Source of the DNA: Bacteroidota bacterium
Lineage (GTDB): Bacteria; Bacteroidota; Ignavibacteria; UBA10030; SZUA-254
Reading direction: 5' to 3'
DNA: 39,535 bases
Assembly: GCA_035292425.1 (NCBI GenBank)
Contig: DATDQD010000066.1
Span: 1-39,535 of the forward strand
Part shown: piece by piece, positions 1 to 39,535 of the stretch
How the letters are laid out: each line of letters opens with the position of its first letter
How positions within the stretch are numbered: position 1 is the first letter of the stretch
Made by a program: the position numbers and the translations under genes
Notes under the pieces: generated by a model
Database searches by the model: none
What the model was told of the DNA's origin: nothing
What the model saw: the letters and a program-made list of their open reading frames with translations, nothing else

Positions 1-1850
1 GGCTCCTTGGCGATCAGCTTCACGATCATGGTGATCCCGCTCCCGACCGACACCGGCTCCGAGACCTGGCCGATGTCCATCCCCGCGAGCATCTTCGCCA
101 CGTCGTCCAGGTTCCCGGGCTGGGGATCGTTGAGGCCGCCCTTCGCCTTGAGCGAGTCGTCGTAGTTATGCACCCGGGCAAGGGCGTCGAAGTCGGCGCC
201 GCGGATGAGCGAATCGTAGATCGTGAGGGCGAGCGTGTCGCTGTCGAAATTCATCTCCGCGAACGTCACTTTCGCCGGGAACGCGAAGTCCGCCTTGTGC
301 TGGTCCCAGTAGGCCCTGAGCGCCGAGTCGGTGACCGTGACCCTGTTCCACACTTCGAGCTGCTCGGCCCTGTAGAGCACGATACCGTCCCGGTAATCCT
401 TCATCAGCGACCCGAAGGCCGGCGACCGCTGCTCGAGCCCCGCCGACTTCGCTTCGAGGAGGATCGCCTCCGAGATCTTCCGGAATTGCCTCTCCAGATC
501 GGACCTGCGCAGGAGCGTGTTCTGGAGTTCCGGCCGTTTCAGCAGCATGGTGAGGACCGTGTCCACGCCGTACACAACGCCGTTCGCCCTGATCAGGGGG
601 GCGAGACGGATCGATTCGGTGATGGTGGCGTCCCATCCGCTGTCCTGCGTCGTCGTGTTCGAATCGAGGACGCTCAACAGCGAGGAGATCGTCCCCTCCT
701 GGAACGAATAGTCGAACTCCTTCATCAGCCGGGCGACGTAGTCGTTGAAGTCGTCGGTGAAGCGGACCTGCTGGTACTGTCTCTTGAGCGGGTCGCCCTG
801 CTGGGCGCGCATCTCGGCGTAGGACGCAATCGGCCTGAGGCTGTCGCATTTGAGCAGGTGGTAGCCGTATGGGGTCTTCACGACCGGCGAAACCTCTCCC
901 GGCTTGAGGAGGAACGCGGCCTCGTCGAACTGCTGGACATAGCGTTTCCGTTCGAACCAGCCGAGGTCTCCCCCCCGGACGGCGCTGCCGGCGTCCTCGG
1001 ACACCGATTTCGCCAGCTCCGCGAAATCGATCCCCTTCGCCAGGCTGTCCTGCCACGCGCGGATCCTGCCGAGCGCGGCGGCGGTGTCGCCGGTATCGGC
1101 CGGGGCCTGCTTCACGAGGGCCATGAGATGCCGCACCTTGATCGAGCCGCGGACCGGCTGGCGGGCCGTGATTTTCAGGATGTGGTAGCCGAAGGACGTG
1201 CGGATCGGGGCGTTCGGGGTTTCGTTCACCTTCATCGCGTACGCCCCGTTCTCGAACGGCATCACCATCTGTCCGCCCGTGAAGAAATAGAGGTCTCCCC
1301 GGTTCGATTTCACCGTGGGGTCTTCCGAATCCGCCATCGCGAGGGAATCGAAATCGGCGCCGGCCTTCAGCCTGCCGATCAGGTCCATCACTTTAGTGTA
1401 CGCCTTGAGCGTTTCGGCGGGAGAAGCTTCGGGTTTCACCGCGACGAGGATGTGCTTTCCGCGGATCTCCTCGGTCTTGCGGTCGTAGAGAAGCCTTATC
1501 CCCGGCTCCGTGATTTCTTTTTCGATAATGTAGGTGGTCGCGAGGCTCGCGCGGTAGTCGCGCAGTTCGGTTTGCACCTCTGGGTCGGCGGCGAGGTTCC
1601 TGTCGGCGGCGTCCTGGAGCTTCAGTTTGTAGCGCGTCAGGAGGTCGAGGAAGCGTTCGCGTTCGGCGATCGGCGTCAGGGAGAGCGTATCCCCGGTCCC
1701 GCTGTTCCTGGCATAGAAATCCTCGAACTCCTCCAGGGTGACCTTTGAAGGCCCGACCTCGAGGACGACCGATTCGCCGGCTTTCGGAGAACAGGCCGCG
1801 AAGAGGAATGCAGACAGAAATGCCGCGACCAGTGCGGATTTTACAACCAT
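1..1850 (-). CDS. SurA/PpiD-like peptidyl-prolyl isomerase lipoprotein with two parvulin domains (3' end beyond window start)
   Basis: Absent from the ORF track because it has no stop inside the window. Hand translation of the minus strand from ATG 1850..1848 gives MVVKSALVAAFLSAFLFAACSPK... (signal peptide plus lipobox) and stays open to nt 1. Two parvulin blocks are present: GKHILV...SFGYHILKI and VRHLMALV...GGDLGWFERKRYVQQFDEAAF...TPYGYHLLKC. ORFs 168..1748(+) and 166..1056(-) are shadow frames. Confidence 0.8.
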   Translation of the reverse strand, partial: MVVKSALVAAFLSAFLFAACSPKAGESVVLEVGPSKVTLEEFEDFYARNSGTGDTLSLTPIAERERFLDLLTRYKLKLQDAADRNLAADPEVQTELRDYRASLATTYIIEKEITEPGIRLLYDRKTEEIRGKHILVAVKPEASPAETLKAYTKVMDLIGRLKAGADFDSLAMADSEDPTVKSNRGDLYFFTGGQMVMPFENGAYAMKVNETPNAPIRTSFGYHILKITARQPVRGSIKVRHLMALVKQAPADTGDTAAALGRIRAWQDSLAKGIDFAELAKSVSEDAGSAVRGGDLGWFERKRYVQQFDEAAFLLKPGEVSPVVKTPYGYHLLKCDSLRPIASYAEMRAQQGDPLKRQYQQVRFTDDFNDYVARLMKEFDYSFQEGTISSLLSVLDSNTTTQDSGWDATITESIRLAPLIRANGVVYGVDTVLTMLLKRPELQNTLLRRSDLERQFRKISEAILLEAKSAGLEQRSPAFGSLMKDYRDGIVLYRAEQLEVWNRVTVTDSALRAYWDQHKADFAFPAKVTFAEMNFDSDTLALTIYDSLIRGADFDALARVHNYDDSLKAKGGLNDPQPGNLDDVAKMLAGMDIGQVSEPVSVGSGITMIVKLIAKE

Positions 1851-2019
1851 GCGTGAAATTCCTTTCGTTTTACGGAGTAGGGGGTGAAATGTCCGGAAAT
1901 AGAAACAAATAATACCAAAATATTGGAAAAAATACAAGATTTCGGGTTTGACGGTCTCTGAACGGAATCACAGGATCGCGCGATATCGACCGGTTGGAGG
2001 GCTGGGCGTCGGGCGCACG

Positions 2020-2051
2020 AAAAAAAGGCGGCCGCGCTGGATGCGGCCGCC
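2020..2051 (-). terminator. Rho-independent terminator after the lipoprotein gene
   Basis: On the minus strand: 9-bp GC stem ggcggccgc (2051..2043), 7-nt loop, gcggccgcc (2035..2027), then T7 (2026..2020). It starts 24 nt after the stop at 2075. Confidence 0.6.
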
Positions 2052-2074
2052 CGTCGTCCGGGGAAAAATTCAGA

Positions 2075-2779
2075 TCAGTGACACGGCTCTGCGGACCACG
2101 TCCCGCCCGGATCGCCCGCATACTCGCCGCTGGCCGTGTTGCTTACGGTGTTCAACATACCCGTCGCAATGACGAGGGAGGGAGCATCAGGGTTGAAAAT
2201 CGTGATCACGTTTTCCGCGTTGATGGTGCCGGCCGCCATGAACGCCTGATCGGGCGCGCCGTCGGGATAGACGAGTACCACGATCGACGTCCCGCTGATC
2301 GTCATATTGAGATACCCCGCCTCGGTCCCCGGGGCGGCATCCTGGTACCTTCCGCAATAGGTCCTGACGTCCGCGGCGTTTCCTTCATCACAGTTGAAGA
2401 TGCCCCCGCCGCCGGGATAGGTGAAGGTGCCGGTGATCGTACCCGCGCTGAAGACGCCCTCGAAGGCATAACCTCCCCCTGCGAGATACAATTCGCCCGT
2501 GGCGACGATGAAGTATCCGGTGAGCGGTATCGCGGCCCCGCCGTTGATTTTCAGCGTCGCGGTGACCTCGAGCGTATCGCCCGCCTCATTGGTCGCCGGA
2601 TAGGCGCGCTTGCCCGTGGTGATGCTGATCGTGAGCGTCCCGGAGACGCCGGTGCCGGCCATGACCCCGACATAGTTTGTGGTGGTCGCGCCTGCGGCGG
2701 CCGGGTTATTCTCATCCTTGCAGGCTCCAAGGACGAAGGCGAAAACCGCCGGGACCAAGAACATGGATGTCCATCTCAT
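2075..2779 (-). CDS. Hypothetical secreted lipoprotein (Gly/Thr-rich)
   Basis: 234-aa ORF. N-terminus MRWTSMFLVPAVFAFVLGAC has a signal peptide and lipobox. No recognisable catalytic motif. Followed by a terminator. Confidence 0.65.
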   Translation of the reverse strand: MRWTSMFLVPAVFAFVLGACKDENNPAAAGATTTNYVGVMAGTGVSGTLTISITTGKRAYPATNEAGDTLEVTATLKINGGAAIPLTGYFIVATGELYLAGGGYAFEGVFSAGTITGTFTYPGGGGIFNCDEGNAADVRTYCGRYQDAAPGTEAGYLNMTISGTSIVVLVYPDGAPDQAFMAAGTINAENVITIFNPDAPSLVIATGMLNTVSNTASGEYAGDPGGTWSAEPCH

Positions 2780-2953
2780 GGATGACCCTTCCGCTGATGA
2801 TGAATGAATGACCGATGGCGTTGAATTTACGATTACTCTAAGGAGTTGTCAAGAGTAGTCGTTATTCCCGTCATACCGTCCTCCCCGCCATTCTTGATTG
2901 AATCTCCCATTTTGGGTATATTTTCACAATCATCACCCCAGGAAAGCGCTCCA

Positions 2954-3787
2954 TTGAGGAAATTCTTCAATTTTGTCAGGTTCGAGCATACCCTTTTTAC
3001 CCTCCCGCTCATTTATTCGGGGGTCATTCTCGGGCTGAACGGACCCCCGGAGCCATCCCTGCTGGTTCTGGTGCTCCTGGCCGCAGTCGGGGCCCGCACC
3101 GCGGCGTTCGCGCTGAACAGAATCGTGGACAGGAAGATCGACGCCCGGAACCCCCGCACCGCGGGCCGGGAACTGCCGAGCGGCAGGATGTCGCTCGGGG
3201 AGGCGCTCCTGGTGCTGGGGCTCGGCTGCGCGATCTATTTCGCATCAGCGGCGGCGATCTCGCTGTTCTGCCTCGTCCTCTCCCCGATTCCCCTGGTCGT
3301 GTTCGTGGTCTATCCCTACATGAAGCGCTTTACGATACTCGCGCATTTCGGCGTCGGGATCGGGATGTCGATGGCGCCCCTCGGCGGGTACTTCGCGGCG
3401 GCGCAGTCGTTCGACAACATCATGCCCGCCGTCTGGCTCTGCCTTTTCACGGCCTTCTGGGGCGCGGGGTTCGACATCATCTACGCCACCCTCGACGAGG
3501 AGTTCGACAGGCGGTTCAACCTGAGGTCCTTCGTTTCACGTTTCGGTAGAGAGAAGGCGCTCGGGTGGTCGGCGGCGTTCCACATCGCCGCGTTCGTTTT
3601 TCTTTCGATGCTTTTCGCCACGACCATCCGCTCGTGGTACGCCTCGCCCTTCCTCGCCCTCACCGGCGTCCTGCTCTGGATCGAACAGCAGAGGGCGGCG
3701 GACGTCGAGCTGGCGTTCTTCAGGATCAACGCCTGGCTCGGGTTCGTCGTCTTCGGGATGATCATCACCGGGACGGTGATCCCTTGA
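2954..3787 (+). CDS. UbiA-family aromatic prenyltransferase (MqnP-like, menaquinone prenylation)
   Basis: Multi-TM protein with the UbiA-type Asp-rich motif region NRIVDRKIDARNPRT and a second motif DIIYATLDEEFD. The ORF opens at TTG 2846, but TTG 2954 (MRKFFNFVRFEH...) sits 7 nt after GGAAAG. The TTG at 2846 abuts AAGGAG with no spacer. Stop overlaps the ubiX start. Confidence 0.8.
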   Translation: MRKFFNFVRFEHTLFTLPLIYSGVILGLNGPPEPSLLVLVLLAAVGARTAAFALNRIVDRKIDARNPRTAGRELPSGRMSLGEALLVLGLGCAIYFASAAAISLFCLVLSPIPLVVFVVYPYMKRFTILAHFGVGIGMSMAPLGGYFAAAQSFDNIMPAVWLCLFTAFWGAGFDIIYATLDEEFDRRFNLRSFVSRFGREKALGWSAAFHIAAFVFLSMLFATTIRSWYASPFLALTGVLLWIEQQRAADVELAFFRINAWLGFVVFGMIITGTVIP

Positions 3788-4335
3788 GGATCGTTCTCGG
3801 CATCACCGGATCGTCGGGGGCGGTCTACGCGCAGGATTTCCTGAAGCGCTGTCCCGGCGACAAGTTTTTGATTGTGAGCAAGTGGGGGAAGGCTTTATTG
3901 AAAGACGAGCTGAAGATCACCGAAAGGGACCTCCAGCCGTTTATCAAAAAACAATTCGCCAACGACGACCTGACCGCCCCCCTCGCCTCGGGCACGAACA
4001 GGTTCGATGCCTTTGTGATTCTCCCCTGCTCGACCTCGACCCTCGGCAAAATCGCCTCCGGCATCGGGGATTCGCTCATCACCAGGACCGCCGCGGTGGC
4101 GCTCAAGGAGCGGTACAAGCTCGTCCTCTGCATCCGCGAAACTCCCCTTTCCACCATCTCCCTTGAGCAGTGCTCCGCCCTCTCGCGCTCCGGCGTCATC
4201 ATCATGCCCGTCTCCCCCCCGCTCTATTATAAGCCGGACTCCGTCCGGGAGTACGTTGAAGGGTTCGTCGACAGGGTCCTTCACGTGATCGGCGCCGGCA
4301 AAGGCAAGGGCTGGCGCTCCGAAGAGCTGGAGTAA
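3784..4335 (+). CDS. ubiX: UbiX-family flavin prenyltransferase
   Basis: TTG start at 3784 overlaps the upstream TGA (3785..3787). MRIVLGITGSSGAVYAQDFL... is the typical UbiX/Pad1 flavoprotein N-terminus. About 183 aa, the usual length. Confidence 0.85.
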   Translation: MRIVLGITGSSGAVYAQDFLKRCPGDKFLIVSKWGKALLKDELKITERDLQPFIKKQFANDDLTAPLASGTNRFDAFVILPCSTSTLGKIASGIGDSLITRTAAVALKERYKLVLCIRETPLSTISLEQCSALSRSGVIIMPVSPPLYYKPDSVREYVEGFVDRVLHVIGAGKGKGWRSEELE

Positions 4336-4340
4336 CGGGC

Positions 4341-6110
4341 ATGGCGCTGGGAGAATTCCTGCGGCTCCTCGAGTCGAAAGGCCAGCTCCACCGCACCGCC
4401 ATTGACATAGACCCGGAGCTGGAGCTCACCGAAATCTCCACCCGGGCCCTGAAGGAAGGCAAACCCGCGCTCCTGGTCGAGCGTCCCGCCGGCTCTGGCT
4501 TTCCCCTCGCCGTCAACCATTTTTCCAACGAGGAACGGATCCGCCTCGCTCTCGGCGAGGACCCGGACCTCCTCGGCGAAGCGCTCATCCGTTTCGCGGA
4601 ACGGATTTTCCCCCCGTCTTTCAAAAGCGTCCGCGAACAGTGGACGATGGTCCGACGGGCGCTGAACGCCAGGCCGGAGGCAGCCGCCGGACCCGCGCTC
4701 AGTCAGCAGAACGTCGTCGCCCCCGACCTCGGCATCCTTCCGATCCAGAAGTGCTGGCCCGGCGACGGCGGAAAATTCATCACGTACGGTCAGGTCCACA
4801 CCGCCGACCCGGAAAACGGGAAGAGAAACATCGGTATATACCGAATGCACGTCTTCGACGGCGCCACGACGGGGATGCACTGGCAGATCCAGAAGGGCGG
4901 CGGTTTTCATTATTTCAAAAGCGAAAAGGCGGGGCGCGACCTCGAGGTCGCCGTCGCCCTGGGCACCGACCCGGCGCTCCTCTTCGCCGCGATCGCCGCT
5001 CTCCCCGAGGGGATCGACGAGGCGATGTTCGCAGGGTTCCTGATGAACCGCAGGATAGGGTTTACGCGGGGGAAGACCATCGGCCTCCCGGTGCCGGCGT
5101 CCGCCGAGTTCATACTGGAAGGCGTGGTGCCCGCCCGTGAACGGAGGTTGGAGGGCCCCTTCGGCGACCACTTCGGGCATTACTCGGCTGCGGCGGAATT
5201 CCCGGTGTTTCATTTGAAAACGATCACGCACCGCAACGACCCGGTCTATCCCGCGATCGTGGTGGGGAAACCTCCGATGGAAGACAAGTTCCTCGGCGAC
5301 GCGACGCAGAAGATCCTCGGTCCGCTGATAAAACTCATTCACAAGGAAGTCGCCGGGCTCTGGGCGTACTACGAGGCGGGCTTTCATAACCTGCTCGTCG
5401 TCGCGATCGAACAGCGCTATCAAAAGGAGGCCCTCAAGGCGGCGCTCGGCATCATGGGCACCGACCAGCTCTCGCTCACGAAGTGCATCGTCACGGTTTC
5501 GGCCGGCGTCGACCCGCGCGACTGGGACGCCGTGCTCCGGGAGGTCCGCGATCACTTCGACGCGCACCACGATTTCGTGATGATCCCGAAGGTCCCGCTC
5601 GACACGCTCGACTTCACCAGCTTCAGAATGAACCTGGGGAGCAAGATGGTGATCGACGCGACGCGCAAGCCGGGAAGGGGCGCCGGCGATCCGATGGATT
5701 CATCGCGCGCAGACGCCATCGTCCGCAACGCCCGGTCGGCCGATTCGCGCATCCTCGGCGCCGCATTCCCCCAGGGGACGATGCTCCTCGTCAGGGTCTC
5801 ATCCGGCGGACGGGAGATCACCGAAAAAATGGTGAAGGATCCGCGGTTCGCGTCGGTTCCCGTGGTCGCCGTGGTCAGCGACGACGTGGACATTCACGAC
5901 CGGGAGAGTTATATTTGGGGAGTTTTCACGCGCTTCGACTGCGAAAGGGACGTCGTTTTCACGGAAAACCGCCTCATCGGCATCTCGCCGGTCTATAAAG
6001 GGGCGATGGGAATCGACGCCACCTGGAAACAGGGGTACCCCGGGCCCCTGGTGATGGACGACGAGGTCGTCCGGCGGGTGGACGAAAAGTGGGGAAAAAT
6101 CTGGAAGTAG
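4341..6110 (+). CDS. ubiD: UbiD-family (prenylated-FMN dependent) decarboxylase, menaquinone-associated
   Basis: 589-aa ORF with UbiD-like blocks (NIGIYRMHV, WQIQKGGGFHY, EGPFGDHFGHY). Sits directly after ubiX in the mqn cluster. Confidence 0.88.
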   Translation: MALGEFLRLLESKGQLHRTAIDIDPELELTEISTRALKEGKPALLVERPAGSGFPLAVNHFSNEERIRLALGEDPDLLGEALIRFAERIFPPSFKSVREQWTMVRRALNARPEAAAGPALSQQNVVAPDLGILPIQKCWPGDGGKFITYGQVHTADPENGKRNIGIYRMHVFDGATTGMHWQIQKGGGFHYFKSEKAGRDLEVAVALGTDPALLFAAIAALPEGIDEAMFAGFLMNRRIGFTRGKTIGLPVPASAEFILEGVVPARERRLEGPFGDHFGHYSAAAEFPVFHLKTITHRNDPVYPAIVVGKPPMEDKFLGDATQKILGPLIKLIHKEVAGLWAYYEAGFHNLLVVAIEQRYQKEALKAALGIMGTDQLSLTKCIVTVSAGVDPRDWDAVLREVRDHFDAHHDFVMIPKVPLDTLDFTSFRMNLGSKMVIDATRKPGRGAGDPMDSSRADAIVRNARSADSRILGAAFPQGTMLLVRVSSGGREITEKMVKDPRFASVPVVAVVSDDVDIHDRESYIWGVFTRFDCERDVVFTENRLIGISPVYKGAMGIDATWKQGYPGPLVMDDEVVRRVDEKWGKIWK

Positions 6111-6116
6111 GAATGT

Positions 6117-7979
6117 ATGACTTTTAACTTCCGCGACACGTCGCTCATCCCGGTTTGGGAGAAAGTGCAGAAGAGGGAACGCCTCTCGATGGCCGACGGC
6201 CTGGCGCTCTACGCAACGCCCGACCTGATCTCGCTCGGCAAGATGGCGAACTTCGTCCAGCAGCAGAAAAGCGGAGACGCCGTCTACTTCGTGCTCAATC
6301 AAAAAATCGAGCACACCAACATCTGCGTCCTGTCGTGCAAGTTCTGCGACTTCGCCGTGAAGAAGGGCGACCCCGAAGCCTACGAGATGACCACCGGGGA
6401 TATTCTCTCCACGCTCACGCCCGATATCACCGAGGTGCACATCACCGGCGGCATGCCGGCCGACTGGCCCTGGGAGCGGTACCTCGACATCGTCCGCACC
6501 ATCTGCAGGAAATATCCGAACATCGACGTCAAGGCGTTCACCGCCGTGGAGATCGACTTCTTCCACAAGAAATTCAAAATGCCGGTCGGGGAGGTCCTGC
6601 GGCAGCTGAAAGAGGCGGGGCTGAAAACAATGCCGGGCGGCGGGGCGGAGGTTTTCTCCGAGCGCGTGCGCCGTCTGCTTTTTAATCAGAAAATCGGAGC
6701 GAAGGGATGGTTCGGCGTGCACAAGGCGGCGCACCGGTTGGGCATTCCGACCAACAGCACGCTCCTCTACGGGCACATCGAGACGCTCGGGGAACGGCTC
6801 GACCACATGATCCAGCTGCGCGAGGCCCAGGACGAGACCGGCGGGTTTCTCACCTTTATCCCCCTCGCATTCCAGCCGGGTGATACCGGCATCAAACCGC
6901 GCGATCGGTTCACGTCGGCGATCGACGACCTGAAGACGATCGCGATTTCGCGGCTGATGCTCGACAACTTCCCGCATATCAAGGCCTACTGGGTGATGCT
7001 CACCGAAGAGGTCGCCTCCGTCGCGCTCAACTTCGGCGCCGACGACATGGACGGCACGGTGGGACAGGAGCGGATCGCCCATGACGCGGGAGCCACCAGC
7101 CCGATGAAGCTGGCGAAGGACCGGATCATTCGATTGATAAAGGACGCGGGAAAGATCCCCGTCGAGCGGGACGTCTATTATAACCCCCTGAAGGTGCACG
7201 CGGATAACGTCATCGGAAAGATTCCCTACCTCAATTCTTTGCCGTTCCACAGTGATTTCGAGAAGGGCCCCTTTAAAATCCTTCCGATCGTCCCGCGCAG
7301 GATGGGGTTGCTGGCGGCCGACGGCCAGCTGGTGGCGGGGCTCTTTTCCCTGATGGATTACTACCGGAACGAATCGACGCTCGAGCTCCTGGACTGGTGC
7401 ATCGCCACTCGCGACCAGGTGAAGAGCGTGATGCTCTTCTCGAACCACGGCTGGGCCGACCTGGACGGGAAGCGCATCGGCGTCACCGACGAGACGGCGA
7501 CATCCATCGGGCTCCTGCGCCTCCTGCTCCGGAAGAAGTACAACGTGAAGGCGGAGTTCGTCCGGCTGCACGCGGGCGTGAACAGCTACGCCGACTTCGA
7601 CGCCGTACTGTTGATCGGCGACCAGGCGCTCTACCACAACAGGCACGGACTCGCGGGCTTCGAGCTGGTTTACGACCTGGCGGCCGAGTGGTACGACTGG
7701 AAGAAGATGCCGTTCGTCTTCGCGGTGTGGGCGGTGAAGAAAGATCTCCCCCGGGAAACGAAGAATGCGCTCTGCGCGACGATCGCGGAATCGCTCCGCA
7801 GGACGGAGGGACGTTACCGGGCGATCGGCGAACTCCACGGCAAAATGTTGCGCCTCGCACCCGCGGACGTGGAAGAATACCTCGAGGGTTTCAACTATAC
7901 GCTGGGCGACAGGGAAAAGGAAGCGATGATGGAATTCAGAAAACTCACGGCCGAAGTGAACCCGGGGGTGACGATATGA
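6117..7979 (+). CDS. Fusion protein: radical-SAM futalosine-pathway enzyme (MqnE-like, tentative) plus C-terminal MqnA-like chorismate dehydratase domain
   Basis: N-terminal about 360 aa: CX3CX2C radical-SAM motif HTNICVLSCKFCDF, then GGGAEVF and LYGHIET blocks of the MqnC/MqnE/CofH family. From about aa 365 (nt ~7209): IGKIPYLNSLPFH... and FVFAVWAV, typical of the MqnA/MqnD (VitK2 biosynthesis) periplasmic-binding-like fold. Confidence 0.8.
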   Translation: MTFNFRDTSLIPVWEKVQKRERLSMADGLALYATPDLISLGKMANFVQQQKSGDAVYFVLNQKIEHTNICVLSCKFCDFAVKKGDPEAYEMTTGDILSTLTPDITEVHITGGMPADWPWERYLDIVRTICRKYPNIDVKAFTAVEIDFFHKKFKMPVGEVLRQLKEAGLKTMPGGGAEVFSERVRRLLFNQKIGAKGWFGVHKAAHRLGIPTNSTLLYGHIETLGERLDHMIQLREAQDETGGFLTFIPLAFQPGDTGIKPRDRFTSAIDDLKTIAISRLMLDNFPHIKAYWVMLTEEVASVALNFGADDMDGTVGQERIAHDAGATSPMKLAKDRIIRLIKDAGKIPVERDVYYNPLKVHADNVIGKIPYLNSLPFHSDFEKGPFKILPIVPRRMGLLAADGQLVAGLFSLMDYYRNESTLELLDWCIATRDQVKSVMLFSNHGWADLDGKRIGVTDETATSIGLLRLLLRKKYNVKAEFVRLHAGVNSYADFDAVLLIGDQALYHNRHGLAGFELVYDLAAEWYDWKKMPFVFAVWAVKKDLPRETKNALCATIAESLRRTEGRYRAIGELHGKMLRLAPADVEEYLEGFNYTLGDREKEAMMEFRKLTAEVNPGVTI

Positions 7980-9073
7980 TCCAGCTCCCGGCGCTGTGCG
8001 ACAAAGCCCGCAACGGCGGGCGGCTCGCACCGGAGGAGGGTGTGCTTCTCCTGAAACACGCCGAACTGCTGGAACTGGGCGACCTGGCGAACGGCGTCCG
8101 GGCCCGGAAAAACCCCGGGCCGAAGGTGACGTTCGTGGTGGACACCAACCCGAATTATACGAACGTCTGCAACATCGATTGCATTTTCTGCGCCTTCTAC
8201 CGGCACCCGGGGGAAGAGGGCGAATACACGTACAGCGTCGATCACATGATCGGCGAATTCAGGCGGGCGGCCGCAAGCGGCGTCACCACCGTCCTCCTCC
8301 AGGGCGGCGTCAACCCGGCCCTGTCATTTTCGTACTATCTCGATATGGTGCGGCGCACAATCGCCGAGGTCCCGGAAATCCATCCCCATTTTTTCTCAAC
8401 ATCCGAAATCATCGGCATGGCCGGCGTCTCGGGGCTCACGGTACCGGAAGTCCTCAGGCAGTTGTGGGACGCGGGCTTGCGCACGATCCCCGGCGGCGGC
8501 GCAGAGATCCTCAACGACAGGGTGAAGAAGAAAATCAGCCATTTGAAGGGCAGTTCCGACGACTGGATGATGGTGATGCGCGAGGCGCACAGGATCGGCT
8601 ACAGAACCACCGCGACGATGATGTACGGGCACCTCGAGACCGACGAAGAGATCGTCGAACACCTCGAGCGGATACGACGCCTGCAGGACGAGACAGGCGG
8701 GTTCACGGCGTTCATCCCCTGGAGCTTCAAGCCGGGGAACACGCCGCTCGAGAAGATCATCCCCCACTACGCCACGCCGGTGCGCTACCTCCAGGTGCTT
8801 GCCGTTTCACGGATCTATCTCGACAATTTCGACCACATCCAGGCGTCGTGGTTCTCGGAGGGGAAGAAGACGGGCCAGATCGCGCTCCACTTCGGGGCGG
8901 ACGATTTCGGGGGGACGTTGTTCGAAGAGAACGTGCATGCGGCAGCCAACTTCGTCAACAGGAGCAGCGCCGACGAGGTCGTGAACCTCATTCGCGATTC
9001 GGGCTTCATTCCCGCCCAGCGGGACACCCTTTATAATATTCTCAGAGTGTTCGATCCCGCGGCGGCGGCGTAA
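7976..9073 (+). CDS. mqnC: Radical-SAM futalosine-pathway enzyme (MqnC-like cyclic dehypoxanthine futalosine synthase, tentative)
   Basis: ATG 7976 overlaps the upstream TGA (ATGA). Motif YTNVCNIDCIFCAFYR (CX3CX2C), plus GGGAEIL, MMYGHLET and FIPWSF blocks. The 5' extension of ORF 7397..9073 overlaps the preceding gene and is Arg/Gly junk. Confidence 0.8.
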   Translation: MIQLPALCDKARNGGRLAPEEGVLLLKHAELLELGDLANGVRARKNPGPKVTFVVDTNPNYTNVCNIDCIFCAFYRHPGEEGEYTYSVDHMIGEFRRAAASGVTTVLLQGGVNPALSFSYYLDMVRRTIAEVPEIHPHFFSTSEIIGMAGVSGLTVPEVLRQLWDAGLRTIPGGGAEILNDRVKKKISHLKGSSDDWMMVMREAHRIGYRTTATMMYGHLETDEEIVEHLERIRRLQDETGGFTAFIPWSFKPGNTPLEKIIPHYATPVRYLQVLAVSRIYLDNFDHIQASWFSEGKKTGQIALHFGADDFGGTLFEENVHAAANFVNRSSADEVVNLIRDSGFIPAQRDTLYNILRVFDPAAAA

Positions 9074-9623
9074 GCGCTTGCGGCTTTATCCCCCTGTACT
9101 CACCCGCCAGATCACGGTCGAGGGTCTTCCCCAGCGATCGCAGCCATTTCTCCAGGTAGGCATCATCCGTTCGAGGCGAGCGGGCGAGGATACCCCGGAC
9201 GTCTTCCAGGTCCCGCGGACGACCTGCGACGAGTTTATGGATGATGAGATCTTCGACCGAAACGAATCTCACCATCCTCTCGCCGAGGGGAACTGAAATG
9301 GCGCGTCGGAGGGCTTCCCGCTCATATTCGGAGAACGAGAAGATGAGGTCTACCCTGATGCCGCTCGCCTTCTCCACCAGCGGGAGAACGTGCGTTTCGA
9401 AGGTAAACCGTTCGATGTCGGATGCGGCCACGTCCAGGCCGGAGCCATCCAGGGACCTGAGGACGTCTTCCAACTTGTCAATGTCATTTCCGAGTGTGAT
9501 GTCGATGTCACGCGTGAGCCTCGGTTCGCCGTGATACAGGACGGCCTGTCCGCCGATCACCATGTACGGGATCGAAGCCCTGTCCAGGAGGGATGCGAGT
9601 TTAACGAGGAGGGTTTGAAACAT
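9042..9623 (-). CDS. Nucleotidyltransferase-fold protein (AbiEii/DUF6036-like motif)
   Basis: Internal ATG 9623 gives MFQTLLVKLASLLDRASIPYMVIGGQAVLYHGEPRLTRDIDITL, that is the GGxA..G..R.T.DID NTase signature. Its 3' end overlaps the convergent mqnC-like 3' end by 32 nt. Confidence 0.6.
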   Translation of the reverse strand: MFQTLLVKLASLLDRASIPYMVIGGQAVLYHGEPRLTRDIDITLGNDIDKLEDVLRSLDGSGLDVAASDIERFTFETHVLPLVEKASGIRVDLIFSFSEYEREALRRAISVPLGERMVRFVSVEDLIIHKLVAGRPRDLEDVRGILARSPRTDDAYLEKWLRSLGKTLDRDLAGEYRGIKPQALTPPPRDRTL

Positions 9624-9816
9624 CGGAGTTAAGCATCGCCGCGAGTCGGATATCATCCTCGATGCCTTCCAGCAAATCGTCTCCCTTGAAGTGGCCGAAG
9701 TGTCTCGCCTCCTCATAGAGACTGTCCAGGATCCTGAACTTCATTTCGATGGTGAGATGGTCCGCGGCGCGGGACCATCGATCGAATTCCTCGTATTTAT
9801 CAAGATTCGTAATCAT
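9601..9816 (-). CDS. Small acidic hypothetical protein upstream of the nucleotidyltransferase
   Basis: 71-aa ORF with non-shadow-like composition (MITNLDKYEEFDRWSRAADHLTIEMKFRILDSLYEEARHFGHF...). Overlaps the NTase start by 23 nt. No domain recognised. Confidence 0.4.
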   Translation of the reverse strand: MITNLDKYEEFDRWSRAADHLTIEMKFRILDSLYEEARHFGHFKGDDLLEGIEDDIRLAAMLNSDVSNPPR

Positions 9817-9882
9817 AGATGAATATACGTATCTCCCGTCTGAAAATCACCGGGAGCCCGCCTGAGAAATTTCCGGCTCCCG

Positions 9883-10716
9883 TCAGACCAGCCTGAACTC
9901 CTTCACCGCCGGCAGCCCGACCTTCGGGCCGGCACGCCTGAAGAGCTCCTTCAGCCCCGCCTTGCCCCTCTCGCCCATGTCGATGGTCAGATCATTGACG
10001 TACATCTTCACAAACGTTTCGCCCTTCTTCGCGTCGATGCCGCGGCCCCACCCGAGGGCGTAGGGTATCGATTCATCCTGGTGTTTGTAGCCGTACTCGA
10101 TGCTGTCGCGCAGGCCCAACGAGAGCTCGCGGGCCAGCTTTTCCCCGAGGTCCTTTCGGACCACGTCCAGGCCGAGCGGAAGGGGCAGCCCGCCCGTTTC
10201 GTCGCGCCAGAGTTCGCCGAAGTCCATTATTTTATGGTACCCCTGTTCCCGGTAGGTGATTTGCCCCTCATGGATCACCACGCCCGCGTCGATCCTCCCC
10301 TCGTCGATCATCGGCATGAGCCGGTCGAAGGGTCGGTCGATGTGCCCGATCCCCTCGGTGAATATCCGGAACAGGAGCGTCGCGGTGGTGAGGGGACCGG
10401 GGGTGCCGACGGTTTTCCCTTTCAGCTCGGCGAGCGTTGTATACTTTTTCGAGATGAGCACGGGGCCGTATCCGTCGCCCATGCTCGCCCCGGTCCGCAT
10501 GATCCAGTACCGGTCCTGTACATAAGGAAAGGCGTGGGCCGAGATTGCCGTGACCTCCAGCTCGCCTTTCATCGCGCGCGCGTTTAATGATTGAATGTCC
10601 TCCAGCATGTGCTCGATCCTGATGCCGTCGAGCTTGACCTTCCCGCTCGCCAGCCCGTAAAACATGAATGCGTCGTCGGGGTCCGGGCTGTGCCCCACGC
10701 GGACGAGTTTTTCCAT
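9883..10716 (-). CDS. mqnD: MqnD-like (1,4-dihydroxy-6-naphthoate synthase) / MqnA-MqnD family protein
   Basis: 277 aa. N-terminus VRVGHSPDPDDAFMFYGL resembles the GHSPCPND.F.F block of MqnD. Periplasmic-binding-protein-like fold signature, in mqn genomic context. Confidence 0.72.
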   Translation of the reverse strand: MEKLVRVGHSPDPDDAFMFYGLASGKVKLDGIRIEHMLEDIQSLNARAMKGELEVTAISAHAFPYVQDRYWIMRTGASMGDGYGPVLISKKYTTLAELKGKTVGTPGPLTTATLLFRIFTEGIGHIDRPFDRLMPMIDEGRIDAGVVIHEGQITYREQGYHKIMDFGELWRDETGGLPLPLGLDVVRKDLGEKLARELSLGLRDSIEYGYKHQDESIPYALGWGRGIDAKKGETFVKMYVNDLTIDMGERGKAGLKELFRRAGPKVGLPAVKEFRLV

Positions 10717-10857
10717 CGAATGGTCGGTTGAAGTGGTGATCGCGGCAACAATATAAAAAATCGGCGCGTGAATTCCATGCCGCGGCGAAATTGAAAATCT
10801 CGCGGGAAGTTTCTACTTTCCTGCACACGCGACAATCCGACAACCGAAAGCCCCTCC

Positions 10858-12222
10858 ATGCCCATTCAGACCTGCAACCCCGCGACCGGAGAAGTGCTGA
10901 AATCGTTTCCCCCGATATCCGACAAGCACCTCGAGGAAAAGATCGAAAAGGCCCGCACCCGGTTCATCGCCCACCACAAGACCTCTTTCACCGAACGCTC
11001 GGCGTTGATGAGGAAAGCCGGTGAAATCCTTGAAGCCGGGAAGGAGGCCTTCGCGAGGATGATGACGCTCGAGATGGGAAAGCTCTATACGTCCGCCCTC
11101 GCCGAAGCGTCGAAATGCGCCTGGGTCTGCCGGTTCTATGCCGACGAGGCGGAGAAATTCCTGGCCGACGAGCTTGTGCAGACCAGCGCGACGAAAAGTT
11201 ACGTGCGGTACGAACCGCTCGGGCCGGTGCTCGCGATCATGCCGTGGAATTTCCCCTTCTGGCAGGTGTTCCGCTTCGCCGCACCGGCGATCATGGCGGG
11301 GAACGTGGGTCTCCTGAAGCACGCCTCCAACGTCCCGCAATGCGCGCTCGCCATCGAGGATATCTTCCGGAGGGCGGGCTTCCCCGAAGGCGTGTTCCAG
11401 ACGCTCCTGTTACCCTCCGCGGGGACCGCGAGGGTGATCGAGGACTTCAGGATCAAGGCTGTGACGCTGACCGGCAGCGACATGGCAGGGAGGGAGGTGG
11501 GCGGCGTCGCGGGTTCGTCGATCAAGACCTGCGTGATGGAGCTGGGCGGGAGCGATCCGTTCATCGTGATGCCGGGCGCCGACATGGATATGGCCGTCCC
11601 GACCGCCGTGAAGGCGCGCACGGTCAACAACGGTCAGTCGTGCATCGCGGCGAAGCGGTTCATCCTCCACCGCGACATCGCCTCCACGTTCACGGAACGG
11701 TTCGTGGCCGAAATGAAGGAACTTAAAACCGGCGACCCGATGGATCCGGCGACCGATGTCGGTCCCCTCGCCACGCCCGAAATCCTGGAAGACCTCGACC
11801 GGCAGGTGAGAAAATCGGTCCGGAAGGGGGCGCAGCTGCTGCTCGGCGGTGAGCGTTTACCCGGGAAGGGTAACTTCTATCCCCCGACCGTGCTCACGGA
11901 TATTCCGAAGGACTCCCCGGCCTACAGGGAGGAATTCTTCGGGCCGGTGGCCCTGCTGTTCACTGTCGACAGTGCGGAGGATGCCGTTCAGCTCGCCAAC
12001 GACTCGCCGTTCGGGCTCGGTTCGAGCGCGTGGACGAACGATGGGAGGGAAAAGGCGCTCTTCATCGAAAACCTGGAGGCGGGATCGGTCTTTGTCAACG
12101 AGATGGTGTCGTCGGACGTGCGCCTGCCGTTCGGCGGAGTGAAGAATTCAGGCTATGGGAGGGAGCTGAGCGTCCACGGCATCAGGGAGTTCGTGAACGT
12201 GAAGACGGTGTATGTGAAATAG
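10858..12222 (+). CDS. NAD(P)-dependent aldehyde dehydrogenase (succinate-semialdehyde dehydrogenase-like)
   Basis: 454 aa. ALDH hallmarks FPFWQ, LTGS, the catalytic-Glu region VMELGGSDP and the catalytic-Cys region NNGQSCIAAKRF. Confidence 0.9.
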   Translation: MPIQTCNPATGEVLKSFPPISDKHLEEKIEKARTRFIAHHKTSFTERSALMRKAGEILEAGKEAFARMMTLEMGKLYTSALAEASKCAWVCRFYADEAEKFLADELVQTSATKSYVRYEPLGPVLAIMPWNFPFWQVFRFAAPAIMAGNVGLLKHASNVPQCALAIEDIFRRAGFPEGVFQTLLLPSAGTARVIEDFRIKAVTLTGSDMAGREVGGVAGSSIKTCVMELGGSDPFIVMPGADMDMAVPTAVKARTVNNGQSCIAAKRFILHRDIASTFTERFVAEMKELKTGDPMDPATDVGPLATPEILEDLDRQVRKSVRKGAQLLLGGERLPGKGNFYPPTVLTDIPKDSPAYREEFFGPVALLFTVDSAEDAVQLANDSPFGLGSSAWTNDGREKALFIENLEAGSVFVNEMVSSDVRLPFGGVKNSGYGRELSVHGIREFVNVKTVYVK

Positions 12223-12268
12223 GCGGGGGCCCGGCGAAACGGACACGCCGGCGCGGTCGCCGGGATTG

Positions 12269-13612
12269 TCAGGCCGGATTCGTCGTGGAGGGCAGATAGC
12301 TGTGGATCCTCTCTTCAACCTCCTTGAGACCCTCCTTCCGTCCTTCCTCGATTTCCCATATCGAGATCAGCGGGAACAGCTTTGCGAAGACCATGTATCC
12401 AAGGATGAACACCGCGATCCCTCCGGCAAAAAGGGCCCATTCTGTCATCGAGGGGATATAGATCCCCATCGGGACGTGCATTCTCGGATTGGCGAGCGAC
12501 GGGACAACGATGATCAAACGCTCCAGCCACATTCCGATCACCACCGCGATGGAGGCGATTAAAATGCCGGCAATCGTTTTGAACCGTTTAAAACTGAGGA
12601 GTACCATCGGGATGACAAAATTACAGACGACCATTCCCCAGAAAAAGAAGGCAAACGGTCCGGTAAATTTATACATGATGATTTCCATTTCGTGCGGCTC
12701 GTCTCCGAAGACGCCGGTGAGATATTCGGAAAACGTGAAATAAAACCACACGATGGACATGATCAGGAGAAGCATGCTCAGGTACTGCAGATGGATCACC
12801 TTCAGGTACGCCTCGAGGCGGAACGCCTTTCTGAATATGATCATCACGATCAGCAGGGCGGCGATGCCTGAAAATATCGCGCCAACGACGAAATAGGGTC
12901 CGAAGATCGTGCTGTGCCAACCCGGCTGCAGCGTCATCGAGAAAATGTAGGAGATGACCGTATGCACGGATACGGCGATCGGAATGACCATCACCATCAG
13001 CAGGTTGATCGCACGGTTGAGTACGCGCTTCTGATGCTCCGTGCCCGTCCATCCCCACGCCATGAATGTGTACATCCAGGTGAGTTTTCCCCCCTGGTCC
13101 CTCAGGCGCGCGATGTCCGGGATCATCGGAATGTACAGGTAGACCGTGCTGGCTGTGAAGTACGCGGTTATGCTGGTCACGTCCCAGAGAAGGGGAGATT
13201 GCAGACGACCCGATTCGAGGAGGCTGAACATGCGGTCCGGCCTGCCGAGATCCAGGATCGGGTGAAGACCGCCGATCGCCAGGACGATGGCGGTGATGAC
13301 CTCGGCCATCCGCGTGATCGGCCGCCGCCATTCCGCCTTCGAGAGGCGGAGGATCGCCGAAATGAGCGTTCCGGCGTGGCTGATCCCGATGAAGAAAACG
13401 AAGTTGACGATGTAGAAGCCCCAGGTAATCGGTTGTGCCATTCCGGTGACACCCAGGCCGGAACGCAGCTGCGTGACATACATATAGAGGGCCCACACGA
13501 TCACCGCGACCAGGACGGCAAGCGACAGGTAGTAACCCCTGCCGGTGTGATAGATCGGCCGGTAGAGGGCGGCATCCAGATCGTTCTCGTACGGGAGATG
13601 TTTTTCTGTCAT
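12269..13612 (-). CDS. NrfD-family quinone-interacting membrane subunit, ActC/QrcD-like (long, about 10 TM)
   Basis: 447-aa polytopic protein. The block WGFYIVNFVFFIGISHAGTLISAILRLSKAEWRRPITRMAE is typical of the long NrfD/ActC/HybB type. Start overlaps the FeS gene stop by 4 nt. Confidence 0.85.
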   Translation of the reverse strand: MTEKHLPYENDLDAALYRPIYHTGRGYYLSLAVLVAVIVWALYMYVTQLRSGLGVTGMAQPITWGFYIVNFVFFIGISHAGTLISAILRLSKAEWRRPITRMAEVITAIVLAIGGLHPILDLGRPDRMFSLLESGRLQSPLLWDVTSITAYFTASTVYLYIPMIPDIARLRDQGGKLTWMYTFMAWGWTGTEHQKRVLNRAINLLMVMVIPIAVSVHTVISYIFSMTLQPGWHSTIFGPYFVVGAIFSGIAALLIVMIIFRKAFRLEAYLKVIHLQYLSMLLLIMSIVWFYFTFSEYLTGVFGDEPHEMEIIMYKFTGPFAFFFWGMVVCNFVIPMVLLSFKRFKTIAGILIASIAVVIGMWLERLIIVVPSLANPRMHVPMGIYIPSMTEWALFAGGIAVFILGYMVFAKLFPLISIWEIEEGRKEGLKEVEERIHSYLPSTTNPA

Positions 13613-14301
13613 CGTGTCCTCTTCACGAGATAGTACACTTTCGGTTCGACTCCCAGGTCCTCCATGACGCGGGATGCCCGGTAATCCCCCGACATCTTAT
13701 AGACGCTGCTCCCCTTGTCTTCGATGTCGCCGAAATAGATCGCGTCGGCGGGACAAATTTCGGCGCACGCCGGCACATATTCCCCGTCATTGATCGGCCT
13801 GTCCTCCTCATCCGCAGTTTCCTTCACTTTCATCAGACGGTGAGAGCAGAACGTGCACTTTTCCACCACCCCCACCATGCGCCTGGATACATCCGGGTTG
13901 AAGCAGGTCGACGCGCCTTCGATCCACGCGGGATCCTTCCAGTTGAATACCTTCGCCGTGAACGGGCATGCGACCATGCAATATCGGCAGCCGATGCATC
14001 GGTGGTACACCTGCGCAACGAGCCCCTCCTCGTTGCGGTAGGTCGCCCCCACGGGGCAGACCCGCGTGCAGGGGGGGTTATCGCAATGGAAACAGGGTTT
14101 CGGCATCCGTTTTATTTCAATGCCCGGATAGTCGCCCCCGTACTCGGTGATCATATCCATCCAGTGCATCACTCTCCCCTGCAGGGCTTCGTCCGGCTCG
14201 ACAATCGGCACGTTGTTCTCCATTTTGCACGCCGCCATGCACGCCCCGCACCCGGTGCACCTGTCCAGATCAATCGCCATTGCCCATTTAGCCATTCGCA
14301 T
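13609..14301 (-). CDS. 4x[Fe-S] ferredoxin subunit (PsrB/DmsB/ActB2-like)
   Basis: Four Cys groups: CTGCGACMAAC, CFHCDNPPC..C, CIGCRYCMVAC, CTFCSHR...CAEIC. Confidence 0.9.
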   Translation of the reverse strand: MRMAKWAMAIDLDRCTGCGACMAACKMENNVPIVEPDEALQGRVMHWMDMITEYGGDYPGIEIKRMPKPCFHCDNPPCTRVCPVGATYRNEEGLVAQVYHRCIGCRYCMVACPFTAKVFNWKDPAWIEGASTCFNPDVSRRMVGVVEKCTFCSHRLMKVKETADEEDRPINDGEYVPACAEICPADAIYFGDIEDKGSSVYKMSGDYRASRVMEDLGVEPKVYYLVKRTR

Positions 14302-14311
14302 ATCCTCGGGT

Positions 14312-16768
14312 TTACGACGTACGGGATATTCTCACTTTGGTCGCCTCGAGGGCGGGCTTCCCGCTCACGAGATCGTGGAGATTTCTCATGATGGTGTTCG
14401 GATTTACGCCGTGGCCTCGCGCGTAACGACCGTACGAGGTGTGTCCCATGCCGAAGGGAATCGCAACGACGTCGGGCATGATCCCGGGGGTGATTTTCGC
14501 TTTCACGCGGACATTCCCGATCGAGGACTCCACCCATACCCAGTCATCGTTCGAGACGCCCGCGGCCGCGGCCGTCTCCGGGTGAATCTCCGCCCACGAC
14601 TCCCACGGCGAATGCACCGAGTATCCGAACAGTTCCTGCATCAGCGGAAGCGCGGCGCCCGCTCCGTCGCGGTTCGGCATCACCTGGAAGGTCACGAGGT
14701 ACATCGGACGGTCGCCCTCGTACGGAACGGCTTCATGGTGCGGCATCATTGCATTGTCGCCGCGCGCGGAGATGTTCAGCCGGCTGAGCACGGATTCGAG
14801 ATTGCGCGACGAACCGGTCTCGTCCAGCTTCAAGAGGAGCCGGTTGAATTCCGAGTTCAGCCTCTGTGAAAAAAATTCGAACTTTCCCGAGGGCGTCGTG
14901 AAAAGCTCGTCGAGGTTCTTCTTCTTCCGCGCCGGATTCCACCAGCCGCCATTGAGAAGGAGCTGCTCCCAGAATTCGTCAAAAGTGGCATAGCGCCCGG
15001 TCTGCCATCCCCGCCGCTGCAGGAATTCAATCCAGGGCTGTTTTTGTCCCTTCGCGACGACCGCGCCCTGCCCGGACCTGAAGAGCCCCTCCGCCGCGTA
15101 ACGCACCTCTTCCCGGTAATCGGTAAAGGCCGCCGCGCTTTTCACCGTTCCGCCTACCCGGCGTGCCAGTTCGGTGAACACATCCCCGGTCCCCCGCGTA
15201 TCGTGCAACGGCTCCACGACCGGCTGCTGTATGCCGAAATGGGAAAATCCCACGGTCGGGACATCGGAGATTTCACCCCAGCTTTCCAGGAACGTATGCT
15301 CGGGCAATATCAGGTGGGCGTACTCGCTCGTTTCGTTGATGATTGAATCGAAGCTCACGACGAGCGGTATCTTCTTCAGCGCGCCGGCGAAATCCAGGTG
15401 GTTCAGCGTCTGGAAGAGGGGATTCCCGTGGTATAAGAAGAGAACGCTCAACGGATACGGACTATCCGCGAGGATATTTTTAGCGAAGCTCTCGATCGAA
15501 AAGTCCGAGAGCGGGAACGGGACATCCCGCGAGCTCGTGAGGGGCTCCGACCGGCTCCCTGCCGCGGCGACCGCGTCGACCTCCACGTCGGGAAGGGGCC
15601 TGACGGGGGCCTGGTCGGTGAAGAAGACCCCTCCCTCTGCCTCGTAATTTCCCAGGAGCGCGTTGAGACTCTGAACCGCCATCTGGGCGAACGTGCCGTT
15701 GGTGTTGTCGACGGCCCCTCCGTCCCCCAGCACGAGGGATTTGGGCGTATTGCCGAGCAGGCGTCCGAGCTCGAGGATTGCAGCGGTCGGCACTCCTGTG
15801 ATTTCGGACACCTTCTCCGGATAGTAGTTCCCGAGCACGATACTCCGGAATCCGAGATGCCTGCTCCCCGAACGGTCCGCCCAGTCCTCGAACCCGAACG
15901 TGCTGCCTCCGACGAATCGGGCGTCATACAGTTCCTCCCTGATGAGGACATAGGCGATCCCGAGCGCCAGCGCCCCGTATGTTCCCGGGCGTATCGGCAC
16001 CCACTTGTCGGCGTTGGCGGCCGTCAGGCTCATCCGCGATTCCACCTGGATGTATTGCGTCTGCAGCTCACGGTGATGACTGTAGAGTTTCGTGTAATAG
16101 ACGGGCGAATAACCCTCCCCGAGAAAATTCGACCCGAAGCTTACAATCAGCTTCGCGTTCAGAAAGTCATAGGCCGGTATCCTGGAATGACCGTGCAGCA
16201 GGGAGTGGGGGACCATGTCGTTCTGCGAGGGGGAAAACCGGAAGTAGTTCGGGGACCCGTACGCTTTCATGAAGCGGGCGATGTGCTGTTCCATCAGTCC
16301 CCGTTCGTCGTATCCGAGCACCGCGACCTGTCGGGATTTTTGTCCGCCGCGAAGTTCAGTGAGTCTTTCGGCGATGATCTTCAAGGCCTCGTCCCAGGTG
16401 ATGGGTTCCCACCTCCCGCTCCCGGGGTTCGCCGTGCGCTTCATCGGGCCCTTCAACCGGTCCGGGTGATATAACATGTGAAGCGCGTTGAGCCCCAACG
16501 AACACATCCCGCCCAGGTTGACGGGATAATGAGGGTTGCCTCTGATGGAGACCGGGAGGCCGTCAACCATCCGGACGCTGATACCGCATCCGCCCGGACA
16601 GAGCCCGCAGATGGTGTTTTTCCAGGTTTCAATCCCCGGTCCGGTCCTGACACGGTGGATCAGCCGGTCCGGTATTTCCAGGACCTCGTCCATCGCGCAG
16701 CCACCCACGGCAAGCGAGACCGAGGTCCCCCCCACCAGTTTGATAAAATCCCGCCGTTTAATTTCCAT
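14312..16768 (-). CDS. Tat-exported molybdopterin-oxidoreductase-family (MopB) subunit
   Basis: 818 aa. Twin-arginine leader MEIKRRDFIKLVGG. N-terminal FS0-type motif CGLCPGGCG...x27..C (CX2CX3C...C). No in-frame TGA. Confidence 0.9.
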   Translation of the reverse strand: MEIKRRDFIKLVGGTSVSLAVGGCAMDEVLEIPDRLIHRVRTGPGIETWKNTICGLCPGGCGISVRMVDGLPVSIRGNPHYPVNLGGMCSLGLNALHMLYHPDRLKGPMKRTANPGSGRWEPITWDEALKIIAERLTELRGGQKSRQVAVLGYDERGLMEQHIARFMKAYGSPNYFRFSPSQNDMVPHSLLHGHSRIPAYDFLNAKLIVSFGSNFLGEGYSPVYYTKLYSHHRELQTQYIQVESRMSLTAANADKWVPIRPGTYGALALGIAYVLIREELYDARFVGGSTFGFEDWADRSGSRHLGFRSIVLGNYYPEKVSEITGVPTAAILELGRLLGNTPKSLVLGDGGAVDNTNGTFAQMAVQSLNALLGNYEAEGGVFFTDQAPVRPLPDVEVDAVAAAGSRSEPLTSSRDVPFPLSDFSIESFAKNILADSPYPLSVLFLYHGNPLFQTLNHLDFAGALKKIPLVVSFDSIINETSEYAHLILPEHTFLESWGEISDVPTVGFSHFGIQQPVVEPLHDTRGTGDVFTELARRVGGTVKSAAAFTDYREEVRYAAEGLFRSGQGAVVAKGQKQPWIEFLQRRGWQTGRYATFDEFWEQLLLNGGWWNPARKKKNLDELFTTPSGKFEFFSQRLNSEFNRLLLKLDETGSSRNLESVLSRLNISARGDNAMMPHHEAVPYEGDRPMYLVTFQVMPNRDGAGAALPLMQELFGYSVHSPWESWAEIHPETAAAAGVSNDDWVWVESSIGNVRVKAKITPGIMPDVVAIPFGMGHTSYGRYARGHGVNPNTIMRNLHDLVSGKPALEATKVRISRTS

Positions 16769-16782
16769 TGTTCACTCCGGGA

Positions 16783-17310
16783 TCAACGATGACAGGAGAG
16801 ACAGTCATTCGATACATTTTTGCTCCTATGGCAATCCATGCAGTTTTCCATCGTCACCTCCAGGAACGCCGAAGTCACCGGCGCCGTCATGGCGCTGACC
16901 ATTCCGTGACACGCGCTGCATTCCAGCTCGCCGCCGACGACATGCCTGCGGTGGGAGAAATAGACATGGTCGGGGACCTGATAGATGTTCACCCAGGGAA
17001 TTTCCTTCTCTTCGGACACGTATTTCAACAGGGCGAGCTCCTCCTGGGATTCGGACAGCGGGGCAGTTTCATGACAGGTACGGCATATTTCGATCGATGG
17101 AAGTGTTGCCGAGGCCATGGTCTCGACGTAGAGATGACACTCCTGGCACTTGAGACCGGCATTTTCGATATGGACCCGGTGGTTGTAAGCGATCGGCTGC
17201 TTCACATCGTCGTCCGAGACAAACGCACACGATACCATAAACACCGGCATCACGAACAGGATGATGTTCACGGTGAAACGGGCAACCCGCGGCCAGTTCA
17301 ACATCGGCAT
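16783..17310 (-). CDS. Membrane-anchored pentaheme cytochrome c (ActA-like)
   Basis: 5 CXXCH motifs (CQECH, CRTCH, CSACH, CMDCH, CLSCH) after an N-terminal TM (FTVNIILFVMPVFMV). Start taken at ATG 17310. The longer ORF to 17388 overlaps the upstream gene. Confidence 0.85.
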   Translation of the reverse strand: MPMLNWPRVARFTVNIILFVMPVFMVSCAFVSDDDVKQPIAYNHRVHIENAGLKCQECHLYVETMASATLPSIEICRTCHETAPLSESQEELALLKYVSEEKEIPWVNIYQVPDHVYFSHRRHVVGGELECSACHGMVSAMTAPVTSAFLEVTMENCMDCHRSKNVSNDCLSCHR

Positions 17311-17338
17311 GGGTAGTCGCACGGATGAATGAAGGAGT

Positions 17339-18502
17339 TTACGGTTTTGTGGATTCCCTGAGATACGAATATAAATTCCGCATCTCATCGCTGGTGAGCG
17401 CCGGCCACTTCTTGTTCTGGGTGATCAGCATATCCTCCATACCGGCAGCGTGATTCCACATCAGCTGGATCATCCGGACCGGTGAATTGAAATGGGTGAT
17501 ACTCATGATGTCGGGACCCCTGCCGGATCCGCCCTTTTCGTGACAGTTGGAACAACCTTTTGACTGGAAGACGGCCCCCCCCTTTTTCCCGTCACCGGGC
17601 TTGTCCTCGAAGTCAAGGAAATACAGATACGCAATCATGTCCGCCATCTCATTCCCTTCGAACTTCGGCCATTCGATCGATTCGTCCTTCATTTTTTGCG
17701 CCATCATCGGACCGTGATTCCACATCAGGCTGGCCGTTTCGGTCACGCTTTTTTTCAACCGGATCTGGGAGAGGTTGGGGGCGAGTATTTTCTTGGCTTC
17801 CCCTTCGGCCACGTGGCATTGATTGCATCCCTTCGACTCGAAGACTTCCTTCCCGTTCTTGGGGTCACCCGGGCTTATTCCCGCCTCGACGCCGGTCAGC
17901 GCCGCCTGCCGGATGTAGACCGTGATGTCGGTGATATCCTGACCAGTCAACATGGGAAAATTCAAACCGGCTTTTTCAATCTGCTCTCTCATCCCGGGAA
18001 CGTGGTTCCACATGGATTGCACAATATAGAGGGGAGAGGGGGTGGTCTTGATGGAGTCGAAGGCGTCGCCCACCGATCCGCCGCCGCCCCCGATCGAATG
18101 ACAGGTTGTGCATCCTTTGCTCTCGAGGACTTTTTTTCCCTTTGCCACCCCGCCCGGTTCGCCGAGATACCGCAGATAGTAGAGGAATCCGAACAGGTCG
18201 AGCATTTCCTTCTCGCTGAATTGCGGCCTCTCCATGCGCATCTGCCTGAACTTGCGGTTCATCTGGGGGGTATGGTTCCAGATGATCGTCGCCAGTTCCA
18301 GCACGCTGCCGAAATAGAGGTCTGAACTCAGGGAGGGACCGGCCGTGCCTCCGTATCCGCCGATCGCATGGCATTCAATACAGCCTTTTTCCTCGAAGAC
18401 CATCCTTCCCTGGAGGGGATTTTGGGGAAGGTCAATTTGCTGGGCGTACAGCGTACCCGCAAAAATAAAAACACAGAGCATCCAGCAGCGATGGAGTGCC
18501 AT
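17339..18502 (-). CDS. Periplasmic cytochrome c made of four tandem class-I monoheme domains
   Basis: Signal peptide. Four repeats of G-C-x2-C-H ... WNH-x-P/A-x-M: CIECH/WNHTPQM, CTTCH/WNHVPGM, CNQCH/WNHGPMM, CSNCH/WNHAAGM. Confidence 0.85.
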   Translation of the reverse strand: MALHRCWMLCVFIFAGTLYAQQIDLPQNPLQGRMVFEEKGCIECHAIGGYGGTAGPSLSSDLYFGSVLELATIIWNHTPQMNRKFRQMRMERPQFSEKEMLDLFGFLYYLRYLGEPGGVAKGKKVLESKGCTTCHSIGGGGGSVGDAFDSIKTTPSPLYIVQSMWNHVPGMREQIEKAGLNFPMLTGQDITDITVYIRQAALTGVEAGISPGDPKNGKEVFESKGCNQCHVAEGEAKKILAPNLSQIRLKKSVTETASLMWNHGPMMAQKMKDESIEWPKFEGNEMADMIAYLYFLDFEDKPGDGKKGGAVFQSKGCSNCHEKGGSGRGPDIMSITHFNSPVRMIQLMWNHAAGMEDMLITQNKKWPALTSDEMRNLYSYLRESTKP

Positions 18503-18524
18503 GGTATTCCTCCTCGGAGGTTGA

Positions 18525-18758
18525 TTAATTCTTCTTTTTCCCTTTTTGTAAACCCACGAAAACGTACGTCAGGACGGATGCCAACGTCGTGAATATCGGT
18601 ATGGCTACGATACTGATGCCGACGGACGCGCCCGGCATGTCTCGGAGTTCAATGGATAATGAAATGAGATTGATGATCCAGAGGGTAATGACGATCACGA
18701 AGAGCCATATCAGCGAGACACTGACGATCTGCGCTATGAAGATGATTTTATTCAGCAT
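18525..18758 (-). CDS. Small two-TM membrane protein (hypothetical)
   Basis: 77 aa, two hydrophobic helices, Lys-rich tail. Visibly more AT-rich than its neighbours. First ORF after a 247-nt gap. Confidence 0.45.
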   Translation of the reverse strand: MLNKIIFIAQIVSVSLIWLFVIVITLWIINLISLSIELRDMPGASVGISIVAIPIFTTLASVLTYVFVGLQKGKKKN

Positions 18759-19005
18759 ATGACTCTCTCGATCATCCTTTGTCGTCGTGGGGCTGTCTTG
18801 AGAGGAACTGAAATCTGAGCTTCAAAATTGATACCAACTTTCTTCATCCCGGGGAGCTCCCCCGGAGTTCAGAATACGGCCCTTATCGGATATTTTATCG
18901 CTCCGCGATGTTGGTGGAAGGCGACATTGTCAATTTTGAAATCCGTCCTCGGGTAAATTCTCATATTTAAGAATCAACCTGCCGGTGGCCCCCCGGGGGT
19001 TCCCC

Positions 19006-20505
19006 TCAGGTTTTATCGTACAGGACATCCTTCTTATCGGGGGGATGTTTTTCGAGCCGCTTTACGTAGACATAGACCAAAACAGAAAGCGCCGTCATGA
19101 TGAATGTTGCTATCGCCAGGCCCCAGCGCCTGAAATAATATTCCTCGATCGCGATCCGGGCTTCGGTTGTGACCACCGCGGTCACGACGACTCCGTTGTC
19201 GATCACTTCCCGGAATTTCCCGATGTCGAACGAGTGAACCATCGTGCGCGACTCCAGCCTTGCCTGGCGGGCGTCGCGCAATTTAAACTTGGCGTCGGTG
19301 ATTTCCATCCCTTTTTGTTCCGCTTCATTGACGAGCGCCGTCGCACCCTTTTCCGCCTGCTCGAGGCTGTCCGCGAGCGTGCGCATCGTCGACGCCACCT
19401 GATAGGCCTTCGATTCCGGTTCGCCCCCGTGGCACCAGCTGCAGACCGCCTCTTCGGAAACGCCCAGGAGCTTTTCCGAGGCGGCGAGAATTTCGTGGTT
19501 GCCATGGCACGTTTCGCATTCCGGCATGTTCGCGCTGTCGAAGGCTTTCTTGTGCGGGCTGGTTGCAAAGAGCTCGGCGTTGAGGGCGTGGCACGTGCCG
19601 CAGACATGGGACACGGATTCCACGCCCGGGGGAGCCGCAGCGTGATTTCCATGGCAGTCGTTGCAGGCCGGGGCGCCGATATCGCTTTTTTCGAGGAGGG
19701 CGACGCCATGGACGCTCTTGGAATACTCATCGAGCTGGTCCGATGCGATCCCGTATCCCTTCATGTAGCGGGCGTCGGCGTGACAGGTCCCGCATGTCGC
19801 GGGAATGTTCCACGGATAGACGCGGGATTTGACGTCCTTCGCCGACCGGATCTCGTGGCCCCCGTGGCAGCTGGCGCACTCCGCGACCTTCCGATCTCCC
19901 TTCGCGTTCCGTTTCCCGTGAACGCTGGTCCGGTATTTCTCGACCTGATCCACCGGCAATGCGGGATTATAGGTGCGCATGTACGACGGGTTGGAATGAC
20001 ACTTCCCGCACGTTTTCGTCACGTTCAACGGATACACCGGTGAACTGACATTGTCCACGGGGACCACCCCGTGAGCGTTGTGACAGGTCGCGCACTGTAC
20101 GATGCTTTCCTTGCCGCTGACCGATCCCTTTCCGTGCACGCTGGCGGCCAGCAGCTCCTGCTGATCCCACGGGAGATCGGATTTATATTTATTCACCATG
20201 ACCGCGGCGCTGGCGTGGCAGCCCGCGCACATGCGCGTCACGTCGTCTCCTTTCGGGACCCCCGCGAATCCCGCCGCGGGAGCCATCGCCTTCTCCATGT
20301 CGTCCGCGGTGCGATCGCCCCCGTGGCAGTCGGCGCACGAAACACCCTTCTCCCGATGGATGTCGTTCCTGAACAGTACGGCCGGCCCGTCGCCGAGGGT
20401 TTCATGGCACGTTAGGCACTGGTCCTGGGCGTTGCCGTCAGAGTGCGCTGAGCAGCAGATCGCGGCGAGAAAGAGGAGGCGAATAATCCGGAGATGACGT
20501 TTCAT
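19006..20505 (-). CDS. Undecaheme cytochrome c with C-terminal membrane anchor (third subunit of the Rieske/cyt b complex)
   Basis: ATG 20505 ([18 protein letters not shown]...) overlaps the cyt b TGA (ATGA). 11 CXXCH motifs. C-terminal [23 protein letters not shown]. The longer track ORF to 20901 runs into the cyt b gene. Confidence 0.85.
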
Positions 20506-21581
20506 GAGAGCCATCCGAGAATAGTCAGGACGATGATGTACATGACGGCGACTATACCGATATAATTGATCAGTCGGTTTTTCTCTCTGCGGGAACTTTT
20601 TCTGTCCCAGAAAGGAACGATCGTCCACAGGAATCCGGCGAGCCCGAACATGAGGATGCCCAGGACTTCGCCGTCGATGATGACCACCTTCGCCGGGATG
20701 TATTTCAGCGTTTGAAACATGAACATGAAATACCACTCCGGCTTGATGCCGGCCGGGGCGGGGGCGAAGGCGTCGGCTTTCTGTCCCAGCTCCCACGGGA
20801 AGAAGACGGCGAGGATCGCGAGAAGATTCAGCACGATCAGCCACAGGAGCAGGTCCCGCAGCAGAAAATTCGGAAAGAAGGGCATCGTTTTTCCAACCCA
20901 CTCCAGCTCGCCCTCGAGGGCCATGGGTTCGCTCATTCCCTGGCGTTGCACCAGAATGAGGTGGATTCCCAGGAGAACGGTGAAGATTCCCGGGAAAACG
21001 GCGACGTGGAAGCCGAACAGACGCGACAGCGTGGCGCCCGTGACGTCCTCGCCGCCCCGGAGAAAGATCATGATCGGCTTTCCGATGATCGGGACGACCC
21101 CGGCGATATCCGTACCCACTTTCGTCGCGAAGAAGGCGAGTTCATTCCACGGGAGCAGGTATCCGCTGAACCCGAATCCCAGCACGAGGAAAAACATCAG
21201 CATGCCGGTCAACCACGTCATCTCGCGGGGTTTCCGGTAGGCCTTGGTGAAGAAGACGCTGAACATGTGGATCATGGCGGCCAGGACGAAGAGGTTCGCC
21301 GCCCAGCTGTGTACCGACCGGATGAGCCAGCCGAACATCACCTTCGACATGATGAATTTAATGCTTTCGAAGGCGAGTTCTTCGCTGCCCTTATAGTAGA
21401 GCAGAAGGAGTATTCCCGTGACGACCTGGATGATGAACAGGAACAGCGATACCCCCCCGAAGTAGTACCAGACGGAGTGGCTGTGCACCGGCACGTACTT
21501 CTTGCCGAGGAACCCGACGAGGTCCTCCAGGTGGACCCTGTCATTCACCCAGTAGTACAATCGTTTGAGCTTCTTGTTCAT
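20502..21581 (-). CDS. Cytochrome b (b6-like N-terminal part fused to a subunit-IV-like part)
   Basis: His pairs H-x13-H ([16 protein letters not shown]) and H-x14-H ([17 protein letters not shown]). PEWY Qo motif (IKPEWYF). 359 aa. Confidence 0.9.
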
Positions 21582-22036
21582 GCCTTTTTCGATATTAAGA
21601 CCTCCTCACCCTGCACGATCACGCGGAATTCGTCGAGCGGTCTGGGCGGCGGACCGGCGATGTTGCGGCCCGTCAGATCGTAGGTACCGTTATGACAGGC
21701 GCACCAGATCGTTCCTTTTTCACGGCGATACTGAACGGTGCAGTCCAGATGGGTGCAGACCGCCGAGAACGCCCTGAATTCCCCCTCCTGTGTGCGAACC
21801 AGCAGCACTGGTTTCGTTCCGAACTTGATGATCTGACCGCTGTCTCGGTCAAACTCATCCACCTTCCCCGCTTTTACTGTGGATACCTCGACCTCTCCCG
21901 ATTTAGGCGGCTTCAGATACGCAACGATGGGATACAGGACCGAACCGGTGAGCGCGGCCAGGCTGCTCCCCAACATGACCTTAAGGAAATCCCTTTTACC
22001 CGGATTCCGAACTTTATTCTGTTCACTCACTGTCAT
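21578..22036 (-). CDS. Rieske [2Fe-2S] subunit
   Basis: Tat-like leader (GKRDFLK) and the cluster boxes CTHLDC and CACHNG. ATGA overlap with the cyt b start. Confidence 0.9.
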
Positions 22037-22102
22037 TCGAAATAATCCTGTAATCGAATTGAAAATATTTTCTTGAATGCCGAAACGCCAGGGCTGGAAT
22101 TG

Positions 22103-23329
22103 TCATCCCCGGTCAATCGCGACCGCGGATCCGCCATCCGGCGCAGTTTCTCTCCAGGGTGGGAATATCTTAAAAAGGATCGACAAAATCACGAAAGGAA
22201 GCACCAGCAGGAGGAGGGTCATCAATAAACCTTCGAGGCCCGTAATATCCATCTTGTAGGTCGTCAAACCCCGGAAACTCTTCGAAAACATCTGCCCTCC
22301 GATGACCACATTCCACCTGGTGGCAAAGATGCCGAGTTGAATGAGAATCACCGAAACGAAATACAATAATTTTCTCAGTTCATCCTCGAACCTGAATAAT
22401 TTTATGCTGATCATGATCCCGAGCGGCAGCAGCATGCCGAGAAGAACCTGAATGATCCCCAGACTGATAAAGAGTTTGTTCATCACGAGTTCCGATAATA
22501 TTTTTATGGACTCCTCGCTCTCGTACAACCGGTGGATAAAATCAAGAAGTTCAAGGGAGAAATCCACGATGACTGCATAAAACAGAAACGATGCCATCCG
22601 GTCGAGGCATTTCATGTCGATTTTTTCATTCCTGAACGGGAGGATGATCATATAGAGTGTAATGACCAGGGCGATCCCCGAGACGATCGCGGAAAAAAGG
22701 AACACAATCGGCATCAGAACGCTGCTCCACCATGGGTTCGCCTTGATCGATCCGAAAATGAATCCCACATACCCGTGAAGAAGGAACGCCGAAGGAATGC
22801 CGATGATCGTGATCGCCTTGACGACTTTCCTGTCGAAGTTGACCGCCCTCTCGCTGATATCGGTCGAAAAGAGCGCCGTGGCCCGGTGAATCCATTTCAT
22901 GGGAAATTTCTCTGATGCCGACCAGACGATCAGGTCCCTCCGGTAGGTGAACCAGAGTTCGAGGAGCAGGACCACCATCAAATACCACGCATAGACGAAT
23001 CCGAACATCGCCATGGCGGAGCTGAAGTTCGGGTTGAGGAATATTTCATAGGACCGGAAGGGATGACCCAGGTGAAAAAGAAGCGGAAGGGGGGCGATGA
23101 GAAGGAAGGCCAGAGCGGTCAGCAACGAGAGTTTATAGACCGACTGCAGTTCCTTCACGTTGAATACCTTGACGAGAGACGCAAGGATGAAGGCCCCGGC
23201 GACAAGCCCGGTGAGATAGGGATAGACCACGATCAGAATCGACCAGTGTACTTCAATCTCATTCGGATAAATATACCCGCTGACCTGACTGAGTAATTCC
23301 ACAAGTTTGTCCGGGATTGGATTGATCAT
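22103..23329 (-). CDS. NrfD-family polytopic membrane quinone-interacting subunit
   Basis: 408 aa and highly hydrophobic (about 10 TM). Start overlaps the FeS gene stop (ATGA). Noticeably lower G+C than the flanks. Confidence 0.82.
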   Translation of the reverse strand: MINPIPDKLVELLSQVSGYIYPNEIEVHWSILIVVYPYLTGLVAGAFILASLVKVFNVKELQSVYKLSLLTALAFLLIAPLPLLFHLGHPFRSYEIFLNPNFSSAMAMFGFVYAWYLMVVLLLELWFTYRRDLIVWSASEKFPMKWIHRATALFSTDISERAVNFDRKVVKAITIIGIPSAFLLHGYVGFIFGSIKANPWWSSVLMPIVFLFSAIVSGIALVITLYMIILPFRNEKIDMKCLDRMASFLFYAVIVDFSLELLDFIHRLYESEESIKILSELVMNKLFISLGIIQVLLGMLLPLGIMISIKLFRFEDELRKLLYFVSVILIQLGIFATRWNVVIGGQMFSKSFRGLTTYKMDITGLEGLLMTLLLLVLPFVILSILFKIFPPWRETAPDGGSAVAIDRG

Positions 23330-24069
23330 CGCACTTCTCCATCAAGTTCTGAGTAGGAGACTTTTGGCTCGGTGTTGAGTGACGGTTTCAACACGTGCAA
23401 TTTATTCATCCGCTTGAACCTGGCAAGCGGGCTTGCCTTGCTCCGGACATCGCCGAATATCCTGGCCTGTGTCGGGCAGACTTCCACGCAGGCCGGCAGC
23501 ATCTCCCTGGTGAGGCGGTGATAACAGAACGTGCATTTATCGGCAGTCATTGTCTCCGGGTGTATGTAGCGTGCCCCGAAGGGACAGGCCTGGATACAAT
23601 ACCGGCATCCGATGCACCTCTCGCTGTCGACCAGGATGACCCCGTCTTCCGTCATGAAGGTCGCCCCCACGGGGCACACCTGTACGCAGGGAGGATTATC
23701 GCACTGATTGCATAATTTCGGGACAAAAAAGCTCCTCATGATCTCCTTTTCATTGATTACATCCCGCGACCCTGCCAGCCTTTCGTCGATGTTCTGTACG
23801 GCGGCTTCGCCGTCCTTCCGGATAATGTAGCGTTCCACCCAGGTACGGAAGAAGAACGGTTCCCGGGGAACGTTGTTTTCGCTCTTGCAGGCCTCGACGC
23901 AGCTTCCGCACCCGATACACTTGTCTATCTGAATTCCCATCCCGTAGTAGTGGAGAGACGGATCGTATCCCTCAGGTGTTTTCGCCCTGGCTTTTTTCCA
24001 CATGCCCGCCAGAAGACCGGTGGAGACAAGAACAGTTGTGGCCTTCCTAAAAAATTTTCTGCGCATCAT
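23326..24069 (-). CDS. Tat-exported 4x[Fe-S] ferredoxin subunit (NrfC/HmcB/DsrO-like)
   Basis: Leader MMRRKFFRKATTVLV. Cys groups CIGCGSCVEAC, CNQCDNPPC..C, CIGCRYCIQAC, CTFCYHR...CVEVC. Confidence 0.9.
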   Translation of the reverse strand: MMRRKFFRKATTVLVSTGLLAGMWKKARAKTPEGYDPSLHYYGMGIQIDKCIGCGSCVEACKSENNVPREPFFFRTWVERYIIRKDGEAAVQNIDERLAGSRDVINEKEIMRSFFVPKLCNQCDNPPCVQVCPVGATFMTEDGVILVDSERCIGCRYCIQACPFGARYIHPETMTADKCTFCYHRLTREMLPACVEVCPTQARIFGDVRSKASPLARFKRMNKLHVLKPSLNTEPKVSYSELDGEVR

Positions 24070-24070
24070 G

Positions 24071-24865
24071 TCAGTCGAGCTCCGGCATATGAGGATAATG
24101 ACATTGCCAGCAAACGTATTTTTCGTTGTGTGTCTTGAGATCTATCTTCGGCGCATCTTTGACTTTTGAATCATCCGAATGACACCCGCCGCAGAATTCC
24201 CTCCCCGCAGGAATCGTGGCATTTACCGCTCGCGGGGACGTTTTATGTCCCCGGGGAACAGTGTGGCACGTTGTACACGTGAGCATGACGTGCGGCGATA
24301 CGGCCTTCGTCCTCGCAATTTCTTCATGGCACGCCCGGCACTCCTCGGGCACATTGGGGGGTTTCGGGTCATGGGGGTTGTGGCAGCTGATGCACGGTTT
24401 CAGCGGATTGTGAATCGCCGGATTGATCTGGGGAAAACCGGTCGGCCGGGATGGATCGTAGATGTGGCAGTGCGCACAAAATTCTCTCTTCCTGGGCGCC
24501 TCCGGCTTCACGGCTCCGGGGTCCTCCGTATGCATCACCGACGGACCGTGGCAGGTTTCGCATGAGAGATTTTGATGGTACCCTTTTTTCTTCAGCTCGA
24601 ACTCTTCGTGGCAATCGGCGCAGATTGATGATCCGGCATAGCGAACGGGCTTTATCGTTTCTCTCTCCACCGTCGACGCGTAATGGATCGCACTATCCTT
24701 CATCGCCGGAGGAATCAGCATCCGGACGACGATCACTGCCCCGATGATGATGGCAAAGGCGACGATCAGCCTCCAGAGGGCGTCCGGGATCCAGGGCGGT
24801 TTGCTTTTCATGGGAGTTTGACGTTGGAAGTCGTTGGCATCGCTCATTAATCGTTGTAATGACAA
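24071..24865 (-). CDS. Membrane-anchored octaheme cytochrome c
   Basis: 8 CXXCH motifs (CADCH, CETCH, CAHCH, CISCH, CRACH, CTTCH, CGGCH, CWQCH). N-terminal TM ALWRLIVAFAIIIGAVIVV. The alternative ATG at 24847 would give a TAATG junction with the upstream gene. Confidence 0.85.
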   Translation of the reverse strand: MSLQRLMSDANDFQRQTPMKSKPPWIPDALWRLIVAFAIIIGAVIVVRMLIPPAMKDSAIHYASTVERETIKPVRYAGSSICADCHEEFELKKKGYHQNLSCETCHGPSVMHTEDPGAVKPEAPRKREFCAHCHIYDPSRPTGFPQINPAIHNPLKPCISCHNPHDPKPPNVPEECRACHEEIARTKAVSPHVMLTCTTCHTVPRGHKTSPRAVNATIPAGREFCGGCHSDDSKVKDAPKIDLKTHNEKYVCWQCHYPHMPELD

Positions 24866-26340
24866 TCACTGCAGTTCATCTCCATCCAGGCATTCCCGAT
24901 GTCGATCGGGTGCCGGTAGGAAATCCCCCCGAGGGAAATCCTGACGGTGTCGGCTACAAATTGCTGCGCCAGGATTGTGTGGCACAGGTTGCAATCCTTG
25001 GAGAGGACTTTCCCGTCTTCACTCCGATGTTTGCCGTCGTGACACCGGAAACACCCCGGGTAATAGAGGTGACCGATGTTATCGGTGAACCTTTTCCAGT
25101 CTGTCTTCATCTCGGGGAAATAATTGCGGGCGTAGAGCAACTGGACCTGCCCGACGGCACTGTCGAGCGCGGATTTCATCGTGGTCAAAACATCGGGATA
25201 ATGATTACGGTAATAATTCTCCATCGTGATCCGGATCGTGTCCAGCCCGCCCTGTTTCGTGGAATACTCCCCCTCCAGGGCCTCCACCGATATGGCCTTT
25301 ACCGACGGAAGGGCAGGATCGATCCAGCCCAGCGACATGATGTGATTCACCGAACGCGCCGGCGGATGGTAGATGTGCGTCGGTCGGTTATGGCAGTCGA
25401 TGCAGTCCATGCGGCGCGTGAATGCCGCCTCGAGCGAATCTTCCGGGACCTCGATTTCCGCGCTGCGGTAAATCACCTCGGCTCCGTCCGGTGTGCGCGA
25501 CCGGATCCACGGGATGATCTGGCGTTCCCGGTCAAGGGCCCTGTACGTGACCTCGTGCGCGATGTTCATGTGCCAGTGGATTCCGGAGGTCGGGCCCGCC
25601 TCGATATTTCCACCCCCGATTTTCATCAGCAGGTTGATGCTCCACCGGGAATTCCGCTCATCGGCGAGATAGTACGTGTTCACCTTCTGCTTCTCGCTGA
25701 AAAAATGCCTGGGCCAGTGACACTGCTCGCACGTTTCCTGCGCCGGCCGCAGGTTCTCGATGGGGGTGGGAATGGGCGTGGGATATTTATTGAATGCCAC
25801 CGCGTACATCTGGTAGCTTCCCGAGATTTTGGAACGGACGAACCAGTCGGCTCCCGACCCGATGTGGCACTTTACGCAGCCCACCTTCGCGTGCGGCGAG
25901 AACTGGTACGCGGTGTATTCCGGTTCCATCACATTGTGGCATGTTTCACCGCAGAACTGGTCTGAATCCGTATATTCATACGCCTTAAAACTGCCGAACG
26001 CCGAGAAGAGCAGGAGCAGGACGCCGCCGATCGACGTAAACACGAATGCCGCGCGGTGACGGGGATTGTTCAGGTCTATCTTGGGGAGGTGGAGGCCGTG
26101 CGGCTTGCCGATCCGCTCGCGGTAGTACTCCCGCACCAAACCAAAGATCATCACGGCGATCCCGAGGAGCAGGAACACCGGCAGGATGACAAACGTGATG
26201 ATGCCCATGTAGGGCTTTTGCTGCTCGGCCATCGTCTCTATCAGGATCAGGAAGAGGATCAGCCCGAAGCTGACGCCGGCGATCGCCGTGCCGAGAAGAG
26301 TGATGAGATTATAGAATGAAGGGGGAAATATGCGCTTCAT
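24847..26340 (-). CDS. ImcH-like inner-membrane multiheme cytochrome (3 TM plus NapC/NirT-like 7-heme domain)
   Basis: 497 aa. Three N-terminal TM helices. Six CXXCH motifs (CVKCH, CEQCH, CIDCH, CFRCH, CNLCH, CSDCH) plus one CX3CH (CGETCH). This matches what I recall of Geobacter ImcH (3 TM, 7 hemes, about 500 aa). Confidence 0.72.
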   Translation of the reverse strand: MKRIFPPSFYNLITLLGTAIAGVSFGLILFLILIETMAEQQKPYMGIITFVILPVFLLLGIAVMIFGLVREYYRERIGKPHGLHLPKIDLNNPRHRAAFVFTSIGGVLLLLFSAFGSFKAYEYTDSDQFCGETCHNVMEPEYTAYQFSPHAKVGCVKCHIGSGADWFVRSKISGSYQMYAVAFNKYPTPIPTPIENLRPAQETCEQCHWPRHFFSEKQKVNTYYLADERNSRWSINLLMKIGGGNIEAGPTSGIHWHMNIAHEVTYRALDRERQIIPWIRSRTPDGAEVIYRSAEIEVPEDSLEAAFTRRMDCIDCHNRPTHIYHPPARSVNHIMSLGWIDPALPSVKAISVEALEGEYSTKQGGLDTIRITMENYYRNHYPDVLTTMKSALDSAVGQVQLLYARNYFPEMKTDWKRFTDNIGHLYYPGCFRCHDGKHRSEDGKVLSKDCNLCHTILAQQFVADTVRISLGGISYRHPIDIGNAWMEMNCSDCHYND

Positions 26341-26456
26341 AGGCCGGAGTCGTCAAGAACAGGCGGTAATGTAATGATTGCCGCGCATAAAGGAAATAGC
26401 CCGGACGGAGCGGATGAGATGAAATATTCCGATTTTTCCGGATTCTTCTTCACGAC

Positions 26457-27425
26457 TCATCGATAGGCAAAGAGCATCGCGTAAATGATCCAGAGCACCA
26501 CGCTGAAGCCGATGGTCAGCGCCGTCCAGCCGAACGCCTTGACGGCCCGTGTGACGATCGGCTGGTAGGGTTCGACGAGGCGGGATTCGAGCCGGCCGCT
26601 TTTGACGAGTTCCTCGTATTCCGCCGGCTTGTCCAGCGCGAATTCGTCAACGTCCATACGCCCCGTGAAGATGACGATGTCCATCGGGAATTTTTCCGGG
26701 CGGAGATGGGTGTTGAAGAAGTGCACGGTGAAGATAAACCCCACGGCGAGCAGGGCCTCGTCGCTGTGGATGATGGTGGCCACGTTGAGCAGCGAGCCGG
26801 GCATGAAGTTGGTGAAGAGTTCCGGGAACCAGAGCATCAGGCCGGTCGAACCGATGACCGCCACGCCCCAGAAGACGGCGAAATAATCGAACTTCTCCCA
26901 GTAGGTCCACCGGCCGAACCGCGGGCGCGGTCCCCTGCCGACGAACCACTTCACAGAGCCGATGAAATCGGAAAGGTCCTTCCCGTTGAACATCATCGAG
27001 TCGGGGCTGAAGATCATCGACTTCCACGTCCGTCCATCCCGCTTCTTCATCCTCAGGACGTCGATGACATGGATGAAGAAAACGGCGAACATGATGACCG
27101 CGGCGAACCTGTGGAGGGATCCCGCGCTCTCGAACCCGCCGAGGAGGTGCGAGAGCAGAACCGCCCAGCCGGTGTATGAAAACTTGAGCGTCAGGCCGGT
27201 GAGCGCGAGCGTCAGAAAGCTGATGATGAGGAAAATGTGCAGTGCCCTGTTGAGCCTGCTGAAACGGAGGAATTGACGTTCTCCCGCGGGAGAGCTTTCC
27301 TCCGCAGGAAAGTACGATGACCCTGCCTCCGTGGCCGTCGGCGTGGAAGGGGACGGGGATGGGGACGGCGCCGGTGCGGAACCGCCGGAGGAGTCCTTCT
27401 GCGCACTGTCGTTCCGGTTATCCAT
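26457..27425 (-). CDS. Diheme cytochrome b, HydC/FdnI/PhsC-like (CbcB-like)
   Basis: ATG 27425 (MDNRND...) overlaps the upstream stop by 8 nt. Four to five TM helices with conserved His (RALHIF, SLHRFAAVIMFAVFFIH, IIHSDEA, TVHFF). Clearly paralogous to the C-terminal domain of 29433..31751. Confidence 0.8.
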   Translation of the reverse strand: MDNRNDSAQKDSSGGSAPAPSPSPSPSTPTATEAGSSYFPAEESSPAGERQFLRFSRLNRALHIFLIISFLTLALTGLTLKFSYTGWAVLLSHLLGGFESAGSLHRFAAVIMFAVFFIHVIDVLRMKKRDGRTWKSMIFSPDSMMFNGKDLSDFIGSVKWFVGRGPRPRFGRWTYWEKFDYFAVFWGVAVIGSTGLMLWFPELFTNFMPGSLLNVATIIHSDEALLAVGFIFTVHFFNTHLRPEKFPMDIVIFTGRMDVDEFALDKPAEYEELVKSGRLESRLVEPYQPIVTRAVKAFGWTALTIGFSVVLWIIYAMLFAYR

Positions 27426-29436
27426 CCTGTCCGTCTTTCGGGCCGCCCGCACTCCCGGGTTCATCGTCCGCGGCGCCCGGCGGCTGCGCGCCGTTCTTCT
27501 CTTCCAGATGTTTCGCTTTCAGCAATCGACGGTACTGGAACGCCCGGGGGAGCCAGAGGAGCGTGTGGACGCCGCCGAGAAGGAACGTTCCGATCAGGAG
27601 CGACGTCATCCCCCAGAACGTCCAGAAGAGGAAGGGATATTTTTCCGGGTCGTGGTGCGTCGCGTGGGTCAGGTACCCGGCGAACCGCCTCGACGCCCCT
27701 TCGTGGCACTTCTGGCAGGTGCCGACGACGTTGTCGTGGCTCAGGTGCGAGCGGGGATCGGCCACGGGGAGGATGTCGTGGGCGCCGTGGCAGTCGTAGC
27801 ACTTCGCCGTCTTCGTGTAGCCGAGCTGGGACACCTTCCCGTGGTAGGTATCGAAGTAGGTCTCGGCGATCTTCTCGTGGCACCGCCCGCACTGCTGCAT
27901 GATTTCAAGCTTGAAGCCCTGGGAGTCCGCCCGCCTGATCTTGTGCGCGGTATGGCAGTCGTCGCAGACCGGGAGATCTTTTCCGGACTTCGAGACGAGT
28001 TTCGAATGGATGCTCTTTTGGAACTGCTCTTCGATGCCGTGGTGACACTTGCCGCACGTCTTCGGGAGGTTCCGGGGATTGACGCTGGAGAGGCTGTCGC
28101 TCCGCGGGAGCACGCTGTGCGGCGTGTGGCAGTTGCTGCACATCGCGGTCACGGTGAGCCCGCTCTTCATCAGTCCCTTGCCGTGAATGCTCTCGGTGTA
28201 CAGCTCGATGATCTGGTGCTCGATCCCCGTGTAGCGGACGGCGGCTTTCTGGCCCTCCCGGTGGCACCGTGCGCAAAGGAGGGGAACGTTTGTCGGGAAC
28301 GTCGGCGACGAAGGATCCAGTTTCCCCTTCACGCCGTGCTGCCCGTGGCACTCCTTGCAGGCCGGACCGTTCGGGTCGTTGTTGGTGACGAGTTTTCCGT
28401 GGAGACTGACGGTAAATTGCTGGCCCACCTCGGCATGGCACGACGAGCAATCCACTTTTTTTGTGATCGCATCGCAGGGACGCACATTCGATGCGTTCAC
28501 ATCCGAGTGGCACTGGCTGCACGATATCTTCTGGTGCCTCGACACACCGAGCTCCTGTGCCCGCACGAAGAGCGGCCTTCCGTCCCGGGAGGACTTCAGA
28601 TCCGGTCTCTCGTGGCAGGTGAGGCAGTCCCTGTCGGCCATTCCCTGCGTGTAATAAACTTTCCGGACCTTGTGCGGCTGGTGGCAGTCCACGCATGCCG
28701 GGAGGACGTGCTGTTCCTTCTCCCACAATTCGCCCTTGATCACCTTGCGGTGGACCGTTTCGATCTCGGCGTGGCACTTCGCGCAGGTCGAGGCGATGTT
28801 CTTCCGGGCGATCGATGACGCCGGGTTTGTGTGGGGCAGGATCGAGTGCCCGGTATGGCACGAGGCGCAGTTCGGCGCGACGATGAGCCCCTTTCTCAGG
28901 AGCCCCTCGCCGTGGATGCTCTCCGAAAAATTCTCCAGAATGTTGTCCTGGTGGATCACCCGCTGCCGCTGGACCGGGGATCCCTCCTGGTGACACTTTC
29001 CGCAGAGGAACGGGATTTTCAGAGGCGAAATGGCGGAATTACGATCCGATTTCGGCAGGATATTGTGTGTGCCGTGGCAGTCGTTGCAGCGCGGGGCGAG
29101 CCTGTCCCCCCGTGCCGCGGCCTGGCCATGGAGGGACTTCGATTCTTCGGCCTGTTCGGCCGAATGGCAGCCGCCGCAGTCCACCGGCGCGACGTCCTCC
29201 TCGTGGGGGAACTGCTTCCCGGCCAGGCCGGCGTGGCAGGAGACGCAGCCGTTCGACCCGTGGACCGAGCCTGCGTGGGTGTTCGCGTTGACGTACACCG
29301 AAATCTTTTTCCCGCCGCGTCTCCCCTCGAGCGATTTATCCTCGTGGCAGGAGAGGCAGTCGGCGTCCTCCTGCGCGAACGCGGGAATCGCAAGGAGAAG
29401 CAGGAGCGCCGGCGTTATAAAAATCCGCCGGATCAT
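27418..29436 (-). CDS. 19-heme cytochrome c with signal peptide and C-terminal TM anchor (CbcA-like, expanded)
   Basis: 672 aa, 19 CXXCH motifs counted by hand. C-terminal TM FLFWTFWGMTSLLIGTFLLGGV. ATGA overlap with the upstream gene stop. Confidence 0.85.
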   Translation of the reverse strand: MIRRIFITPALLLLLAIPAFAQEDADCLSCHEDKSLEGRRGGKKISVYVNANTHAGSVHGSNGCVSCHAGLAGKQFPHEEDVAPVDCGGCHSAEQAEESKSLHGQAAARGDRLAPRCNDCHGTHNILPKSDRNSAISPLKIPFLCGKCHQEGSPVQRQRVIHQDNILENFSESIHGEGLLRKGLIVAPNCASCHTGHSILPHTNPASSIARKNIASTCAKCHAEIETVHRKVIKGELWEKEQHVLPACVDCHQPHKVRKVYYTQGMADRDCLTCHERPDLKSSRDGRPLFVRAQELGVSRHQKISCSQCHSDVNASNVRPCDAITKKVDCSSCHAEVGQQFTVSLHGKLVTNNDPNGPACKECHGQHGVKGKLDPSSPTFPTNVPLLCARCHREGQKAAVRYTGIEHQIIELYTESIHGKGLMKSGLTVTAMCSNCHTPHSVLPRSDSLSSVNPRNLPKTCGKCHHGIEEQFQKSIHSKLVSKSGKDLPVCDDCHTAHKIRRADSQGFKLEIMQQCGRCHEKIAETYFDTYHGKVSQLGYTKTAKCYDCHGAHDILPVADPRSHLSHDNVVGTCQKCHEGASRRFAGYLTHATHHDPEKYPFLFWTFWGMTSLLIGTFLLGGVHTLLWLPRAFQYRRLLKAKHLEEKNGAQPPGAADDEPGSAGGPKDGQDG

Positions 29437-31751
29437 TTTTTCTCCCCTTCGCGGCCTTCGGGCTTTGCCCCGGTGGCGGGTTTTCCGCCAGGCGTTCCCG
29501 TTCCGGGTTTGCCCTCCAGCTTCTCCCCCATCATTTCATCCGCGGGAAGTTCTTTCCTGATCCGCCCCGCGACGATCCGCCGCAGTTCGAGCGGATGGTC
29601 TTCCTCCATCTCCTCCTCCGTCAGCGTGCCTTTCCAGAACGCCACGTTGAGGGGGTAGACGTCGGGGTTGAAGATCACAAAATAGAAGTGCCACACGATG
29701 ACGGCCAGCGTGGCCAGCCACGCCTCGTAGTAGTGGATGGTGCGCGCCACGTCGTATCCCAGCTTCGTGAGCAGGCCGATGAAGGTATTGTCGAACCACA
29801 TGATGAGCCCGGTGACGCCCATGACGGAGGTCCCCCAGAGGAGGGCCCAGTATTCCGCCTTCTCGATGTAGCAGAACCGGTCGAAGAGCGGGCGGGTGCC
29901 GGACAATCCGAGGTTGTATTTCATCATCGCGATGGCGTCCTTCGCGTCCTGGCGGCGCGGGAGCATGTCGAAAATCAGCCGGCGCCCGGGGACCGTGAAG
30001 AATACGTACCAGACGTGGTAGAAGCTCGCGGCCAGCATGACCACCCCGGCGACGCGGTGGATCAGGCTCCTGGTGTCGAAGACGGAATCGCTCAGCGCCC
30101 GTATCCACTGCACCCACCAGACCTCGGGGAACCTGAGCATGAACCCGGTAACGACCAGCGTCATGAAGCTCAGCAGGAGAGCGGCATGCTGGACGCGCTC
30201 GTTCTTGCTCATCCTCGGGTAGAGTTCGTGGCTCGTATAGGGATGGGGGATGAGCCCGCGGCGGATCATCAGCTTCCGGCGGGACTTCTTTACGAAATCG
30301 AGCGCATTGTGCGCCAGCATCCCGCCGATGGTGAGCACGATCAGGAGGATGTAGGCCGTCGCGATCCAGTAGAGCATCGGCTCCTCCGTCCGCGACGACT
30401 CGTCCACGTGGACCCGGCCGATGGTGAAGCGCTCGTTGGCCCCGGGGTGGCAGCTTCCACAGGTCCCGGCAAGGTTGGCCTTGCTGATCATGGATGTGGA
30501 ATCGGCCGACGACTTGATATTATGCGTCCCGTGGCAGCTGGCGCAGTTGGCGACTTCGACCGAACCGCCGCGGATGGCAAGGCCGTGGTAACTGTCGGAG
30601 AAGGTCTTGAACCGGTCGCTCTCGATGCCGTACTTGGTCGAGAGGGCGACGGAACTGTGGCAGGGCGAGCAGACCTGCGCCGAGAGGTTCTGCCTGGCGA
30701 CGGGCGATTTCGGGTCGGTGTGCTTGAGGATCGTGTGCTCACCGTGGCAGTCCGTGCAGGTCGGCGCGTCGACCACGCCCTTCTGCACCGCGACTCCGTG
30801 CGCGCTCTGGTTGTACACGTCCGCGATCTCGCCGTGGCACTTCGAGCAGGTCCCGGCGATATTCAGCTTGCTGACCTTCGCCGCCGGATCGTATCCCTTC
30901 GCCATCTGGTGGCTGCCGTGGCAGTCGACGCAGTTCGGCGCCCTGTCATTCCCGTTCATGAGGGCGCGGCCGTGGACGCTCTGTTCGTAGGCCGCGATGA
31001 AACCCGCCGACGGCGATGTCCGCGCCCGGACGTCGGGATTGTCCAGGTGGCAGGTAAGGCAGAGCCGTTCCTGCGCGAGTTTCATACCGACGCCGTTATC
31101 CGGGTGGCTCGCCGGAGTGATGTCGTGGCCGTGGCAGCCGAGGCATTCCGGCGCGCCCTTCACGCCGGCGGCGAACGCCCCGCCGTGCGCGGAGGCCGCG
31201 AACTGTTCCACCACGTCGCCGTGGCACTGGCCGCAGCCCTCGGATATGTTCGCGCGGTTGAACGGCGACTCTTTCTCTTTCGGCGAGATGACATTATGGG
31301 TCCCGTGGCAGTCCTTGCACGACACCGAAGGCTCCTCTTTCCGGGCGATGGCCTGTGCCAGCTGGGGATGGAACCTGTGCTTCAGCTCGGCGCCCTTGTG
31401 GCAGGTGAGGCACTCCACCGGCCGGATGTTTTTCCTGTGAGGCATTTCCGCGGGATCGAAACCGGGGTGGCAGGCGGTGCAGACGAGCTTCTTATGCGGC
31501 GAACGGCCGAGCACGGCGGCGTCGACGAAGAGCGGCACCTGCGCCCCGTTTCTTTCGGTTGTGAGCGACGTGTCCGAGTGGCAGGCCAGGCAGTCGTCCC
31601 TCGACTGCGCCCTCGCCGGTCCGCTCAGGATCCAGAACGCGGCGAAGAGCAATGCGGCCGCCGCGAAGACGACCGTGATCAGGAGGCGGACGCAGAGGCG
31701 CCGGAAGGCGTCTCCCGGTGTTGGAGTGTCCGTGTTCACCGGGGCATTCAT
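29433..31751 (-). CDS. Fusion: 13-heme cytochrome c domain plus C-terminal diheme cytochrome b membrane domain (CbcL-like architecture)
   Basis: ATG 31751 (MNAPVNTD...) forms an ATGA overlap with the upstream stop. 13 CXXCH motifs, then 5 TM with conserved His (RVQHAAL, LIHRVAGVVMLAASFYH, TIHYYEA, VWHFY). Confidence 0.85.
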   Translation of the reverse strand: MNAPVNTDTPTPGDAFRRLCVRLLITVVFAAAALLFAAFWILSGPARAQSRDDCLACHSDTSLTTERNGAQVPLFVDAAVLGRSPHKKLVCTACHPGFDPAEMPHRKNIRPVECLTCHKGAELKHRFHPQLAQAIARKEEPSVSCKDCHGTHNVISPKEKESPFNRANISEGCGQCHGDVVEQFAASAHGGAFAAGVKGAPECLGCHGHDITPASHPDNGVGMKLAQERLCLTCHLDNPDVRARTSPSAGFIAAYEQSVHGRALMNGNDRAPNCVDCHGSHQMAKGYDPAAKVSKLNIAGTCSKCHGEIADVYNQSAHGVAVQKGVVDAPTCTDCHGEHTILKHTDPKSPVARQNLSAQVCSPCHSSVALSTKYGIESDRFKTFSDSYHGLAIRGGSVEVANCASCHGTHNIKSSADSTSMISKANLAGTCGSCHPGANERFTIGRVHVDESSRTEEPMLYWIATAYILLIVLTIGGMLAHNALDFVKKSRRKLMIRRGLIPHPYTSHELYPRMSKNERVQHAALLLSFMTLVVTGFMLRFPEVWWVQWIRALSDSVFDTRSLIHRVAGVVMLAASFYHVWYVFFTVPGRRLIFDMLPRRQDAKDAIAMMKYNLGLSGTRPLFDRFCYIEKAEYWALLWGTSVMGVTGLIMWFDNTFIGLLTKLGYDVARTIHYYEAWLATLAVIVWHFYFVIFNPDVYPLNVAFWKGTLTEEEMEEDHPLELRRIVAGRIRKELPADEMMGEKLEGKPGTGTPGGKPATGAKPEGREGEKK

Positions 31752-32578
31752 CTTACGTGGTGCACTTCCTGTATCGCCTCGATGACGAGGGGGAAATACC
31801 GGTCGAGGGCGCACTCGACGTCGTCGCGCATGTCACAGTGCCCGTCCGGCGACTGGTGCTGGCAGACGGAGCAGACCTTCTCCCTCAGTCTGGCGACATA
31901 CGCGTCGAGGTTGTCGCCCGGGGTGGTGAGAACGATATCGATGATCTCCGGCAGGTAGCGGTTGATGGCGCAGGAGTCGTATGTGGACGCGACGCAGAGT
32001 CCCGATGGGGTGCGATCGATGCACTTCATGCAGACCCTCTGCCGTATTTCCTCGAGGTAGCGTTCTTCGTAAGGCATGATGGTCCTCTCTTCTGTGTTCC
32101 ATGGTAGCGGATCGGTGAATTTCCTGGCGGGCGACCCGGGCTTGACGATCATGACCGGAACCGCGGCGTTTCTGACGATCTGGTCGGCAATCCCCCCGGC
32201 GCGGACAGGATCCCCCGGCGAATCGGCCCGGACAGGGAGCACGATGACGTCCACGCCTTCCTCGCGCGCGAACCTCAGGATTTCCCGGGCCGGGACCCCG
32301 TTCCGGACGATGCAGGCGAATCGTGATTGCGGCCTGATTTTTTTCAGGAAGAAATCCTCCATCGCGCGATACTTCTTCCGCATCTCCGCGTCCCCCTCCG
32401 CCGATTCGCCCGGTCCCGGGGCGATCCGGTCGGGCGTCCGGGTGATGACGTGGATCAGGTAGATCTGGGATTTCTTCTCCCTGGAAAGCGTCAATGCGGC
32501 TTCGACGGCACAGAGCGACGCGTCCGTTAAATCCACGGGGACGAGTATCCTGTTCATATTTGTCAGTTTTTTCGACAT
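31748..32578 (-). CDS. Universal stress protein (UspA) domain fused to a duplicated 4-Cys C-terminal module
   Basis: Start at ATG 32578 (MSKKLTNMNRILVPVDLTDAS... is USP-like). C-terminus has two CX2CX8CX7C repeats, each followed by A-[IL]-[ND]-RY-[LF]-P. The track ORF extension to 32830 crosses an AT-rich intergenic region and the crp stop. Confidence 0.75.
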   Translation of the reverse strand: MSKKLTNMNRILVPVDLTDASLCAVEAALTLSREKKSQIYLIHVITRTPDRIAPGPGESAEGDAEMRKKYRAMEDFFLKKIRPQSRFACIVRNGVPAREILRFAREEGVDVIVLPVRADSPGDPVRAGGIADQIVRNAAVPVMIVKPGSPARKFTDPLPWNTEERTIMPYEERYLEEIRQRVCMKCIDRTPSGLCVASTYDSCAINRYLPEIIDIVLTTPGDNLDAYVARLREKVCSVCQHQSPDGHCDMRDDVECALDRYFPLVIEAIQEVHHVR

Positions 32579-32637
32579 CCCTGTATAAAATATAATCAAT
32601 CCCCGGTTCCGCGGGTATGATATGGAAAAGGTCGAAA

Positions 32638-32653
32638 CATGATTTTTATCATG
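32638..32653. promoter_or_regulatory. Perfect 16-bp palindrome CATGAT-TTTT-ATCATG (FNR/CRP-family-like TGAT-N4-ATCA core)
   Basis: Read directly from the sequence. Centred about 67 nt upstream of ATG 32578, in the AT-rich gap between the Crp/Fnr gene and the USP/cytochrome operon. Confidence 0.4.
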
Positions 32654-32826
32654 TATCACCCCGGAAGCGCCTAAAGTGTTGAAAATTTCGGGGAGGACGG
32701 TTGAGGGATCAGGGATGACGGAAATCGTGAAACGGGTGGTGTTTAAGCGGTGCCGCGCCTGATATGGAGCGGCGCAGGACGGGGGTGGAGCCGGGAACGG
32801 GGACGGTTCGGCGGCGAGTTGCCCGG

Positions 32827-33537
32827 TCAATCCGGAAGCCGGGCCGCGTCGCGCAGGGCGGGCAGGTTCACGATCTTGATCTTCTTCCCCTCGAGGAGGA
32901 GGATCCCCTCCTTCGAGAATTCGGAGAGGAGGCGGATGACCGTTTCTGTCGCGGTGCCGATGTAATTGGCGATGTCTTCCCTTGAGAGTTTGCTTCGAAG
33001 GGTATGGTGGTCGTCCTCGGTGCCGTAAAACTCCGTCAGCATCAGGAGCGTTTCCGCCAGGCGTTCCCGCACCTGTTTCTGCGAGAGCGACACCTGCTTC
33101 TGTTCGGCCTTGGCCAGGTCCTGCGTGAGCTGGCGGATGATTCTGCCGGTGAGCGCGGGATTTTCGTTCATGAGCGAGTGGAACGTCTGGCGGGGGACGA
33201 AACAGATCGATGCGTCCTCGATGACGGTGGCGGAGAGCTCGTAGGGCGTCCCGCTCACGAGCGCCCTGTATCCGACGACGTCCCCCTCGCGGGCCAGGCG
33301 GACGATCTGTTCGCGGCCGGCCTCGCCCACCTTCGTCAGCTTGACCTTGCCCCGGTTGATGCAGTAGAGGCCCGAGGGATAGTCGCCCTCGTAGAACAGC
33401 ACCTGGCCGCTCCGGTGGAAATTACATCCCTTGTGGAGCTGGAGCCTCCCGAGTTCGTCCTGCGAGAGTACGCCGAACATGGAATGGAGGCGCGGCAGGC
33501 ACGTTTCGCAGTGGGGTATTTCGAATGTGTTTTTCAT
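32827..33537 (-). CDS. Crp/Fnr-family transcriptional regulator
   Basis: Start at ATG 33537 (MKNTFEIPHCETC...). cNMP-binding-like beta-roll (GDYPSGLYCINRGKVKL), C-terminal HTH REDIANYIGTATETVIRLLSEF with an FNR-type E..R recognition helix. Confidence 0.85.
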   Translation of the reverse strand: MKNTFEIPHCETCLPRLHSMFGVLSQDELGRLQLHKGCNFHRSGQVLFYEGDYPSGLYCINRGKVKLTKVGEAGREQIVRLAREGDVVGYRALVSGTPYELSATVIEDASICFVPRQTFHSLMNENPALTGRIIRQLTQDLAKAEQKQVSLSQKQVRERLAETLLMLTEFYGTEDDHHTLRSKLSREDIANYIGTATETVIRLLSEFSKEGILLLEGKKIKIVNLPALRDAARLPD

Positions 33538-33602
33538 CGCCCGGGGGTACCATGAAACATAAGATTTTCCCCCTTCACGGTCAACAGGCGGCGGCGGACA
33601 GG

Positions 33603-34640
33603 TCACCGCCGCAGCGGGACGGGCCTGTCGTTGAACGTGACCCGGGCCGGCATCTCCGATCTGTCGAATTCCAGCCGCAGTACGAACGGTATGTCCCGTT
33701 CACCGAGGCCAACGGCTTTCGCGATGCGCGGGTCCACCGAGAACTGGAGGTCGCGGAATTCGACCGTATGGAAATCGCCCACGGTCCGGGTCTCCAGGGT
33801 CGGAAAGCGGGCGAAGCGGAGGTATTCCCCCGCGAACTCCGTTCGGGACGCTTTGGAGGCGAACCGATCGGTGTCATTGGGGAAGTACTCCGGTTCCGAA
33901 ACGCCGCCGTCCGACAGGAGTTCGATGTATTGCCGCACCACCCCGGAATCGGTCGTGGCCAGCCCGACCCACTTCAGGATGCTGAGCGGCTGCGGGAGCA
34001 CGGAAACTGTGAGTGTTTCCCTCCCCGATTTCCGGAGTTCGTCCCGGAAGATGCCGAGAGCAACGGATTGAAACCGGTATTCCGCGCCGAGATAGAGCAG
34101 GGCGAAGGCGACAGAAAGGTATCCCAGGACCGCGCGTCTCCGGGGGAAGATTTTCCCTGCGGCGAGAAGCAGCGTGAGGATACCCGTAAACCACGGATCG
34201 ATGATGAACATCCAGTCGAGCGAGAACCTCGTCTCCGAGAACGGAAAGAGGATCTGCGTGCCGTAAGGCGTGATGAGGTCGATGAAGATATGGAAGAGGA
34301 TGCCCGCCATCGAACAGATCCAGAGCCGCCGGAACCCGGCGCGCGCCGTGGCGAGGTGGACGACGAACGCCGGGACTAGCGCCAGCAGCGGGATCCCGGG
34401 AAGCGAATGGGTGAAGCTCCGGTGGTACTGCAATGCCGTGAGCGGCTCGACGAAGAAATTCGCCACCACGTCGATGTCCGGGATGTTCGACGAGAGGAGC
34501 AGCGCCCAGAACACTGCGCGCCCGGTTTTCGGGCGGTGCGCACGGCTCCCGCTCCCTGCAGGCTCGGCAGAAGCGGCGGAATCGTCCGGGAGCACACGCC
34601 CGGCGAGGACGCCGACGAGCGAATGCGTGATGTTGTCCAT
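33603..34640 (-). CDS. Membrane-bound metal-dependent hydrolase (YdjM/DUF457-like) with C-terminal extra domain
   Basis: N-terminus MDNITHSLVG, then HRSFTHSL and FHIFIDLITPYG motifs typical of DUF457. Several TM helices. Confidence 0.6.
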   Translation of the reverse strand: MDNITHSLVGVLAGRVLPDDSAASAEPAGSGSRAHRPKTGRAVFWALLLSSNIPDIDVVANFFVEPLTALQYHRSFTHSLPGIPLLALVPAFVVHLATARAGFRRLWICSMAGILFHIFIDLITPYGTQILFPFSETRFSLDWMFIIDPWFTGILTLLLAAGKIFPRRRAVLGYLSVAFALLYLGAEYRFQSVALGIFRDELRKSGRETLTVSVLPQPLSILKWVGLATTDSGVVRQYIELLSDGGVSEPEYFPNDTDRFASKASRTEFAGEYLRFARFPTLETRTVGDFHTVEFRDLQFSVDPRIAKAVGLGERDIPFVLRLEFDRSEMPARVTFNDRPVPLRR

Positions 34641-34663
34641 CGGTTGCAGGCGGCTGCAGGCGG

Positions 34664-35593
34664 TTACAGGATCTCGGAGATCTCGTGGAGGGTGAAGCGC
34701 GAGCGTTTCCCCTTGAGGGCGACGTCGCTGAACGTCTCGCGGATGCGGACCCGGCCGAAGACCTCACGGACCGCCGTGTCGGAAACCAGCATGGAGGTCC
34801 CGGTCTGCTTGTTGGCGTCCTCGATCCTCTCGGCCACGTTCACGGCATCGCCGATGACCGCCATCTTTTCCATGTCGGCCATGCCGATCGTCCCGACCAC
34901 CACCGGCCCGTAATGGATGCCGATGCGGATGCGGAATTTCCTCCGGTACATGGCCTGCAGGTAAGGGTTGAGGGAATCGACCTCCCAGAGCATCTCGAGC
35001 CCCGCGCGGACCGCGCTGTAGACCGGGTCGGGACGGTCGTCAATTCCAAAAAGGGCCATGATCCCGTCCCCGACGTAATCATTGATCCGGCCCCCGTGGG
35101 CGTCGATCACCCTGCCCATCGTGATGAAGTACCGGCGGAGCGCGTGGATCACGTCGTAGGCGGGAAGCGACTCGGCGAAGGAAGTGTAGTCGCCGATGTC
35201 CGCGAAGAGAATGGCGAGGTTCTTCTCCTCCCCGACCGACCCGAGCTTGAGGCCCGGGCCGATCTGGTTCGAGAGTTGTATGTCGAGGGTGTCCAGGACC
35301 ATCCTGCGCACCGTGACGTCGCCGCTCACGGTGGTCTGGCAGGCGAGCCTCACGTGCGGCCCGAAGTTGAGTTTGTCGGCGATTTTTTCTTCGGCCCCCT
35401 GGCGCATCGAGCATCTGTCCAGTCCTGAAACCACCACGACGCGGCAGGTGGAACAGCGGGCCTTCCCGCCGCAGACGTGGACGTGGGGTATGCCGGAGTC
35501 GAGCGAGGCTTCGAGGATGGTGGTCTTCCCCCCCGCCTTCATCTCCTTCTCGTCCGGGAGCATGAAGATCGTATTGACGCTATCGCCGGCCAT
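34664..35593 (-). CDS. 2Fe-2S ferredoxin domain fused to a class III adenylate/guanylate cyclase domain
   Basis: N-terminus: CGGKARCSTC...LACQT (plant-type-like ferredoxin Cys pattern). C-terminus: ILFADIGDYTSF, YVGDGIMALFG, RIGIHYGPVVVGTIG and VIGDAVNVAERIE cyclase blocks. Confidence 0.85.
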   Translation of the reverse strand: MAGDSVNTIFMLPDEKEMKAGGKTTILEASLDSGIPHVHVCGGKARCSTCRVVVVSGLDRCSMRQGAEEKIADKLNFGPHVRLACQTTVSGDVTVRRMVLDTLDIQLSNQIGPGLKLGSVGEEKNLAILFADIGDYTSFAESLPAYDVIHALRRYFITMGRVIDAHGGRINDYVGDGIMALFGIDDRPDPVYSAVRAGLEMLWEVDSLNPYLQAMYRRKFRIRIGIHYGPVVVGTIGMADMEKMAVIGDAVNVAERIEDANKQTGTSMLVSDTAVREVFGRVRIRETFSDVALKGKRSRFTLHEISEIL

Positions 35594-35622
35594 GCGTCCG
35601 TCCCCGGGTGAAGTCGTCCCGA

Positions 35623-36225
35623 CTATTCTTTCTTCCCGGGCTGGGCCTTCTTCATCTCCAGCCTGATGGTGAGTTTGACGTCCTTCGAGACCACGAGCCC
35701 GCCGGCCTCGAGGGCCCTGTTCCAGGCGACGCCGTAGTCGAAACGGTTGATGGTGGTTTCAGCCTTCCATCCCGTCCTGACGCCGCCTTTCGGGTCGGTG
35801 ATGCTGCCGAAGTAGGTCGCATCCAGAACGACTGGTTTTGTCGTGTCGCGAATCGTGAGTTCCCCCGTGATCCTGTACTTGTTTTCGCCCGCTTTCTCGA
35901 GCTTCGTACTCTTGAACGTGGCGAGGGGGTATTTCGCCGCGTCGAAGAAATCGGCGCCGAGCAGGTCGTTGTCGCGGTATTCGTTGTCGGTCGCGATGCT
36001 CGCGGTCTTGATCGCGGCCTCGATGGCCATCGCCGAAAAATCGTCCCCCTTCGACGTCATCGTCACGTCGAAATCCCTGAAGCGGCCGGTCGCTTCCGAG
36101 ATCAGCATGTGGGTGACGGCGAATTCGATCGAGCTGTGCGCCCTGTCGAGCTGCCACGTGTCCTGGGCAGCTACCGGTCCCGCGGCGAGAAGCGCGAGTC
36201 CCAGAAGAACTGAGAGTTTGGTCAT
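35623..36225 (-). CDS. YceI-family periplasmic polyisoprenoid-binding protein
   Basis: Signal peptide, then WQLDRAHSSIEFAVTHMLISEATGRFRDF, the characteristic YceI N-terminal block. Confidence 0.85.
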   Translation of the reverse strand: MTKLSVLLGLALLAAGPVAAQDTWQLDRAHSSIEFAVTHMLISEATGRFRDFDVTMTSKGDDFSAMAIEAAIKTASIATDNEYRDNDLLGADFFDAAKYPLATFKSTKLEKAGENKYRITGELTIRDTTKPVVLDATYFGSITDPKGGVRTGWKAETTINRFDYGVAWNRALEAGGLVVSKDVKLTIRLEMKKAQPGKKE

Positions 36226-36289
36226 GATGGTGTTCCCTGTGTGGATGTGTATGAATTGGTGTTTGTGAATTGTTGCCGTTCCATGAAAT

Positions 36290-36778
36290 CTACCGGTCGC
36301 CGTTCATGCGGTCCCGGCCGTACGTTTCAGCGAGGCCCAGCCCCAGCTTCCTGAGGAGCCGGGAGAGGTCCTCCTGCTCCTTCGCGTCGAGCACCGACGC
36401 CATCGCTCCGACGAATGCCGCGTGTTTCCTGAACGTCGAGGAGAAGAGCCGGCTCCCCTTCGTTGTGAGTTTTGCGACCACCCTGCGCCTGTCGTGCTTC
36501 GCGTGGACGCGTTCCACCAGTCCGTCCCGCTCGAGGTGATCCACCACGCAGGTGATGTTCCCGCTGCTCACCAGCCGCTTGCGCGAGAGTTCTCCCAGGG
36601 TCAGCGGCCCCAGGTGGCCCAGGCATTCCAGGACGCCGAACTGCGGTTCGGTCAGGCCGCCGAACGAGTTGATGTGTTTCCCGGCGAGCCGGCCGAACGT
36701 GGAAGATGCCCGGGCCAGCTTGATCCACAGCGCGAGGGCGCGGTCGGCCTTTTCCCCGTATGTGCGCCTCGGATTCAA
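36290..36778 (-). CDS. MarR-family transcriptional regulator
   Basis: 162 aa. Winged-HTH block LTEPQFGVLECLGHLGPLTLGELSRKRLVSSGNITCVVDHLERDGLVERVHAKHDRR. Confidence 0.85.
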   Translation of the reverse strand: MNPRRTYGEKADRALALWIKLARASSTFGRLAGKHINSFGGLTEPQFGVLECLGHLGPLTLGELSRKRLVSSGNITCVVDHLERDGLVERVHAKHDRRRVVAKLTTKGSRLFSSTFRKHAAFVGAMASVLDAKEQEDLSRLLRKLGLGLAETYGRDRMNGDR

Positions 36779-37074
36779 TGTTTTAAACTTAAAGGAATGG
36801 GACGCAAGATAAGAACGGCCGGGGAAATATACAAGTTCCCCGATATTGCGAATACCCCCCGCGAAAGAGGTTCATCCTCCGGATCTCTTCGATGCCGCCA
36901 CTCCGCACTCCATAATTGTCGATGCCCCCCCCGGGGGGGGTCTGGAATCATCATCAAAATTCATTAAAAAATGGACTATACGAAGATAACCTCTTCCGCC
37001 CCCTTTACCTTCACCCCGGCCCTGGCTATATTGGGGGGTCTTCAATCGTACACAACATCCGAAAGGGTTCGTCC

Positions 37075-37671
37075 ATGAAAAAAATCGTGCTCGCGGGGAT
37101 CGTTGGGGGCCTTATTCTCTGGATATGGGGGTTCATCTCGTGGGTCGTTCTGCCGCTTCATACCGCCGCCGAACGTCCGATACCGAACGAATCAGAAATT
37201 GCGGAAACGCTTGCGCGCGCGCTTCCGGAAAAGGGGGTATATCTGTTCCCCATGATGCCGCAGGAAACAGCCGACATGTCCCCGGCCGGGCAGGAGGCCG
37301 CTATGACCGCCTACGTGGCGAAATTCCAGGCGGGGCCGCACGGGAGGATCTTCTTCGATCCGGCCGGCGGGGACCCCTTCATGGTCAACCAGATGATTTC
37401 CGGGCTGTTGATCTTCATGCTCTCGGCTTCGATCGTGGCGTGGCTCCTGTCGAGGAGCACCGCCGCCGGGGAATCGTTCCTCTCGAGGGTCGTCTACTGC
37501 GGGATGATCGGTACGCTCATCGCGGTCGGATGTTACCTCTCGGAATGGAACTGGATGGGGTATTCGTTCGACTGGACCCGGGCGCTCATGTTCGACAGCA
37601 TCGTGGCCTGGCTGCTCGCCGGTATTGGTATTTCGGCGATTGTCAAACAGAAAGCGACAGCGGCAATGTAA
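37075..37671 (+). CDS. Hypothetical 4-TM membrane protein
   Basis: ATG 37075 (MKKIVLAGIVGGLILWIWGF...) lies within ORF 36916..37671. Hydrophobic segments. Followed by a terminator. Confidence 0.55.
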   Translation: MKKIVLAGIVGGLILWIWGFISWVVLPLHTAAERPIPNESEIAETLARALPEKGVYLFPMMPQETADMSPAGQEAAMTAYVAKFQAGPHGRIFFDPAGGDPFMVNQMISGLLIFMLSASIVAWLLSRSTAAGESFLSRVVYCGMIGTLIAVGCYLSEWNWMGYSFDWTRALMFDSIVAWLLAGIGISAIVKQKATAAM

Positions 37672-37695
37672 GTCAATCATGCCGCCGGATTGATG

Positions 37696-37731
37696 CTGCC
37701 CCGGAACCATCCCCGGGGCAGTTTTTATTTT
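37696..37731 (+). terminator. Rho-independent terminator
   Basis: Stem ctgccccgg (37696..37704) pairs with ccggggcag (37713..37721) around an 8-nt loop, followed by TTTTTATTTT. Confidence 0.65.
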
Positions 37732-37745
37732 GTACCTTGTCCCCG

Positions 37746-39535
37746 ATGAACGCTCCCACAAAACCGCTCTTGATCTTCGACGGCCAGTGCGCATTCTGCC
37801 GCATGTGGATCGAACGGTGGAAGACCATCACGGGCGATACCGTGGACTATGTGACCGCGGTGGATTATGAGACCTCGCCCGATCCTCCCGCCGCGTCGCA
37901 CCCGGCCATACCGGCGGGGGAATACAAAAAAAGCGTCATCCTCGTCCTGCCGGACGGGTCCTGCCTGACCGGGGCACGGGCTGTCTTCACCGCCCTCGGG
38001 AAAACCTCCTCGGGACGGTTCTGGCTTTCCCTCTATAATAAGGTCCCCGGATTCGGTGCAACGACCGAGAGTCTTTACCGTTCAGTCGCGACGCACCGCG
38101 ACGAAATGCATCTCCTGACGCGGGCGCTCTGGGGATCGTCCGTCATCTCCCCCGGTTATTCGGCCACGCGATGGGTCTTCCTCAGGGGAATGGCCGTTGT
38201 CTACGGCATTGCGTTCGCGTCCCTCTTCCCGCAGATCCTCGGGCTTGTCGGCTCGAATGGGATTTCTCCGGCGGAAATGTTCCTCGAAGCTGTCCACGCG
38301 CAGATGGGCGGCGCGGGCGTCCTGTACTATCCCACCCTGGCATGGCTCAATCCCGGCGACGGGTTCCTCACCGGGCTCTGCATCGCGGGAATGGTTTCAT
38401 CGGGCATGCTCCTGTTCGGGATCATACCGCGGGTTTCGGCATTCCTCTGCTGGCTCCTCTATTTTTCCCTCGTCGTCGCGGGCCAGGTCTTCCTCCAGTT
38501 CCAGTGGGACATACTATTATTGGAGGCGGGATTTCTGACCATTTTTTTCGCTCCCCCCGGCCTGTTTCGGTTTCTCCCCGACGCTCTCGAATCACAGCGG
38601 GCGGTCCGGTGGCTCCTCTGGCTCCTGGTGTTCCGGCTCATCTTCATGTCGGGCGTGGTGAAGCTTTCGGCGGGCGACCCGAACTGGTGGAACCTCTCCG
38701 CGCTCTCCTTCCATTACCAGACGCAATGCCTCCCGAGCCCGGTGGCGTGGTACGCACACGCTCTGCCGCTCTGGTTTCACCAGGCTTCGGCGTTTTTCAT
38801 GTTTACGATTGAGATCGGCGCGCCGTTTTTGATTATCACGCCGAGGCGCCTGCGCCACCTCGGCGCATTCCTGCTGATCGGGTTGCAGGTCCTCATCCTC
38901 CTCACGGGCAATTTCGCCTTCTTCAACTGGCTGTCGATCGTGCTCTGCCTTACGCTCATCGACGACGGCGTGGTGAAAAAACTCATCCCGGCGTTTCCGC
39001 TCAAACGCACTCCGACGACGACGATCGTCACCCCTCTCGCCGGGCGGACGGCCGTCACCGCCGACGCGGCGTTTTCTCCCCGACGGCGTATGGGCATCAT
39101 CGGCCGGGCGCTCATGTCCCTCATGCTTCTTCTCAACTTCAACCAGCTCGCCGGACTCGCGATCCCGCGCTTCTGGTGGCCCTCCCCGGTGGCGATGTTT
39201 TCCGGATGGGCGGCGCATTTTTACGTCGTGAACGGTTACGGCCTCTTCCGCGTGATGACAACAAAACGCCCCGAGATCGTCCTCGAGGGGAGTTACGACC
39301 GAACGAACTGGAAACCGTACGGGTTCCGGTACAAGCCTGGGGATGTTTCGAAACCGCTCCCCTGGGTGGCGCCCCACCAGCCCCGCCTCGACTGGCAGAT
39401 GTGGTTCGCCGCCCTCGGGGACTACCGGAGCAACGGGTGGGTCGTCAACCTCGCGATACGACTGCTGGAGGGTTCGCCAGACGTCCTTGCGCTTATGGGC
39501 GACAATCCATTCCCGGAGCGCCCGCCGGCGTACAT
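37746..39535 (+). CDS. Fusion of DUF393/DCC-type thiol-disulfide oxidoreductase domain with a lipase maturation factor (LMF1/DUF1222)-family membrane domain (3' end beyond window)
   Basis: Absent from the ORF track (no stop in the window). Hand translation from ATG 37746 gives MNAPTKPLLIFDGQCAFCRMWIERW (DCC CxxC motif). A long polytopic region follows with LMF hallmarks NGYGLFRVMTTKRPE and HQPRLDWQMWFAAL. Open to nt 39535. Confidence 0.75.
   Translation, partial: MNAPTKPLLIFDGQCAFCRMWIERWKTITGDTVDYVTAVDYETSPDPPAASHPAIPAGEYKKSVILVLPDGSCLTGARAVFTALGKTSSGRFWLSLYNKVPGFGATTESLYRSVATHRDEMHLLTRALWGSSVISPGYSATRWVFLRGMAVVYGIAFASLFPQILGLVGSNGISPAEMFLEAVHAQMGGAGVLYYPTLAWLNPGDGFLTGLCIAGMVSSGMLLFGIIPRVSAFLCWLLYFSLVVAGQVFLQFQWDILLLEAGFLTIFFAPPGLFRFLPDALESQRAVRWLLWLLVFRLIFMSGVVKLSAGDPNWWNLSALSFHYQTQCLPSPVAWYAHALPLWFHQASAFFMFTIEIGAPFLIITPRRLRHLGAFLLIGLQVLILLTGNFAFFNWLSIVLCLTLIDDGVVKKLIPAFPLKRTPTTTIVTPLAGRTAVTADAAFSPRRRMGIIGRALMSLMLLLNFNQLAGLAIPRFWWPSPVAMFSGWAAHFYVVNGYGLFRVMTTKRPEIVLEGSYDRTNWKPYGFRYKPGDVSKPLPWVAPHQPRLDWQMWFAALGDYRSNGWVVNLAIRLLEGSPDVLALMGDNPFPERPPAY

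Follow-up and report, generated by a model that had tools for sequence, protein, structure and literature searches.

Three inner-membrane systems of Geobacter, ImcH, CbcL and CbcBA, match the exit of electrons to the potential of the acceptor, as has been shown genetically. ImcH (GSU3259) of Geobacter sulfurreducens, an inner-membrane quinol dehydrogenase, is required for high-potential extracellular acceptors and has been implicated to date only in quinol oxidation; the published identity between ImcH of the Geobacter group and other ImcH homologues is 31-49%. CbcL belongs with MtrH and MtoC to a family whose members have 3-23 haems and 416-1034 aa. Two further complexes are relevant here: Qrc, a cytochrome c3:menaquinone oxidoreductase whose QrcD subunit was previously reported from Deltaproteobacteria only, and ACIII, which is used by Melioribacter roseus in aerobic respiration. 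Geobacter-like porin-cytochrome (Pcc) clusters have already been reported for Ignavibacterium and Melioribacter, and their published descriptions make no mention of linkage to an ImcH/CbcL/Rieske-b array. We describe such an array here. We found no paper on it in the searchable literature, in keeping with an earlier note on this DNA, whose author knew of no described locus with this arrangement.

Make-up of the array

The DNA comes from an Ignavibacteriota metagenome. Both ORF inspection and an independent gene caller run on the source contig gave 17 intact genes, all on the minus strand, between positions 12269 and 32578 of the window (the whole 39.5-kb stretch of DNA analysed). Nineteen consecutive genes had been counted earlier, which is too many; the ORFs named at that time are all present, intact and on the minus strand, and the gene caller found the same ones. 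The features to which we refer are as follows.

32827..33537, minus: Crp/Fnr-family transcription regulator, 236 aa (Pfam cNMP_binding, HTH_Crp_2, Crp)
32640..32651, no strand assigned: FNR/CRP-type palindromic box TGATTTTTATCA, ATGAT-N4-ATCAT on the minus strand, 62-73 nt upstream of the USP start
31748..32578, minus: universal stress protein (USP; Pfam Usp E 2e-20), its stop overlapping the next gene's start (ATGA)
29433..31751, minus: module 1, CbcL-family c-b fusion (13 CXXCH; Ni_hydr_CYTB E 4e-15)
27418..29436, minus: module 2a, 19-haem periplasmic cytochrome c (19 CXXCH; C-terminal TM helix with His, GGVH)
26457..27425, minus: module 2b, dihaem cytochrome b subunit (Ni_hydr_CYTB, FdnI; start may be 27464)
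24847..26340, minus: module 3, ImcH-type inner-membrane 7-haem quinol dehydrogenase, NapC/NirT/NrfH-related (Cytochrom_NNT, NrfH)
24071..24811, minus: module 4a, membrane-anchored octahaem cytochrome c (8 CXXCH, N-terminal TM helix, 246 aa)
23326..24069, minus: module 4b, Tat-exported ferredoxin-like subunit, 4x[4Fe-4S], NrfC/DsrO/TtrB-like (Fer4_11 E 8e-25)
22103..23329, minus: module 4c, NrfD-family quinone-interacting membrane subunit (Pfam NrfD E 1e-40; nine predicted TM helices)
21578..22036, minus: module 5a, Rieske [2Fe-2S] subunit (Rieske and TM_PetC; CTHLDC and CACH motifs)
20502..21581, minus: module 5b, cytochrome b, b6-like N-terminal and subunit IV-like C-terminal parts fused (Cytochrome_B E 3e-48, Cytochrom_B_C)
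19006..20505, minus: module 5c, 11-haem cytochrome c with C-terminal membrane anchor (11 CXXCH; TM helix 463-481)
18525..18758, minus: module 6a, 77-aa protein, two TM helices (no Pfam match; conserved association with ACIII-like genes)
17339..18502, minus: module 6b, periplasmic cytochrome, four class I monohaem c domains (Cytochrom_C, Cytochrome_CBB3)
16783..17310, minus: module 6c, membrane-anchored pentahaem cytochrome c, ActA/QrcA-like (5 CXXCH; NCBIfam QrcA E 2e-29)
14312..16768, minus: module 6d, Tat-exported molybdopterin-oxidoreductase-like (MopB-like) subunit, QrcB/ActB-N-like (Molybdopterin profile; FS0 [4Fe-4S] motif kept)
13609..14301, minus: module 6e, iron-sulfur subunit, QrcC/ActB-C-terminal-like, without its own signal peptide (QrcC, Fer4 families)
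12269..13612, minus: module 6f, ActC-type NrfD-family quinol-binding membrane subunit (PDB ActC 6f0k_C; Pfam NrfD)
2954..10716, no strand assigned: menaquinone (futalosine pathway) biosynthesis cluster adjoining the array (Pfam)

The same-strand run goes on upstream to 36778, for a total of 22 genes, the additions encoding the Crp/Fnr regulator, YdjM, a Fer2-adenylate cyclase, YceI and MarR. Our recount of c-haem motifs between 12269 and 32578 agrees with the earlier hand count (13+19+7+8+11+4+5 = 67) and divides it into 66 CXXCH and one CX3CH. A six-frame scan of the window placed all 66 CXXCH in minus-strand frames from 16 to 32 kb and none elsewhere, a clustering far beyond chance. Pfam and NCBIfam searches matched Usp, Ni_hydr_CYTB (twice), Cytochrom_NNT/NrfH, Fer4_11 (twice), NrfD (twice), Rieske, Cytochrome_B with Cytochrom_B_C, class I cytochrome c (four times), a QrcA-like profile and Molybdopterin. 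Every domain call of the earlier note was thereby borne out, including its USP-Cys protein, its octahaem c/FeS/NrfD and Rieske/cytochrome b/11-haem sets and its ACIII/Qrc-like last module, and each of its six quinone-linked membrane modules was assigned to a quinone-interacting family; judged by these profiles, every part of the array is a member of a known family. As the note also had it, the window, in which a few ORFs at the ends match no family, contains no recognised terminal reductase, neither a cytochrome c nor a recognisable porin that could form an outer-membrane conduit, and no ccm or other cytochrome maturation gene that we could find. Seven of its eight start/stop overlaps are firm, six being ATGA (31751/48, 29436/33, 23329/26, 21581/78, 20505/02 and 13612/09) and one of 8 nt (27425/18). 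The eighth, 24865/24847 between modules 3 and 4a, hangs on an alternative TTG start at 24865; the gene caller's ATG at 24811 leaves a 35-nt gap. Translational coupling within the modules is plausible.

For comparison we assembled 80 loci from the genomes of related species, most of them Ignavibacteriota; the closest relatives are L004 and L005. The TGAT-N4-ATCA core of the box has a single match in the window (0.59 expected across 39.5 kb), and both closest relatives share this box, identically placed ahead of USP. We infer that it is bound by a regulator, likely the adjacent Crp/Fnr-family protein, which adjoins USP in L004 and L005 as well (84-90% identity) and would control the array. The best NCBIfam match of this protein is Fnr (105 bits, under cutoff), and its HCETC and SICFVP motifs, which we take, unaligned, to resemble the C20/C23/C122 cluster cysteines of E. 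coli FNR, would leave no equivalent of C29. The USP protein has a C-terminal domain with two CxxC-x7-C-x6/7-C repeats, and at least 15 of the 80 loci have its gene ahead of that for the c-b fusion. The menaquinone cluster encodes UbiA, UbiX-like and UbiD proteins, a radical-SAM/VitK2_biosynth fusion, a radical-SAM protein and a second VitK2_biosynth protein; L004 and L005 have the same neighbourhood beside the array, as judged from ORF lengths and N-terminal sequences alone. A functional link between this cluster and the array is possible.

The six modules and their described counterparts

Module 1 is laid out as a signal anchor, the c-haem motifs and a membrane domain with HydC/FdnI-type dihaem b, in which four helices exceed the hydropathy threshold and a fifth was read by eye; its profile matches also include FdnI and the Ni/Fe-hydrogenase b subunit. 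With this architecture inside the range of the CbcL/MtrH/MtoC family and the dihaem b domain matched, the c-b fusion is the CbcL look-alike it was said to be. The window copies share with GSU0274 the TM spacing and the domain layout: an N-terminal periplasmic multihaem part, a TM helix and, last, a b-type membrane domain whose histidines are conserved. They differ in that GSU0274 has 9 haems and six helices, whereas the window copies have 13 and 19 haems and the fused one has the four helices plus one described above; moreover, the two paralogues lie in tandem and one is split over two genes.

That second, split copy is module 2, previously taken for a CbcBA look-alike. Module 2a shares 29% identity (E 7e-53) with the haem domain of module 1 and module 2b 33% (E 4e-29) with its b domain, while the 19 haem positions of 2a are those of OGU58019.1 at a constant offset of +28/29. 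OGU58019.1 is a fused 952-aa Ignavibacteria protein, included as a CbcL-family homologue in the list of Zhong and Shi, and the TM spacing of 2b (four helices over threshold and one read by eye) is similar to that of both this protein and GSU0274. By these comparisons module 2 is a split paralogue of a CbcL-type fusion, with 2b as the split-off b domain, and we rejected its placement in a separate CbcBA-type family. Module 2 does resemble CbcBA (Cbc5) in that a multihaem c with a His-bearing C-terminal TM helix overlaps a downstream dihaem b gene, but the cytochrome of CbcBA has 7 haems, CbcB has 4 helices where 2b has CbcL-like spacing, and CbcL and CbcB of Geobacter are reported to lack sequence homology (Joshi et al.), in contrast to the identity between 2b and the fused b domain. 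Also in contrast to CbcBA, no BccR-type sigma-54 regulator is found in the window; a sigma-54 response regulator is present in 21 of the 80 related loci, mostly upstream of the array. Because module 2 is paralogous to the fusion, the array holds the CbcL family twice plus ImcH, and not look-alikes of all three Geobacter systems in tandem as had been proposed.

The ImcH assignment of module 3 stands on all sequence-level features of that family. Three N-terminal TM helices are followed directly by CX3CH at residue 130 and by six CXXCH at residues 155, 204, 313, 430, 450 and 490, near-identical to the motif positions of GSU3259 (132, 156, 205, 311, 428, 448 and 486); the first part is NrfH/NapC-like, and K171 and Q177, invariant among the homologues compared, lie where GSU3259 has K173 and Q179. 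The comparison is by length (497 versus 507 aa) and motif positions. Homologues with 48-83% identity occur in many relatives, mostly in Ignavibacteria MAGs, and module 3 sits within a multi-module array, unlike imcH of Geobacter, which is a lone gene in a different phylum. One relative (L089) has two ImcH-type copies in tandem.

Module 4 has the components of Cbc4 (CbcSTU) and NrfBCD/DsrJOP in the same order, an anchored multihaem c, a Tat-exported 4x[4Fe-4S] protein and NrfD. Module 4b has 16 cysteines arranged as four cluster motifs, an RRKF signal and profile scores of 216 bits for TtrB and 183 bits for DsrO. Whereas CbcS is a tetrahaem NapC/NirT relative, 4a has 8 haems and is not clearly of that type. 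The module is rare, being found in 3-4 of the 80 related loci. Module 5 is like Cbc6/ExtMNOPQS and the b6f-like bc complexes in its Rieske motifs and in a cytochrome b that has b6-like and subunit IV-like parts (PDB b6 match E 1e-55; PEWY at residue 281; b6 subfamily profile 228 bits; ExtP 206 bits, under its cutoff of 290). It is unlike them in that these two parts are fused and that the c subunit is the anchored 11-haem 5c, which is in place of cytochrome c1/f and whose gene is downstream of Rieske/cytochrome b in 39 of the 80 loci.

Module 6 shares with ACIII (ActABCDEF) and QrcABCD an anchored pentahaem c, a MopB-like subunit without Mo ligand, and FeS and ActC-type subunits. Its genes come in the order of Qrc and, again like Qrc but unlike ActB, it has the MopB-like and FeS parts as separate proteins. 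However, all Qrc profile scores are under cutoffs (6c, QrcA 103 bits against 180; 6e, QrcC E 1e-82, 277 bits against 400) and QrcD is barely matched: 6f matches 6f0k_C over its full length (E 1e-70) and scores 242 bits with ActC versus 38 bits with QrcD. Unlike ACIII, module 6 has no ActF, and ActD and ActE are replaced by the 77-aa protein and the tetra-domain cytochrome. The former, treated earlier as a stand-alone unit, is 62-79% conserved and accompanies the c4 and ACIII-like genes in L014, L019, L039, L047, L088 and L089, which makes it part of this module and possibly an ActD-like small subunit; L090 and L091 have in its place a 90-92-aa gene without family match. Module 6b, with [MI]WNHxxxM after each of its four CxxCH, probably has His/Met-ligated, higher-potential haems and is a probable electron exit or entry partner analogous to ActE.

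Variants of the array in related genomes

The array is not unique to this window: our gene-order search recovered its core in 17 of the 80 related species genomes. The c-b fusion occurs in 56 loci, the split pair in 31 and Rieske/b/c11 in 39, with module content very variable overall. The gene order of the window is reproduced in L014, L047 and L088, and one relative has all of it from the split b subunit on, with genes for a putative porin-cytochrome conduit after it. The window array is one variant of a conserved modular Ignavibacteriota respiratory island. The octahaem/FeS/NrfD and ACIII-like modules are both missing from L004 and L005, in which the 11-haem gene is the last of the array and ORF inspection finds beside it what are apparently the same aldehyde dehydrogenase and menaquinone genes. 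GC3 of the two extra window segments is 0.66-0.78 versus 0.80-0.89, and the window variant looks like the simpler L004/L005-type array with two low-GC3 modules inserted. Because these two modules look like later insertions, co-location need not mean co-function.

In 24 of the 80 loci and in L088 the array runs on into conduit-like genes, which encode a c554-like tetrahaem, a 430-440-aa haem-free porin-like, a 12-haem and a lipoprotein multihaem protein, and 25 loci have a CcsA/CcmF gene. The 430-440-aa protein is a putative porin from a sub-threshold Porin_O_P match and its context. The periplasmic multihaem, haem-free porin-sized and lipoprotein multihaem proteins resemble the Pcc clusters of Geobacter, Ignavibacterium album and Melioribacter roseus, a likeness that belongs to the relatives and is absent from the window. 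Conduit and maturation genes are attached to the array in many relatives, so that the lack of them is a trait of the window variant and not of the system.

Proposed electron flow through the array

With moderate confidence we favor a reading in which the island provides six parallel inner-membrane menaquinol:periplasmic-cytochrome oxidoreductases, matched to acceptors and probably induced through an FNR-like regulator. The six gates would be the 13-haem fused and 19-haem split CbcL-family modules, the ImcH-type, the NrfCD-type with octahaem, the Rieske/b/11-haem and the ACIII/Qrc-hybrid. Each would oxidize menaquinol, at a site in the membrane or facing the periplasm, and pass electrons to multihaem cytochromes on the periplasmic side, from which they would go on to an outer-membrane porin-cytochrome conduit. 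The genes for the conduit, directly downstream of the array in many relatives, would here be elsewhere in the genome or absent.

Do the modules belong together at all? They could serve different respiratory chains and be neighbors through a cassette-insertion hot spot. For example, the ACIII-like unit and class I cytochrome could respire oxygen microaerobically or nitrogen oxides, Rieske/b could supply a different soluble acceptor, and CbcL/ImcH acceptors outside the cell. The simpler array of L004 and L005, the lower GC3 of the extra segments and the variable module content all fit this, as do a distant homologue of the ACIII-like unit that adjoins FixO/cbb3-type cytochrome genes and the aerobic role of ACIII in M. 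roseus. We nonetheless regard it as rather unlikely, because L014, L047 and L088 are independent species with the same modules in the same order, the ACIII-like unit adjoined a Rieske/cytochrome b module in every recovered locus having it except L090, and the genes are all co-directional with short or overlapping junctions.

Could electrons mainly run the other way, so that Fe(II), reduced humics, H2/formate (via cytochromes) or other donors in the periplasm or outside the cell reduce the menaquinone pool? Qrc in sulfate reducers and MtoC-type CbcL homologues in iron oxidizers run towards quinone reduction. Metal reducers and metal oxidizers alike have members of the CbcL/MtrH/MtoC family, with no sequence feature that tells direction, and QrcA, QrcB and QrcC are the top NCBIfam matches of three module 6 subunits. 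We give reverse operation little credence, however, given the quinol-oxidizing record of ImcH, a module 6f that is ActC-type and not QrcD-type, and an FNR-type box that suits induction for anaerobic respiration; moreover, the Ignavibacteria in culture live organotrophically, reducing Fe(III), arsenate, nitrite or oxygen. Highly improbable is a module 6 whose MopB/FeS/NrfD part is a true molybdoenzyme terminal reductase (Psr/Phs/Arr-like) fed by the neighboring cytochromes. The best solved-structure match of 6d is ArrA, over the full length (E 2e-72), with PsrA next, its PhsA and ArrA profile scores (298 and 280 bits) nearly equal that of QrcB (302 bits), and it keeps a Tat signal and an FS0 motif (CxxCxxxC...C) invariant among 16 homologues (41-100% identity). 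In these same 16, however, the Mo-ligand cysteine of ArrA/PsrA aligns to a 3-residue deletion with freely variable flanks, the ArrA active-site motifs RGRY and SSVCAEAHK are absent from 6d, all profile scores are far under curated cutoffs, and the partners are QrcA-, QrcC- and ActC-like. Module 6d, without a Mo ligand, is probably cofactor-less, which argues against a terminal reductase.

We return, then, to parallel oxidation of menaquinol. The FNR-like regulator and the conserved box upstream of the first operon would probably give anaerobic induction. In view of its class I tetra-cytochrome and ActC-type subunit, module 6 may work in the respiration of oxygen or nitrogen oxides instead of in extracellular electron transfer. 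Several gates that differ in cofactors and coupling would allow these bacteria to adjust the way electrons leave to the acceptor's potential.

Gene content and family assignments

The window corresponds to positions 2-39536 of a 46-kb metagenome contig (ENA ERZ27254861 k141_4422813). The array at 12269-32578 comprises 17 intact minus-strand genes, not the 19 counted in the earlier note, and the independent gene caller of the public collection placed the same genes. The haem motifs were counted correctly at 67 (13 + 19 + 7 + 8 + 11 + 4 + 5 when taken ORF by ORF), one of the seven in the ImcH-like protein being an atypical CX3CH. Six-frame translation of the whole window gave 66 CXXCH motifs, every one on the minus strand at 16-32 kb and none elsewhere in any frame, a concentration that cannot be attributed to chance. 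Of the eight gene overlaps reported earlier, six ATGA junctions and one of 8 nt stand, but the eighth (24865/24847) depends on a TTG start, and the gene caller's ATG at 24811 leaves a 35-nt gap there instead. The co-directional run continues upstream as far as 36778 through genes for a Crp/Fnr regulator, YdjM, a [2Fe-2S]-ferredoxin/adenylate cyclase fusion, YceI and MarR. Rfam and tRNA scans of the window gave no matches.

Searches of each ORF against Pfam, NCBIfam and solved structures, a check that the earlier note had proposed, allowed all six modules to be assigned; matches to solved structures were weak or generic for the ImcH-like, c-b fusion, 19-haem, octahaem and 11-haem proteins and for the first NrfD protein.

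Modules of the array (window coordinates, strand, description)
29433-31751 (-): module 1, a 13-haem periplasmic domain fused to a Ni_hydr_CYTB/FdnI-type dihaem b domain
27418-29436 (-): module 2a, a 19-haem cytochrome c ending in a His-bearing transmembrane helix
26457-27425 (-): module 2b, a separate b subunit of the same Pfam family as module 1
24847-26340 (-): module 3, an ImcH-like protein of 497 aa with three N-terminal helices, CX3CH plus six CXXCH, and NrfH/NapC homology
24071-24811, 23326-24069 and 22103-23329 (-): module 4, an anchored octahaem c, a Tat-exported 4x[4Fe-4S] protein and NrfD
21578-22036, 20502-21581 and 19006-20505 (-): module 5, a Rieske protein, a cytochrome b and an 11-haem c with a C-terminal anchor
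12269-18758 (-): module 6, a 77-aa two-helix protein, tetra-class-I c, pentahaem c, MopB-like, FeS and NrfD proteins

ImcH homologues have been defined by three N-terminal helices and a CX3CH beside the membrane domain, and by typical CX2CH motifs, of which the Geobacter group has six and other homologues five to nine (Zhong and Shi, 2018, PMC6295460). Geobacter ImcH (GSU3259) is a protein of 507 aa with helices at 13-35, 45-67 and 100-122 and haem motifs at 132, 156, 205, 311, 428, 448 and 486 (Zhong and Shi Table S3, PMC6295460). The module 3 protein has hydropathy peaks at 16-34, 47-65 and 97-115, CGETCH at 130-135 and CXXCH at 155, 204, 313, 430, 450 and 490, and all of its haem motifs are invariant in nine diverse homologues. 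Homology to the NapC/NirT/NrfH group is evident from matches to Cytochrom_NNT (E 1e-7), NrfH TIGR03153 (E 5e-15) and PDB 2j7a_C. Residues H137, K173 and Q179 have been highlighted in the Geobacter protein, the latter two lying near haem 1 (Pimenta et al.); H135, K171 and Q177 do not vary in our alignment of nine ImcH homologues with six taxonomic labels, and K171 and Q177 are matched to K173 and Q179 by residue numbering, at an offset of -2. Because its helices and motifs follow those of GSU3259 and these three residues are invariant, we place module 3 in the ImcH family on sequence criteria, as its earlier description as an ImcH look-alike had suggested; comparison with GSU3259, and with Geobacter CbcL (GSU0274), was made through published motif tables rather than by sequence alignment.

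Proteins of the CbcL/MtrH/MtoC family have 3-23 N-terminal CXXCH motifs and an FdnI/HydC-like b domain, usually with six helices and with conserved histidines. Both CbcL-type modules of the array show these parts, with 13 motifs in 29433-31751 and 19 in 27418-29436, and with Ni_hydr_CYTB matches at E 4e-15 in the fusion and 1e-10 in the separate b subunit. Four helices in the fusion and 1+4 in the split pair exceeded the hydropathy threshold, one further helix per b domain being discernible by eye; histidines are visible in the b-domain helices, and the helix spacing resembles the published positions of GSU0274. Module 1, which the earlier note had likened to CbcL, fits the family on this evidence, its 13-haem plus dihaem b architecture falling inside the family range.

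Module 2 had been likened to CbcBA and so counted as a third family. The resemblance is one of architecture only: the c subunit has a transmembrane helix at 602-620 followed by GGVH, and its gene overlaps the downstream b gene by 8 nt. Geobacter CbcB, which has four helices, and CbcL share no sequence homology (Joshi et al.), whereas the module 2 b subunit is 33% identical to the module 1 b domain (E 4e-29). The two haem domains are likewise related (29% identity, E 7e-53), and a GGxxH helix after the haem domain is common to both modules. The c subunit carries 19 haems rather than the seven of CbcA, and its 19 motif positions coincide, at a constant offset of +28/29, with those of OGU58019.1, a fused protein of 952 aa from Ignavibacteria that is listed as a CbcL/MtrH/MtoC homologue with six helices (Zhong and Shi). 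Given this paralogy, the shared haem positions and the lack of homology between CbcB and CbcL, we rejected the pair as a CbcBA orthologue and, judging from sequence, regard module 2 as a split CbcL-type protein and not a third family. A 278-aa chain labelled "Cytochrome c" (PDB 28pb_A) matches the 19-haem protein (E 2e-9) and, weakly, the 13-haem fusion, and might be a solved haem domain of CbcL/CbcA type.

The stop codon of the universal stress protein (USP) gene (31748-32578, minus strand), the first of the array, overlaps the start of the c-b fusion gene, and at least 15 of the 80 related loci have a USP gene ahead of the fusion gene. The C-terminus of the protein is extended by about 100 aa that hold two CxxC-x7-C-x6/7-C-x3-RY[LF]P repeats and have no Pfam match; the protein may be a metal- or redox-binding accessory factor.

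Modules 4 and 5 resemble known types. The FeS protein of module 4 matches Fer4_11 and has 16 Cys in four motifs and an RRKF signal, its membrane subunit matches NrfD (E 1e-40), and its multihaem c is the anchored octahaem protein, which is the composition of NrfCD modules such as Cbc4 and NrfBCD. In module 5, the Rieske protein has CTHLDC at 94 and CACH at 112, and the cytochrome b (Cytochrome_B, E 3e-48; PDB b6, E 1e-55) consists of a b6-like part fused to a subunit IV-like part with PEWY at 281. There is no cytochrome c1 or f in module 5; the anchored 11-haem c takes its place, a replacement also found in other multihaem-type Rieske/b complexes.

The ACIII/Qrc-like unit and its MopB subunit

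Module 6 had been described as ACIII/Qrc-like, and its subunits agree with that description. Its anchored pentahaem c matches the QrcA profile (E 2e-29), its FeS protein is QrcC-like (E 1e-82), and its periplasmic cytochrome has four class I domains, each with CxxCH followed by [MI]WNHxxxM. As expected of ActC, the NrfD protein gives full-length matches to 6f0k_C (E 1e-70), 8k9e_C, 6lod_C and 6btm_C. The MopB-like (14312-16768) and FeS (13609-14301) proteins are encoded by separate genes rather than by a fused ActB gene, and module 6 has no second NrfD gene that could represent ActF. None of the subunits reached the curated Qrc equivalog scores (QrcA 103 against a cutoff of 180, QrcB 302 against 440, QrcC 277 against 400 and QrcD 38 against 570). 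Because the distant homologues L090 and L091 (41-45% identity) retain a six-gene unit of pentahaem, MopB, FeS, NrfD, small transmembrane protein and tetra-class-I c, the last two belong to module 6 in the window as well, where they occupy the places of ActD and ActE of ACIII. With this unit, its split MopB and FeS genes and its ActC-type subunit, we class module 6 as a relative of ACIII in which ActB is split as in Qrc and ActF is absent.

The MopB protein matched the arsenate reductase ArrA best among solved structures (E 2e-72), followed by PsrA, and its profile scores (QrcB 302, PhsA 298 and ArrA 280 bits) were all well under the cutoffs. In both structure-based alignments a gap or an Asn stands opposite the Mo-ligand Cys of ArrA (SSVCAEAHK) and PsrA (SVSLCT), and GYDE replaces the RGRY motif of ArrA. 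When 16 family members (41-100% identity) were aligned with the ArrA and PsrA segments, all 16 had a 3-residue deletion at the Mo-ligand position with freely varying flanks (FSP-SQND, SGQ-LKNN, IPS-HDRD, TDD-WDNR), and the FS0 motif CxxCxxxC...C was invariant. An arsenate reductase was therefore rejected despite the ArrA match, since the active-site motifs and the ligand are absent. The MopB subunits of ACIII and Qrc likewise have no Mo ligand, and this is the pattern expected of a QrcB/ActB-type subunit, which would carry no cofactor. With the ligand lost, the earlier statement that the window contains no terminal reductase stands.

In L090, positions 14083-16534, the tetra-class-I c gene is followed by genes for a 649-aa protein with c554-like, class I c and FixO matches and for a Cytochrome_CBB3 protein, and these neighbours hint that the ACIII-like unit can feed an oxygen-reducing branch.

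The array in related genomes

Among the best 120 matches listed, those closest to the ImcH-like protein (70-83% identity) and to the MopB protein come from MAGs of Ignavibacteria, Ignavibacteriales or Bacteroidota. For a synteny scan we took one genome per species, giving 80 loci with 10-kb flanks, and mapped all window proteins onto them by tblastn.

Gene combinations in the 80 loci
c-b fusion beside the ImcH gene: 56/80
split pair beside the ImcH gene: 31/80
Rieske/b/11-haem genes beside the ImcH gene: 39/80
core order of fusion, split pair, ImcH and Rieske/b/c11: 17/80
octahaem/FeS genes (module 4) beside the ImcH gene: 3/80; FeS/NrfD pair: 4/80
ACIII-like module beside the ImcH gene: 4/80

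The arrangement is not peculiar to the window: its gene order is repeated in L014 and L047, and L088, a 251-kb contig found through MopB, keeps it from the split b subunit to the ActC-type gene. Elsewhere the order varies. L089 (bacterium BMS3Abin03, GCA_002898075.1) has a permuted array with two tandem ImcH paralogues (3118-4611 and 5178-6674), the core is rearranged in KSB1/Zhuqueibacter genomes, and both CbcL-type modules lie beside ImcH in one Gemmatimonadota and one Terriglobales genome. In L089 the Rieske/b genes run straight into the ACIII-like genes; the small transmembrane protein, the tetra-class-I c and a 9-haem protein related to the 11-haem one come next, so that the window's nine genes recur in a different order. 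L008 and L009 (6058-9703 in the latter) have ORFs of the size of EtfB, EtfA and acyl-CoA dehydrogenase, labels given from size and position, between the split b and ImcH genes, which suggests that fatty-acid or amino-acid oxidation could feed directly into the quinone pool there.

The array continues, in L088 and in 24 of the 80 loci, into genes for a c554-like tetrahaem protein, a haem-free protein of 430-440 aa with only a sub-threshold Porin_O_P match, a 12-haem protein, a multihaem lipoprotein bearing the Geobacter CxxxxCH...CxxCH motif and a 5-haem protein. Together these look like a putative porin-cytochrome conduit. Published work reports conduits of the Geobacter kind from I. album, M. 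roseus and MAGs of Ignavibacteria, in accounts that do not mention an inner-membrane array. A CcsA- or CcmF-type cytochrome maturation gene occurs in 25/80 loci and a sigma-54 response regulator in 21/80, the latter mostly upstream of the array and often with a histidine kinase.

How did the window come by its longer array? In its closest relatives, L004 and L005 (ImcH 79% and regulator 84-90% identical to those of the window), the Rieske/b/c11 genes directly follow ImcH and the array ends there, adjoining ORFs that, by length and N-terminal sequence only, resemble the aldehyde dehydrogenase and menaquinone genes on the flank of the window's array. Since this array is without modules 4 and 6, we take the window to be a simpler array of the L004/L005 type with two insertions, the octahaem/FeS/NrfD module between ImcH and Rieske and the six-gene ACIII-like unit between the 11-haem and aldehyde dehydrogenase genes. 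The segments of lower GC3 coincide with the two inserted segments: GC3 is 0.66-0.68 in the octahaem/FeS/NrfD/Rieske genes and 0.67-0.72 in the 77-aa, c4 and pentahaem genes, as against 0.80-0.89 in the MarR-to-split-b stretch and the menaquinone genes. The island has been built through the gain, loss and exchange of modules.

Flanking genes, control and proposed role

The palindrome TGAT-N4-ATCA occurs once in the window (0.59 expected), at 32640-32651 in the 248-nt gap upstream of the USP gene, and the same box, ATGAT-N4-ATCAT in full, lies at the same distance from USP in L004 and L005; the box expected of an FNR-regulated operon is TTGAT-N4-ATCAA-like. The adjacent Crp/Fnr regulator (32827-33537, minus strand) has Fnr as its best NCBIfam match and carries HCETC and SICFVP motifs, which resemble three of the four cluster cysteines of E. 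coli FNR (C20, C23 and C122), with no apparent equivalent of C29. Anaerobic induction of the array through this regulator and the putative FNR box is a reasonable inference; alternatively, control may be exerted by cAMP through the neighbouring ferredoxin-cyclase. Of the 80 loci, only L004 and L005 have the Crp/Fnr and ferredoxin-cyclase neighbourhood in common with the window. Scans of 12-37.5 kb for sigma-70 promoters and intrinsic terminators gave about as many hits as expected from shuffled sequence and nothing convincing in the four larger gaps, and no intergenic gap contains the Bacteroidota -7 motif TAnnTTTG.

The ferredoxin-cyclase, a fusion of an N-terminal [2Fe-2S] plant-type ferredoxin domain with a class III adenylate/guanylate cyclase domain (34664-35593, minus strand), is encoded two genes upstream of the regulator; the pairing is kept in L004 and L005 at 87-90% identity, and the fusion could be a redox-sensing cyclic-nucleotide input to the regulator. 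Farther upstream, a perfect C8G8 palindrome (CCCCCCCCGGGGGGGG) lies at 36925-36940 in the 322-nt region upstream of the MarR gene. Within the array, a shorter G/C palindrome (about 18990-19005) starts the 247-nt spacer between the 11-haem and 77-aa genes. The ORFs tested at 36916-39535 had no Pfam match and the segment has no CXXCH in any frame; L086, a near-identical contig from another sample, has genes of 198 aa and 527 aa there, with no family on record.

The array is bordered on its other side by a cluster for futalosine-type menaquinone biosynthesis, which fits a quinone-centred locus. This cluster includes a 620-aa ORF (6117-7979, plus strand) in which a radical-SAM protein of MqnC/MqnE type (Radical_SAM + CofH_C) is fused to VitK2_biosynth (MqnA/MqnD type), with a second radical-SAM gene and a separate VitK2_biosynth gene nearby. 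Within the cluster is also an AbiEii/DUF6036-type nucleotidyltransferase toxin gene (9042-9716, minus strand), with a small partner, a 71-aa ORF just downstream on the minus strand (about 9601-9816); L005 has a similar AbiEii-type gene in the equivalent place.

What would so many quinone-linked modules do side by side? We think it probable that they are parallel menaquinol:periplasmic-cytochrome oxidoreductases, differing in their cofactor chains and coupling sites, that would offer alternative electron exits suited to different acceptor potentials and pass electrons into a periplasmic and outer-membrane multihaem network; what the analysis shows is the family membership, the paralogy, the lack of a Mo ligand and the synteny, and the direction of flow, the division of labour and the link to extracellular acceptors are what we infer. 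The main competing explanation, that neighbouring modules serve different respiratory chains, is a serious one even if we judge it rather unlikely: a higher-potential branch is suggested by the class I tetra-cytochrome and the ActC-type subunit, FixO/cbb3-type cytochromes adjoin a distant homologue of the ACIII-like unit, and M. roseus, according to the literature, uses canonical ACIII in aerobic respiration. Reverse operation, with the modules acting as quinone reductases, seems to us improbable, and it is highly unlikely that the MopB protein, with its Mo ligand missing, would be a catalytic molybdoenzyme.

The parallel-oxidoreductase interpretation can be extended, more tentatively, to a cassette-like "electron-exit island" of Ignavibacteriota. 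Under this extension, which we consider possible but well short of probable, the entire route from quinone pool to cell surface would, in its fullest form, lie in one co-directional cluster of about 30 kb or more (from the recovered part of L088), next to the genes of menaquinone biosynthesis in both the window and its closest relatives. The cluster would hold up to six alternative quinol gates together with a porin-cytochrome conduit and cytochrome maturation genes, the gates including a new split/fused CbcL-type pair, ImcH, a multihaem Rieske/b and a new ACIII/Qrc hybrid. Insertion and recombination would swap gates between lineages, and FNR-type or sigma-54 control would govern their potential-matched use.

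Every component of the array belongs to a described family, and ImcH and CbcL homologues and porin-cytochrome clusters have already been noted in Ignavibacteria in the literature. In the searchable full text, outside which subscription-only papers fall, we found no description of the tandem array, of a fused/split CbcL paralogue pair or of the linkage of such an array to a multihaem Rieske/b, an ACIII/Qrc hybrid or, in relatives, a conduit, in agreement with the earlier view that this is not a described locus. The array is relevant to extracellular electron transfer and to the ecology of Ignavibacteria without being a surprise in kind.

Geobacter uses its quinol oxidoreductases (ImcH, CbcL, CbcBA and Cbc3-6) according to acceptor potential, and half of them have no assigned role. 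Their genes are dispersed (GSU0274, 0068-70, 0590-94, 1648-50, 2930-35 and 3259; Joshi et al.), whereas here most of these types have a homologue or analogue within a single co-directional island, which recurs with modules gained and lost across many Ignavibacteria from soils, peat, fens and sediments. The finding also adds Ignavibacteriota to the lineages with Qrc/ACIII-type complexes whose MopB is predicted to lack a cofactor, here in a new combination of subunits. The island can be used as a compact marker to predict extracellular or branched anaerobic respiration in a phylum that is abundant but poorly cultured; it is also a single clonable locus for studying how work is divided among quinol gates, and genomes with and without each module form a natural "deletion series" through which metatranscriptomes could link modules to habitats or acceptors. 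If the route from quinone pool to cell surface is indeed carried as one cassette, then potential-matched extracellular respiration would exist in an independent, non-Geobacter form that is common in soils, peat and sediments.

Follow-up and report, generated by a model that had tools for sequence, protein, structure and literature searches.

Alternative complex III (ACIII) and Qrc are textbook respiratory complexes made from molybdoenzyme parts; the B1 domain of ACIII carries no prosthetic groups (PMC5928083) and QrcB is without redox cofactors (PMC13059093). A stretch of 39,535 nucleotides from a Bacteroidota bacterium, referred to here as the window, encodes a molybdopterin-type subunit (MopB) among genes arranged as in these two complexes. 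This subunit retains a complete N-terminal iron-sulfur motif (FS0) and has no cysteine at the molybdenum-ligand site. A first interpretation, made from the sequence alone, took the locus to be either an intermediate between catalytic Psr-like enzymes and the non-catalytic ACIII and Qrc, or a reductase with an unknown substrate. The locus raises the question of what such a subunit does in a complex, and in which direction electrons pass through it. Through comparison with solved structures, Pfam and NCBIfam models and homologous loci, we show that a unit of six genes encodes a respiratory membrane complex related to ACIII and Qrc.

Gene content and limits of the unit

The order first described, i.e. 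pentaheme cytochrome c, Tat-exported MopB, four-cluster FeS protein and a 447-aa NrfD, is real and lies on the minus strand, and the counterparts of B1 and B2 are indeed distinct open reading frames. The features are as follows.

18525..18758, minus strand: small membrane subunit, 77 aa, two predicted TM helices (ORF translation and hydropathy)
17339..18502, minus strand: tetraheme cytochrome c (four CxxCH; Pfam Cytochrom_C / Cytochrome_CBB3)
16783..17310, minus strand: pentaheme cytochrome c, ActA/QrcA-like (five CxxCH and one N-terminal TM helix)
14312..16768, minus strand: MopB-type subunit, 818 aa, Tat signal RRDFIK (Pfam, PDB, AF2/Foldseek)
16502..16609, minus strand: FS0 motif of MopB, C54-x2-C57-x3-C61-x27-C89 (translation)
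16190..16261, minus strand: degenerate Mo-ligand segment of MopB, YGSPNYFRFSPSQNDMVPHSLLHG (HMMER alignments to ArrA and PsrA; multiple alignment)
13609..14301, minus strand: four-cluster FeS subunit, 230 aa, ActB2/QrcC-like (PDB and NCBIfam matches)
13966..13998, minus strand: group-III motif CIGCRYCMVAC of the FeS subunit (alignment to R. marinus and Roseiflexus ActB)
12269..13612, minus strand: NrfD-family membrane subunit, 447 aa, about ten TM helices (PDB matches to ActC)
10858-12222, plus strand: aldehyde dehydrogenase, convergent gene downstream of NrfD

The unit does not start at 17310, as had been supposed, for the tetraheme cytochrome and the 77-aa protein adjoin upstream on the same strand, gaps of 22-28 nt linking these two genes and the pentaheme gene. 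In relatives the small-subunit and tetraheme genes occur directly after NrfD, where ACIII has ActD and ActE, and the unit is therefore taken to comprise six genes. It ends, as originally read, at the convergent aldehyde dehydrogenase. A promoter and terminator scan of 12000-19200 gave no signal above shuffled expectation, so that the operon boundaries rest on spacing and synteny; the six-gene module is kept as a block or in order in all complete loci of the core family, across at least five phyla. The claim that the module lacks ActDEF holds for detectable homologues (no Pfam ActD; no ActE or ActF matches in the PDB), but fails for subunit composition, two conserved accessory genes taking the ActD and ActE positions.

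Nor is the module a one-off. It belongs to a large unnamed family in MAGs of many phyla, widespread among uncultured Bacteroidota/Ignavibacteria, Calditrichota, KSB1 and Desulfobacterota, which passes no NCBIfam cut-off; the close relatives all come from MAGs. The clusters described in genome papers on Ignavibacterium, Melioribacter, Caldithrix, MBNT15 and KSB1/Planctomycetota are either canonical or of another ACIII-like kind, and do not belong to the core family.

NrfD, FeS and cytochrome subunits

The proposal of an ACIII/Qrc-type module is borne out by three subunits, NrfD, FeS and pentaheme, whose best matches among solved structures are ActC, ActB2 and ActA; the ACIII structures compared were those of Rhodothermus marinus (6F0K), Flavobacterium johnsoniae (6BTM) and Roseiflexus (6LOD, 8K9E). 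NrfD matches the four ActC chains (E 1e-70 to 4e-67), followed by ActF, with no PsrC match in the PDB search; the match to R. marinus ActC is full-length, at about 35% identity. It keeps the ActC residues W82, I86, F89, P136, L166 and D169, and differs at two of the three conserved charged residues of the ActC quinol site (His139, Asp169 and Asp253), H139 being replaced by Asp and D253 by Ile. NrfD is the most conserved subunit of the core family and is predicted to carry a menaquinol site and an ion pathway.

The best PDB match of the FeS subunit is the C-terminal domain of ActB (6f0k_B, E 1e-59). Its group-III motif reads CIGCRYC, against CIGTRYC in R. marinus and CVGTKYC in Roseiflexus ActB, and every core module shows CIGCR(Y/F)C. 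Since this all-Cys motif is kept, we predict a [4Fe-4S] proximal cluster, unlike the [3Fe-4S] of ACIII and Qrc, and four [4Fe-4S] clusters in the subunit as a whole; changing the second group-III Cys of DmsB reportedly switches [4Fe-4S] to [3Fe-4S], as Rothery and Weiner are said to have found in 1996. The protein begins MRMAKWAMAIDLDRC, that is, directly at the first cluster, and has no signal peptide of its own. Another FeS protein in the window (23326-24069) is without a MopB partner and has its own RRKFF Tat signal. Given these two observations, we propose that the FeS subunit would be exported by hitch-hiking on MopB.

Pentaheme proteins of the ActA type are found in all four ACIII structures, and their chains are the best PDB matches of the pentaheme cytochrome (E 1e-23 to 1e-19). 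The tetraheme cytochrome has a Sec signal peptide and CxxCH motifs at residues 41, 131, 226 and 317, each followed by WNHxxxM within one of four class-I domains, which resemble CcoP, SoxX and c550; nearly all its relatives have four hemes. It has no ActE match in the PDB and, by analogy with ActE, is likely to be the electron exit. The 77-aa protein matches no Pfam family and shows no detectable homology to ActD; it is strongly conserved across phyla (..AS.GIS.VAIPVF.TLA..LTYVF.GL..), always adjoins the tetraheme gene and takes the ActD position in relatives.

Proposed function and direction of electron flow

We consider it probable, at about 0.6, that the complex is a periplasm-facing menaquinol:cytochrome c oxidoreductase built like ACIII, with a non-catalytic MopB scaffold bearing a Tat signal, a proposal that draws on the homology of the subunits, their cofactor-binding motifs and conservation, and the linkage of the genes. 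Menaquinol would be oxidised at the ActC-like NrfD and its electrons, taken up at the FeS subunit's proximal cluster, would then pass through the membrane-anchored pentaheme protein to the tetraheme class-I (His/Met-type) cytochrome c, which would deliver them to periplasmic or terminal acceptors. The class-I, CcoP/SoxX/c550-like character of the tetraheme domains fits a higher-potential exit of this kind. Coupling of the reaction to charge or proton translocation may be the task of NrfD, which is highly constrained, probably aided by the two-helix subunit. MopB would persist as a scaffold that also bears the only Tat signal, with FS0 retained as the end of an FS4-to-FS0 wire, where it may contribute to folding and stability or act as a side electron store.

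With ACIII the complex shares the pentaheme anchor, an FeS protein nearest the ActB C-terminal domain, an ActC-like NrfD of about ten helices, a MopB-derived subunit without Mo ligand, and periplasmic orientation with Tat export; the ActD and ActE positions are likewise taken by a small membrane protein and a class-I cytochrome c. Unlike ACIII, it has MopB and FeS as separate genes, FS0 in MopB where ActB1 has no cofactor, and an exit cytochrome of four hemes where ActE has one; there is no ActF, and no second NrfD in the module, either in the window or in relatives. Canonical ACIII was rejected, given the presence of FS0, the group-III Cys and the want of ActD, ActE and ActF homologues. Several observations weigh against the ACIII-like oxidoreductase. 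A purely structural role would hardly account for an FS0 that is invariant and terminates a five-cluster wire, a chain made up entirely of [4Fe-4S] clusters would also serve Qrc-like quinone reduction at low potential, the Pfam pterin domains of MopB still score well, and two charged quinol-site residues differ from ActC. The Rieske/cytochrome b complex that often neighbours the module already oxidises quinol, and the two could run in opposite directions.

Electron flow in the Qrc direction is the alternative that survives best, unlikely as we think it. Periplasmic cytochromes, supplied by donors such as hydrogenase, formate dehydrogenase, or extracellular or Fe(II) sources, would reduce menaquinone through the complex in an electrogenic reaction, and the neighbouring Rieske/cytochrome b-multiheme complex would re-oxidise the quinol. 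The frequent linkage to that complex and the wealth of multiheme cytochromes in the window agree with such a scheme, whereas no hydrogenase or formate dehydrogenase was found in the window. The four core genes have the order of QrcABCD, B and C being separate and the MopB-like subunit lacking Mo, and the best NCBIfam matches of three subunits are QrcA, QrcB and QrcC, yet all lie under the equivalog cut-offs (103 of 180, 302 of 440 and 277 of 400 bits respectively); NrfD reaches only 38 of 570 bits for QrcD, which comes from a different NrfD clade, while matching ActC at E 1e-70. A QrcB representative nests within the pentaheme-associated MopB clade of a neighbour-joining tree (70% bootstrap; core-family monophyly 40%), which is indicative only, being built from Kimura distances with 100 bootstraps and leaving out ActB1, for which the searches gave no full-length sequence. 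The all-[4Fe-4S] FeS subunit suggests potentials lower than those of ACIII, but Qrc itself has a [3Fe-4S] cluster in QrcC and works with the low-potential bis-His cytochrome c3, where the partner here is a class-I tetraheme protein. Qrc is moreover restricted to Desulfobacterota and has neither small subunit nor tetraheme partner. Canonical Qrc was rejected, all four subunits falling under their cut-offs and FS0 being present.

FS0 and the lost molybdenum site of MopB

The FS0 motif reads exactly as the sequence-only reading had it (CGLCPGGCG...x27...C), and its four Cys are invariant in 38 aligned homologues (41-79% identity) and in 27 of 27 core-family modules; the RR of the Tat motif and F8 are likewise invariant among MopB homologues. 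The motif, which Pfam Molybdop_Fe4S4 matches at E 1e-10, is not due to chance, and the cysteines are under selection despite the divergence of MopB. Whether bona fide ActB and QrcB commonly carry the same motif was also examined, and it was not found there. The four Cys are absent from 120 ActB N-termini (at most one Cys in the FS0-equivalent region) and from all four solved ActB structures (0 or 1 Cys), and the sole NCBIfam-qualified QrcB (P0217, 508 bits, n=1) reads CGVS, in agreement with the published statement that QrcB has no redox cofactors. A search with the R. marinus ActB2 domain had returned fragments only, the two long contigs followed up (L006 and L007) carrying frameshifted or atypical clusters; a 371-aa N-terminal piece from L006 was used to retrieve the four solved N-termini from the PDB. 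Searching with the N-terminus gave fragments too, but these covered the FS0 region and were sufficient for the Cys count.

The segment YGSPNYFRFSPSQNDMVPHSLLHG lacks Cys, as first quoted, and the cause is a 3-residue deletion opposite SSVCAE of ArrA, found both in the HMMER alignment and in a multiple alignment with Cys-bearing relatives. Among the 38 homologues this segment is variable, with no conserved Cys, Ser, Asp or other ligand-type residue, and the active-site positions of ArrA (RGRY, His, Cys and Lys) are replaced. The alignment with ArrA and PsrA that had been suggested was extended to the accompanying residues. We followed eight polar positions that 10 or more of 12 Cys-bearing relatives, ArrA and PsrA included, have in common, a signature set by covariation with the Cys in those 12 sequences and not by measured contacts; the set includes the K/R after FS0, YDPDR, DPR, K224, PGTD, R692 and N787. 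The core family has lost six of the eight, which are variable there and have no conserved substitute: the K/R after FS0, the first D of YDPDR, K224, the D of PGTD, R692 and N787. Where a Lys/Arg would bridge FS0 to pterin, the residue is Leu, Ala or Met. MopB is also the fastest-evolving large subunit of the core family (mean pairwise identity 45%, against 65% for FeS and 74% for NrfD), the reverse of Cys-bearing three-subunit relatives (60%, 56% and 41%). Since the Mo ligand and the pterin-binding signature are lost, we take MopB to be non-catalytic; we infer that pterin is absent, and predict one [4Fe-4S] cluster, FS0, without Mo/W-bisPGD.

There is a precedent for a subunit of this kind. 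Nqo3/NuoG of complex I is derived from MopB, non-catalytic and without Mo-bisPGD, and keeps an FS0-equivalent [4Fe-4S] as cluster N7. It differs in belonging to an unrelated cytoplasmic complex and to another MopB lineage, related to formate dehydrogenase, whereas the present complex is periplasmic; N7 lies off the electron path, while FS0 here would end a continuous FeS wire. Loss of the cofactor from Nqo3 has been described (PMC10100899).

Three types of sister module share the pentaheme-MopB(FS0)-FeS-NrfD core. The Rokubacteria/Methylomirabilota type has the same six genes, and in it the polar positions lost from the core family are kept and a Cys lies close to the ligand site. The Syntrophaceae type also keeps these positions but is without the Cys, and its FeS protein is of the [3Fe-4S] type. 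In the Acidobacteriota/Desulfobacterota type the motif reads PGTE and the small subunit is missing. The first of these, with its pterin signature and nearby Cys, indicates that a catalytic version of the architecture probably exists. That MopB is still a catalyst in the core family itself, in a quinol- or cytochrome-linked reductase or oxidase with an unknown periplasmic substrate, is quite improbable. In arsenite oxidase no protein ligand holds the Mo-bisPGD, and Mo/W-bisPGD might be bound in the same way here; alternatively, a Ser, Asp or Asn of the SQND stretch might be the ligand, or FS0 might feed a non-pterin site. FS0 is invariant and placed where it would feed pterin, yet the bridging residue is gone. 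The Pfam models still match (Molybdopterin 121 bits, Molydop_binding 67 bits), and the AF2 model (pLDDT 88) is confident and ArrA-like (Foldseek TM 0.81, ActB being outside the top 50), with the whole fold including domain IV apparently retained; against this stand the missing polar positions, a ligand loop both shortened and hypervariable, faster evolution than FeS and NrfD, and the lack of any chaperone or Mo-cofactor gene in the window. The suggestion of a reductase made at the outset is accordingly unlikely.

With catalytic Arr, Psr and Phs enzymes the complex has in common the MopB fold, Tat signal and FS0, a separate four-[4Fe-4S] subunit, here presumably a hitch-hiker, and an NrfD-family anchor. 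Automatic annotation, and public names such as 'DmsA precursor' and 'molybdopterin-dependent oxidoreductase', would suggest an ordinary reductase of polysulfide/thiosulfate (Psr/Phs) or arsenate (Arr) to which a cytochrome has been added. This reading is scarcely credible and was rejected, for although ArrA (E 2e-72) and PsrA (6e-48) are the best solved matches of MopB, far nearer than ActB (4e-24 to 5e-12), MopB lies below every NCBIfam cut-off (PhsA 298 bits against 694, ArrA 280 against 1600), the ligand Cys and Arr substrate-binding residues are gone, NrfD is of the 10-helix ActC type and not 8-helix, and the pentaheme, tetraheme and small subunits have no place in Psr or Arr.

Evolutionary significance

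The idea of an intermediate gains two features, the all-Cys group III of the FeS subunit and the non-ACIII residues at two quinol-site positions of NrfD. The core family looks like a surviving in-between stage on the way from true molybdoenzymes to complexes such as ACIII and Qrc, the Mo site being gone while FS0 persists, the subunits remain separate and the predicted chain is still all [4Fe-4S]. More tentatively, and with considerable doubt, the core family and its sisters may represent the ancestral grade behind Qrc and ACIII, FS0 being a working second outlet or inlet for electrons in a branched complex. An Arr/Psr-like enzyme would first have gained two partners, a pentaheme cytochrome and an NrfD of ten helices; pterin would then have been lost; and later FS0 would have been lost and the proximal cluster become [3Fe-4S], accompanied in ACIII by fusion of B1 with B2 and duplication of NrfD. 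If FS0 does work in this way, it would explain the FeS2-4 wire of ACIII, which has no known role (PMC5928083).

The core family bears on how a catalytic subunit became an inert scaffold, and on why ACIII keeps a dead-end FeS wire. Together with a sister that apparently retains the cofactor it forms a natural series, in which the order of evolutionary events and the role of the wire are directly testable. Many of the host lineages are uncultured and common in sediments, groundwater and reactors, and their genes are labelled as DMSO, selenocysteine-type or generic molybdopterin oxidoreductases. Such mislabelling inflates the sulfur, arsenic and DMSO respiration inferred in MAG surveys, and hides what is probably a quinol:cytochrome c oxidoreductase.

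Organisation of the module

The molybdopterin-type protein (MopB) lies within a block of six genes, spaced 10 to 28 nt apart with the single exception of a 4-nt overlap. Upstream, a 247-nt gap separates the block from a Rieske, cytochrome b and multiheme cluster, and its 3' side is bounded by a convergent aldehyde dehydrogenase gene.

Genes of the six-gene module
18758-18525, minus strand: 77-aa protein with two hydrophobic helices (hydropathy)
18502-17339, minus strand: 387-aa tetraheme cytochrome c, with four CxxCH motifs, each in a class-I domain, then WNHxxxM (heme count)
17310-16783, minus strand: pentaheme cytochrome, 175 aa, one N-terminal TM helix (heme count and hydropathy)
16768-14312, minus strand: MopB protein, 818 aa, RRDFIK Tat motif
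14301-13609, minus strand: FeS protein, 230 aa, first cluster right at the N-terminal start
13612-12269, minus strand: NrfD protein, 447 aa

Translation of MopB reproduces exactly the motif C54-x2-C57-x3-C61-x27-C89 of the N-terminal [4Fe-4S] cluster (FS0) quoted in the sequence-only reading, and letter for letter its segment YGSPNYFRFSPSQNDMVPHSLLHG. The two-helix protein and the tetraheme cytochrome, which that reading overlooked, are members of the module: their genes directly precede the pentaheme gene here and in the nearest relatives, and directly follow NrfD in others with MopB identities as low as 41%. The 77-aa protein shows striking conservation from phylum to phylum; Pfam assigns it to no family, and the ActD model there does not match it. 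Among solved structures no ActE matches the tetraheme protein, and the module contains no ActF counterpart. The description 'lacks ActDEF' is therefore correct in that none of the three is matched, but incomplete, since two additional conserved genes form part of the unit.

Several further gene sets occupy the window. At 19006-22036 (minus) a 152-aa Rieske protein and a 359-aa fused cytochrome b6/subunit-IV-like cytochrome b are accompanied by a multiheme cytochrome c that stands in for cytochrome c1; a mechanically listed 631-aa ORF here is over-extended, its homologs being about 495 aa. Linkage of this cluster to the ACIII-like module recurs in many relatives. At 22103-26340 (minus) a second, independent NrfD (408 aa) occurs with a Tat-signal FeS protein (MMRRKFF...), without a MopB partner, beside two multiheme cytochromes, of which one resembles NapC/NirT. 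Encoded at 26457-31814 (minus), along with a 672-aa multiheme cytochrome and a membrane protein resembling cytochrome b561, is a 793-aa fusion of multiheme c domains with a b561/DUF4405 membrane domain (CbcL-like); the set points to an island serving electron transfer in the periplasm or outside the cell. Adjoining the respiratory island, a regulatory cluster at 31748-35593 (minus) comprises a universal stress protein, YdjM, a regulator of the Crp/Fnr type and an adenylate/guanylate cyclase whose N-terminal part is a 2Fe-2S ferredoxin domain. Futalosine-route menaquinone genes (UbiA, UbiD, radical-SAM MqnC/E-like, VitK2_biosynth) lie at 2846-10716, including a 620-aa fusion of radical-SAM/CofH_C and VitK2_biosynth domains (6117-7979); amid them is a toxin-like DUF6036/AbiEii-type nucleotidyltransferase gene (9042-9716, minus).

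An ACIII-type complex with an Arr-like large subunit

NrfD finds its best solved matches in ActC (E 1e-70 to 4e-67 across the four solved ACIII structures), followed by ActF, with PsrC not matched; against NCBIfam QrcD it scores only 38 bits. The FeS subunit is closest to the ActB C-terminal domain (E 1e-59) and the pentaheme cytochrome to ActA (E 1e-23), their scores against QrcC (277 bits, cut-off 400) and QrcA (103 bits, cut-off 180) falling short. MopB matches ArrA (E 2e-72) and PsrA (6e-48) ahead of ActB (only 4e-24 to 5e-12), and misses every NCBIfam cut-off (QrcB 302, PhsA 298, ArrA 280 bits). Its confident AlphaFold2 model (mean pLDDT 88, pTM 0.90) superposes best on ArrA (TM 0.81), then PsrA (0.72), and the 50 best structural matches do not include ActB. 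With ActC-, ActB2- and ActA-like partners and an ArrA-like MopB, the complex thus joins the membrane and cytochrome part of an ACIII to an Arr-like large subunit.

The retained FS0 is unusual for ACIII and Qrc. In each of the four solved ActB chains the N-terminus has no Cys in the FS0 region; among 120 database ActB N-termini, 112 have none and eight have one, and the four-Cys motif is found in 0 of 120. The sole scanned representative above the NCBIfam QrcB cut-off, P0217 (508 against 440 bits), has C-G-V-S at the four positions. The earlier assertion that FS0 has been lost from ACIII and Qrc is borne out by these solved and database ActB sequences and one QrcB, and published accounts of cofactor-free ActB1 (PMC5928083) and of QrcB without redox cofactors (PMC13059093) are consistent with it. 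Neither the four FS0 Cys nor the twin-arginine motif varies in 38 homologs (41-79% identity) of the window's MopB or in 27 of 27 modules of the core family (relatives with the six genes whose Mo-ligand Cys is lost).

Probable loss of the molybdenum site

In alignment with ArrA, the ligand Cys position falls inside a three-residue deletion, and the RGRY, His, Ser, Cys and Lys positions of ArrA hold other residues in the window's MopB. Across the core family the ligand loop is hypervariable, with no conserved Cys, Ser or Asp. The reported absence of a ligand Cys holds. We aligned the core family, 137 representatives from a 50%-identity library, ArrA and PsrA, taking as signature columns those conserved in 12 aligned sequences with the ligand Cys. 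Most of these columns are kept in the window's family, and hence the fold. A few polar positions are lost and filled by varying residues instead: Lys224, Arg692 and Asn787 (numbered along the ArrA chain), the Lys/Arg that follows the final Cys of FS0 by two residues, the leading Asp in YDPDR and the Asp in PGTD; all or nearly all are kept in two types of sister module, from Rokubacteria and Syntrophaceae. Evolutionary rates point in the same direction: mean pairwise identity in the core family is 45% for MopB, 65% for FeS and 74% for NrfD, against 60%, 56% and 41% in Cys-bearing three-subunit relatives. From these alignments, the pterin site of MopB is very probably gone.

Clusters, quinol site and export

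Replacing the second Cys of the relevant group in DmsB and NarH turns the quinol-proximal [4Fe-4S] cluster into [3Fe-4S]. Since the FeS subunit has CIGCRYC at the place of the CIGT or CVGT of ActB, it is predicted to carry four [4Fe-4S] clusters, in which it would differ from both ACIII and Qrc. NrfD keeps the ActC residues Trp82, Ile86, Phe89, Pro136, Leu166 and Asp169; at His139 it has Asp and at Asp253 Ile, as does the non-ACIII NrfD of related modules, so that the quinol site appears to differ in part from that of ActC. The module's FeS subunit carries no signal peptide of its own; the window's other FeS protein (23326-24069), without a MopB partner, has its own RRKFF signal. The obvious reading is that the former would be exported as a hitch-hiker on the MopB Tat signal, which would be a reason for keeping a folded, cluster-containing MopB.

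Distribution and relationships

A protein search returned more than 100 full-length MopB homologs (41-79% identity), named, where at all, 'molybdopterin-dependent oxidoreductase', 'anaerobic selenocysteine-containing dehydrogenase' or 'DmsA precursor'. An exhaustive representative search gave 1539 clusters at E <= 1e-30; among the 137 full-length sequences within the top 150, the ligand Cys is missing in about 125 and the four FS0 Cys are kept in nearly all. Scanning one genome per species yielded at least 524 loci, the best 80 all from MAGs. The core module occurs in Bacteroidota/Ignavibacteria, Rhodothermales, Calditrichaceae, KSB1, Fidelibacterota, Desulfobacterales and Thermoanaerobaculales, and related modules in Rokubacteria/Methylomirabilota, Acidobacteriota, Aminicenantes, Nitrospirota, Chloroflexota and Planctomycetota; the module often adjoins a Rieske/cytochrome b complex. 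None of ten sister MopBs passes any NCBIfam cut-off. In a rough neighbour-joining tree of MopB, drawn without ActB1, the QrcB representative falls inside a pentaheme-associated, FS0-bearing clade (70% bootstrap), next to Cys-bearing enzymes.

Rokubacteria/Methylomirabilota-type modules (loci L064, L067, L071, L074, L077, L086; MopB near 8001-10400 in most) have the same six genes, and their MopB keeps Asn787, the post-FS0 Lys, YDPDR, DPR and PGTD, along with a Cys in the stretch IRVRCLPP; this MopB probably remains a Mo/W enzyme within an ACIII-like architecture. Pentaheme-MopB-FeS-NrfD modules of the Syntrophaceae/Syntrophorhabdus type (L039, L043, L048, L049, L050) are a different mix of ancestral and derived states: MopB, which has no ligand Cys (..ARGS-EG..), keeps FS0 and the pterin signature, and the motif CIGVRMC of the FeS subunit is of the [3Fe-4S] type. 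Loci L006 and L007 (10001-14400) show an unusual arrangement, in assemblies that look frameshifted, in which an ActB2-like FeS protein is followed by a cytochrome c, a protein resembling subunit I of cytochrome bd, and more cytochromes c.

Proposed working and significance

By homology to ACIII, quinol would be oxidised at NrfD, and its electrons would arrive at the proximal FeS cluster, branch off into the pentaheme wire and leave via the tetraheme class-I cytochrome, while the other FeS clusters would run on to FS0 in MopB as the end of the path. Menaquinone is the expected quinone, because futalosine-pathway genes are also in the window. That NrfD and the small subunit are so highly conserved suggests energy coupling, as proposed for ActC and ActD. 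The direction of electron flow is the weakest point of the proposal: the complex may, like Qrc, work in reverse as a quinone reductase, as the predicted all-[4Fe-4S] chain, the Qrc affinities of its subunits and the Rieske/cytochrome b complex next door would allow, although the class-I hemes of the tetraheme cytochrome argue for quinol oxidation.

The mode of working would be like that of ACIII or Qrc, yet the module misses two of their defining features, a cofactor-less B1/QrcB and [3Fe-4S]; it lacks detectable homologs of ActD, ActE and ActF, which define ACIII, and falls short of the equivalog scores that define Qrc. Nor does it have the ligand and pterin signature that define catalytic Arr/Psr enzymes. 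A MopB relic still holding an FS0-type cluster has a precedent in cluster N7 of Nqo3. ACIII-like clusters in which B1 and B2 are encoded separately have been described before, on the evidence of a passage in PMC9386147 citing Refojo 2010. The literature searched contained no paper on the core family or its cofactor pattern. The family is a widespread respiratory complex, hitherto unnamed, and with its probably cofactor-bearing Rokubacteria-type sister it forms a natural series for testing the origin of ACIII and Qrc, one that could also test the purpose of their orphan FeS wire.

What the first reader, a model, noticed from the sequence alone, without database searches (positions are those of the whole stretch)
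19006..22036. Rieske / b6-type cytochrome b complex whose c subunit is an 11-heme, C-terminally anchored cytochrome
The Rieske protein (CTHLDC / CACHNG) and a fused b6 plus subunit-IV cytochrome b (H-x13-H, H-x14-H, PEWY) are followed by an undecaheme cytochrome with a C-terminal TM helix, joined by an ATGA overlap. That protein sits where cytochrome c1, cytochrome f or a di/tetraheme c normally is.

The b6 position that carries the heme-ci Cys in b6f and Firmicutes enzymes reads VWYYFGG here, with no Cys.

Multiheme partners for Rieske/cyt b complexes are known in Deltaproteobacteria and Planctomycetes. An 11-heme partner with coiled-coil-like C-terminal sequence before the anchor ([19 protein letters not shown]...[13 protein letters not shown]) looks unusual.
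Basis: partly seen in the sequence, partly recalled or inferred. Interest (0 to 1): 0.7.

Follow-up and report, generated by a model that had tools for sequence, protein, structure and literature searches.

The report
Rieske/cytochrome b complex with 11-heme subunit
Three overlapping genes encode a quinol-oxidising Rieske/cytochrome b complex whose usual one-heme cytochrome c1/f partner is replaced by a membrane-anchored 11-heme cytochrome, a lineage variant of a very widespread but apparently unstudied family of 9- to 18-heme partners.

Summary
On the minus strand lie a Rieske protein (21578-22036), a fused b6+subunit-IV cytochrome b with no cysteine at all (20502-21581), and a 499-aa cytochrome with 11 CXXCH, a signal peptide and a C-terminal anchor (19006-20505). 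ATGA overlaps join all three.

The 11-heme protein is very probably the c subunit. Rieske-cyt b-c synteny holds in 76 of 80 Ignavibacteria genomes; the other 4 are cut by contig ends. The same holds for 9-heme relatives in metagenomes, where no locus with enough flank lacks the two genes. In at least three lineages the cytochrome b, or its subunit-IV part, is fused directly to the multiheme domain.

It belongs to a superfamily of 572 clusters (50% identity) at E<=1e-30. The common form has 9 hemes. Ignavibacteria carry 11 through one extra diheme module, and a Calditrichota-type form has 18.

The "coiled-coil" is a conserved helical hairpin carrying an invariant histidine. No solved homologue exists; the best fold match is anammox HAO-type octahemes (TM 0.35-0.38).

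Precedents are the Geobacter (10/12-heme) and anammox (6/8-heme) Rieske/cyt b clusters. ImcH-like and CbcL-like genes lie alongside. Assembly and function are inferred, not shown.

The parts
21578..22036 (-). Rieske [2Fe-2S] subunit, 152 aa, with an N-terminal TM anchor (KRDFLK Tat-like motif)
   Evidence: Pfam Rieske E 5e-15 and TM_PetC E 9e-7. NCBIfam b6f iron-sulfur subunit E 3e-20, below cut-off. Best solved relatives are the Kuenenia Rieske 9rk4 (E 5e-16) and b6f PetC.
21692..21757 (-). Cluster-binding boxes CTHLDC (res 94-99) and CACHNGTY (res 112-119). Both disulfide Cys are present. Gly stands at the position of the potential-raising Ser, and the Tyr is kept.
   Evidence: Direct reading. 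Alignment to 9rk4 and PetC.
20502..21581 (-). Cytochrome b, 359 aa, a fused b6-like and subunit-IV-like protein with 7 predicted TM helices
   Evidence: Pfam Cytochrome_B E 3e-48 and Cytochrom_B_C E 4e-11. The best PDB match is cytochrome b6, E 1e-55. H91-x13-H105 and H192-x14-H207. TM segments.
21462..21464 (-). Tyr40 at the position of the heme-ci Cys of b6 (WYYFGG). The whole protein has no Cys.
   Evidence: Alignment with b6. Cys count 0, and WYYF in 120/120 homologues.
20730..20741 (-). Qo-site motif PEWY (res 281-284)
   Evidence: PEWY in 118 and PEWF in 2 of 120 homologues.
19006..20505 (-). Undecaheme cytochrome c, 499 aa, the proposed c subunit. The start ATG at 20505 overlaps the cyt b stop (ATGA).
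   Evidence: Only generic multiheme Pfam/NCBIfam hits. No PDB sequence homologue at E<=0.01. AF2 model pLDDT 88.2.
20434..20505 (-). Sec-type signal peptide (approximately res 1-24)
   Evidence: Hydrophobic N-terminus [22 protein letters not shown]. The cleavage site is not predicted by any tool.
20323..20418 (-). N-terminal heme pair (CXXCH at 30 and 57) with only one conserved distal His (H50). Conserved Met70/Met74 follow, so this is a candidate His/Met or open-site heme.
   Evidence: Conservation in A1 and A3. The ligand assignment is inference.
20011..20244 (-). Extra diheme module (hemes 3-4, res 88-165) that distinguishes the 11-heme from the 9-heme form. It is a paralogue of the following module.
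   Evidence: Pairwise and multiple alignments with 9-heme relatives. Low pLDDT only in this stretch of the model, which was built with mostly 9-heme rows.
19429..20010 (-). Hemes 5-11: three diheme modules (CXXCH ... SVHG ... CXXCHxxH) plus a last heme. This is the core shared with the 9-heme family.
19120..19410 (-). Conserved helical hairpin with a long third helix (helices 366-397, 403-425, 428-486). It carries invariant H424 in the motif [17 protein letters not shown].
   Evidence: AF2 secondary structure with pLDDT 97-98. H424 is invariant in 98 sequences. The domain is detected in most superfamily representatives.
19063..19119 (-). C-terminal TM anchor (res 463-481), followed by a basic cytoplasmic tail
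   Evidence: Hydropathy 2.24. A C-terminal TM segment is present in nearly all full-length family members.
22103..31814 (-). Context, not core. Upstream respiratory genes: NrfD-like, NrfC-like, 8-heme c, ImcH-like (3 TM + CX3CH + 6 CXXCH), cyt b561/FdnI-like, 19-heme c, and a 13-heme+FdnI-like fusion (CbcL-like).
   Evidence: Architectures compared with PMC6295460. Variable presence in related loci.
12269..18758 (-). Context, not core. Downstream genes: a 77-aa 2-TM protein, a tetra-(class I) cytochrome c, and a QrcABCD/ACIII-like module.
   Evidence: They co-occur as a block in 5 genome loci and several metagenome loci.

Best explanation
The three genes encode one membrane complex. It is a menaquinol-oxidising Rieske/cytochrome b enzyme of the b6 lineage (fused b6+subunit IV, no heme ci), and its cytochrome c1/f position is filled by a C-terminally anchored 11-heme cytochrome.

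Proposed mechanism (inferred): menaquinol is oxidised at the PEWY Qo site. One electron goes through the mobile Rieske cluster into a membrane-near heme of the undecaheme. It then runs along a chain of mostly bis-His hemes to periplasmic or outer multiheme cytochromes and reductases. The other electron crosses hemes bL and bH to the Qi site, so the step conserves energy by a Q cycle.

The 11-heme subunit is a 9-heme core (two N-terminal hemes, three diheme modules, a last heme ligated from a conserved helical hairpin, and a TM anchor) enlarged by one duplicated diheme module. In this organism the likely sinks are the neighbouring multiheme network and, beyond it, insoluble or periplasmic acceptors.

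Shown here: the sequence features, synteny, family structure and fusions. Inferred: assembly, direction of electron flow, heme ligation and the identity of the acceptor.
For: - Canonical Rieske and cyt b features and the PEWY motif are present.
- ATGA overlaps join both gene junctions.
- The topology matches c1/f: a signal peptide plus a C-terminal anchor with a basic tail.
- Rieske-cyt b-c11 order holds in 76 of 80 species-level genomes. The other 4 are cut within about 1 kb upstream.
- For 9-heme relatives, 58 of 80 metagenome loci show both genes beside the cytochrome. All others are truncated at a contig end, and none with adequate flank lacks them.
- A stand-alone Rieske-cyt b-18-heme operon sits among unrelated genes, so the trio is the unit.
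- Natural fusion proteins exist. P0468/P0471 have a full cyt b (E 3e-139 to the window's) running about 17 residues after its last helix into the 9-heme domain. P0367/P0477 and P0319 (cyt b or subunit IV plus 9 hemes) and P0294/P0476 are further cases. They come from independent data sources.
- Ten non-motif His are invariant in the close 11-heme alignment A1, matching 10 of the 11 hemes. A conserved Met lies near the remaining one.
- Menaquinone (futalosine-type) biosynthesis genes lie in the same window.
- Precedent: the anammox complexes carry anchored hexa-/octaheme cytochromes in place of cytochrome f, and their subunits co-migrate (PMC12954380).
Against: - No experiment on any member was found. 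Co-purification, stoichiometry and activity are unknown.
- AlphaFold-Multimer could not be run, so no Rieske/heme docking geometry is available.
- The heme nearest the Rieske cluster is not identified.
- Bis-His hemes are often low-potential. This could make a Q cycle from menaquinol thermodynamically tight.
- The best fold matches are to enzymes (HAO-type octahemes), so a catalytic role for one heme is not excluded.
- No terminator or promoter evidence defines the transcript.
Confidence: 0.65

Rival explanations
1. The multiheme protein is an enzyme rather than a wire. It would be an HAO/NrfA/ONR-like catalytic cytochrome tethered to the Rieske/cyt b core. The complex would then be a quinol-driven reductase (for example of nitrite, hydroxylamine, NO or sulfur oxyanions), with one five-coordinate heme as the active site.
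For: - With the confident model, the only notable PDB matches are anammox HAO-type octahemes (6t5e E 3.9e-3; 4n4j E 1.7e-2). Foldseek probability is 1.00 over about 390-405 columns.
- Profile-sequence hits to ONR, NrfA and HAO are local.
- One heme lacks a conserved distal His.
- Some pipelines name homologues 'nitrite reductase c552'.
- HAO-like octahemes accompany Rieske/cyt b genes in anammox bacteria and Caldithrix (PMC12954380, PMC5317091).
Against: - TM-scores are only 0.35-0.38 and rmsd is about 7 A.
- Pfam Cytochrom_C552 scores 16 bits against a cut-off of 24.
- There is no CXXCK.
- The repeat structure is that of electron-transfer diheme modules, each with its own two His.
- Heme number varies from 8 to 18 by adding or removing modules. 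This is typical of wires, not of active-site scaffolds.
- Conserved Met residues can supply the missing ligand.
Confidence: 0.12
2. The undecaheme is an independent, membrane-tethered electron carrier or capacitor. It is co-transcribed with the Rieske/cyt b core but is not a stable subunit, much as green sulfur bacteria use separate cytochromes with a two-subunit Rieske/cyt b core.
For: - The closest phylogenetic neighbours, the Chlorobia, are described as having Rieske/cyt b operons without a c1 gene (PMC3362086 and PMC5600118).
- Operon linkage alone does not prove assembly.
- The gene order is c-Rieske-b in 13 metagenome loci.
Against: - Fusions of cyt b or subunit IV to the multiheme domain in at least three lineages imply 1:1 physical coupling.
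- The association is universal, whatever the neighbouring genes are.
- The C-terminal anchor mirrors c1/f.
- In the anammox analogues the anchored multihemes co-migrate with the core (PMC12954380).
Confidence: 0.1
3. The complex normally runs in the opposite direction. Electrons taken up from reduced extracellular or periplasmic donors (Fe(II), cathodes, reduced humics) would enter through the 11-heme chain and be pushed to the quinone pool by a reversed, pmf-driven bc reaction, as proposed for uphill electron flow in acidophilic iron oxidisers.
For: - Multiheme conduits are bidirectional, and CbcL/MtoC-family neighbours occur in both iron reducers and iron oxidisers (PMC6295460).
- The operon is widespread in soil and sediment metagenomes.
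Against: - Nothing in the window points to lithotrophy or CO2 fixation.
- The ImcH-like neighbour belongs to a family so far linked only to quinol oxidation (PMC6295460).
- Reverse flow into low-potential menaquinone is energetically costly.
Confidence: 0.08

Closest known systems
Anammox Rieske/cytochrome b complexes Kustd1480-1485 and Kuste4569-4574 (Kuenenia stuttgartiensis)
   Same: - They have a b6-type core in a menaquinone organism.
- Cytochrome f is replaced by a membrane-anchored hexa- or octaheme cytochrome c.
- Kustd1485 is described as having long alpha-helices next to its TM helix (PMC12954380).
- Among solved structures, the Kuenenia Rieske protein 9rk4 is the closest to the window's Rieske.
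- HAO-type octahemes are the best fold match of the undecaheme.
   Different: - The anammox complexes have split b6 and subunit IV, bind heme ci, and include an NAD(P) oxidoreductase subunit. None of these is present here.
- Heme number is 6-8 rather than 11.
Geobacter conserved cluster GSU2930-2937 (cytochrome bc-type; 'Ext' families in NCBIfam)
   Same: A Rieske protein and a b6-like cytochrome b are encoded with large multiheme cytochromes of 2, 10, 12 and 5 hemes. The cluster was proposed as an inner-membrane quinol oxidase feeding extracellular electron transfer (PMC2825233). The window's cyt b scores 206 bits against ExtP.
   Different: - The cyt b is short (about 205 aa) and several separate cytochromes are present.
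- The undecaheme matches ExtN/ExtO only at E about 1e-3, so the c proteins belong to a different family.
- No C-terminal helical-hairpin anchor is reported there.
Cytochrome b6f and Firmicute menaquinol:cytochrome c reductases (QcrABC)
   Same: - H-x14-H spacing in helix D.
- A seven-helix b6+subunit-IV architecture.
- The PEWY Qo motif.
- A PetC-like Rieske protein.
- Best sequence matches to b6.
- From established knowledge, Bacillus QcrC is a subunit IV-cytochrome c fusion. This parallels the subunit IV-multiheme fusions found here.
   Different: - b6 and subunit IV are fused here.
- There is no heme-ci Cys (Tyr40, and no Cys at all).
- There is no cytochrome f or class I monoheme/diheme c, and no small Pet subunits are evident.
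Green sulfur bacterial Rieske/cytochrome b complex (subfamily J of Dibrova et al.)
   Same: A sister lineage within the Bacteroidota/Chlorobi group. It has a long unsplit cyt b that keeps the two Gly of the CxGG motif and has PEWY (PMC5600118, PMC4122944).
   Different: - Those operons are described without a c-type subunit gene. Here a multiheme c is always attached.
- Direct phylogeny against Chlorobia sequences could not be done.
ImcH, CbcL/MtrH/MtoC and CymA quinol oxidases of extracellular electron transfer
   Same: They are inner-membrane devices that pass quinol electrons to periplasmic multiheme cytochromes. ImcH-like and CbcL-like genes sit directly beside this operon, both in the window and in many related loci.
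   Different: Those are single-polypeptide cytochromes without a Rieske protein or a Qo/Qi pair, and they are thought not to run a Q cycle. They are unrelated in sequence.
Hydroxylamine oxidoreductase / octaheme cytochrome c family, OcwA and MtrA
   Same: These are all-alpha multiheme folds with long C-terminal helices. The best Foldseek hits are HAO-type proteins. Local profile matches hit MtrA (6r2q), OcwA (6i5b), ONR, NrfA and HAO.
   Different: - No full-length homology: TM-score is below 0.4 and only stretches of 90 residues or fewer align in sequence.
- The heme number and module order differ.
- There is a C-terminal TM anchor.
- No catalytic-site signatures were identified.

Membership tests
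Rieske/cytochrome b (bc1/b6f) superfamily complex | Rieske [2Fe-2S] protein with CxH...CxxH ligands, two disulfide Cys and an N-terminal membrane anchor | tested here: met
   CTHLDC and CACH. Pfam Rieske and TM_PetC. PDB matches to PetC and bc1 ISPs.
Rieske/cytochrome b (bc1/b6f) superfamily complex | Cytochrome b with four His ligands for hemes bL/bH in helices B and D, and a PxWY Qo motif | tested here: met
   H91/H105, H192/H207 and PEWY 281-284. Pfam Cytochrome_B E 3e-48.
Rieske/cytochrome b (bc1/b6f) superfamily complex | Physical assembly of the subunits and quinol:cytochrome c oxidoreductase activity | not testable with these tools
   Only genetic linkage and fusions are available.
Cytochrome b6f-type / Firmicute b6c-type complex | H-x14-H spacing in helix D and seven TM helices in b6+subunit IV | tested here: met
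Cytochrome b6f-type / Firmicute b6c-type complex | Heme ci bound by the Cys of the CxGG motif | tested here: not met
   YFGG with Tyr40, and no Cys in the protein. 120/120 homologues are the same.
Cytochrome b6f-type / Firmicute b6c-type complex | b6 and subunit IV as separate polypeptides | tested here: not met
   A single 359-aa ORF covers both Pfam domains.
Cytochrome c1 / cytochrome f | A single c-type heme in a c1 or f fold, with a C-terminal anchor | tested here: not met
   11 CXXCH, no Cytochrom_C1 or cytochrome f Pfam hit. Only the topology (signal peptide plus C-terminal anchor) is shared.
C-terminally anchored multiheme partners of Rieske/cyt b (unnamed superfamily defined here) | Two N-terminal hemes, a series of diheme modules (CXXCH...SVHG...CXXCHxxH), a last heme, a helical hairpin with an invariant His, and a C-terminal TM helix | tested here: met
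   Alignments A1, A2 and A3. Representative survey.
C-terminally anchored multiheme partners of Rieske/cyt b (unnamed superfamily defined here) | The gene is adjacent to Rieske and cyt b genes | tested here: met
   ATGA overlap in the window. 76/80 genome loci and 58/80 metagenome loci show it; the rest are truncated.
NrfA (cytochrome c552 nitrite reductase) | CXXCK active-site heme and a match to PF02335 above threshold | tested here: not met
   No CXXCK. PF02335 scores 16.2 bits against a cut-off of 24.1.
HAO / octaheme cytochrome c family | A conserved eight-heme core fold with a five-coordinate catalytic heme | tested here: inconclusive
   Foldseek 6t5e E 3.9e-3, TM 0.35-0.38. Local profile hits to HAO at E about 6e-5. 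Heme coordination cannot be read from the tools.
Anammox-type Rieske/cyt b complexes | An NAD(P) oxidoreductase subunit encoded in the operon | tested here: not met
   No such gene lies in or next to the trio.

The most novel reading that the evidence does not exclude
Rieske/cytochrome b complexes with anchored 9- to 18-heme subunits would be a fourth class of inner-membrane quinol oxidase for extracellular or periplasmic multiheme electron transfer, alongside CymA, ImcH and CbcL, and the only one of the four that would conserve energy through a Q cycle. They appear widespread in the FCB-group lineages seen here (Ignavibacteria, a Calditrichota-type form, one Zixibacteria protein) and in soil and sediment metagenomes. 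On this reading the heme chain hands electrons directly to the periplasmic cytochrome network, and module number (9, 11, 18) tunes reach or storage capacity.
Probability: 0.3. Interest if true: 0.75.

Novelty: new variant of a known kind. Interest (0 to 1): 0.5.

Why it matters
How anaerobes with low-potential menaquinone couple quinol oxidation to distant or insoluble acceptors, and whether that step conserves energy, is an open question in bioenergetics. The review of such quinol oxidases that I read lists only CymA, ImcH and CbcL (PMC6295460).

This locus is one example of a very common arrangement: a Q-cycle-capable Rieske/cyt b core hard-wired, and in some lineages fused, to a long heme chain. 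It is often encoded beside ImcH-like and CbcL-like genes. I found no biochemical or structural description of it.

It also bears on an earlier evolutionary suggestion. From Ignavibacterium album, which has only alternative complex III, it was suggested that ACIII was probably ancestral in the Chlorobi and that Rieske/cyt b complexes were acquired later in the green sulfur bacteria (PMC3362086). The operon's presence in hundreds of Ignavibacteria genomes is relevant to that suggestion, but no phylogeny was run here.

A cultured carrier, Stygiobacter electus, makes the hypothesis directly testable.

Tried and rejected
- First AF2 run with 21 close homologues gave pLDDT 64, and its Foldseek hits were not interpretable. 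It was replaced by a 98-sequence alignment that includes 9-heme forms.
- The search for homologous proteins saturates with close Ignavibacteria sequences for both the cytochrome and cyt b. A profile of 9-heme forms again returned mostly 11- and 18-heme proteins. As a result no outgroup cyt b sequences were obtained, and no cyt b or Rieske phylogeny (for example against Chlorobia) could be built.
- Taxon names for the 9-heme forms are almost absent. One Zixibacteria name was recovered, and Calditrichaeota for the 18-heme form.
- Literature searches found no description of this operon: Stygiobacter electus (0 papers), 'undecaheme'+Rieske, 'nonaheme/nine-heme'+Rieske, and Ignavibacteria+Rieske+multiheme. 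Dibrova et al. 2013 (BBA) is not held, so prior mention there cannot be excluded.
- The fusion P0269 (790 aa) was set aside as doubtful. It keeps a signal-peptide-like helix after a lysine-rich linker (probably A-rich DNA, not inspected), which is topologically awkward and could be an assembly frameshift.
- The promoter/terminator scan gave nothing useful on the minus strand.
- I considered the 387-aa tetra-(class I) cytochrome downstream as the true c1-equivalent and rejected it. It travels with the Qrc-like block, not with the Rieske/cyt b pair.
- NrfA membership was rejected (no CXXCK, sub-threshold Pfam score).
Full report
**1. What is in the sequence**

Three genes lie head to tail on the minus strand.

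- The Rieske gene (21578-22036, 152 aa) ends ...AAGGCATGA, and the ATG of the next gene overlaps its stop.
- The cytochrome b gene (20502-21581, 359 aa) ends ...CTCTCATGA, and again an ATG overlaps the stop.
- The third gene therefore starts at 20505 ([11 protein letters not shown]...), not at the upstream GTG of the mechanical ORF. It ends at 19006 and encodes 499 aa.

The Rieske protein has CTHLDC and CACHNGTY and a PetC-like N-terminal anchor. The cytochrome b matches Pfam Cytochrome_B and Cytochrom_B_C. It has H91-x13-H105, H192-x14-H207, PEWY at 281-284 and seven hydrophobic segments.

Aligned to spinach and Synechocystis b6, NIFYCLGG corresponds to SVWYYFGG. The heme-ci cysteine is therefore Tyr40. 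The protein contains no cysteine at all, and all 120 closest homologues read WYYFGG.

The third protein has 11 CXXCH and no CXXCK. It has a hydrophobic N-terminus and one C-terminal TM segment (463-481) followed by [12 protein letters not shown].

**2. Is the undecaheme really tied to the Rieske/cyt b pair?**

A scan of one genome per species found at least 591 genomes with a relative. The best 80 are all Ignavibacteria/Bacteroidota MAGs, plus the cultured Stygiobacter electus 09-Me.

tblastn with the window's proteins shows Rieske-cyt b-cytochrome in that order in 76 of 80 loci. The other four are cut less than about 1 kb upstream. The genes outside the trio vary: ImcH-like, NrfCD-like, CbcL-like, Qrc-like or unrelated.

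In 77 of the 78 complete ORFs the cytochrome has 11 CXXCH.

**3. The family is much larger than the 11-heme form**

An exhaustive search of 50%-identity representatives gave 3582 clusters at E<=1e-3 and 572 at E<=1e-30. Most are about 420 aa with 9 CXXCH. They align to residues ~160-487 of the query, that is, hemes 5-11, the helical region and the anchor.

Variants with 8, 10, 11, 13 and 15-18 hemes exist. A form named Calditrichaeota in NCBI has 18.

Alignment shows how the Ignavibacteria protein relates to the 9-heme core. It equals that core plus one extra diheme module (residues 88-165), a paralogue of the module that follows it.

The repeating unit is CXXCH-x(4-6)-[YV]M...DQ...Y..SVHG...CXXCH-x-x-H. 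It occurs four times, preceded by a two-heme head and followed by a last heme.

**4. Do the 9-heme relatives sit with Rieske/cyt b too?**

A metagenome scan with the 9-heme alignment returned 80 loci.

- 58 have both genes beside the cytochrome: 45 as Rieske-b-c and 13 as c-Rieske-b.
- 9 have one of the two genes at a contig end.
- 13 have neither, and in all 13 the relevant side is within about 450 nt (543 nt in the c-Rieske-b case, L091) of the contig end.

No locus with adequate flank lacks them. The linked cyt b proteins are 51-64% identical to the window's in nearly all loci; two 11-heme loci reach 73-79%. The 18-heme form sits in a stand-alone three-gene operon between helicase/methylase and peptidase genes.

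**5. Fusion proteins**

Several representatives are natural fusions.

- P0468 (757 aa, JGI) and P0471 (ENA) have a complete cyt b (E 3e-139 to the window's, PEWF). It runs about 17 residues after its seventh helix straight into the 9-heme domain and C-terminal anchor.
- P0367/P0477 (692 aa, from two sources) and P0319 do the same with a PPWY-type cyt b or subunit IV.
- P0294/P0476 (about 1015 aa) have extra helices in between.

These junctions are topologically coherent: seven helices end on the P side. They mirror the known subunit IV-cytochrome c fusion of Bacillus QcrC (established knowledge). One fusion, P0269, looks like a possible assembly artefact and is not used. Together with the synteny, this is strong indirect evidence for a 1:1 physical complex.

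**6. The protein itself**

It has only generic multiheme Pfam/NCBIfam hits. It has no PDB sequence homologue at E<=0.01.

A profile of 98 family members finds only local matches of 90 residues or fewer. These are to MtrA (6r2q chain A, mislabelled in the file), OcwA (6i5b), ONR, NrfA, NrfB and HAO.

An AF2 model from the 98-sequence alignment is confident (pLDDT 88.2, pTM 0.77). Only the extra module is weak. Its C-terminal third consists of three long helices (366-397, 403-425, 428-486), and the last runs into the membrane.

H424 is invariant in all 98 sequences. In the close 11-heme alignment (A1) the motif around it, [17 protein letters not shown], is largely invariant (R410, Q414, R420, T421, V423), and its ...R..VH.F core persists in the 98-sequence consensus. 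So the 'coiled-coil-like' stretch is a conserved domain that probably supplies an axial ligand. This ligand role is inference.

Foldseek against the PDB gives anammox HAO-type octahemes as the only notable hits: 6t5e at E 3.9e-3 and 4n4j at E 1.7e-2, with TM 0.35-0.38. That is a distant resemblance, not membership.

Ten non-motif histidines are invariant in the close 11-heme alignment A1 (H50, 124, 145, 196, 217, 266, 288, 318, 337, 424), against 11 hemes. In the 98-sequence alignment seven of them stay invariant (H50, 196, 217, 266, 288, 337, 424); H124 and H145 belong to the extra module and H318 varies. The shortfall falls in the N-terminal pair, next to conserved Met70/Met74. That suggests one His/Met or open-site heme, which would be a natural entry point from the Rieske cluster. 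This too is inference.

**7. Context**

The window carries futalosine-type menaquinone genes: UbiA-, UbiD-, MqnA/D- and radical-SAM-like.

Upstream of the trio, on the same strand, are:

- a 13-heme+FdnI-like fusion;
- a 19-heme cytochrome;
- a b561/FdnI-like protein;
- a 497-aa protein with three N-terminal helices, one CX3CH and six CXXCH;
- an 8-heme/NrfC/NrfD set.

[quoted passage not shown] The same two gene types recur next to 9-heme operons in unrelated metagenome contigs.

Downstream lie a four-domain class I cytochrome and a QrcABCD/ACIII-like block. These also recur.

**8. Most likely function**

The best reading is a menaquinol:multiheme-cytochrome oxidoreductase working by a Q cycle, with the undecaheme as exit wire (confidence about 0.65).

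The rivals are:

- a tethered HAO/NrfA-like enzyme (0.12);
- a co-transcribed but separate carrier (0.10);
- reverse operation for electron uptake (0.08).

The Rieske box has Gly where high-potential proteins have Ser, but keeps the Tyr. From published mutagenesis of bc1 Rieske proteins (my own knowledge) this points to a low-to-middle potential suited to menaquinol.

**9. Comparison with what is known**

Rieske/cyt b clusters with large multihemes were noted in Geobacter (2, 10, 12 and 5 hemes; PMC2825233).

In anammox bacteria, anchored hexa-/octahemes replace cytochrome f and co-migrate with the core. One of them, Kustd1485, is described as having long helices that wrap the complex (PMC12954380). 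The window's Rieske protein is closest, among solved structures, to a Kuenenia Rieske.

The present complex differs in four ways:

- a fused, heme-ci-less cyt b;
- no NAD(P) oxidoreductase;
- a distinct c-protein family;
- modular heme numbers.

The genome papers on I. album and M. roseus report no Rieske/cyt b complex in those type strains (PMC3362086, PMC3534657). That may explain why this operon has escaped description.

**10. Verdict**

The finding is real and correctly read. It is less singular than supposed, but it exposes a very widespread, apparently uncharacterised class of bc-type complexes. I rate it a new variant of a known kind, with interest 0.5.

Noticed in passing
window 24847-26340 (-) and 29433-31814 (-): There is a 497-aa protein with three N-terminal TM helices, one CX3CH and six CXXCH, which is the ImcH architecture. 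There is also a 793-aa protein with 13 CXXCH fused to an FdnI/HydC-like b-type domain, which is the CbcL/MtrH/MtoC architecture. Homologues of both recur beside 9-heme and 11-heme Rieske/cyt b operons in many unrelated contigs.
   Followed up: partly
window 27418-29436 (-): A 672-aa secreted cytochrome with 19 CXXCH motifs sits next to a b561/FdnI-like membrane protein (26457-27464). Together with the other genes, the island encodes about 66-67 c-type heme sites.
   Followed up: no
window 12269-18758 (-): A Qrc/alternative-complex-III-like block lies downstream. It contains a 5-heme anchored cytochrome, a Tat-signal molybdopterin-like subunit, an FeS subunit and an NrfD-like subunit. A four-domain class I cytochrome c and a conserved 77-aa two-helix protein precede it. 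The block travels as a unit and is found next to Rieske/cyt b/multiheme operons in several lineages (for example L008, L018, L019, L051, L091, L115).
   Followed up: partly
window 22103-24865 (-): An 8-heme anchored cytochrome, a Tat-signal NrfC-like FeS protein and an NrfD-like membrane subunit form a quinol-interacting module with no catalytic subunit. It is inserted between the ImcH-like gene and the Rieske gene in only some relatives (L002, L008, L010, L025, L029, L036, L051).
   Followed up: no
L060 versus window 19006-31814: One Ignavibacteria MAG is 79-88% identical to the window for the four upstream genes but only 59-61% for the Rieske protein and the undecaheme (cyt b 78%). The island therefore looks mosaic, with the trio exchanged or diverging separately.
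   Followed up: no
window 2846-10716: Menaquinone biosynthesis genes of the futalosine type lie next to the respiratory island: UbiA-like, UbiD-like, a radical-SAM/MqnA-D fusion and an MqnA/D-like gene. An AbiEii/DUF6036 nucleotidyltransferase gene (9042-9716) interrupts them.
   Followed up: no
window 32827-33606 (-): A Crp/FNR-family regulator is encoded just upstream of the multiheme island on the same strand. It is a candidate redox or oxygen regulator of the cluster.
   Followed up: no
L161/L162 4418-8280; proteins P0391-P0393, P0242: This Calditrichota-type relative is an 18-heme protein that looks like a tandem duplication of the 9-heme unit. It sits in a stand-alone Rieske-cyt b-cytochrome operon.
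   Followed up: partly
proteins P0258, P0282, P0289, P0311, P0315: Some 8- or 9-heme family members continue past the TM anchor into long cytoplasmic extensions. One of these (P0315) has a sequence that looks like a histidine-kinase/ATPase domain, judged by eye only. This hints that the heme domain is sometimes used as a periplasmic redox sensor.
   Followed up: no

Follow-up and report, generated by a model that had tools for sequence, protein, structure and literature searches.

Within the window, the whole stretch of 39,535 nucleotides analysed here, three genes for cytochromes (A, B and C) follow one another on the minus strand, and their features were re-derived from the sequence:

29433..31751, minus strand: gene A, fused 13-haem c / anchor helix / dihaem (predicted) cytochrome b, 772 aa (CXXCH count, Pfam)
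27418..29436, minus strand: gene B, 19-haem c-type cytochrome with signal peptide and C-terminal anchor helix, 672 aa (CXXCH count, motif spacing)
26457..27425, minus strand: gene C, stand-alone FdnI-like dihaem (predicted) cytochrome b, 322 aa (PF01292, TIGR01583)
27418..27425, minus strand: B/C junction ATGGATAA, 8-nt overlap of C start and B stop (sequence, coordinates)

A and B overlap by 4 nt (ATGA) and B and C by 8 nt, which makes co-transcription of A-B-C probable, and the B/C overlap appears to be a translational coupling. The units A and B+C are homologous over their whole length, from the haem domain through the anchor helix to the cytochrome b.

Gene A encodes 772 aa from its ATG (an alternative GTG at 31814 would give 793 aa). 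Its CXXCH motifs number exactly 13, the N terminus holds a signal or anchor helix, and five membrane helices follow the signal peptide. On re-derivation it is just as the original prediction had it, namely 13 CXXCH motifs, one transmembrane helix and a four-helix, His-rich cytochrome b in one polypeptide:

30447..31592, minus strand: periplasmic haem domain of A, 13 CXXCH motifs, aa 54-435 (motif positions)
30297..30377, minus strand: anchor helix of A, aa ~459-485, after the last haem motif, with the conserved His481 at nt 30309..30311 (hydropathy)
29652..30215, minus strand: four-helix FdnI-like b domain of A, with His522, His565, His579, His673 and His688 (conserved columns, Foldseek)

Thirteen non-motif His are invariant in an alignment of 52 sequences (86, 105, 125, 128, 152, 189, 260, 281, 318, 339, 389, 410 and 448), and the haem count of the A-type proteins, like that of B, is invariant in nearly all complete orthologues. 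The b domain matches PF01292 (Ni_hydr_CYTB) with 56.3 bits (cut-off 30.1), further Pfam matches of A are PF14522, PF14537 and PF09699, and TIGR01583 scores 44 bits, below its cut-off of 115.85. The AF2 model of A is of moderate confidence (mean pLDDT 73.6, pTM 0.49), and its best PDB match in Foldseek is FdnI (1kqf_C; probability 1.00, TM-score 0.73 normalised to the target). Homologues of A number more than 6,400, the best 120 of which are all fused (~690-860 aa), and by hydropathy a sixth helix, in the form of a hydrophobic C-terminal tail, was not found in 76 of 77 A-type sequences. Genuine splits of A do not occur; some long-read assemblies (L081) contain A-type genes broken up by frameshifts.

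Gene B holds exactly 19 CXXCH motifs, 21 invariant non-motif periplasmic His for its 19 haems and one C-terminal helix (aa ~600-630). Its haem domain contains an internal repeat, the copies of which (aa 64-260 and aa 306-503) are 38% identical (E 3e-46):

28657..29247, minus strand: first copy of the B internal repeat, aa 64-260, haem motifs 2-8 (self-alignment)
27928..28521, minus strand: second copy of the B internal repeat, aa 306-503, haem motifs 10-16 (self-alignment)
27547..27639, minus strand: anchor helix of B with the conserved His624 (nt 27565..27567), followed by a cytoplasmic tail of ~45 aa (coordinates)

An eight-haem periodic unit can be read from the motif spacing, the first repeat copy corresponding to its motifs 2-8, and aa 268-604 of B match whole 11-haem relatives, with 47% identity to one 11-haem representative (P0281).

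Gene C, when read from the ATG at 27425, encodes 322 aa, and ATGGATAA spans its 8-nt overlap with the B stop; an upstream in-frame ATG at 27464, the start chosen in the public gene call P0121, would give 335 aa and a 47-nt overlap. With the ATG at 27425, the earlier description of a 19-CXXCH protein ending in one helix and followed, with an 8-nt overlap, by a separate 322-aa cytochrome b is borne out. C has no CXXCH motif and matches PF01292 with 42.1 bits (cut-off 30.1); a low-complexity Pro/Ser/Thr-rich N-terminal tail (aa 1-50) precedes a four-helix core with His63, His105, His119, His220 and His235. While the b module of A has only four helices, C has five, the extra C-terminal one (aa 298-321) being present by hydropathy in 53 of 53 C and BC sequences; this fifth helix and a further conserved anchor-helix His in both units are additions to what had been described before. 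The four haem-ligand positions of FdnI (His18, His57, His155 and His169) are matched in C in a HMMER alignment to 1kqf_C and are aligned in A as well, and the FdnI-type ligand columns are 99-100% conserved across 212 b domains; similarity to FdnI at the sequence level is marginal (E 0.024). More than 6,800 homologues of C are found, the best 120 all stand-alone (258-335 aa). The name formate dehydrogenase gamma subunit, given to C in the sources, is not supported (TIGR01583 46.9 bits, equivalog cut-off 115.85).

The two units are distant relatives. The b modules of A and C are 33% identical over 234 aa (BLASTP, E 5e-29), and the motif pairs that had been matched by eye between them are real; the haem domains of A and B are 29% identical (E 5e-51). 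The original prediction explained this likeness by a duplication followed by fission or fusion at the anchor helix, of which the homology, the fused and split states and the break after the anchor helix hold up but the single local history does not: it had staked itself on the b domains of A and C being each other's closest relatives, and they are not. When 1.84 billion representatives were searched with the b domain of C, giving 2,357 family representatives, the best 150 of these were all 38-69% identical to C, closer than A (33%). Among these 150 the number of haem motifs ranges from 0 (stand-alone b proteins or fragments) to 22, the family representatives examined having 5-22 haems, and some show Geobacter-CbcL-type haem spacing. 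A tree built from 212 b domains places all A-type sequences further from C than any of the ~140 others; the A-type domains form a clade of their own in it (100/100 bootstraps), and C clusters (96/100 bootstraps) with the b domains that belong to fused 19-haem proteins. The A b domain is 26-34% identical to all other family members tested, and in each of the 44 loci with A and C together the two are separated by 1.5-1.9 substitutions per site. Support for a tandem duplication in this lineage, with later splitting of one copy or fusion of the other, comes from the adjacency of A and B-C with their full collinear architecture, and from the conservation of that adjacency; such a history is very unlikely, however, in view of the low identity, the many closer relatives of C, the separate A clade, the different helix number and the large distances. 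Moreover, gene order differs between phyla (A-B-C versus B-C-A), A occurs without B or C in 22 loci, and fused and split states alternate within the B+C orthologues only. A and B+C are instead ancient subfamilies, each conserved separately, and so old paralogues rather than local duplicates.

Both states proposed for B+C are found among orthologous loci: 42 of the 52 that hold both parts are split and 10 are fused. The fused BC orthologues are single proteins of 926-988 aa with a linker of ~20 aa, and the break lies in this cytoplasmic linker, just after the anchor helix; long low-complexity tails are present on the split forms and absent from the fused ones. The junctions in the 42 split species are overlaps of 4, 8, 11, 14 or 23 nt or short gaps, in all three relative frames; the 8-nt overlap ATGGATAA/ATGGATGA is found again in L001 and L002, the two nearest relatives, and other geometries occur in 39 further species. 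It had been considered that the split could be an assembly or sequencing frameshift, the true gene being a single 19-haem fusion. The existence of fused orthologues, a C frame that stays open over the 13 codons before its ATG and the chopped A-type genes of long-read assemblies all speak for such an error, which is almost certainly not the explanation, since 42 independent species-level genomes show the split, their genes beginning with proper start codons and meeting in overlaps or gaps of varied length and in all three frame relations, the nearest relative (84% identity, an independent MAG) has the identical 8-nt overlap, the low-complexity tails are confined to split forms, and the best 120 database relatives of C all stand alone. 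The split state is shared by many species and is no sequencing error. Fission or fusion is a real evolutionary event inside the B+C lineage only, where at least two state changes are required; the outgroups of B+C are fused, and the split seen here is one of at least two fission/fusion events.

Of 211 sequences, 98% retain the anchor-helix His (77/77 A-type, 46/46 split B and 10/10 fused BC), and in the split cases it is always on B. In the CbcL-type pattern, conserved His are located in helices 1, 2 and 3, with two more in helix 5 (Joshi et al., 2021); CbcL is described as having a five-His pattern of this kind, and in CbcBA and hydrogenase a His is described as coming from the c subunit (bioRxiv 10.1101/2021.04.15.440034). 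The five positions are found in A as His481, 522, 565, 673 and 688 (plus 579), and in the other unit are shared between B His624 and C His63, 105, 220 and 235 (plus 119). The near-invariant anchor His sits on B, which argues that B must dock onto C, and we infer that the two would have to assemble like FdnH and FdnI into one membrane module. Functional independence, with B as a tethered periplasmic cytochrome and C as the b subunit of another enzyme, could appeal to the formate dehydrogenase label of C and to its weak TIGR01583 match, which stays far below the cut-off; it is extremely improbable, given that the adjacent genes include no catalytic subunit of a formate dehydrogenase or hydrogenase, that B and C are neighbours in 42 loci and fused in 10, and that C clusters with the b domains of fused 19-haem proteins. 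B and C as one unit fit the conserved start/stop overlap, the 10 natural fusions and the anchor His on B.

Taken together, the region probably represents two paralogous inner-membrane bc-type quinol:cytochrome oxidoreductases of the CbcL/MtrH/MtoC superfamily, for which transfer from menaquinol to the periplasm is proposed. Each unit would consist of a Sec-exported periplasmic chain of c-type haems with bis-His ligation, 13 of them in A and 19 in B, an anchor helix returning the chain to the cytoplasm and a four-helix FdnI-like b domain with two b haems, one per membrane face. Bis-His ligation is made plausible by the count of invariant non-motif His, 13 for 13 haems in A and 21 for 19 in B; the nine haems of CbcL are bis-His by experiment (PMC9129911). 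Menaquinol would be oxidised at a cytoplasmic-side site formed by a conserved R-x3-Y-x-E-K loop, which aligns with quinone-site residues of FdnI, and electrons would travel by way of the b haem on the cytoplasmic side (bC) and then the one on the periplasmic side (bP), and on along the c-haem wire to periplasmic or outer-membrane partners. Unit A would do so as one polypeptide, while the working module of B+C would be completed by docking of the B anchor helix on C. Futalosine-pathway genes within the window point to menaquinone as the quinone, and electron transfer from menaquinol to the periplasm is likely; flow in reverse, as proposed for MtoC, may also occur.

The neighbouring genes bear on the direction of this flow:

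24847..26340, minus strand: gene D, ImcH-like seven-haem NapC/NirT-type quinol oxidase (predicted) (PF03264, haem sites)
31748..32830, minus strand: universal stress protein, upstream of A (Pfam)
32827..33606, minus strand: Crp/Fnr-type regulator, upstream of A (Pfam)

D matches PF03264 with 32.1 bits (cut-off 24.1), has three N-terminal helices read by eye, and has haem sites at 130, 155, 204, 313, 430, 450 and 490, matching those of ImcH homologues, e.g., 130, 154, 203, 312, 429, 449 and 489 (Table S3, PMC6295460). By synteny it is conserved beside A or B-C across loci, and in nine of the 22 loci with A alone it directly follows A. The universal stress protein and the Crp/Fnr regulator are found upstream of A also in L001-L004, and in Acidobacteriaceae loci Crp-like genes precede B. 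Nearby there are also a molybdopterin oxidoreductase set and other periplasmic redox modules.

Formate dehydrogenase-N and [NiFe]-hydrogenase enzymes reduce quinone, FdnI reducing menaquinone. The units could likewise act as quinone reductases that draw electrons from the periplasm or from outside the cell, in Fe(II) oxidation or electron uptake as proposed for MtoC; or they could serve a periplasmic terminal reductase instead of extracellular electron transfer. This is a minority possibility, to which the nearby redox modules lend some weight, as does the family itself, members of which occur in Fe(III) reducers and Fe(II) oxidisers alike with no sequence feature that separates quinol oxidases from quinone reductases (PMC6295460). 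No outer-membrane (porin-cytochrome) conduit was found within the window, so an extracellular acceptor is only a candidate and the acceptor could be periplasmic. The outward direction is favoured by the tight linkage to the ImcH-like gene, ImcH homologues having been reported from Fe(III)-reducing bacteria only (PMC6295460), and by the Crp/Fnr regulator and universal stress protein upstream; a reversed role would change direction or partner and leave the architecture as it is.

One joint reading, which is rather improbable as a whole, combines an extra cofactor or quinone-gating site, a block of three potential-graded outlets and passage between phyla. A His481/B His624 and A His579/C His119 may lie at the cytoplasmic membrane level, beside the FdnI-type ligands of haem bC, and the site may hold a third b haem or provide the alternative haem ligation proposed for redox-potential gating of CbcL. 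If this were true, the extra site of the split enzyme would be built across two polypeptides, and A, B+C and the ImcH-like protein would be three-tier potential-graded menaquinol outlets in one block, controlled via a ferredoxin-domain adenylate cyclase and the Crp regulator and passed between Ignavibacteriota, Gemmatimonadota and Acidobacteriota, with a 19-haem wire long enough to span most of the periplasm.

In sum, this Ignavibacteria-like genome has a known type of membrane electron outlet in two copies that are only distantly related, one of them split, in an arrangement conserved in many species. By homology, A, B and C are assigned to the already catalogued CbcL/MtrH/MtoC superfamily, a placement made through catalogued relatives and through representatives identified from their haem spacing, which stand in for GSU0274. 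C is 42-49% identical to representatives with the haem spacing of Geobacter CbcL (GSU0274-like), and A is collinear with the same representatives (27-31% identity, E 1e-55 to 1e-99). The family has 3-23 haem motifs and occurs in 15 phyla (Zhong and Shi, 2018; PMC6295460); A and B, with 13 and 19, fall within this range, and these counts, at first thought unusual, are not so, fused 19-haem proteins of Ignavibacteria with the spacing of B being among those listed (PMC6295460). The c and b parts are in one polypeptide in A, and in B+C in two genes here and in one in 10 of the 52 loci; of the six helices typical of the family, hydropathy alone gives 1+5 for B+C and 1+4 for A.

Like A and B+C, CbcL (GSU0274) of Geobacter sulfurreducens combines a periplasmic multihaem c domain, an anchor helix and a HydC/FdnI-like dihaem b domain, with His placed in the anchor helix, b helix 1 and b helix 2 and a pair of them in b helix 4, and, like A/B+C, members of the family often adjoin imcH or other cytochrome genes. 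CbcL has nine haems and six helices in one polypeptide, whereas A has 13 haems and five helices, a combination absent from the table of PMC6295460, and B+C, also with six helices, has a 19-haem pattern and two genes. The fused 19-haem members (Table S2, PMC6295460), e.g., OGU58019.1 of Ignavibacteria (952 aa), Cabys_319 of Caldithrix abyssi and MAF27600.1 of Gemmatimonadetes, have an anchor helix and five further helices, as in B+C, and a motif spacing essentially identical to that of B (37, 23, 30, 28, 45, 28, 30, 23, 35, 24/25, 30, 28, 45, 28, 30, 25, 30, 28). They are orthologues or near-orthologues of B+C, and differ in being a single chain with a ~20-aa linker, which in B+C is cut, with a ~45-aa tail on B and a ~50-aa head on C.

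CbcBA of G. sulfurreducens (GSU0593-0594; bioRxiv 10.1101/2021.04.15.440034) is a bc-type quinol oxidase encoded, like B+C, by two genes, one for a multihaem c protein with a C-terminal helix and one for a separate dihaem b protein. The C-terminal helix of CbcA is proposed to supply a His to CbcB, the same arrangement as in B/C, which is a likeness of architecture only: CbcA has seven haems against 19 in B, and CbcB has four helices and is reported to be without sequence homology to CbcL-type b domains (bioRxiv 10.1101/2021.04.15.440034), whereas C is CbcL-type with five helices. Fused cbcB-cbcA forms have been reported in Chloroflexi (bioRxiv 10.1101/2021.04.15.440034), and the fused/split polymorphism therefore has a precedent. 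Finally, FdnH/FdnI (PDB 1KQF) and the small subunit and cytochrome b of [NiFe]-hydrogenase resemble B+C in pairing a periplasmic subunit that bears an anchor helix with a four-helix dihaem b protein, and the gene order is also that of B-C, the anchor-bearing subunit first and the b subunit second; the periplasmic wire of these enzymes, however, is made of Fe-S clusters, where A and B have 13 or 19 c haems.

The architecture put forward in the original prediction, a 13-CXXCH cytochrome fused to its own b domain beside a 19-CXXCH subunit whose cytochrome b is encoded by a separate, overlapping gene, was confirmed from the sequence. The three genes (A, B and C, in the following B+C for the split unit) and the cytochrome gene that follows them (D) are:

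29433..31751, reverse strand: gene A, 772 aa counted from the ATG, exactly 13 CXXCH motifs, fused cytochrome b
27418..29436, reverse strand: gene B, 672 aa, 19 CXXCH motifs, terminal hydrophobic helix and a tail of about 45 residues
26457..27425, reverse strand: gene C, cytochrome b of 322 aa, no CXXCH motif, PF01292 at 42.1 bits
24847..26340, reverse strand: gene D, ImcH-like inner-membrane cytochrome with three N-terminal helices, a NapC/NirT-like region and seven haem sites

In hydropathy, A begins with a signal-like helix; a single hydrophobic helix lies about 28 residues past the last haem motif and is followed by a His-rich membrane domain, which matches Pfam PF01292 (Ni_hydr_CYTB) at 56.3 bits (cut-off 30.1). 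The best PDB match to its AlphaFold2 model (mean pLDDT 73.6) is FdnI, the dihaem cytochrome b of formate dehydrogenase-N (TM-score 0.73, normalised to the target). The ATG of C overlaps the stop of B in ATGGATAA, and an alternative upstream ATG at 27464 gives a protein of 335 aa. B contains an internal tandem duplication (aa 64-260 vs aa 306-503; 27928..29247, reverse strand; 38% identity, E 3e-46), its motif spacing has an eight-haem period, and relatives with 11 haems align in full with the part that bears its last 11. Haem counts across the family include 7, 9, 11, 13, 15, 17, 19 and 22, a range that suggests growth by module insertion.

A survey with protein A as query, restricted to one genome per species, yielded 80 loci, which were tabulated by ORF calling and BLASTP. 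B and C are separate genes in 42 of them, in all three frame relations and with junctions that are overlaps of 4, 8, 11, 14 or 23 nt or short gaps, while a single ORF of 926-988 aa (BC) is found in 10 loci belonging to Gemmatimonadota, some Acidobacteriota and one Ignavibacteriales; B stands alone in five loci, and A occurs without B or C in 22, with D directly after it in nine of these. B has 19 haem motifs across the surveyed loci, and A is fused with 13 in nearly all complete copies. An assembly frameshift, which would make B and C a single ORF in reality, is rejected by the number of split loci, their varied junctions and their use of all frames; the nearest relative, an independent Ignavibacteria MAG in which A is 84% identical, has the same 8-nt overlap. 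A true artefact looks different: in L081 (6001..6903 and neighbours), a long-read metagenome contig, the A-type gene and a sigma-54 activator are each broken into several ORFs. In fused orthologues a linker of only about 20 residues joins the anchor helix to the b domain, whereas split ones bear long low-complexity tails on either side of the cut, so that both halves of the severed linker have grown. In the window, the tail of B (about 45 residues) is Gly/Pro/Asp-rich and the first 50 or so residues of C (27276..27425, reverse strand) form a Pro/Ser/Thr/Ala-rich low-complexity head.

The two b modules, which had been aligned by eye, are indeed homologous (33% identity over 234 aa, E 5e-29), as are the haem domains of A and B (29% identity, E 5e-51). 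The tandem duplication proposed on this basis does not hold in any recent sense. Searching 1.84 billion representative proteins with the b domain of C returned 2,357 relatives, the best 150 of which are all 38-69% identical to C, have between 0 and 22 haem motifs (those with none being stand-alone b proteins or fragments) and include proteins with the haem spacing of Geobacter CbcL, the feature by which CbcL-type representatives were recognised. By contrast, the b module of A shares only 33% identity with C and 26-34% with all the C relatives compared; when 212 b domains are aligned, all A-type sequences (the relatives of A) rank, as neighbours of C, behind every one of the roughly 140 others, and the two b domains are therefore not mutual closest relatives. 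In neighbour-joining trees (numpy implementation) the A clade was recovered in 100 of 100 bootstraps and a clade of C and fused BC in 96 of 100. A sixth helix, at the C-terminus, is present in all 53 C and BC proteins and absent from 76 of 77 A-type proteins. Gene conversion between A and C is excluded, because the distance from A to its own C is uniformly large in all 44 loci with both. Pairwise distances among loci are only moderately correlated between A-type and C-type b domains (r = 0.53). Gene order also varies, being A-B-C-D in Ignavibacteria-like genomes and B-C-A-D in Acidobacteriaceae. A and B+C are thus ancient subfamilies, each conserved in its own right, that travel together.

The C/BC clade, which has fused 19-haem proteins as its nearest outgroups, mixes fused and split forms. 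Under Fitch parsimony the neighbour-joining tree needs three changes from a fused root, and at least two changes were required in all 100 bootstrap trees. Fission or fusion at the anchor-helix linker, the second part of the original prediction, is thus real and recurrent, but it belongs to the B+C lineage and not to one local duplication history. In place of a tandem duplication, the comparisons indicate ancient paralogy together with recurrent fission and fusion.

The A-type proteins, with 13 haems and five helices, form a subfamily of more than 6,400 database relatives from Ignavibacteriota, Acidobacteriota and Gemmatimonadota of soils and sediments. A genuinely split A-type gene was sought with the A b domain alone as query; the matches were short, lay for the most part on contigs of 1-3 kb and start at inconsistent points (A residues 275-495), and were rejected as evidence. 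In L081, the one long-contig candidate examined, the gene lies in five pieces in a frameshift-riddled assembly; database entries that, like this one, show an "A-type cytochrome b" standing alone are artefacts.

The membrane module is FdnI-like. HMMER places all four haem-ligand His of FdnI (1KQF chain C) in register with C, at columns whose conservation across the family is 99-100%. Among solved structures, searching by sequence retrieved no family member and only a marginal FdnI match. An additional His on the anchor helix is present in 98% of 211 sequences and lies on B in every split case, and all A, C and BC sequences share a further His where the second b helix ends on the cytoplasmic side. 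The repeated switching between split and fused forms argues that the c-subunit anchor helix and cytochrome b form one obligatory membrane module. Invariant non-motif periplasmic His number 13 for the 13 haems of A and 21 for the 19 of B, counts that fit bis-His ligation, as measured for CbcL (PMC9129911).

Respiratory electron-transfer genes occupy about 20 kb of one strand of the window. Downstream of A-B-C, D is followed by an 8-haem/Fe-S/NrfD module, a Rieske/cytochrome b pair with an 11-haem cytochrome, further cytochromes and a molybdopterin oxidoreductase set; upstream of A lie a universal stress protein (Usp), a Crp/Fnr regulator and a ferredoxin-domain adenylate cyclase, all conserved in the closest relatives:

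32827..35593, reverse strand: 2Fe-2S ferredoxin domain fused to class III adenylate cyclase, YdjM-like membrane protein and cNMP-binding Crp/Fnr regulator, directly upstream of Usp-A-B-C
22103..24865, reverse strand: 8-haem cytochrome c, then 4Fe-4S protein (DsrO/TtrB-like), then NrfD-type membrane protein
19006..22036, reverse strand: Rieske protein and cytochrome b (bc-complex type), then 11-haem c-type cytochrome
12269..18502, reverse strand: two c-type cytochromes, then molybdopterin oxidoreductase with Fe-S and NrfD subunits (Psr/Ttr/Arr-like)
2846..10716: futalosine-route menaquinone genes (UbiA-type prenyltransferase, UbiD, two VitK2_biosynth proteins)
6117..7979: VitK2_biosynth protein fused to a radical-SAM MqnC/E-like domain, 620 aa
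9042..9716, reverse strand: AbiEii/DUF6036-type nucleotidyltransferase, toxin-like, among the menaquinone genes

D directly follows A or B-C in most related loci, and the Rieske/cytochrome b/11-haem trio recurs downstream of it in many. The quinol-interacting module at 22103..24865, which resembles Geobacter Cbc4 or alternative complex III, occurs in some loci only (L008, L013, L026, L051, L068). In the related loci L001-L003 the cyclase is 87-90% and Crp 84-90% conserved, and the adjacent Usp less so (67-78%); this arrangement could couple redox state to cAMP in control of the operon. Acidobacteriaceae/Terriglobales MAGs with the gene order B-C-A-D (L066-L080) have one or two Crp-like genes upstream, and relative to the window their A-type proteins are only 36-43% and their B and C 60-66% identical: the A-type evolves faster. 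In a promoter and terminator scan the consensus matches were all weak (a 5-bp hairpin behind C, a promoter-like site of 9/12 ahead of D) and did not exceed those in shuffles.

By homology to FdnI, menaquinol would be oxidised near the cytoplasmic face, and electrons would pass through the two b haems across the membrane to the c-haem chain. The quinone-site segment of FdnI has its aligned counterpart in a conserved Y-x-E-K stretch that precedes the third b helix, and menaquinone is the likely quinone because the window encodes futalosine-type synthesis genes. If quinol is oxidised on the cytoplasmic side, electron flow to the outside would come at the expense of membrane potential, in agreement with the low-yield, low-potential role reportedly played by CbcL.

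In genome surveys, CbcL-type and ImcH-type proteins serve as markers of extracellular electron transfer. Such surveys can miss the very large, uncharacterised subfamily with 13 haems and five helices, and the two-gene 19-haem form is overlooked or mislabelled by fused-protein searches and by automatic names such as "formate dehydrogenase gamma subunit". The switching between split and fused forms is also a natural experiment, which singles out a conserved His. Current understanding of these enzymes is not overturned by this locus.

A literature search found no description of the A-type subfamily or of a split form of the 19-haem type; Table S2 of PMC6295460 has no A-type protein (13 haem motifs, five helices), and the paper on the Caldithrix genome contains no discussion of Cabys_319. 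Precedents for fused and split bc cytochromes and for high haem counts are nevertheless on record. CbcL/MtrH/MtoC homologues of 416-1034 aa, whose haem motifs number 3-23, were reported from 15 phyla (Zhong & Shi, PMC6295460), and in Table S2 of that study Ignavibacteria, Caldithrix, Gemmatimonadetes and others are represented by fused 19-haem proteins that have the motif spacing of B. The five-His pattern of CbcL was described by Joshi et al. (bioRxiv 10.1101/2021.04.15.440034), who proposed that in split CbcBA the C-terminal helix of the c subunit donates a His to the b subunit and reported cbcB-cbcA fusions in Chloroflexi. The feature is real and well conserved; the split form and the divergent 13-haem subfamily are new, while the kind of enzyme is known.

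Follow-up and report, generated by a model that had tools for sequence, protein, structure and literature searches.

A soluble ferredoxin-fused class III cyclase with a conserved, apparently remodelled base-reading pocket, encoded near an FNR-like regulator

The window analysed here, a stretch of DNA of 39,535 nucleotides taken at its full length, carries on its minus strand a gene for a 309-residue protein in which a ferredoxin domain is joined to a class III nucleotide cyclase domain. The reading frame (34664..35593) has a GC3 of 0.89 and is a real, conserved gene. On the same strand it is followed by a gene of the ydjM family and then by one of the Crp/Fnr family, an order that had been read by eye and that the ORF list and the Pfam matches confirm. 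The features to which we refer below are the following.

34664..35593, minus strand: gene of the soluble Fer2-class III cyclase, 309 aa, stop codon included (ORF list, Pfam)
35327..35545, minus strand: [2Fe-2S] ferredoxin domain, residues 17-89 (Pfam Fer2 PF00111, E 1e-9)
35471-35473, 35453-35455, 35444-35446 and 35339-35341, minus strand: codons of the ligand cysteines C41, C47, C50 and C85, in that order (codons checked)
34763..35227, minus strand: class III cyclase catalytic domain, residues 123-277 (Guanylate_cyc PF00211, E 9e-22)
35198-35200 and 35066-35068, minus strand: codons of the metal-binding D132 (motif FADIGDYT) and D176 (motif NDYVGDG, which also holds D172)
35078..35080, minus strand: codon of Asp172, which takes the place of the adenine-specifying Lys or guanine-specifying Glu (HMMER alignments to Cya2, 6fht and OaPAC)
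34925..34927, minus strand: codon of Arg223, in the motif R-I-G-I-H, Arg in the clade that shares Asp172
34859..34867, minus strand: codons of Lys243-Met244-Ala245, with A245 at the second specificity position and K243 a clade-specific Lys
34838-34840 and 34826-34828, minus strand: codons of the transition-state residues N252 and R256
34706-34708, minus strand: codon of the triphosphate-binding K296, just C-terminal of the Pfam match
35623..36225, minus strand: yceI gene, 29 bp upstream of the cyclase (PF04264, E 1.3e-45)
36290..36778: marR gene (MarR Pfam match)
33603..34640, minus strand: gene of a ydjM-family membrane hydrolase, between cyclase and regulator (PF04307, E 9.6e-36)
32827..33537, minus strand: gene of an FNR-type regulator of the Crp/Fnr family, 236-aa form (Pfam cNMP_binding and HTH_Crp_2)
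32637..32654: perfect 18-bp palindrome ACATGATTTTTATCATGT with an FNR-like TGAT-N4-ATCA core, ahead of the usp and multihaem genes

The fusion of a [2Fe-2S] ferredoxin-like domain to a cyclase domain had been proposed in an earlier reading of the letters (the sequence-only reading), and Pfam bears it out: both PF00111 and PF00211 match, and all of the motifs quoted at the time are present. The four cysteines of the ferredoxin domain lie in the motifs CGGKARCSTC (C41, C47, C50) and LACQT (C85), with the spacing C41-x5-C47-x2-C50-x34-C85, and are invariant in 120/120 close homologs, all of which share the Fer2 plus cyclase architecture. This spacing follows the pattern C-x5-C-x2-C-x(about 35)-C, which we take to be tied to the vertebrate/ISC type of ferredoxin, and together with the PF00111 match it places the domain in that type. 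Profile comparison showed the domain to be weakly similar to ISC Fdx and NqrF, and its PDB matches include E. coli Fdx (1i7h) and the [2Fe-2S] ferredoxins 3lxf and 3ah7.

The cyclase domain scores 78 bits against PF00211, for which the cutoff is 21.9. Its best sequence match among solved cyclases (HMMER) is Synechocystis Cya2 (2w01, E 1.8e-23), which is also the best structural match (Foldseek; TM 0.88, rmsd 1.4-1.6 A) of an AF2 monomer model with a pLDDT of 90.3 and a pTM of 0.82; TM values of 0.85-0.88 were obtained for this model against Cya2, Spirulina CyaC and P. aeruginosa CyaB. No transmembrane segment is predicted in the 309-aa protein, which is devoid of hydrophobic segments. The metal-binding aspartates and the Asn/Arg pair of the transition state, earlier described as intact, are indeed in place, and the triphosphate-binding Lys is likewise present. 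D132 is kept in 119/120 homologs and D176 in 120/120; the motif MAVIGDAVNVAERIE carries A245, N252 and R256; and N252, R256 and G295-K296 are conserved among the homologs as well as in the clade that shares Asp172 (the D clade). A single chain carries all six residue roles, which agrees with a homodimeric enzyme. Because the metal, transition-state and triphosphate residues are kept, we predict that the enzyme is active and that its recognition of the base is altered. Cyclase domains are clearly degenerate in some relatives (for example L035, which reads EEAQ, and L041), and one could suppose that the present one, too, is a non-catalytic scaffold for an electron-transfer ferredoxin, or conversely that the Fer2 domain is a cluster-less relic. 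However, these catalytic residues and the four cysteines are conserved across the whole clade, and we hold either possibility to be very improbable.

The two positions that determine the purine base depart from the usual pattern. By eye, the Lys had been read as Asp and its Asp/Thr partner as Ala, and gap-free HMMER alignments to solved cyclases give the same assignment. D172 stands opposite the Glu of Synechocystis Cya2 (tidEFMGDG), the Lys of the Cya2 E488K fusion 6fht and the Lys of OaPAC (vtKFIGD), and A245 stands opposite the Gly of Cya2 (kyGvvGaqVN) and the Thr of OaPAC (yTilGDAVN). The Lys plus Asp/Thr of a canonical adenylate cyclase are thus replaced by D172 and A245.

Among the 120 closest homologs the two positions covary perfectly, being either N-T or D-A(S,V,M). 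The proteins of the D-[A/S/V] type are monophyletic (62/62), with the N/T proteins as their sister group and K/T forms at the base, and include members from Bacteroidota-like MAGs, Hymenobacter, cyanobacteria, Poribacteria and KSB1. Within this D clade, where pairwise identity goes down to 46%, D172 is found in 62/62 members, R223 in 100%, K243 in 61/62 and A245 in 58/62 (the others having S or V). Position 223, an Arg in the D clade, is mostly Gly among the K/T and N/T relatives. K243 accompanies D172 in 14/15 D representatives and is found in 5/129 non-D representatives, but since the D clade goes back to a single evolutionary event, such co-occurrence counts are not independent observations. 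In a wider sample of 50% clusters, D/T and N/A pairs are also present, so that the residue pair is no strict code; in this wider family the first specificity position may be K, N, D, S, Q, R, A, T, V, M or E. The strict retention of D172 in proteins as little as 46% identical argues for a specific role rather than for tolerance, and judging from these alignments the D172/A245 pair is conserved and not a product of decay. The base-reading pocket would have been rebuilt through the changes of K to D at 172 and of T to A at 245, together with the appearance of K243 and R223. It is this conserved D172/A245 subclade that is novel, the Fer2-cyclase fusion itself being already known.

The sequence-only reading considered the product nucleotide to be unpredictable from the sequence, and we concur, with the addition that an Asp combined with a small residue leans towards the logic of guanylate cyclases. 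In those enzymes a Glu at the first position is the main guanine contact and the second residue varies but is small, being Cys or Ser (PMC7384201). The second residue is Gly in Cya2 (PMC4215837) and Ala in XC_0250, a proven bacterial guanylate cyclase, which reportedly has this Ala in common with the R. centenum enzyme (PMC3770947). A245 is in line with such small or neutral residues (Cys, Ser, Gly, Ala), and the first position holds not the Glu of guanylate cyclases but an Asp, which is acidic as well and one methylene shorter. From this resemblance, acidic first and small second residue, GTP is favoured as the substrate, with cGMP as the product, although we would put this at slightly under even odds; ATP is a serious contender, and another substrate or a dual one appears unlikely.

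Cya2 resembles the present enzyme in that the Lys position is acidic, the second residue is small and, in the alignment, a Lys stands two residues ahead of the Gly, as K243 is ahead of A245 (E-K-G versus D-K-A). It differs in that the residues themselves are Glu and Gly, where we find Asp and Ala, and in being regulated by a CHASE2 membrane sensor, where we find a ferredoxin domain. In Cya2 the Asn is, moreover, followed by a Tyr, which is reported to raise guanylate cyclase activity (PMC4215837), and this position is occupied by Glu in the present protein and by Ser in most of the D clade. The guanylate cyclases XC_0250 of Xanthomonas campestris and that of R. centenum, which we compared by description only, are likewise class III enzymes, of proven cGMP production, with Ala at the second position; they differ in lacking the canonical Asn/Arg pair (Leu/Ala in XC_0250) and a Fer2 domain, and in having true cNMP-binding receptors encoded nearby. 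A literature search, in which subscription papers were poorly covered so that its negative outcome is weak evidence, turned up neither biochemical data on a soluble Fer2-cyclase nor a characterised cyclase that has Asp in place of the Lys.

The same residues may also be read as those of an ordinary redox-regulated adenylate cyclase, which would make cAMP as CyaC of S. meliloti does and in which K243 or a water would replace the lost Lys. This is a possibility of real weight. The K/T pair is ancestral in the Fer2-cyclase family, the first specificity position is very variable across this family, and the characterised relative, CyaC, yields cAMP and reportedly interacts with a CRP-like protein. 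Class III specificity is, in addition, reportedly set during catalysis and not during substrate binding (PMC7384201). K243 and R223 arise exactly where K172 was lost, which fits a relocated base-contacting Lys; as both accompany D172, the Asp may be only a salt-bridge partner, with K243 reading the adenine. On the other hand, the Asp is strictly kept across a clade diverging to 46% identity, a negative charge at the site where the Lys contacts adenine N1 would be unfavourable for ATP and is guanylate-cyclase-like, and A245 removes the N6 acceptor in the same way as in the proven bacterial guanylate cyclases. In mycobacterial Rv1900c (N/H) and Rv0386 (Q/N) the Lys and Asp positions are replaced and the enzymes are still active, Rv1900c reportedly remaining an adenylate cyclase in spite of its non-canonical pair; these are single proteins with other residues and no Fe-S domain, in contrast to the large conserved clade found here. 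Returning to the lean towards GTP, one may speculate that the D172-R223-K243-A245 clade as a whole represents widespread, unrecognised iron-sulfur-regulated bacterial guanylate cyclases (or other non-ATP cyclases), which its residue pattern makes quite possible without making it the better bet.

With its purine-specifying residues being non-canonical, the enzyme could in principle act on pyrimidines, as the cyclase of an antiphage system of the Pycsar type, producing cCMP or cUMP, and PADLOC PycC profiles do hit its cyclase domain, the best of them at 78.9 bits (E 8.8e-23). This score equals that of the generic Pfam cyclase profile (78 bits) and therefore reflects family-level similarity only. 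Moreover, no neighbouring gene matches any PADLOC model, no effector gene adjoins the cyclase in the window locus or in related loci, and Fer2-cyclases are widespread, chromosomally encoded and found in fusions with redox domains. We give the Pycsar explanation hardly any credence.

The regulator encoded two genes downstream was taken in the sequence-only reading as the sensor of the cyclase product, driving the multihaem operon by way of the palindrome. Such a circuit would be in keeping with the arrangement of the genes, as the genes of cyclase and regulator share a strand and, probably, an operon, the regulator begins 5 bp past the cyclase in one relative that is 90% identical (L001), and the cyclase-regulator order is kept in two others (L089 and L090). 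It would also be in keeping with the cNMP_binding Pfam domain of the regulator and with the conservation of the palindrome ahead of the usp and multihaem genes. Precedents are CyaC with Clr and, reportedly, cGMP with the CRP-family protein CgrA of R. centenum (PMC4681086).

The regulator itself, however, is FNR-like. In its 236-aa form, the start of which we infer from relatives, its best NCBIfam match is Fnr, and it aligns with A. fischeri FNR from HC(E/Q)(T/D)C onward. The cNMP signature of CRP consists of the nucleotide contacts E72, R82-S83 and T127-S128 (PMC10187061). In the regulator the E72 position is Tyr and the T127/S128 pair is Lys-Ala, and the phosphate-binding loop is without Arg/Lys in 111/121 members of the regulator family. 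As all of the CRP nucleotide-contact residues are missing, the regulator is probably not the receptor of the cyclase. In E. coli FNR the cluster ligands are C20, C23, C29 and C122. The regulator has four invariant cysteines, of which C10, C13 and C112 align with FNR ligands; the C29 position of FNR is Ser here, and C59, invariant at a different place in the beta-roll, may be a fourth ligand. With E. coli/A. fischeri FNR it further shares the N-terminal HCxxC, the C122-equivalent Cys, an FNR-like beta-roll loop, the E and R of the recognition helix and a target-like palindrome of the form TGAT-N4-ATCA, whereas its recognition helix has an Ile where that of FNR has Ser. These residues suggest that the regulator is more likely to sense redox state or O2 itself, through an Fe-S cluster and independently of the cyclase.

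Comparison of gene contexts points in the same direction. About 90 related loci were searched with the regulator of the window and with E. coli CRP, and a Crp-family gene within 6 kb of the cyclase was found only in the close lineage; three alphaproteobacterial loci have small cNMP-domain genes that are unrelated to the regulator. The adjacency of cyclase and regulator is limited to this lineage, in which the cyclase is at least 75% identical, and is absent at the other loci examined. A family-wide link between cyclase and Crp-type regulator was accordingly dropped. Other D/A members sit in unrelated gene contexts, and no FNR-like box is conserved ahead of the marR-yceI-cyclase unit when relatives are compared. 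The step from cyclic nucleotide to neighbouring regulator hence finds no support in the residues or in the adjacency, and we regard the proposed circuit as improbable.

Its downstream part fares better. The palindrome is real, conserved and of FNR type, being the sole TGAT-N4-ATCA in the window and kept as a footprint in four relatives with diverged flanks. Control of the multihaem operon by the regulator, which probably binds this palindrome ahead of the usp and multihaem genes, is plausible and does not need the cyclase. When one mismatch was allowed, the canonical FNR box TTGAT-N4-ATCAA matched once, at 3868; this does not exceed the chance level and was rejected. Relaxing the palindrome to three mismatches gave 37 matches, mostly within genes, and two-mismatch sites at 21348 and 37074.

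For the redox input there is a precedent in CyaC of S. meliloti (SMc01818), reportedly described by Wissig et al. in 2019 as a redox-regulated [2Fe-2S]/dihaem-B adenylate cyclase. [quoted passage not shown] The present protein is alike in that a Fer2 [2Fe-2S] domain with four Cys directly precedes a class IIIb-like catalytic domain, in which the geometry of the metal, Asn/Arg and Thr positions matches (K410, T484, N491 and R495 in CyaC). It is unlike CyaC in having no membrane segment within its 309 residues, where CyaC has its tetra-His dihaem-B quinone-sensing anchor, in having D/A plus K243 and R223 in place of the canonical K/T pair with cAMP as product, and in the FNR-like nature of its neighbour, where Clr binds cAMP. 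Rhizobial CyaC homologs were recovered with the query profile, and the rhizobial relatives have 5-6 transmembrane segments with conserved His, followed by Fer2 and CHD, and a K/T pair. In other organisms the Fer2-CHD module is joined to a haem peroxidase, a globin or a Rieske domain, to four CDGSH domains plus Rieske, to an NAD-binding flavin reductase or to a Ferric_reduct membrane domain. This variety of fused redox domains supports a redox input; by analogy with these fusions and with CyaC, the present cyclase would be under redox control.

Taken together, these observations suggest, with a probability of about 0.7, a soluble homodimeric class III cyclase that is gated by a [2Fe-2S] cluster and has a remodelled pocket, and for which the neighbouring regulator is probably not the receptor. 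According to this model, the protein would represent the CyaC-type iron-sulfur cyclases in a minimal form that lacks the anchor, working as a homodimer, with the N-terminal adrenodoxin-type domain binding a [2Fe-2S] cluster and serving as signal input. A distinct redox partner, which donates or accepts electrons, or else O2 or reactive species would determine the state of the cluster; its oxidation state or integrity would alter the packing of the ferredoxin domain on the catalytic domain, and this packing would in turn set the cyclic-nucleotide output. The receptor of the cyclic nucleotide would probably be encoded elsewhere.

To our knowledge, CyaC, a membrane protein, is the single class III cyclase for which control by an iron-sulfur cluster has been documented, and bacterial cGMP signalling is known from few enzymes, namely Cya2, R. 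centenum GcyA and Xanthomonas XC_0250, guanylate cyclases being considered, as far as we know, rare in bacteria. A soluble Fer2-cyclase of about 305 residues is a simple, easily expressed version, and the three natural specificity flavours, K/T, N/T and D/A, occur on otherwise alignable backbones. These proteins thereby offer a convenient system for asking how a [2Fe-2S] cluster gates a cyclase and what the specificity positions encode, and the varied redox domains fused to them suggest a general, little-studied family of redox-wired cyclases. If the D clade does consist of guanylate cyclases, redox state would be linked directly to cGMP in bacteria. For annotation, the label 'adenylate cyclase' is unsafe for the D clade, as is 'cAMP-binding' for the FNR-like regulator nearby.

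As for the remaining neighbours, the ydjM gene found here between cyclase and regulator is missing from that position in relative L001. The order marR-yceI-cyclase recurs in L001, L089 and L090. The gaps between these three genes are short and contain no minus-strand terminator-like site, for which reason they probably form one transcription unit. The surroundings are respiratory, with the FNR-type regulator and a large island of multihaem, NrfD, Rieske and Mo-oxidoreductase genes. Conserved neighbours of D/A members were sought at seven further loci (P0013, P0032, P0116, L009, L011, L012 and L015), and none recurs among them. A GTP cyclohydrolase I gene adjoins one D/A member only (L002/L003). 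Upstream of the marR-yceI-cyclase unit, a MarR-like palindrome, different from the FNR box, is conserved.

The gene under study encodes a two-domain protein, laid out as follows.

34664..35593, minus strand: Fer2-cyclase gene, ORF of 309 aa
aa 17-89: [2Fe-2S] ferredoxin domain (Fer2, PF00111; Pfam E 1e-9)
aa 123-277: class III cyclase domain (PF00211), C-terminal to Fer2 (Pfam E 9e-22)

All motifs quoted in the sequence-only reading were found in the 309-aa protein, with their codons mapped, and the third-position GC of the ORF (0.89) is typical for real genes of the window (~60% GC); the plus strand ORFs that overlap it are shadow frames. The Fer2 ligands are spaced C41-x5-C47-x2-C50-x34-C85, and the nearest relatives of solved structure are ISC/adrenodoxin-type [2Fe-2S] ferredoxins, for example 1i7h, 3lxf and 3ah7. 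The 309-aa sequence has no hydrophobic segment, and the protein is therefore taken to be soluble. An AlphaFold2 model, built with 41 homologs as input, is confident (pLDDT 90.3, pTM 0.82), its sole weak part being linker residues 111-115. For the cyclase half the best superposition is with Cya2, a guanylate cyclase of Synechocystis (TM 0.88, rmsd 1.4-1.6 Å), ahead of the adenylate cyclases CyaC of Spirulina, PAC and CyaB of P. aeruginosa; none of the structural matches to the model is a solved structure with both Fer2 and cyclase domains. The metal-binding Asp (D132 and D176) and the Asn252/Arg256 pair are conserved, as had been stated earlier, together with a C-terminal G295-K296, which makes the enzyme look catalytically competent.

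Ferredoxin-cyclase fusions are a known kind, exemplified by CyaC of S. meliloti. CyaC, a class III adenylate cyclase that acts as a homodimer, combines a dihaem-B 6TM anchor with a [2Fe-2S] cluster; its activity tracks the quinone redox state and its active-site residues are K410, T484, N491 and R495 (PMC10463352, PMC9552081). The alphaproteobacterial members of the family, of ~550-600 aa, share this layout, with 5-6 N-terminal hydrophobic helices carrying conserved His and a canonical K/T specificity pair. The window protein is therefore an anchor-less, soluble relative of a characterised redox-regulated cyclase. What is new relative to CyaC is the soluble form and the pocket made of D172, R223, K243 and A245 (D-R-K-A); no characterised example of either was found in the searchable literature. 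The family is widespread: all of the 120 closest database proteins (~305 aa) contain Fer2 and the cyclase domain and keep the four Cys, and a scan of species-representative genomes gave at least 569 confirmed Fer2-cyclase loci, those listed including Poribacteria, Acidobacteriota, Hymenobacter, cyanobacteria, Planctomycetota, Actinomycetota, Leptospira and many Alphaproteobacteria (Rhizobium, Ensifer and Agrobacterium among them). A full-length profile run against 1.84 billion 50%-identity cluster representatives matched 7,196 clusters at E up to 1e-30, an upper bound for the family because strong cyclase-only matches may be counted.

Relatives from other organisms (L, locus; P, protein) carry additional domains joined to the Fer2-cyclase module: a haem peroxidase (Leptospira noguchii L048, P0261, P0265), a globin (P0250, P0306), a Rieske domain (P0245), four CDGSH domains plus a Rieske domain (P0249), an NAD-binding flavin reductase (L026, P0282) or a Ferric_reduct membrane domain (P0272). 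In L035 it occurs with a Ser/Thr kinase and a globin, and the cyclase domain is degenerate. These partners are all redox, O2 or peroxide cofactor domains, and they lend strong circumstantial support to the idea that the signal would be electron transfer to or from the [2Fe-2S] centre. The ~305-aa form would then be the smallest version of the module, relying on separate partners or responding to oxidants by itself. The putative step from redox state to cyclic nucleotide is thus well supported by homology and domain fusions, and the variety of fusions points to a diverse family of redox-wired cyclases. DUF2769 also occurs among the fusion partners, and L024 among the fusion loci.

Cya2 (2w01) is also the best PDB sequence match to the query (E 1.8e-23), and HMMER alignments to solved cyclases have no gaps around either specificity position. 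D172 (NDYVGDG) falls opposite the Glu of Cya2 (DEFMGDG) and opposite Lys in OaPAC and in 6fht, the engineered Cya2 E488K adenylate cyclase; A245 (MAVIGDAVN) falls opposite the Gly of Cya2 and the Thr of OaPAC. The earlier alignment by eye of both positions was therefore correct. Among the 120 closest homologs the pairs are N-T (63), D-A (50), D-S (2), D-V (1), D-M (1), T-T (2) and K-T (1), the two positions covarying without exception. When 204 sequences are placed in a neighbour-joining tree with a CyaC-type long form as the root, K/T forms are basal and the D-[A/S/V] sequences form a single clade of 62 members with zero intruders, whose sister is a mostly N/T clade. Within the D clade (pairwise identity 46% at minimum, 63% on average) D172 and R223 are conserved at 100%, K243 at 98% and A245 at 94%, and Tyr136 replaces the usual Phe. 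Position 223 is mostly Gly in K/T and N/T relatives, and position 243 is Ser, Ala or Gln in K/T forms and Arg in N/T forms. The D/A pair is best read as a conserved, derived state with a clade-level signature. The residue at the first position varies among 144 cluster representatives: K (69), N (36), D (15), S (6), Q (4), R (3), A (3), T (2), V (2), M (2) and E (2). Because D/T (3) and N/A (2) pairs occur in this sample too, the coupling should be taken as a strong tendency and not as a code. K243 accompanies Asp in 14 of 15 representatives and other residues in 5 of 129, counts that are not independent events because the D clade has a single origin.

Adenylate cyclases read their base through a Lys at adenine N1 and an Asp/Thr at N6; guanylate cyclases rely mainly on a Glu that contacts N1/N2 of guanine, their second residue being variable (Cys or Ser) and perhaps giving shape complementarity only (PMC7384201). 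The Cya2 pair is E/G (PMC4215837), and E488K alone turns Cya2 into an adenylate cyclase. Xanthomonas XC_0250, which makes cGMP and not cAMP, has Ala at the second position; A150S abolishes its activity, and its authors noted that the guanylate cyclase of R. centenum keeps this Ala (PMC3770947). The D-K-A arrangement of the query parallels the E-K-G of Cya2 and so favours GTP, to which we assign a probability of about 0.45. ATP is only slightly less probable: the Asp side chain is shorter than Glu, the GC-boosting Tyr of Cya2 is missing, and K243 and R223 appear along with D172, so that a relocated Lys could read adenine with Asp merely anchoring it. Another or a dual specificity seems improbable. 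A Pycsar pyrimidine cyclase is unlikely: on the query the generic cyclase profile scores at least as high as the PADLOC PycC profiles, and the cyclase has no effector gene nearby. The product nucleotide is not predictable, as the sequence-only reading had held.

The earlier proposal also placed the cyclase two genes upstream of a Crp/Fnr-family regulator on the same strand, and this gene order was borne out.

36290..36778, minus strand: marR
35623..36225, minus strand: yceI, between marR and the cyclase gene
33603..34640, minus strand: ydjM, between the cyclase and regulator genes
32827..33537, minus strand: Crp/Fnr-family regulator gene
31748..32578, minus strand: usp, separated from the regulator gene by a 250-bp spacer
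29433..31814, minus strand: multihaem cytochrome c/cytochrome b fusion, after usp
14312-16768, minus strand: molybdopterin oxidoreductase, within the respiratory island

The respiratory island (12269-31814, minus strand) holds several multihaem cytochromes c, two of them fused or paired with cytochrome b, two NrfD-type membrane subunits, two 4Fe-4S proteins and a Rieske protein; a menaquinone gene (MqnA-like, 9883-10716) and a UbiA gene lie beyond it. From marR through the regulator gene the intergenic gaps are short, and no terminator-like sites occur between these genes on the minus strand. The related loci L001, L090 and L089 (cyclases 90%, 88% and 75% identical) share the arrangement yceI-cyclase-(ydjM)-regulator-usp-multihaem. 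The regulator of L001 starts 5 bp after the cyclase and ydjM is absent, while the window, L089 and L090 have it; this difference within the operon is a lineage-specific insertion or deletion. D/A members of 50-58% identity and one N/T member lie in unrelated gene contexts, and among all fetched loci no Crp-family neighbour of the cyclase was found outside the close lineage. In one lineage only (L002 7338-7988, L003 427-1098), 13 bp lie between the end of a GTP cyclohydrolase I gene and a downstream Fer2-cyclase of the D/A type, which shares 58% identity with the query.

The top curated family of the regulator is Fnr, and it aligns with Aliivibrio fischeri FNR starting at the N-terminal HC(E/Q)(T/D)C motif. 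The FNR ligands C20, C23 and C122 are matched by C10, C13 and C112, whereas the C29 position is Ser. C10, C13, C59 and C112 are invariant in 120 homologs (at least 49% identity; names from Bacteroidota and Ignavibacteria MAGs), and C59, in the beta-roll, may be the fourth cluster ligand of this family. Judging by these names, and by T9SS-tail proteins found beside the locus in relatives, the source organism probably belongs to a Bacteroidota/Ignavibacteriota-related group. CRP contacts its nucleotide through E72, R82-S83 and T127-S128 (PMC10187061). The regulator keeps none of these, having Tyr90 in place of Glu and Lys-Ala in place of Thr-Ser, and in 111 of 121 members the loop carries neither Arg nor Lys. 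Its recognition helix retains a Glu and an Arg of FNR type. By these residues it is predicted to be FNR-like and no cyclic-nucleotide receptor, its input being most likely its own Fe-S centre and not the cyclase product. The proposed link from cyclic nucleotide to the neighbouring regulator is not supported, given the missing CRP contacts, the FNR-like Cys and an adjacency confined to the close lineage.

The DNA sites of the region are as follows.

32637-32654: perfect 18-bp palindrome ACATGATTTTTATCATGT with an FNR-like TGAT-N4-ATCA core, upstream of usp
21348-21363 and 37074-37089: intergenic two-mismatch matches to it, CATGATGAATTTAATG and CATGAAAAAAATCGTG
36782-36793: conserved palindrome TTTAAGTTTAAA, just upstream of marR
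36925-36940: perfect hairpin-forming C8G8 run CCCCCCCCGGGGGGGG, intergenic, between marR and the plus strand gene

The core of the usp palindrome is unique within the window, and the site is kept upstream of usp in four relatives with diverged flanks. A putative route from the regulator through this conserved site to usp and the multihaem genes is plausible; this part of the circuit proposed earlier would not need the cyclase. CATGATGAATTTAATG and CATGAAAAAAATCGTG may be additional sites for the regulator or may match by chance. Upstream of marR there is no FNR-like box, and TTTAAGTTTAAA, with the perfect palindrome TTTAAGCTTAAA as its counterpart in L001 (~6800), is a likely candidate MarR operator for the marR-yceI-cyclase unit. 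A second conserved block, GACCTTTTCC...ATCATACCC...TATTTTTTATACAGGGATG, lies between the usp palindrome and the usp start. The universal stress protein encoded by usp (31748-32578, minus strand) is extended at its C-terminus by ~125 aa that contain two Cys-rich repeats in tandem (C-x2-C ... C ... C ... RY[LF]P). No Pfam family matches this extension, a possible module for binding a metal or an Fe-S cluster. On the plus strand, a long ORF (37125-39535) running past the window end encodes a DCC1-like thiol-disulfide oxidoreductase domain and lipase-maturation-factor (LMF1) domains.
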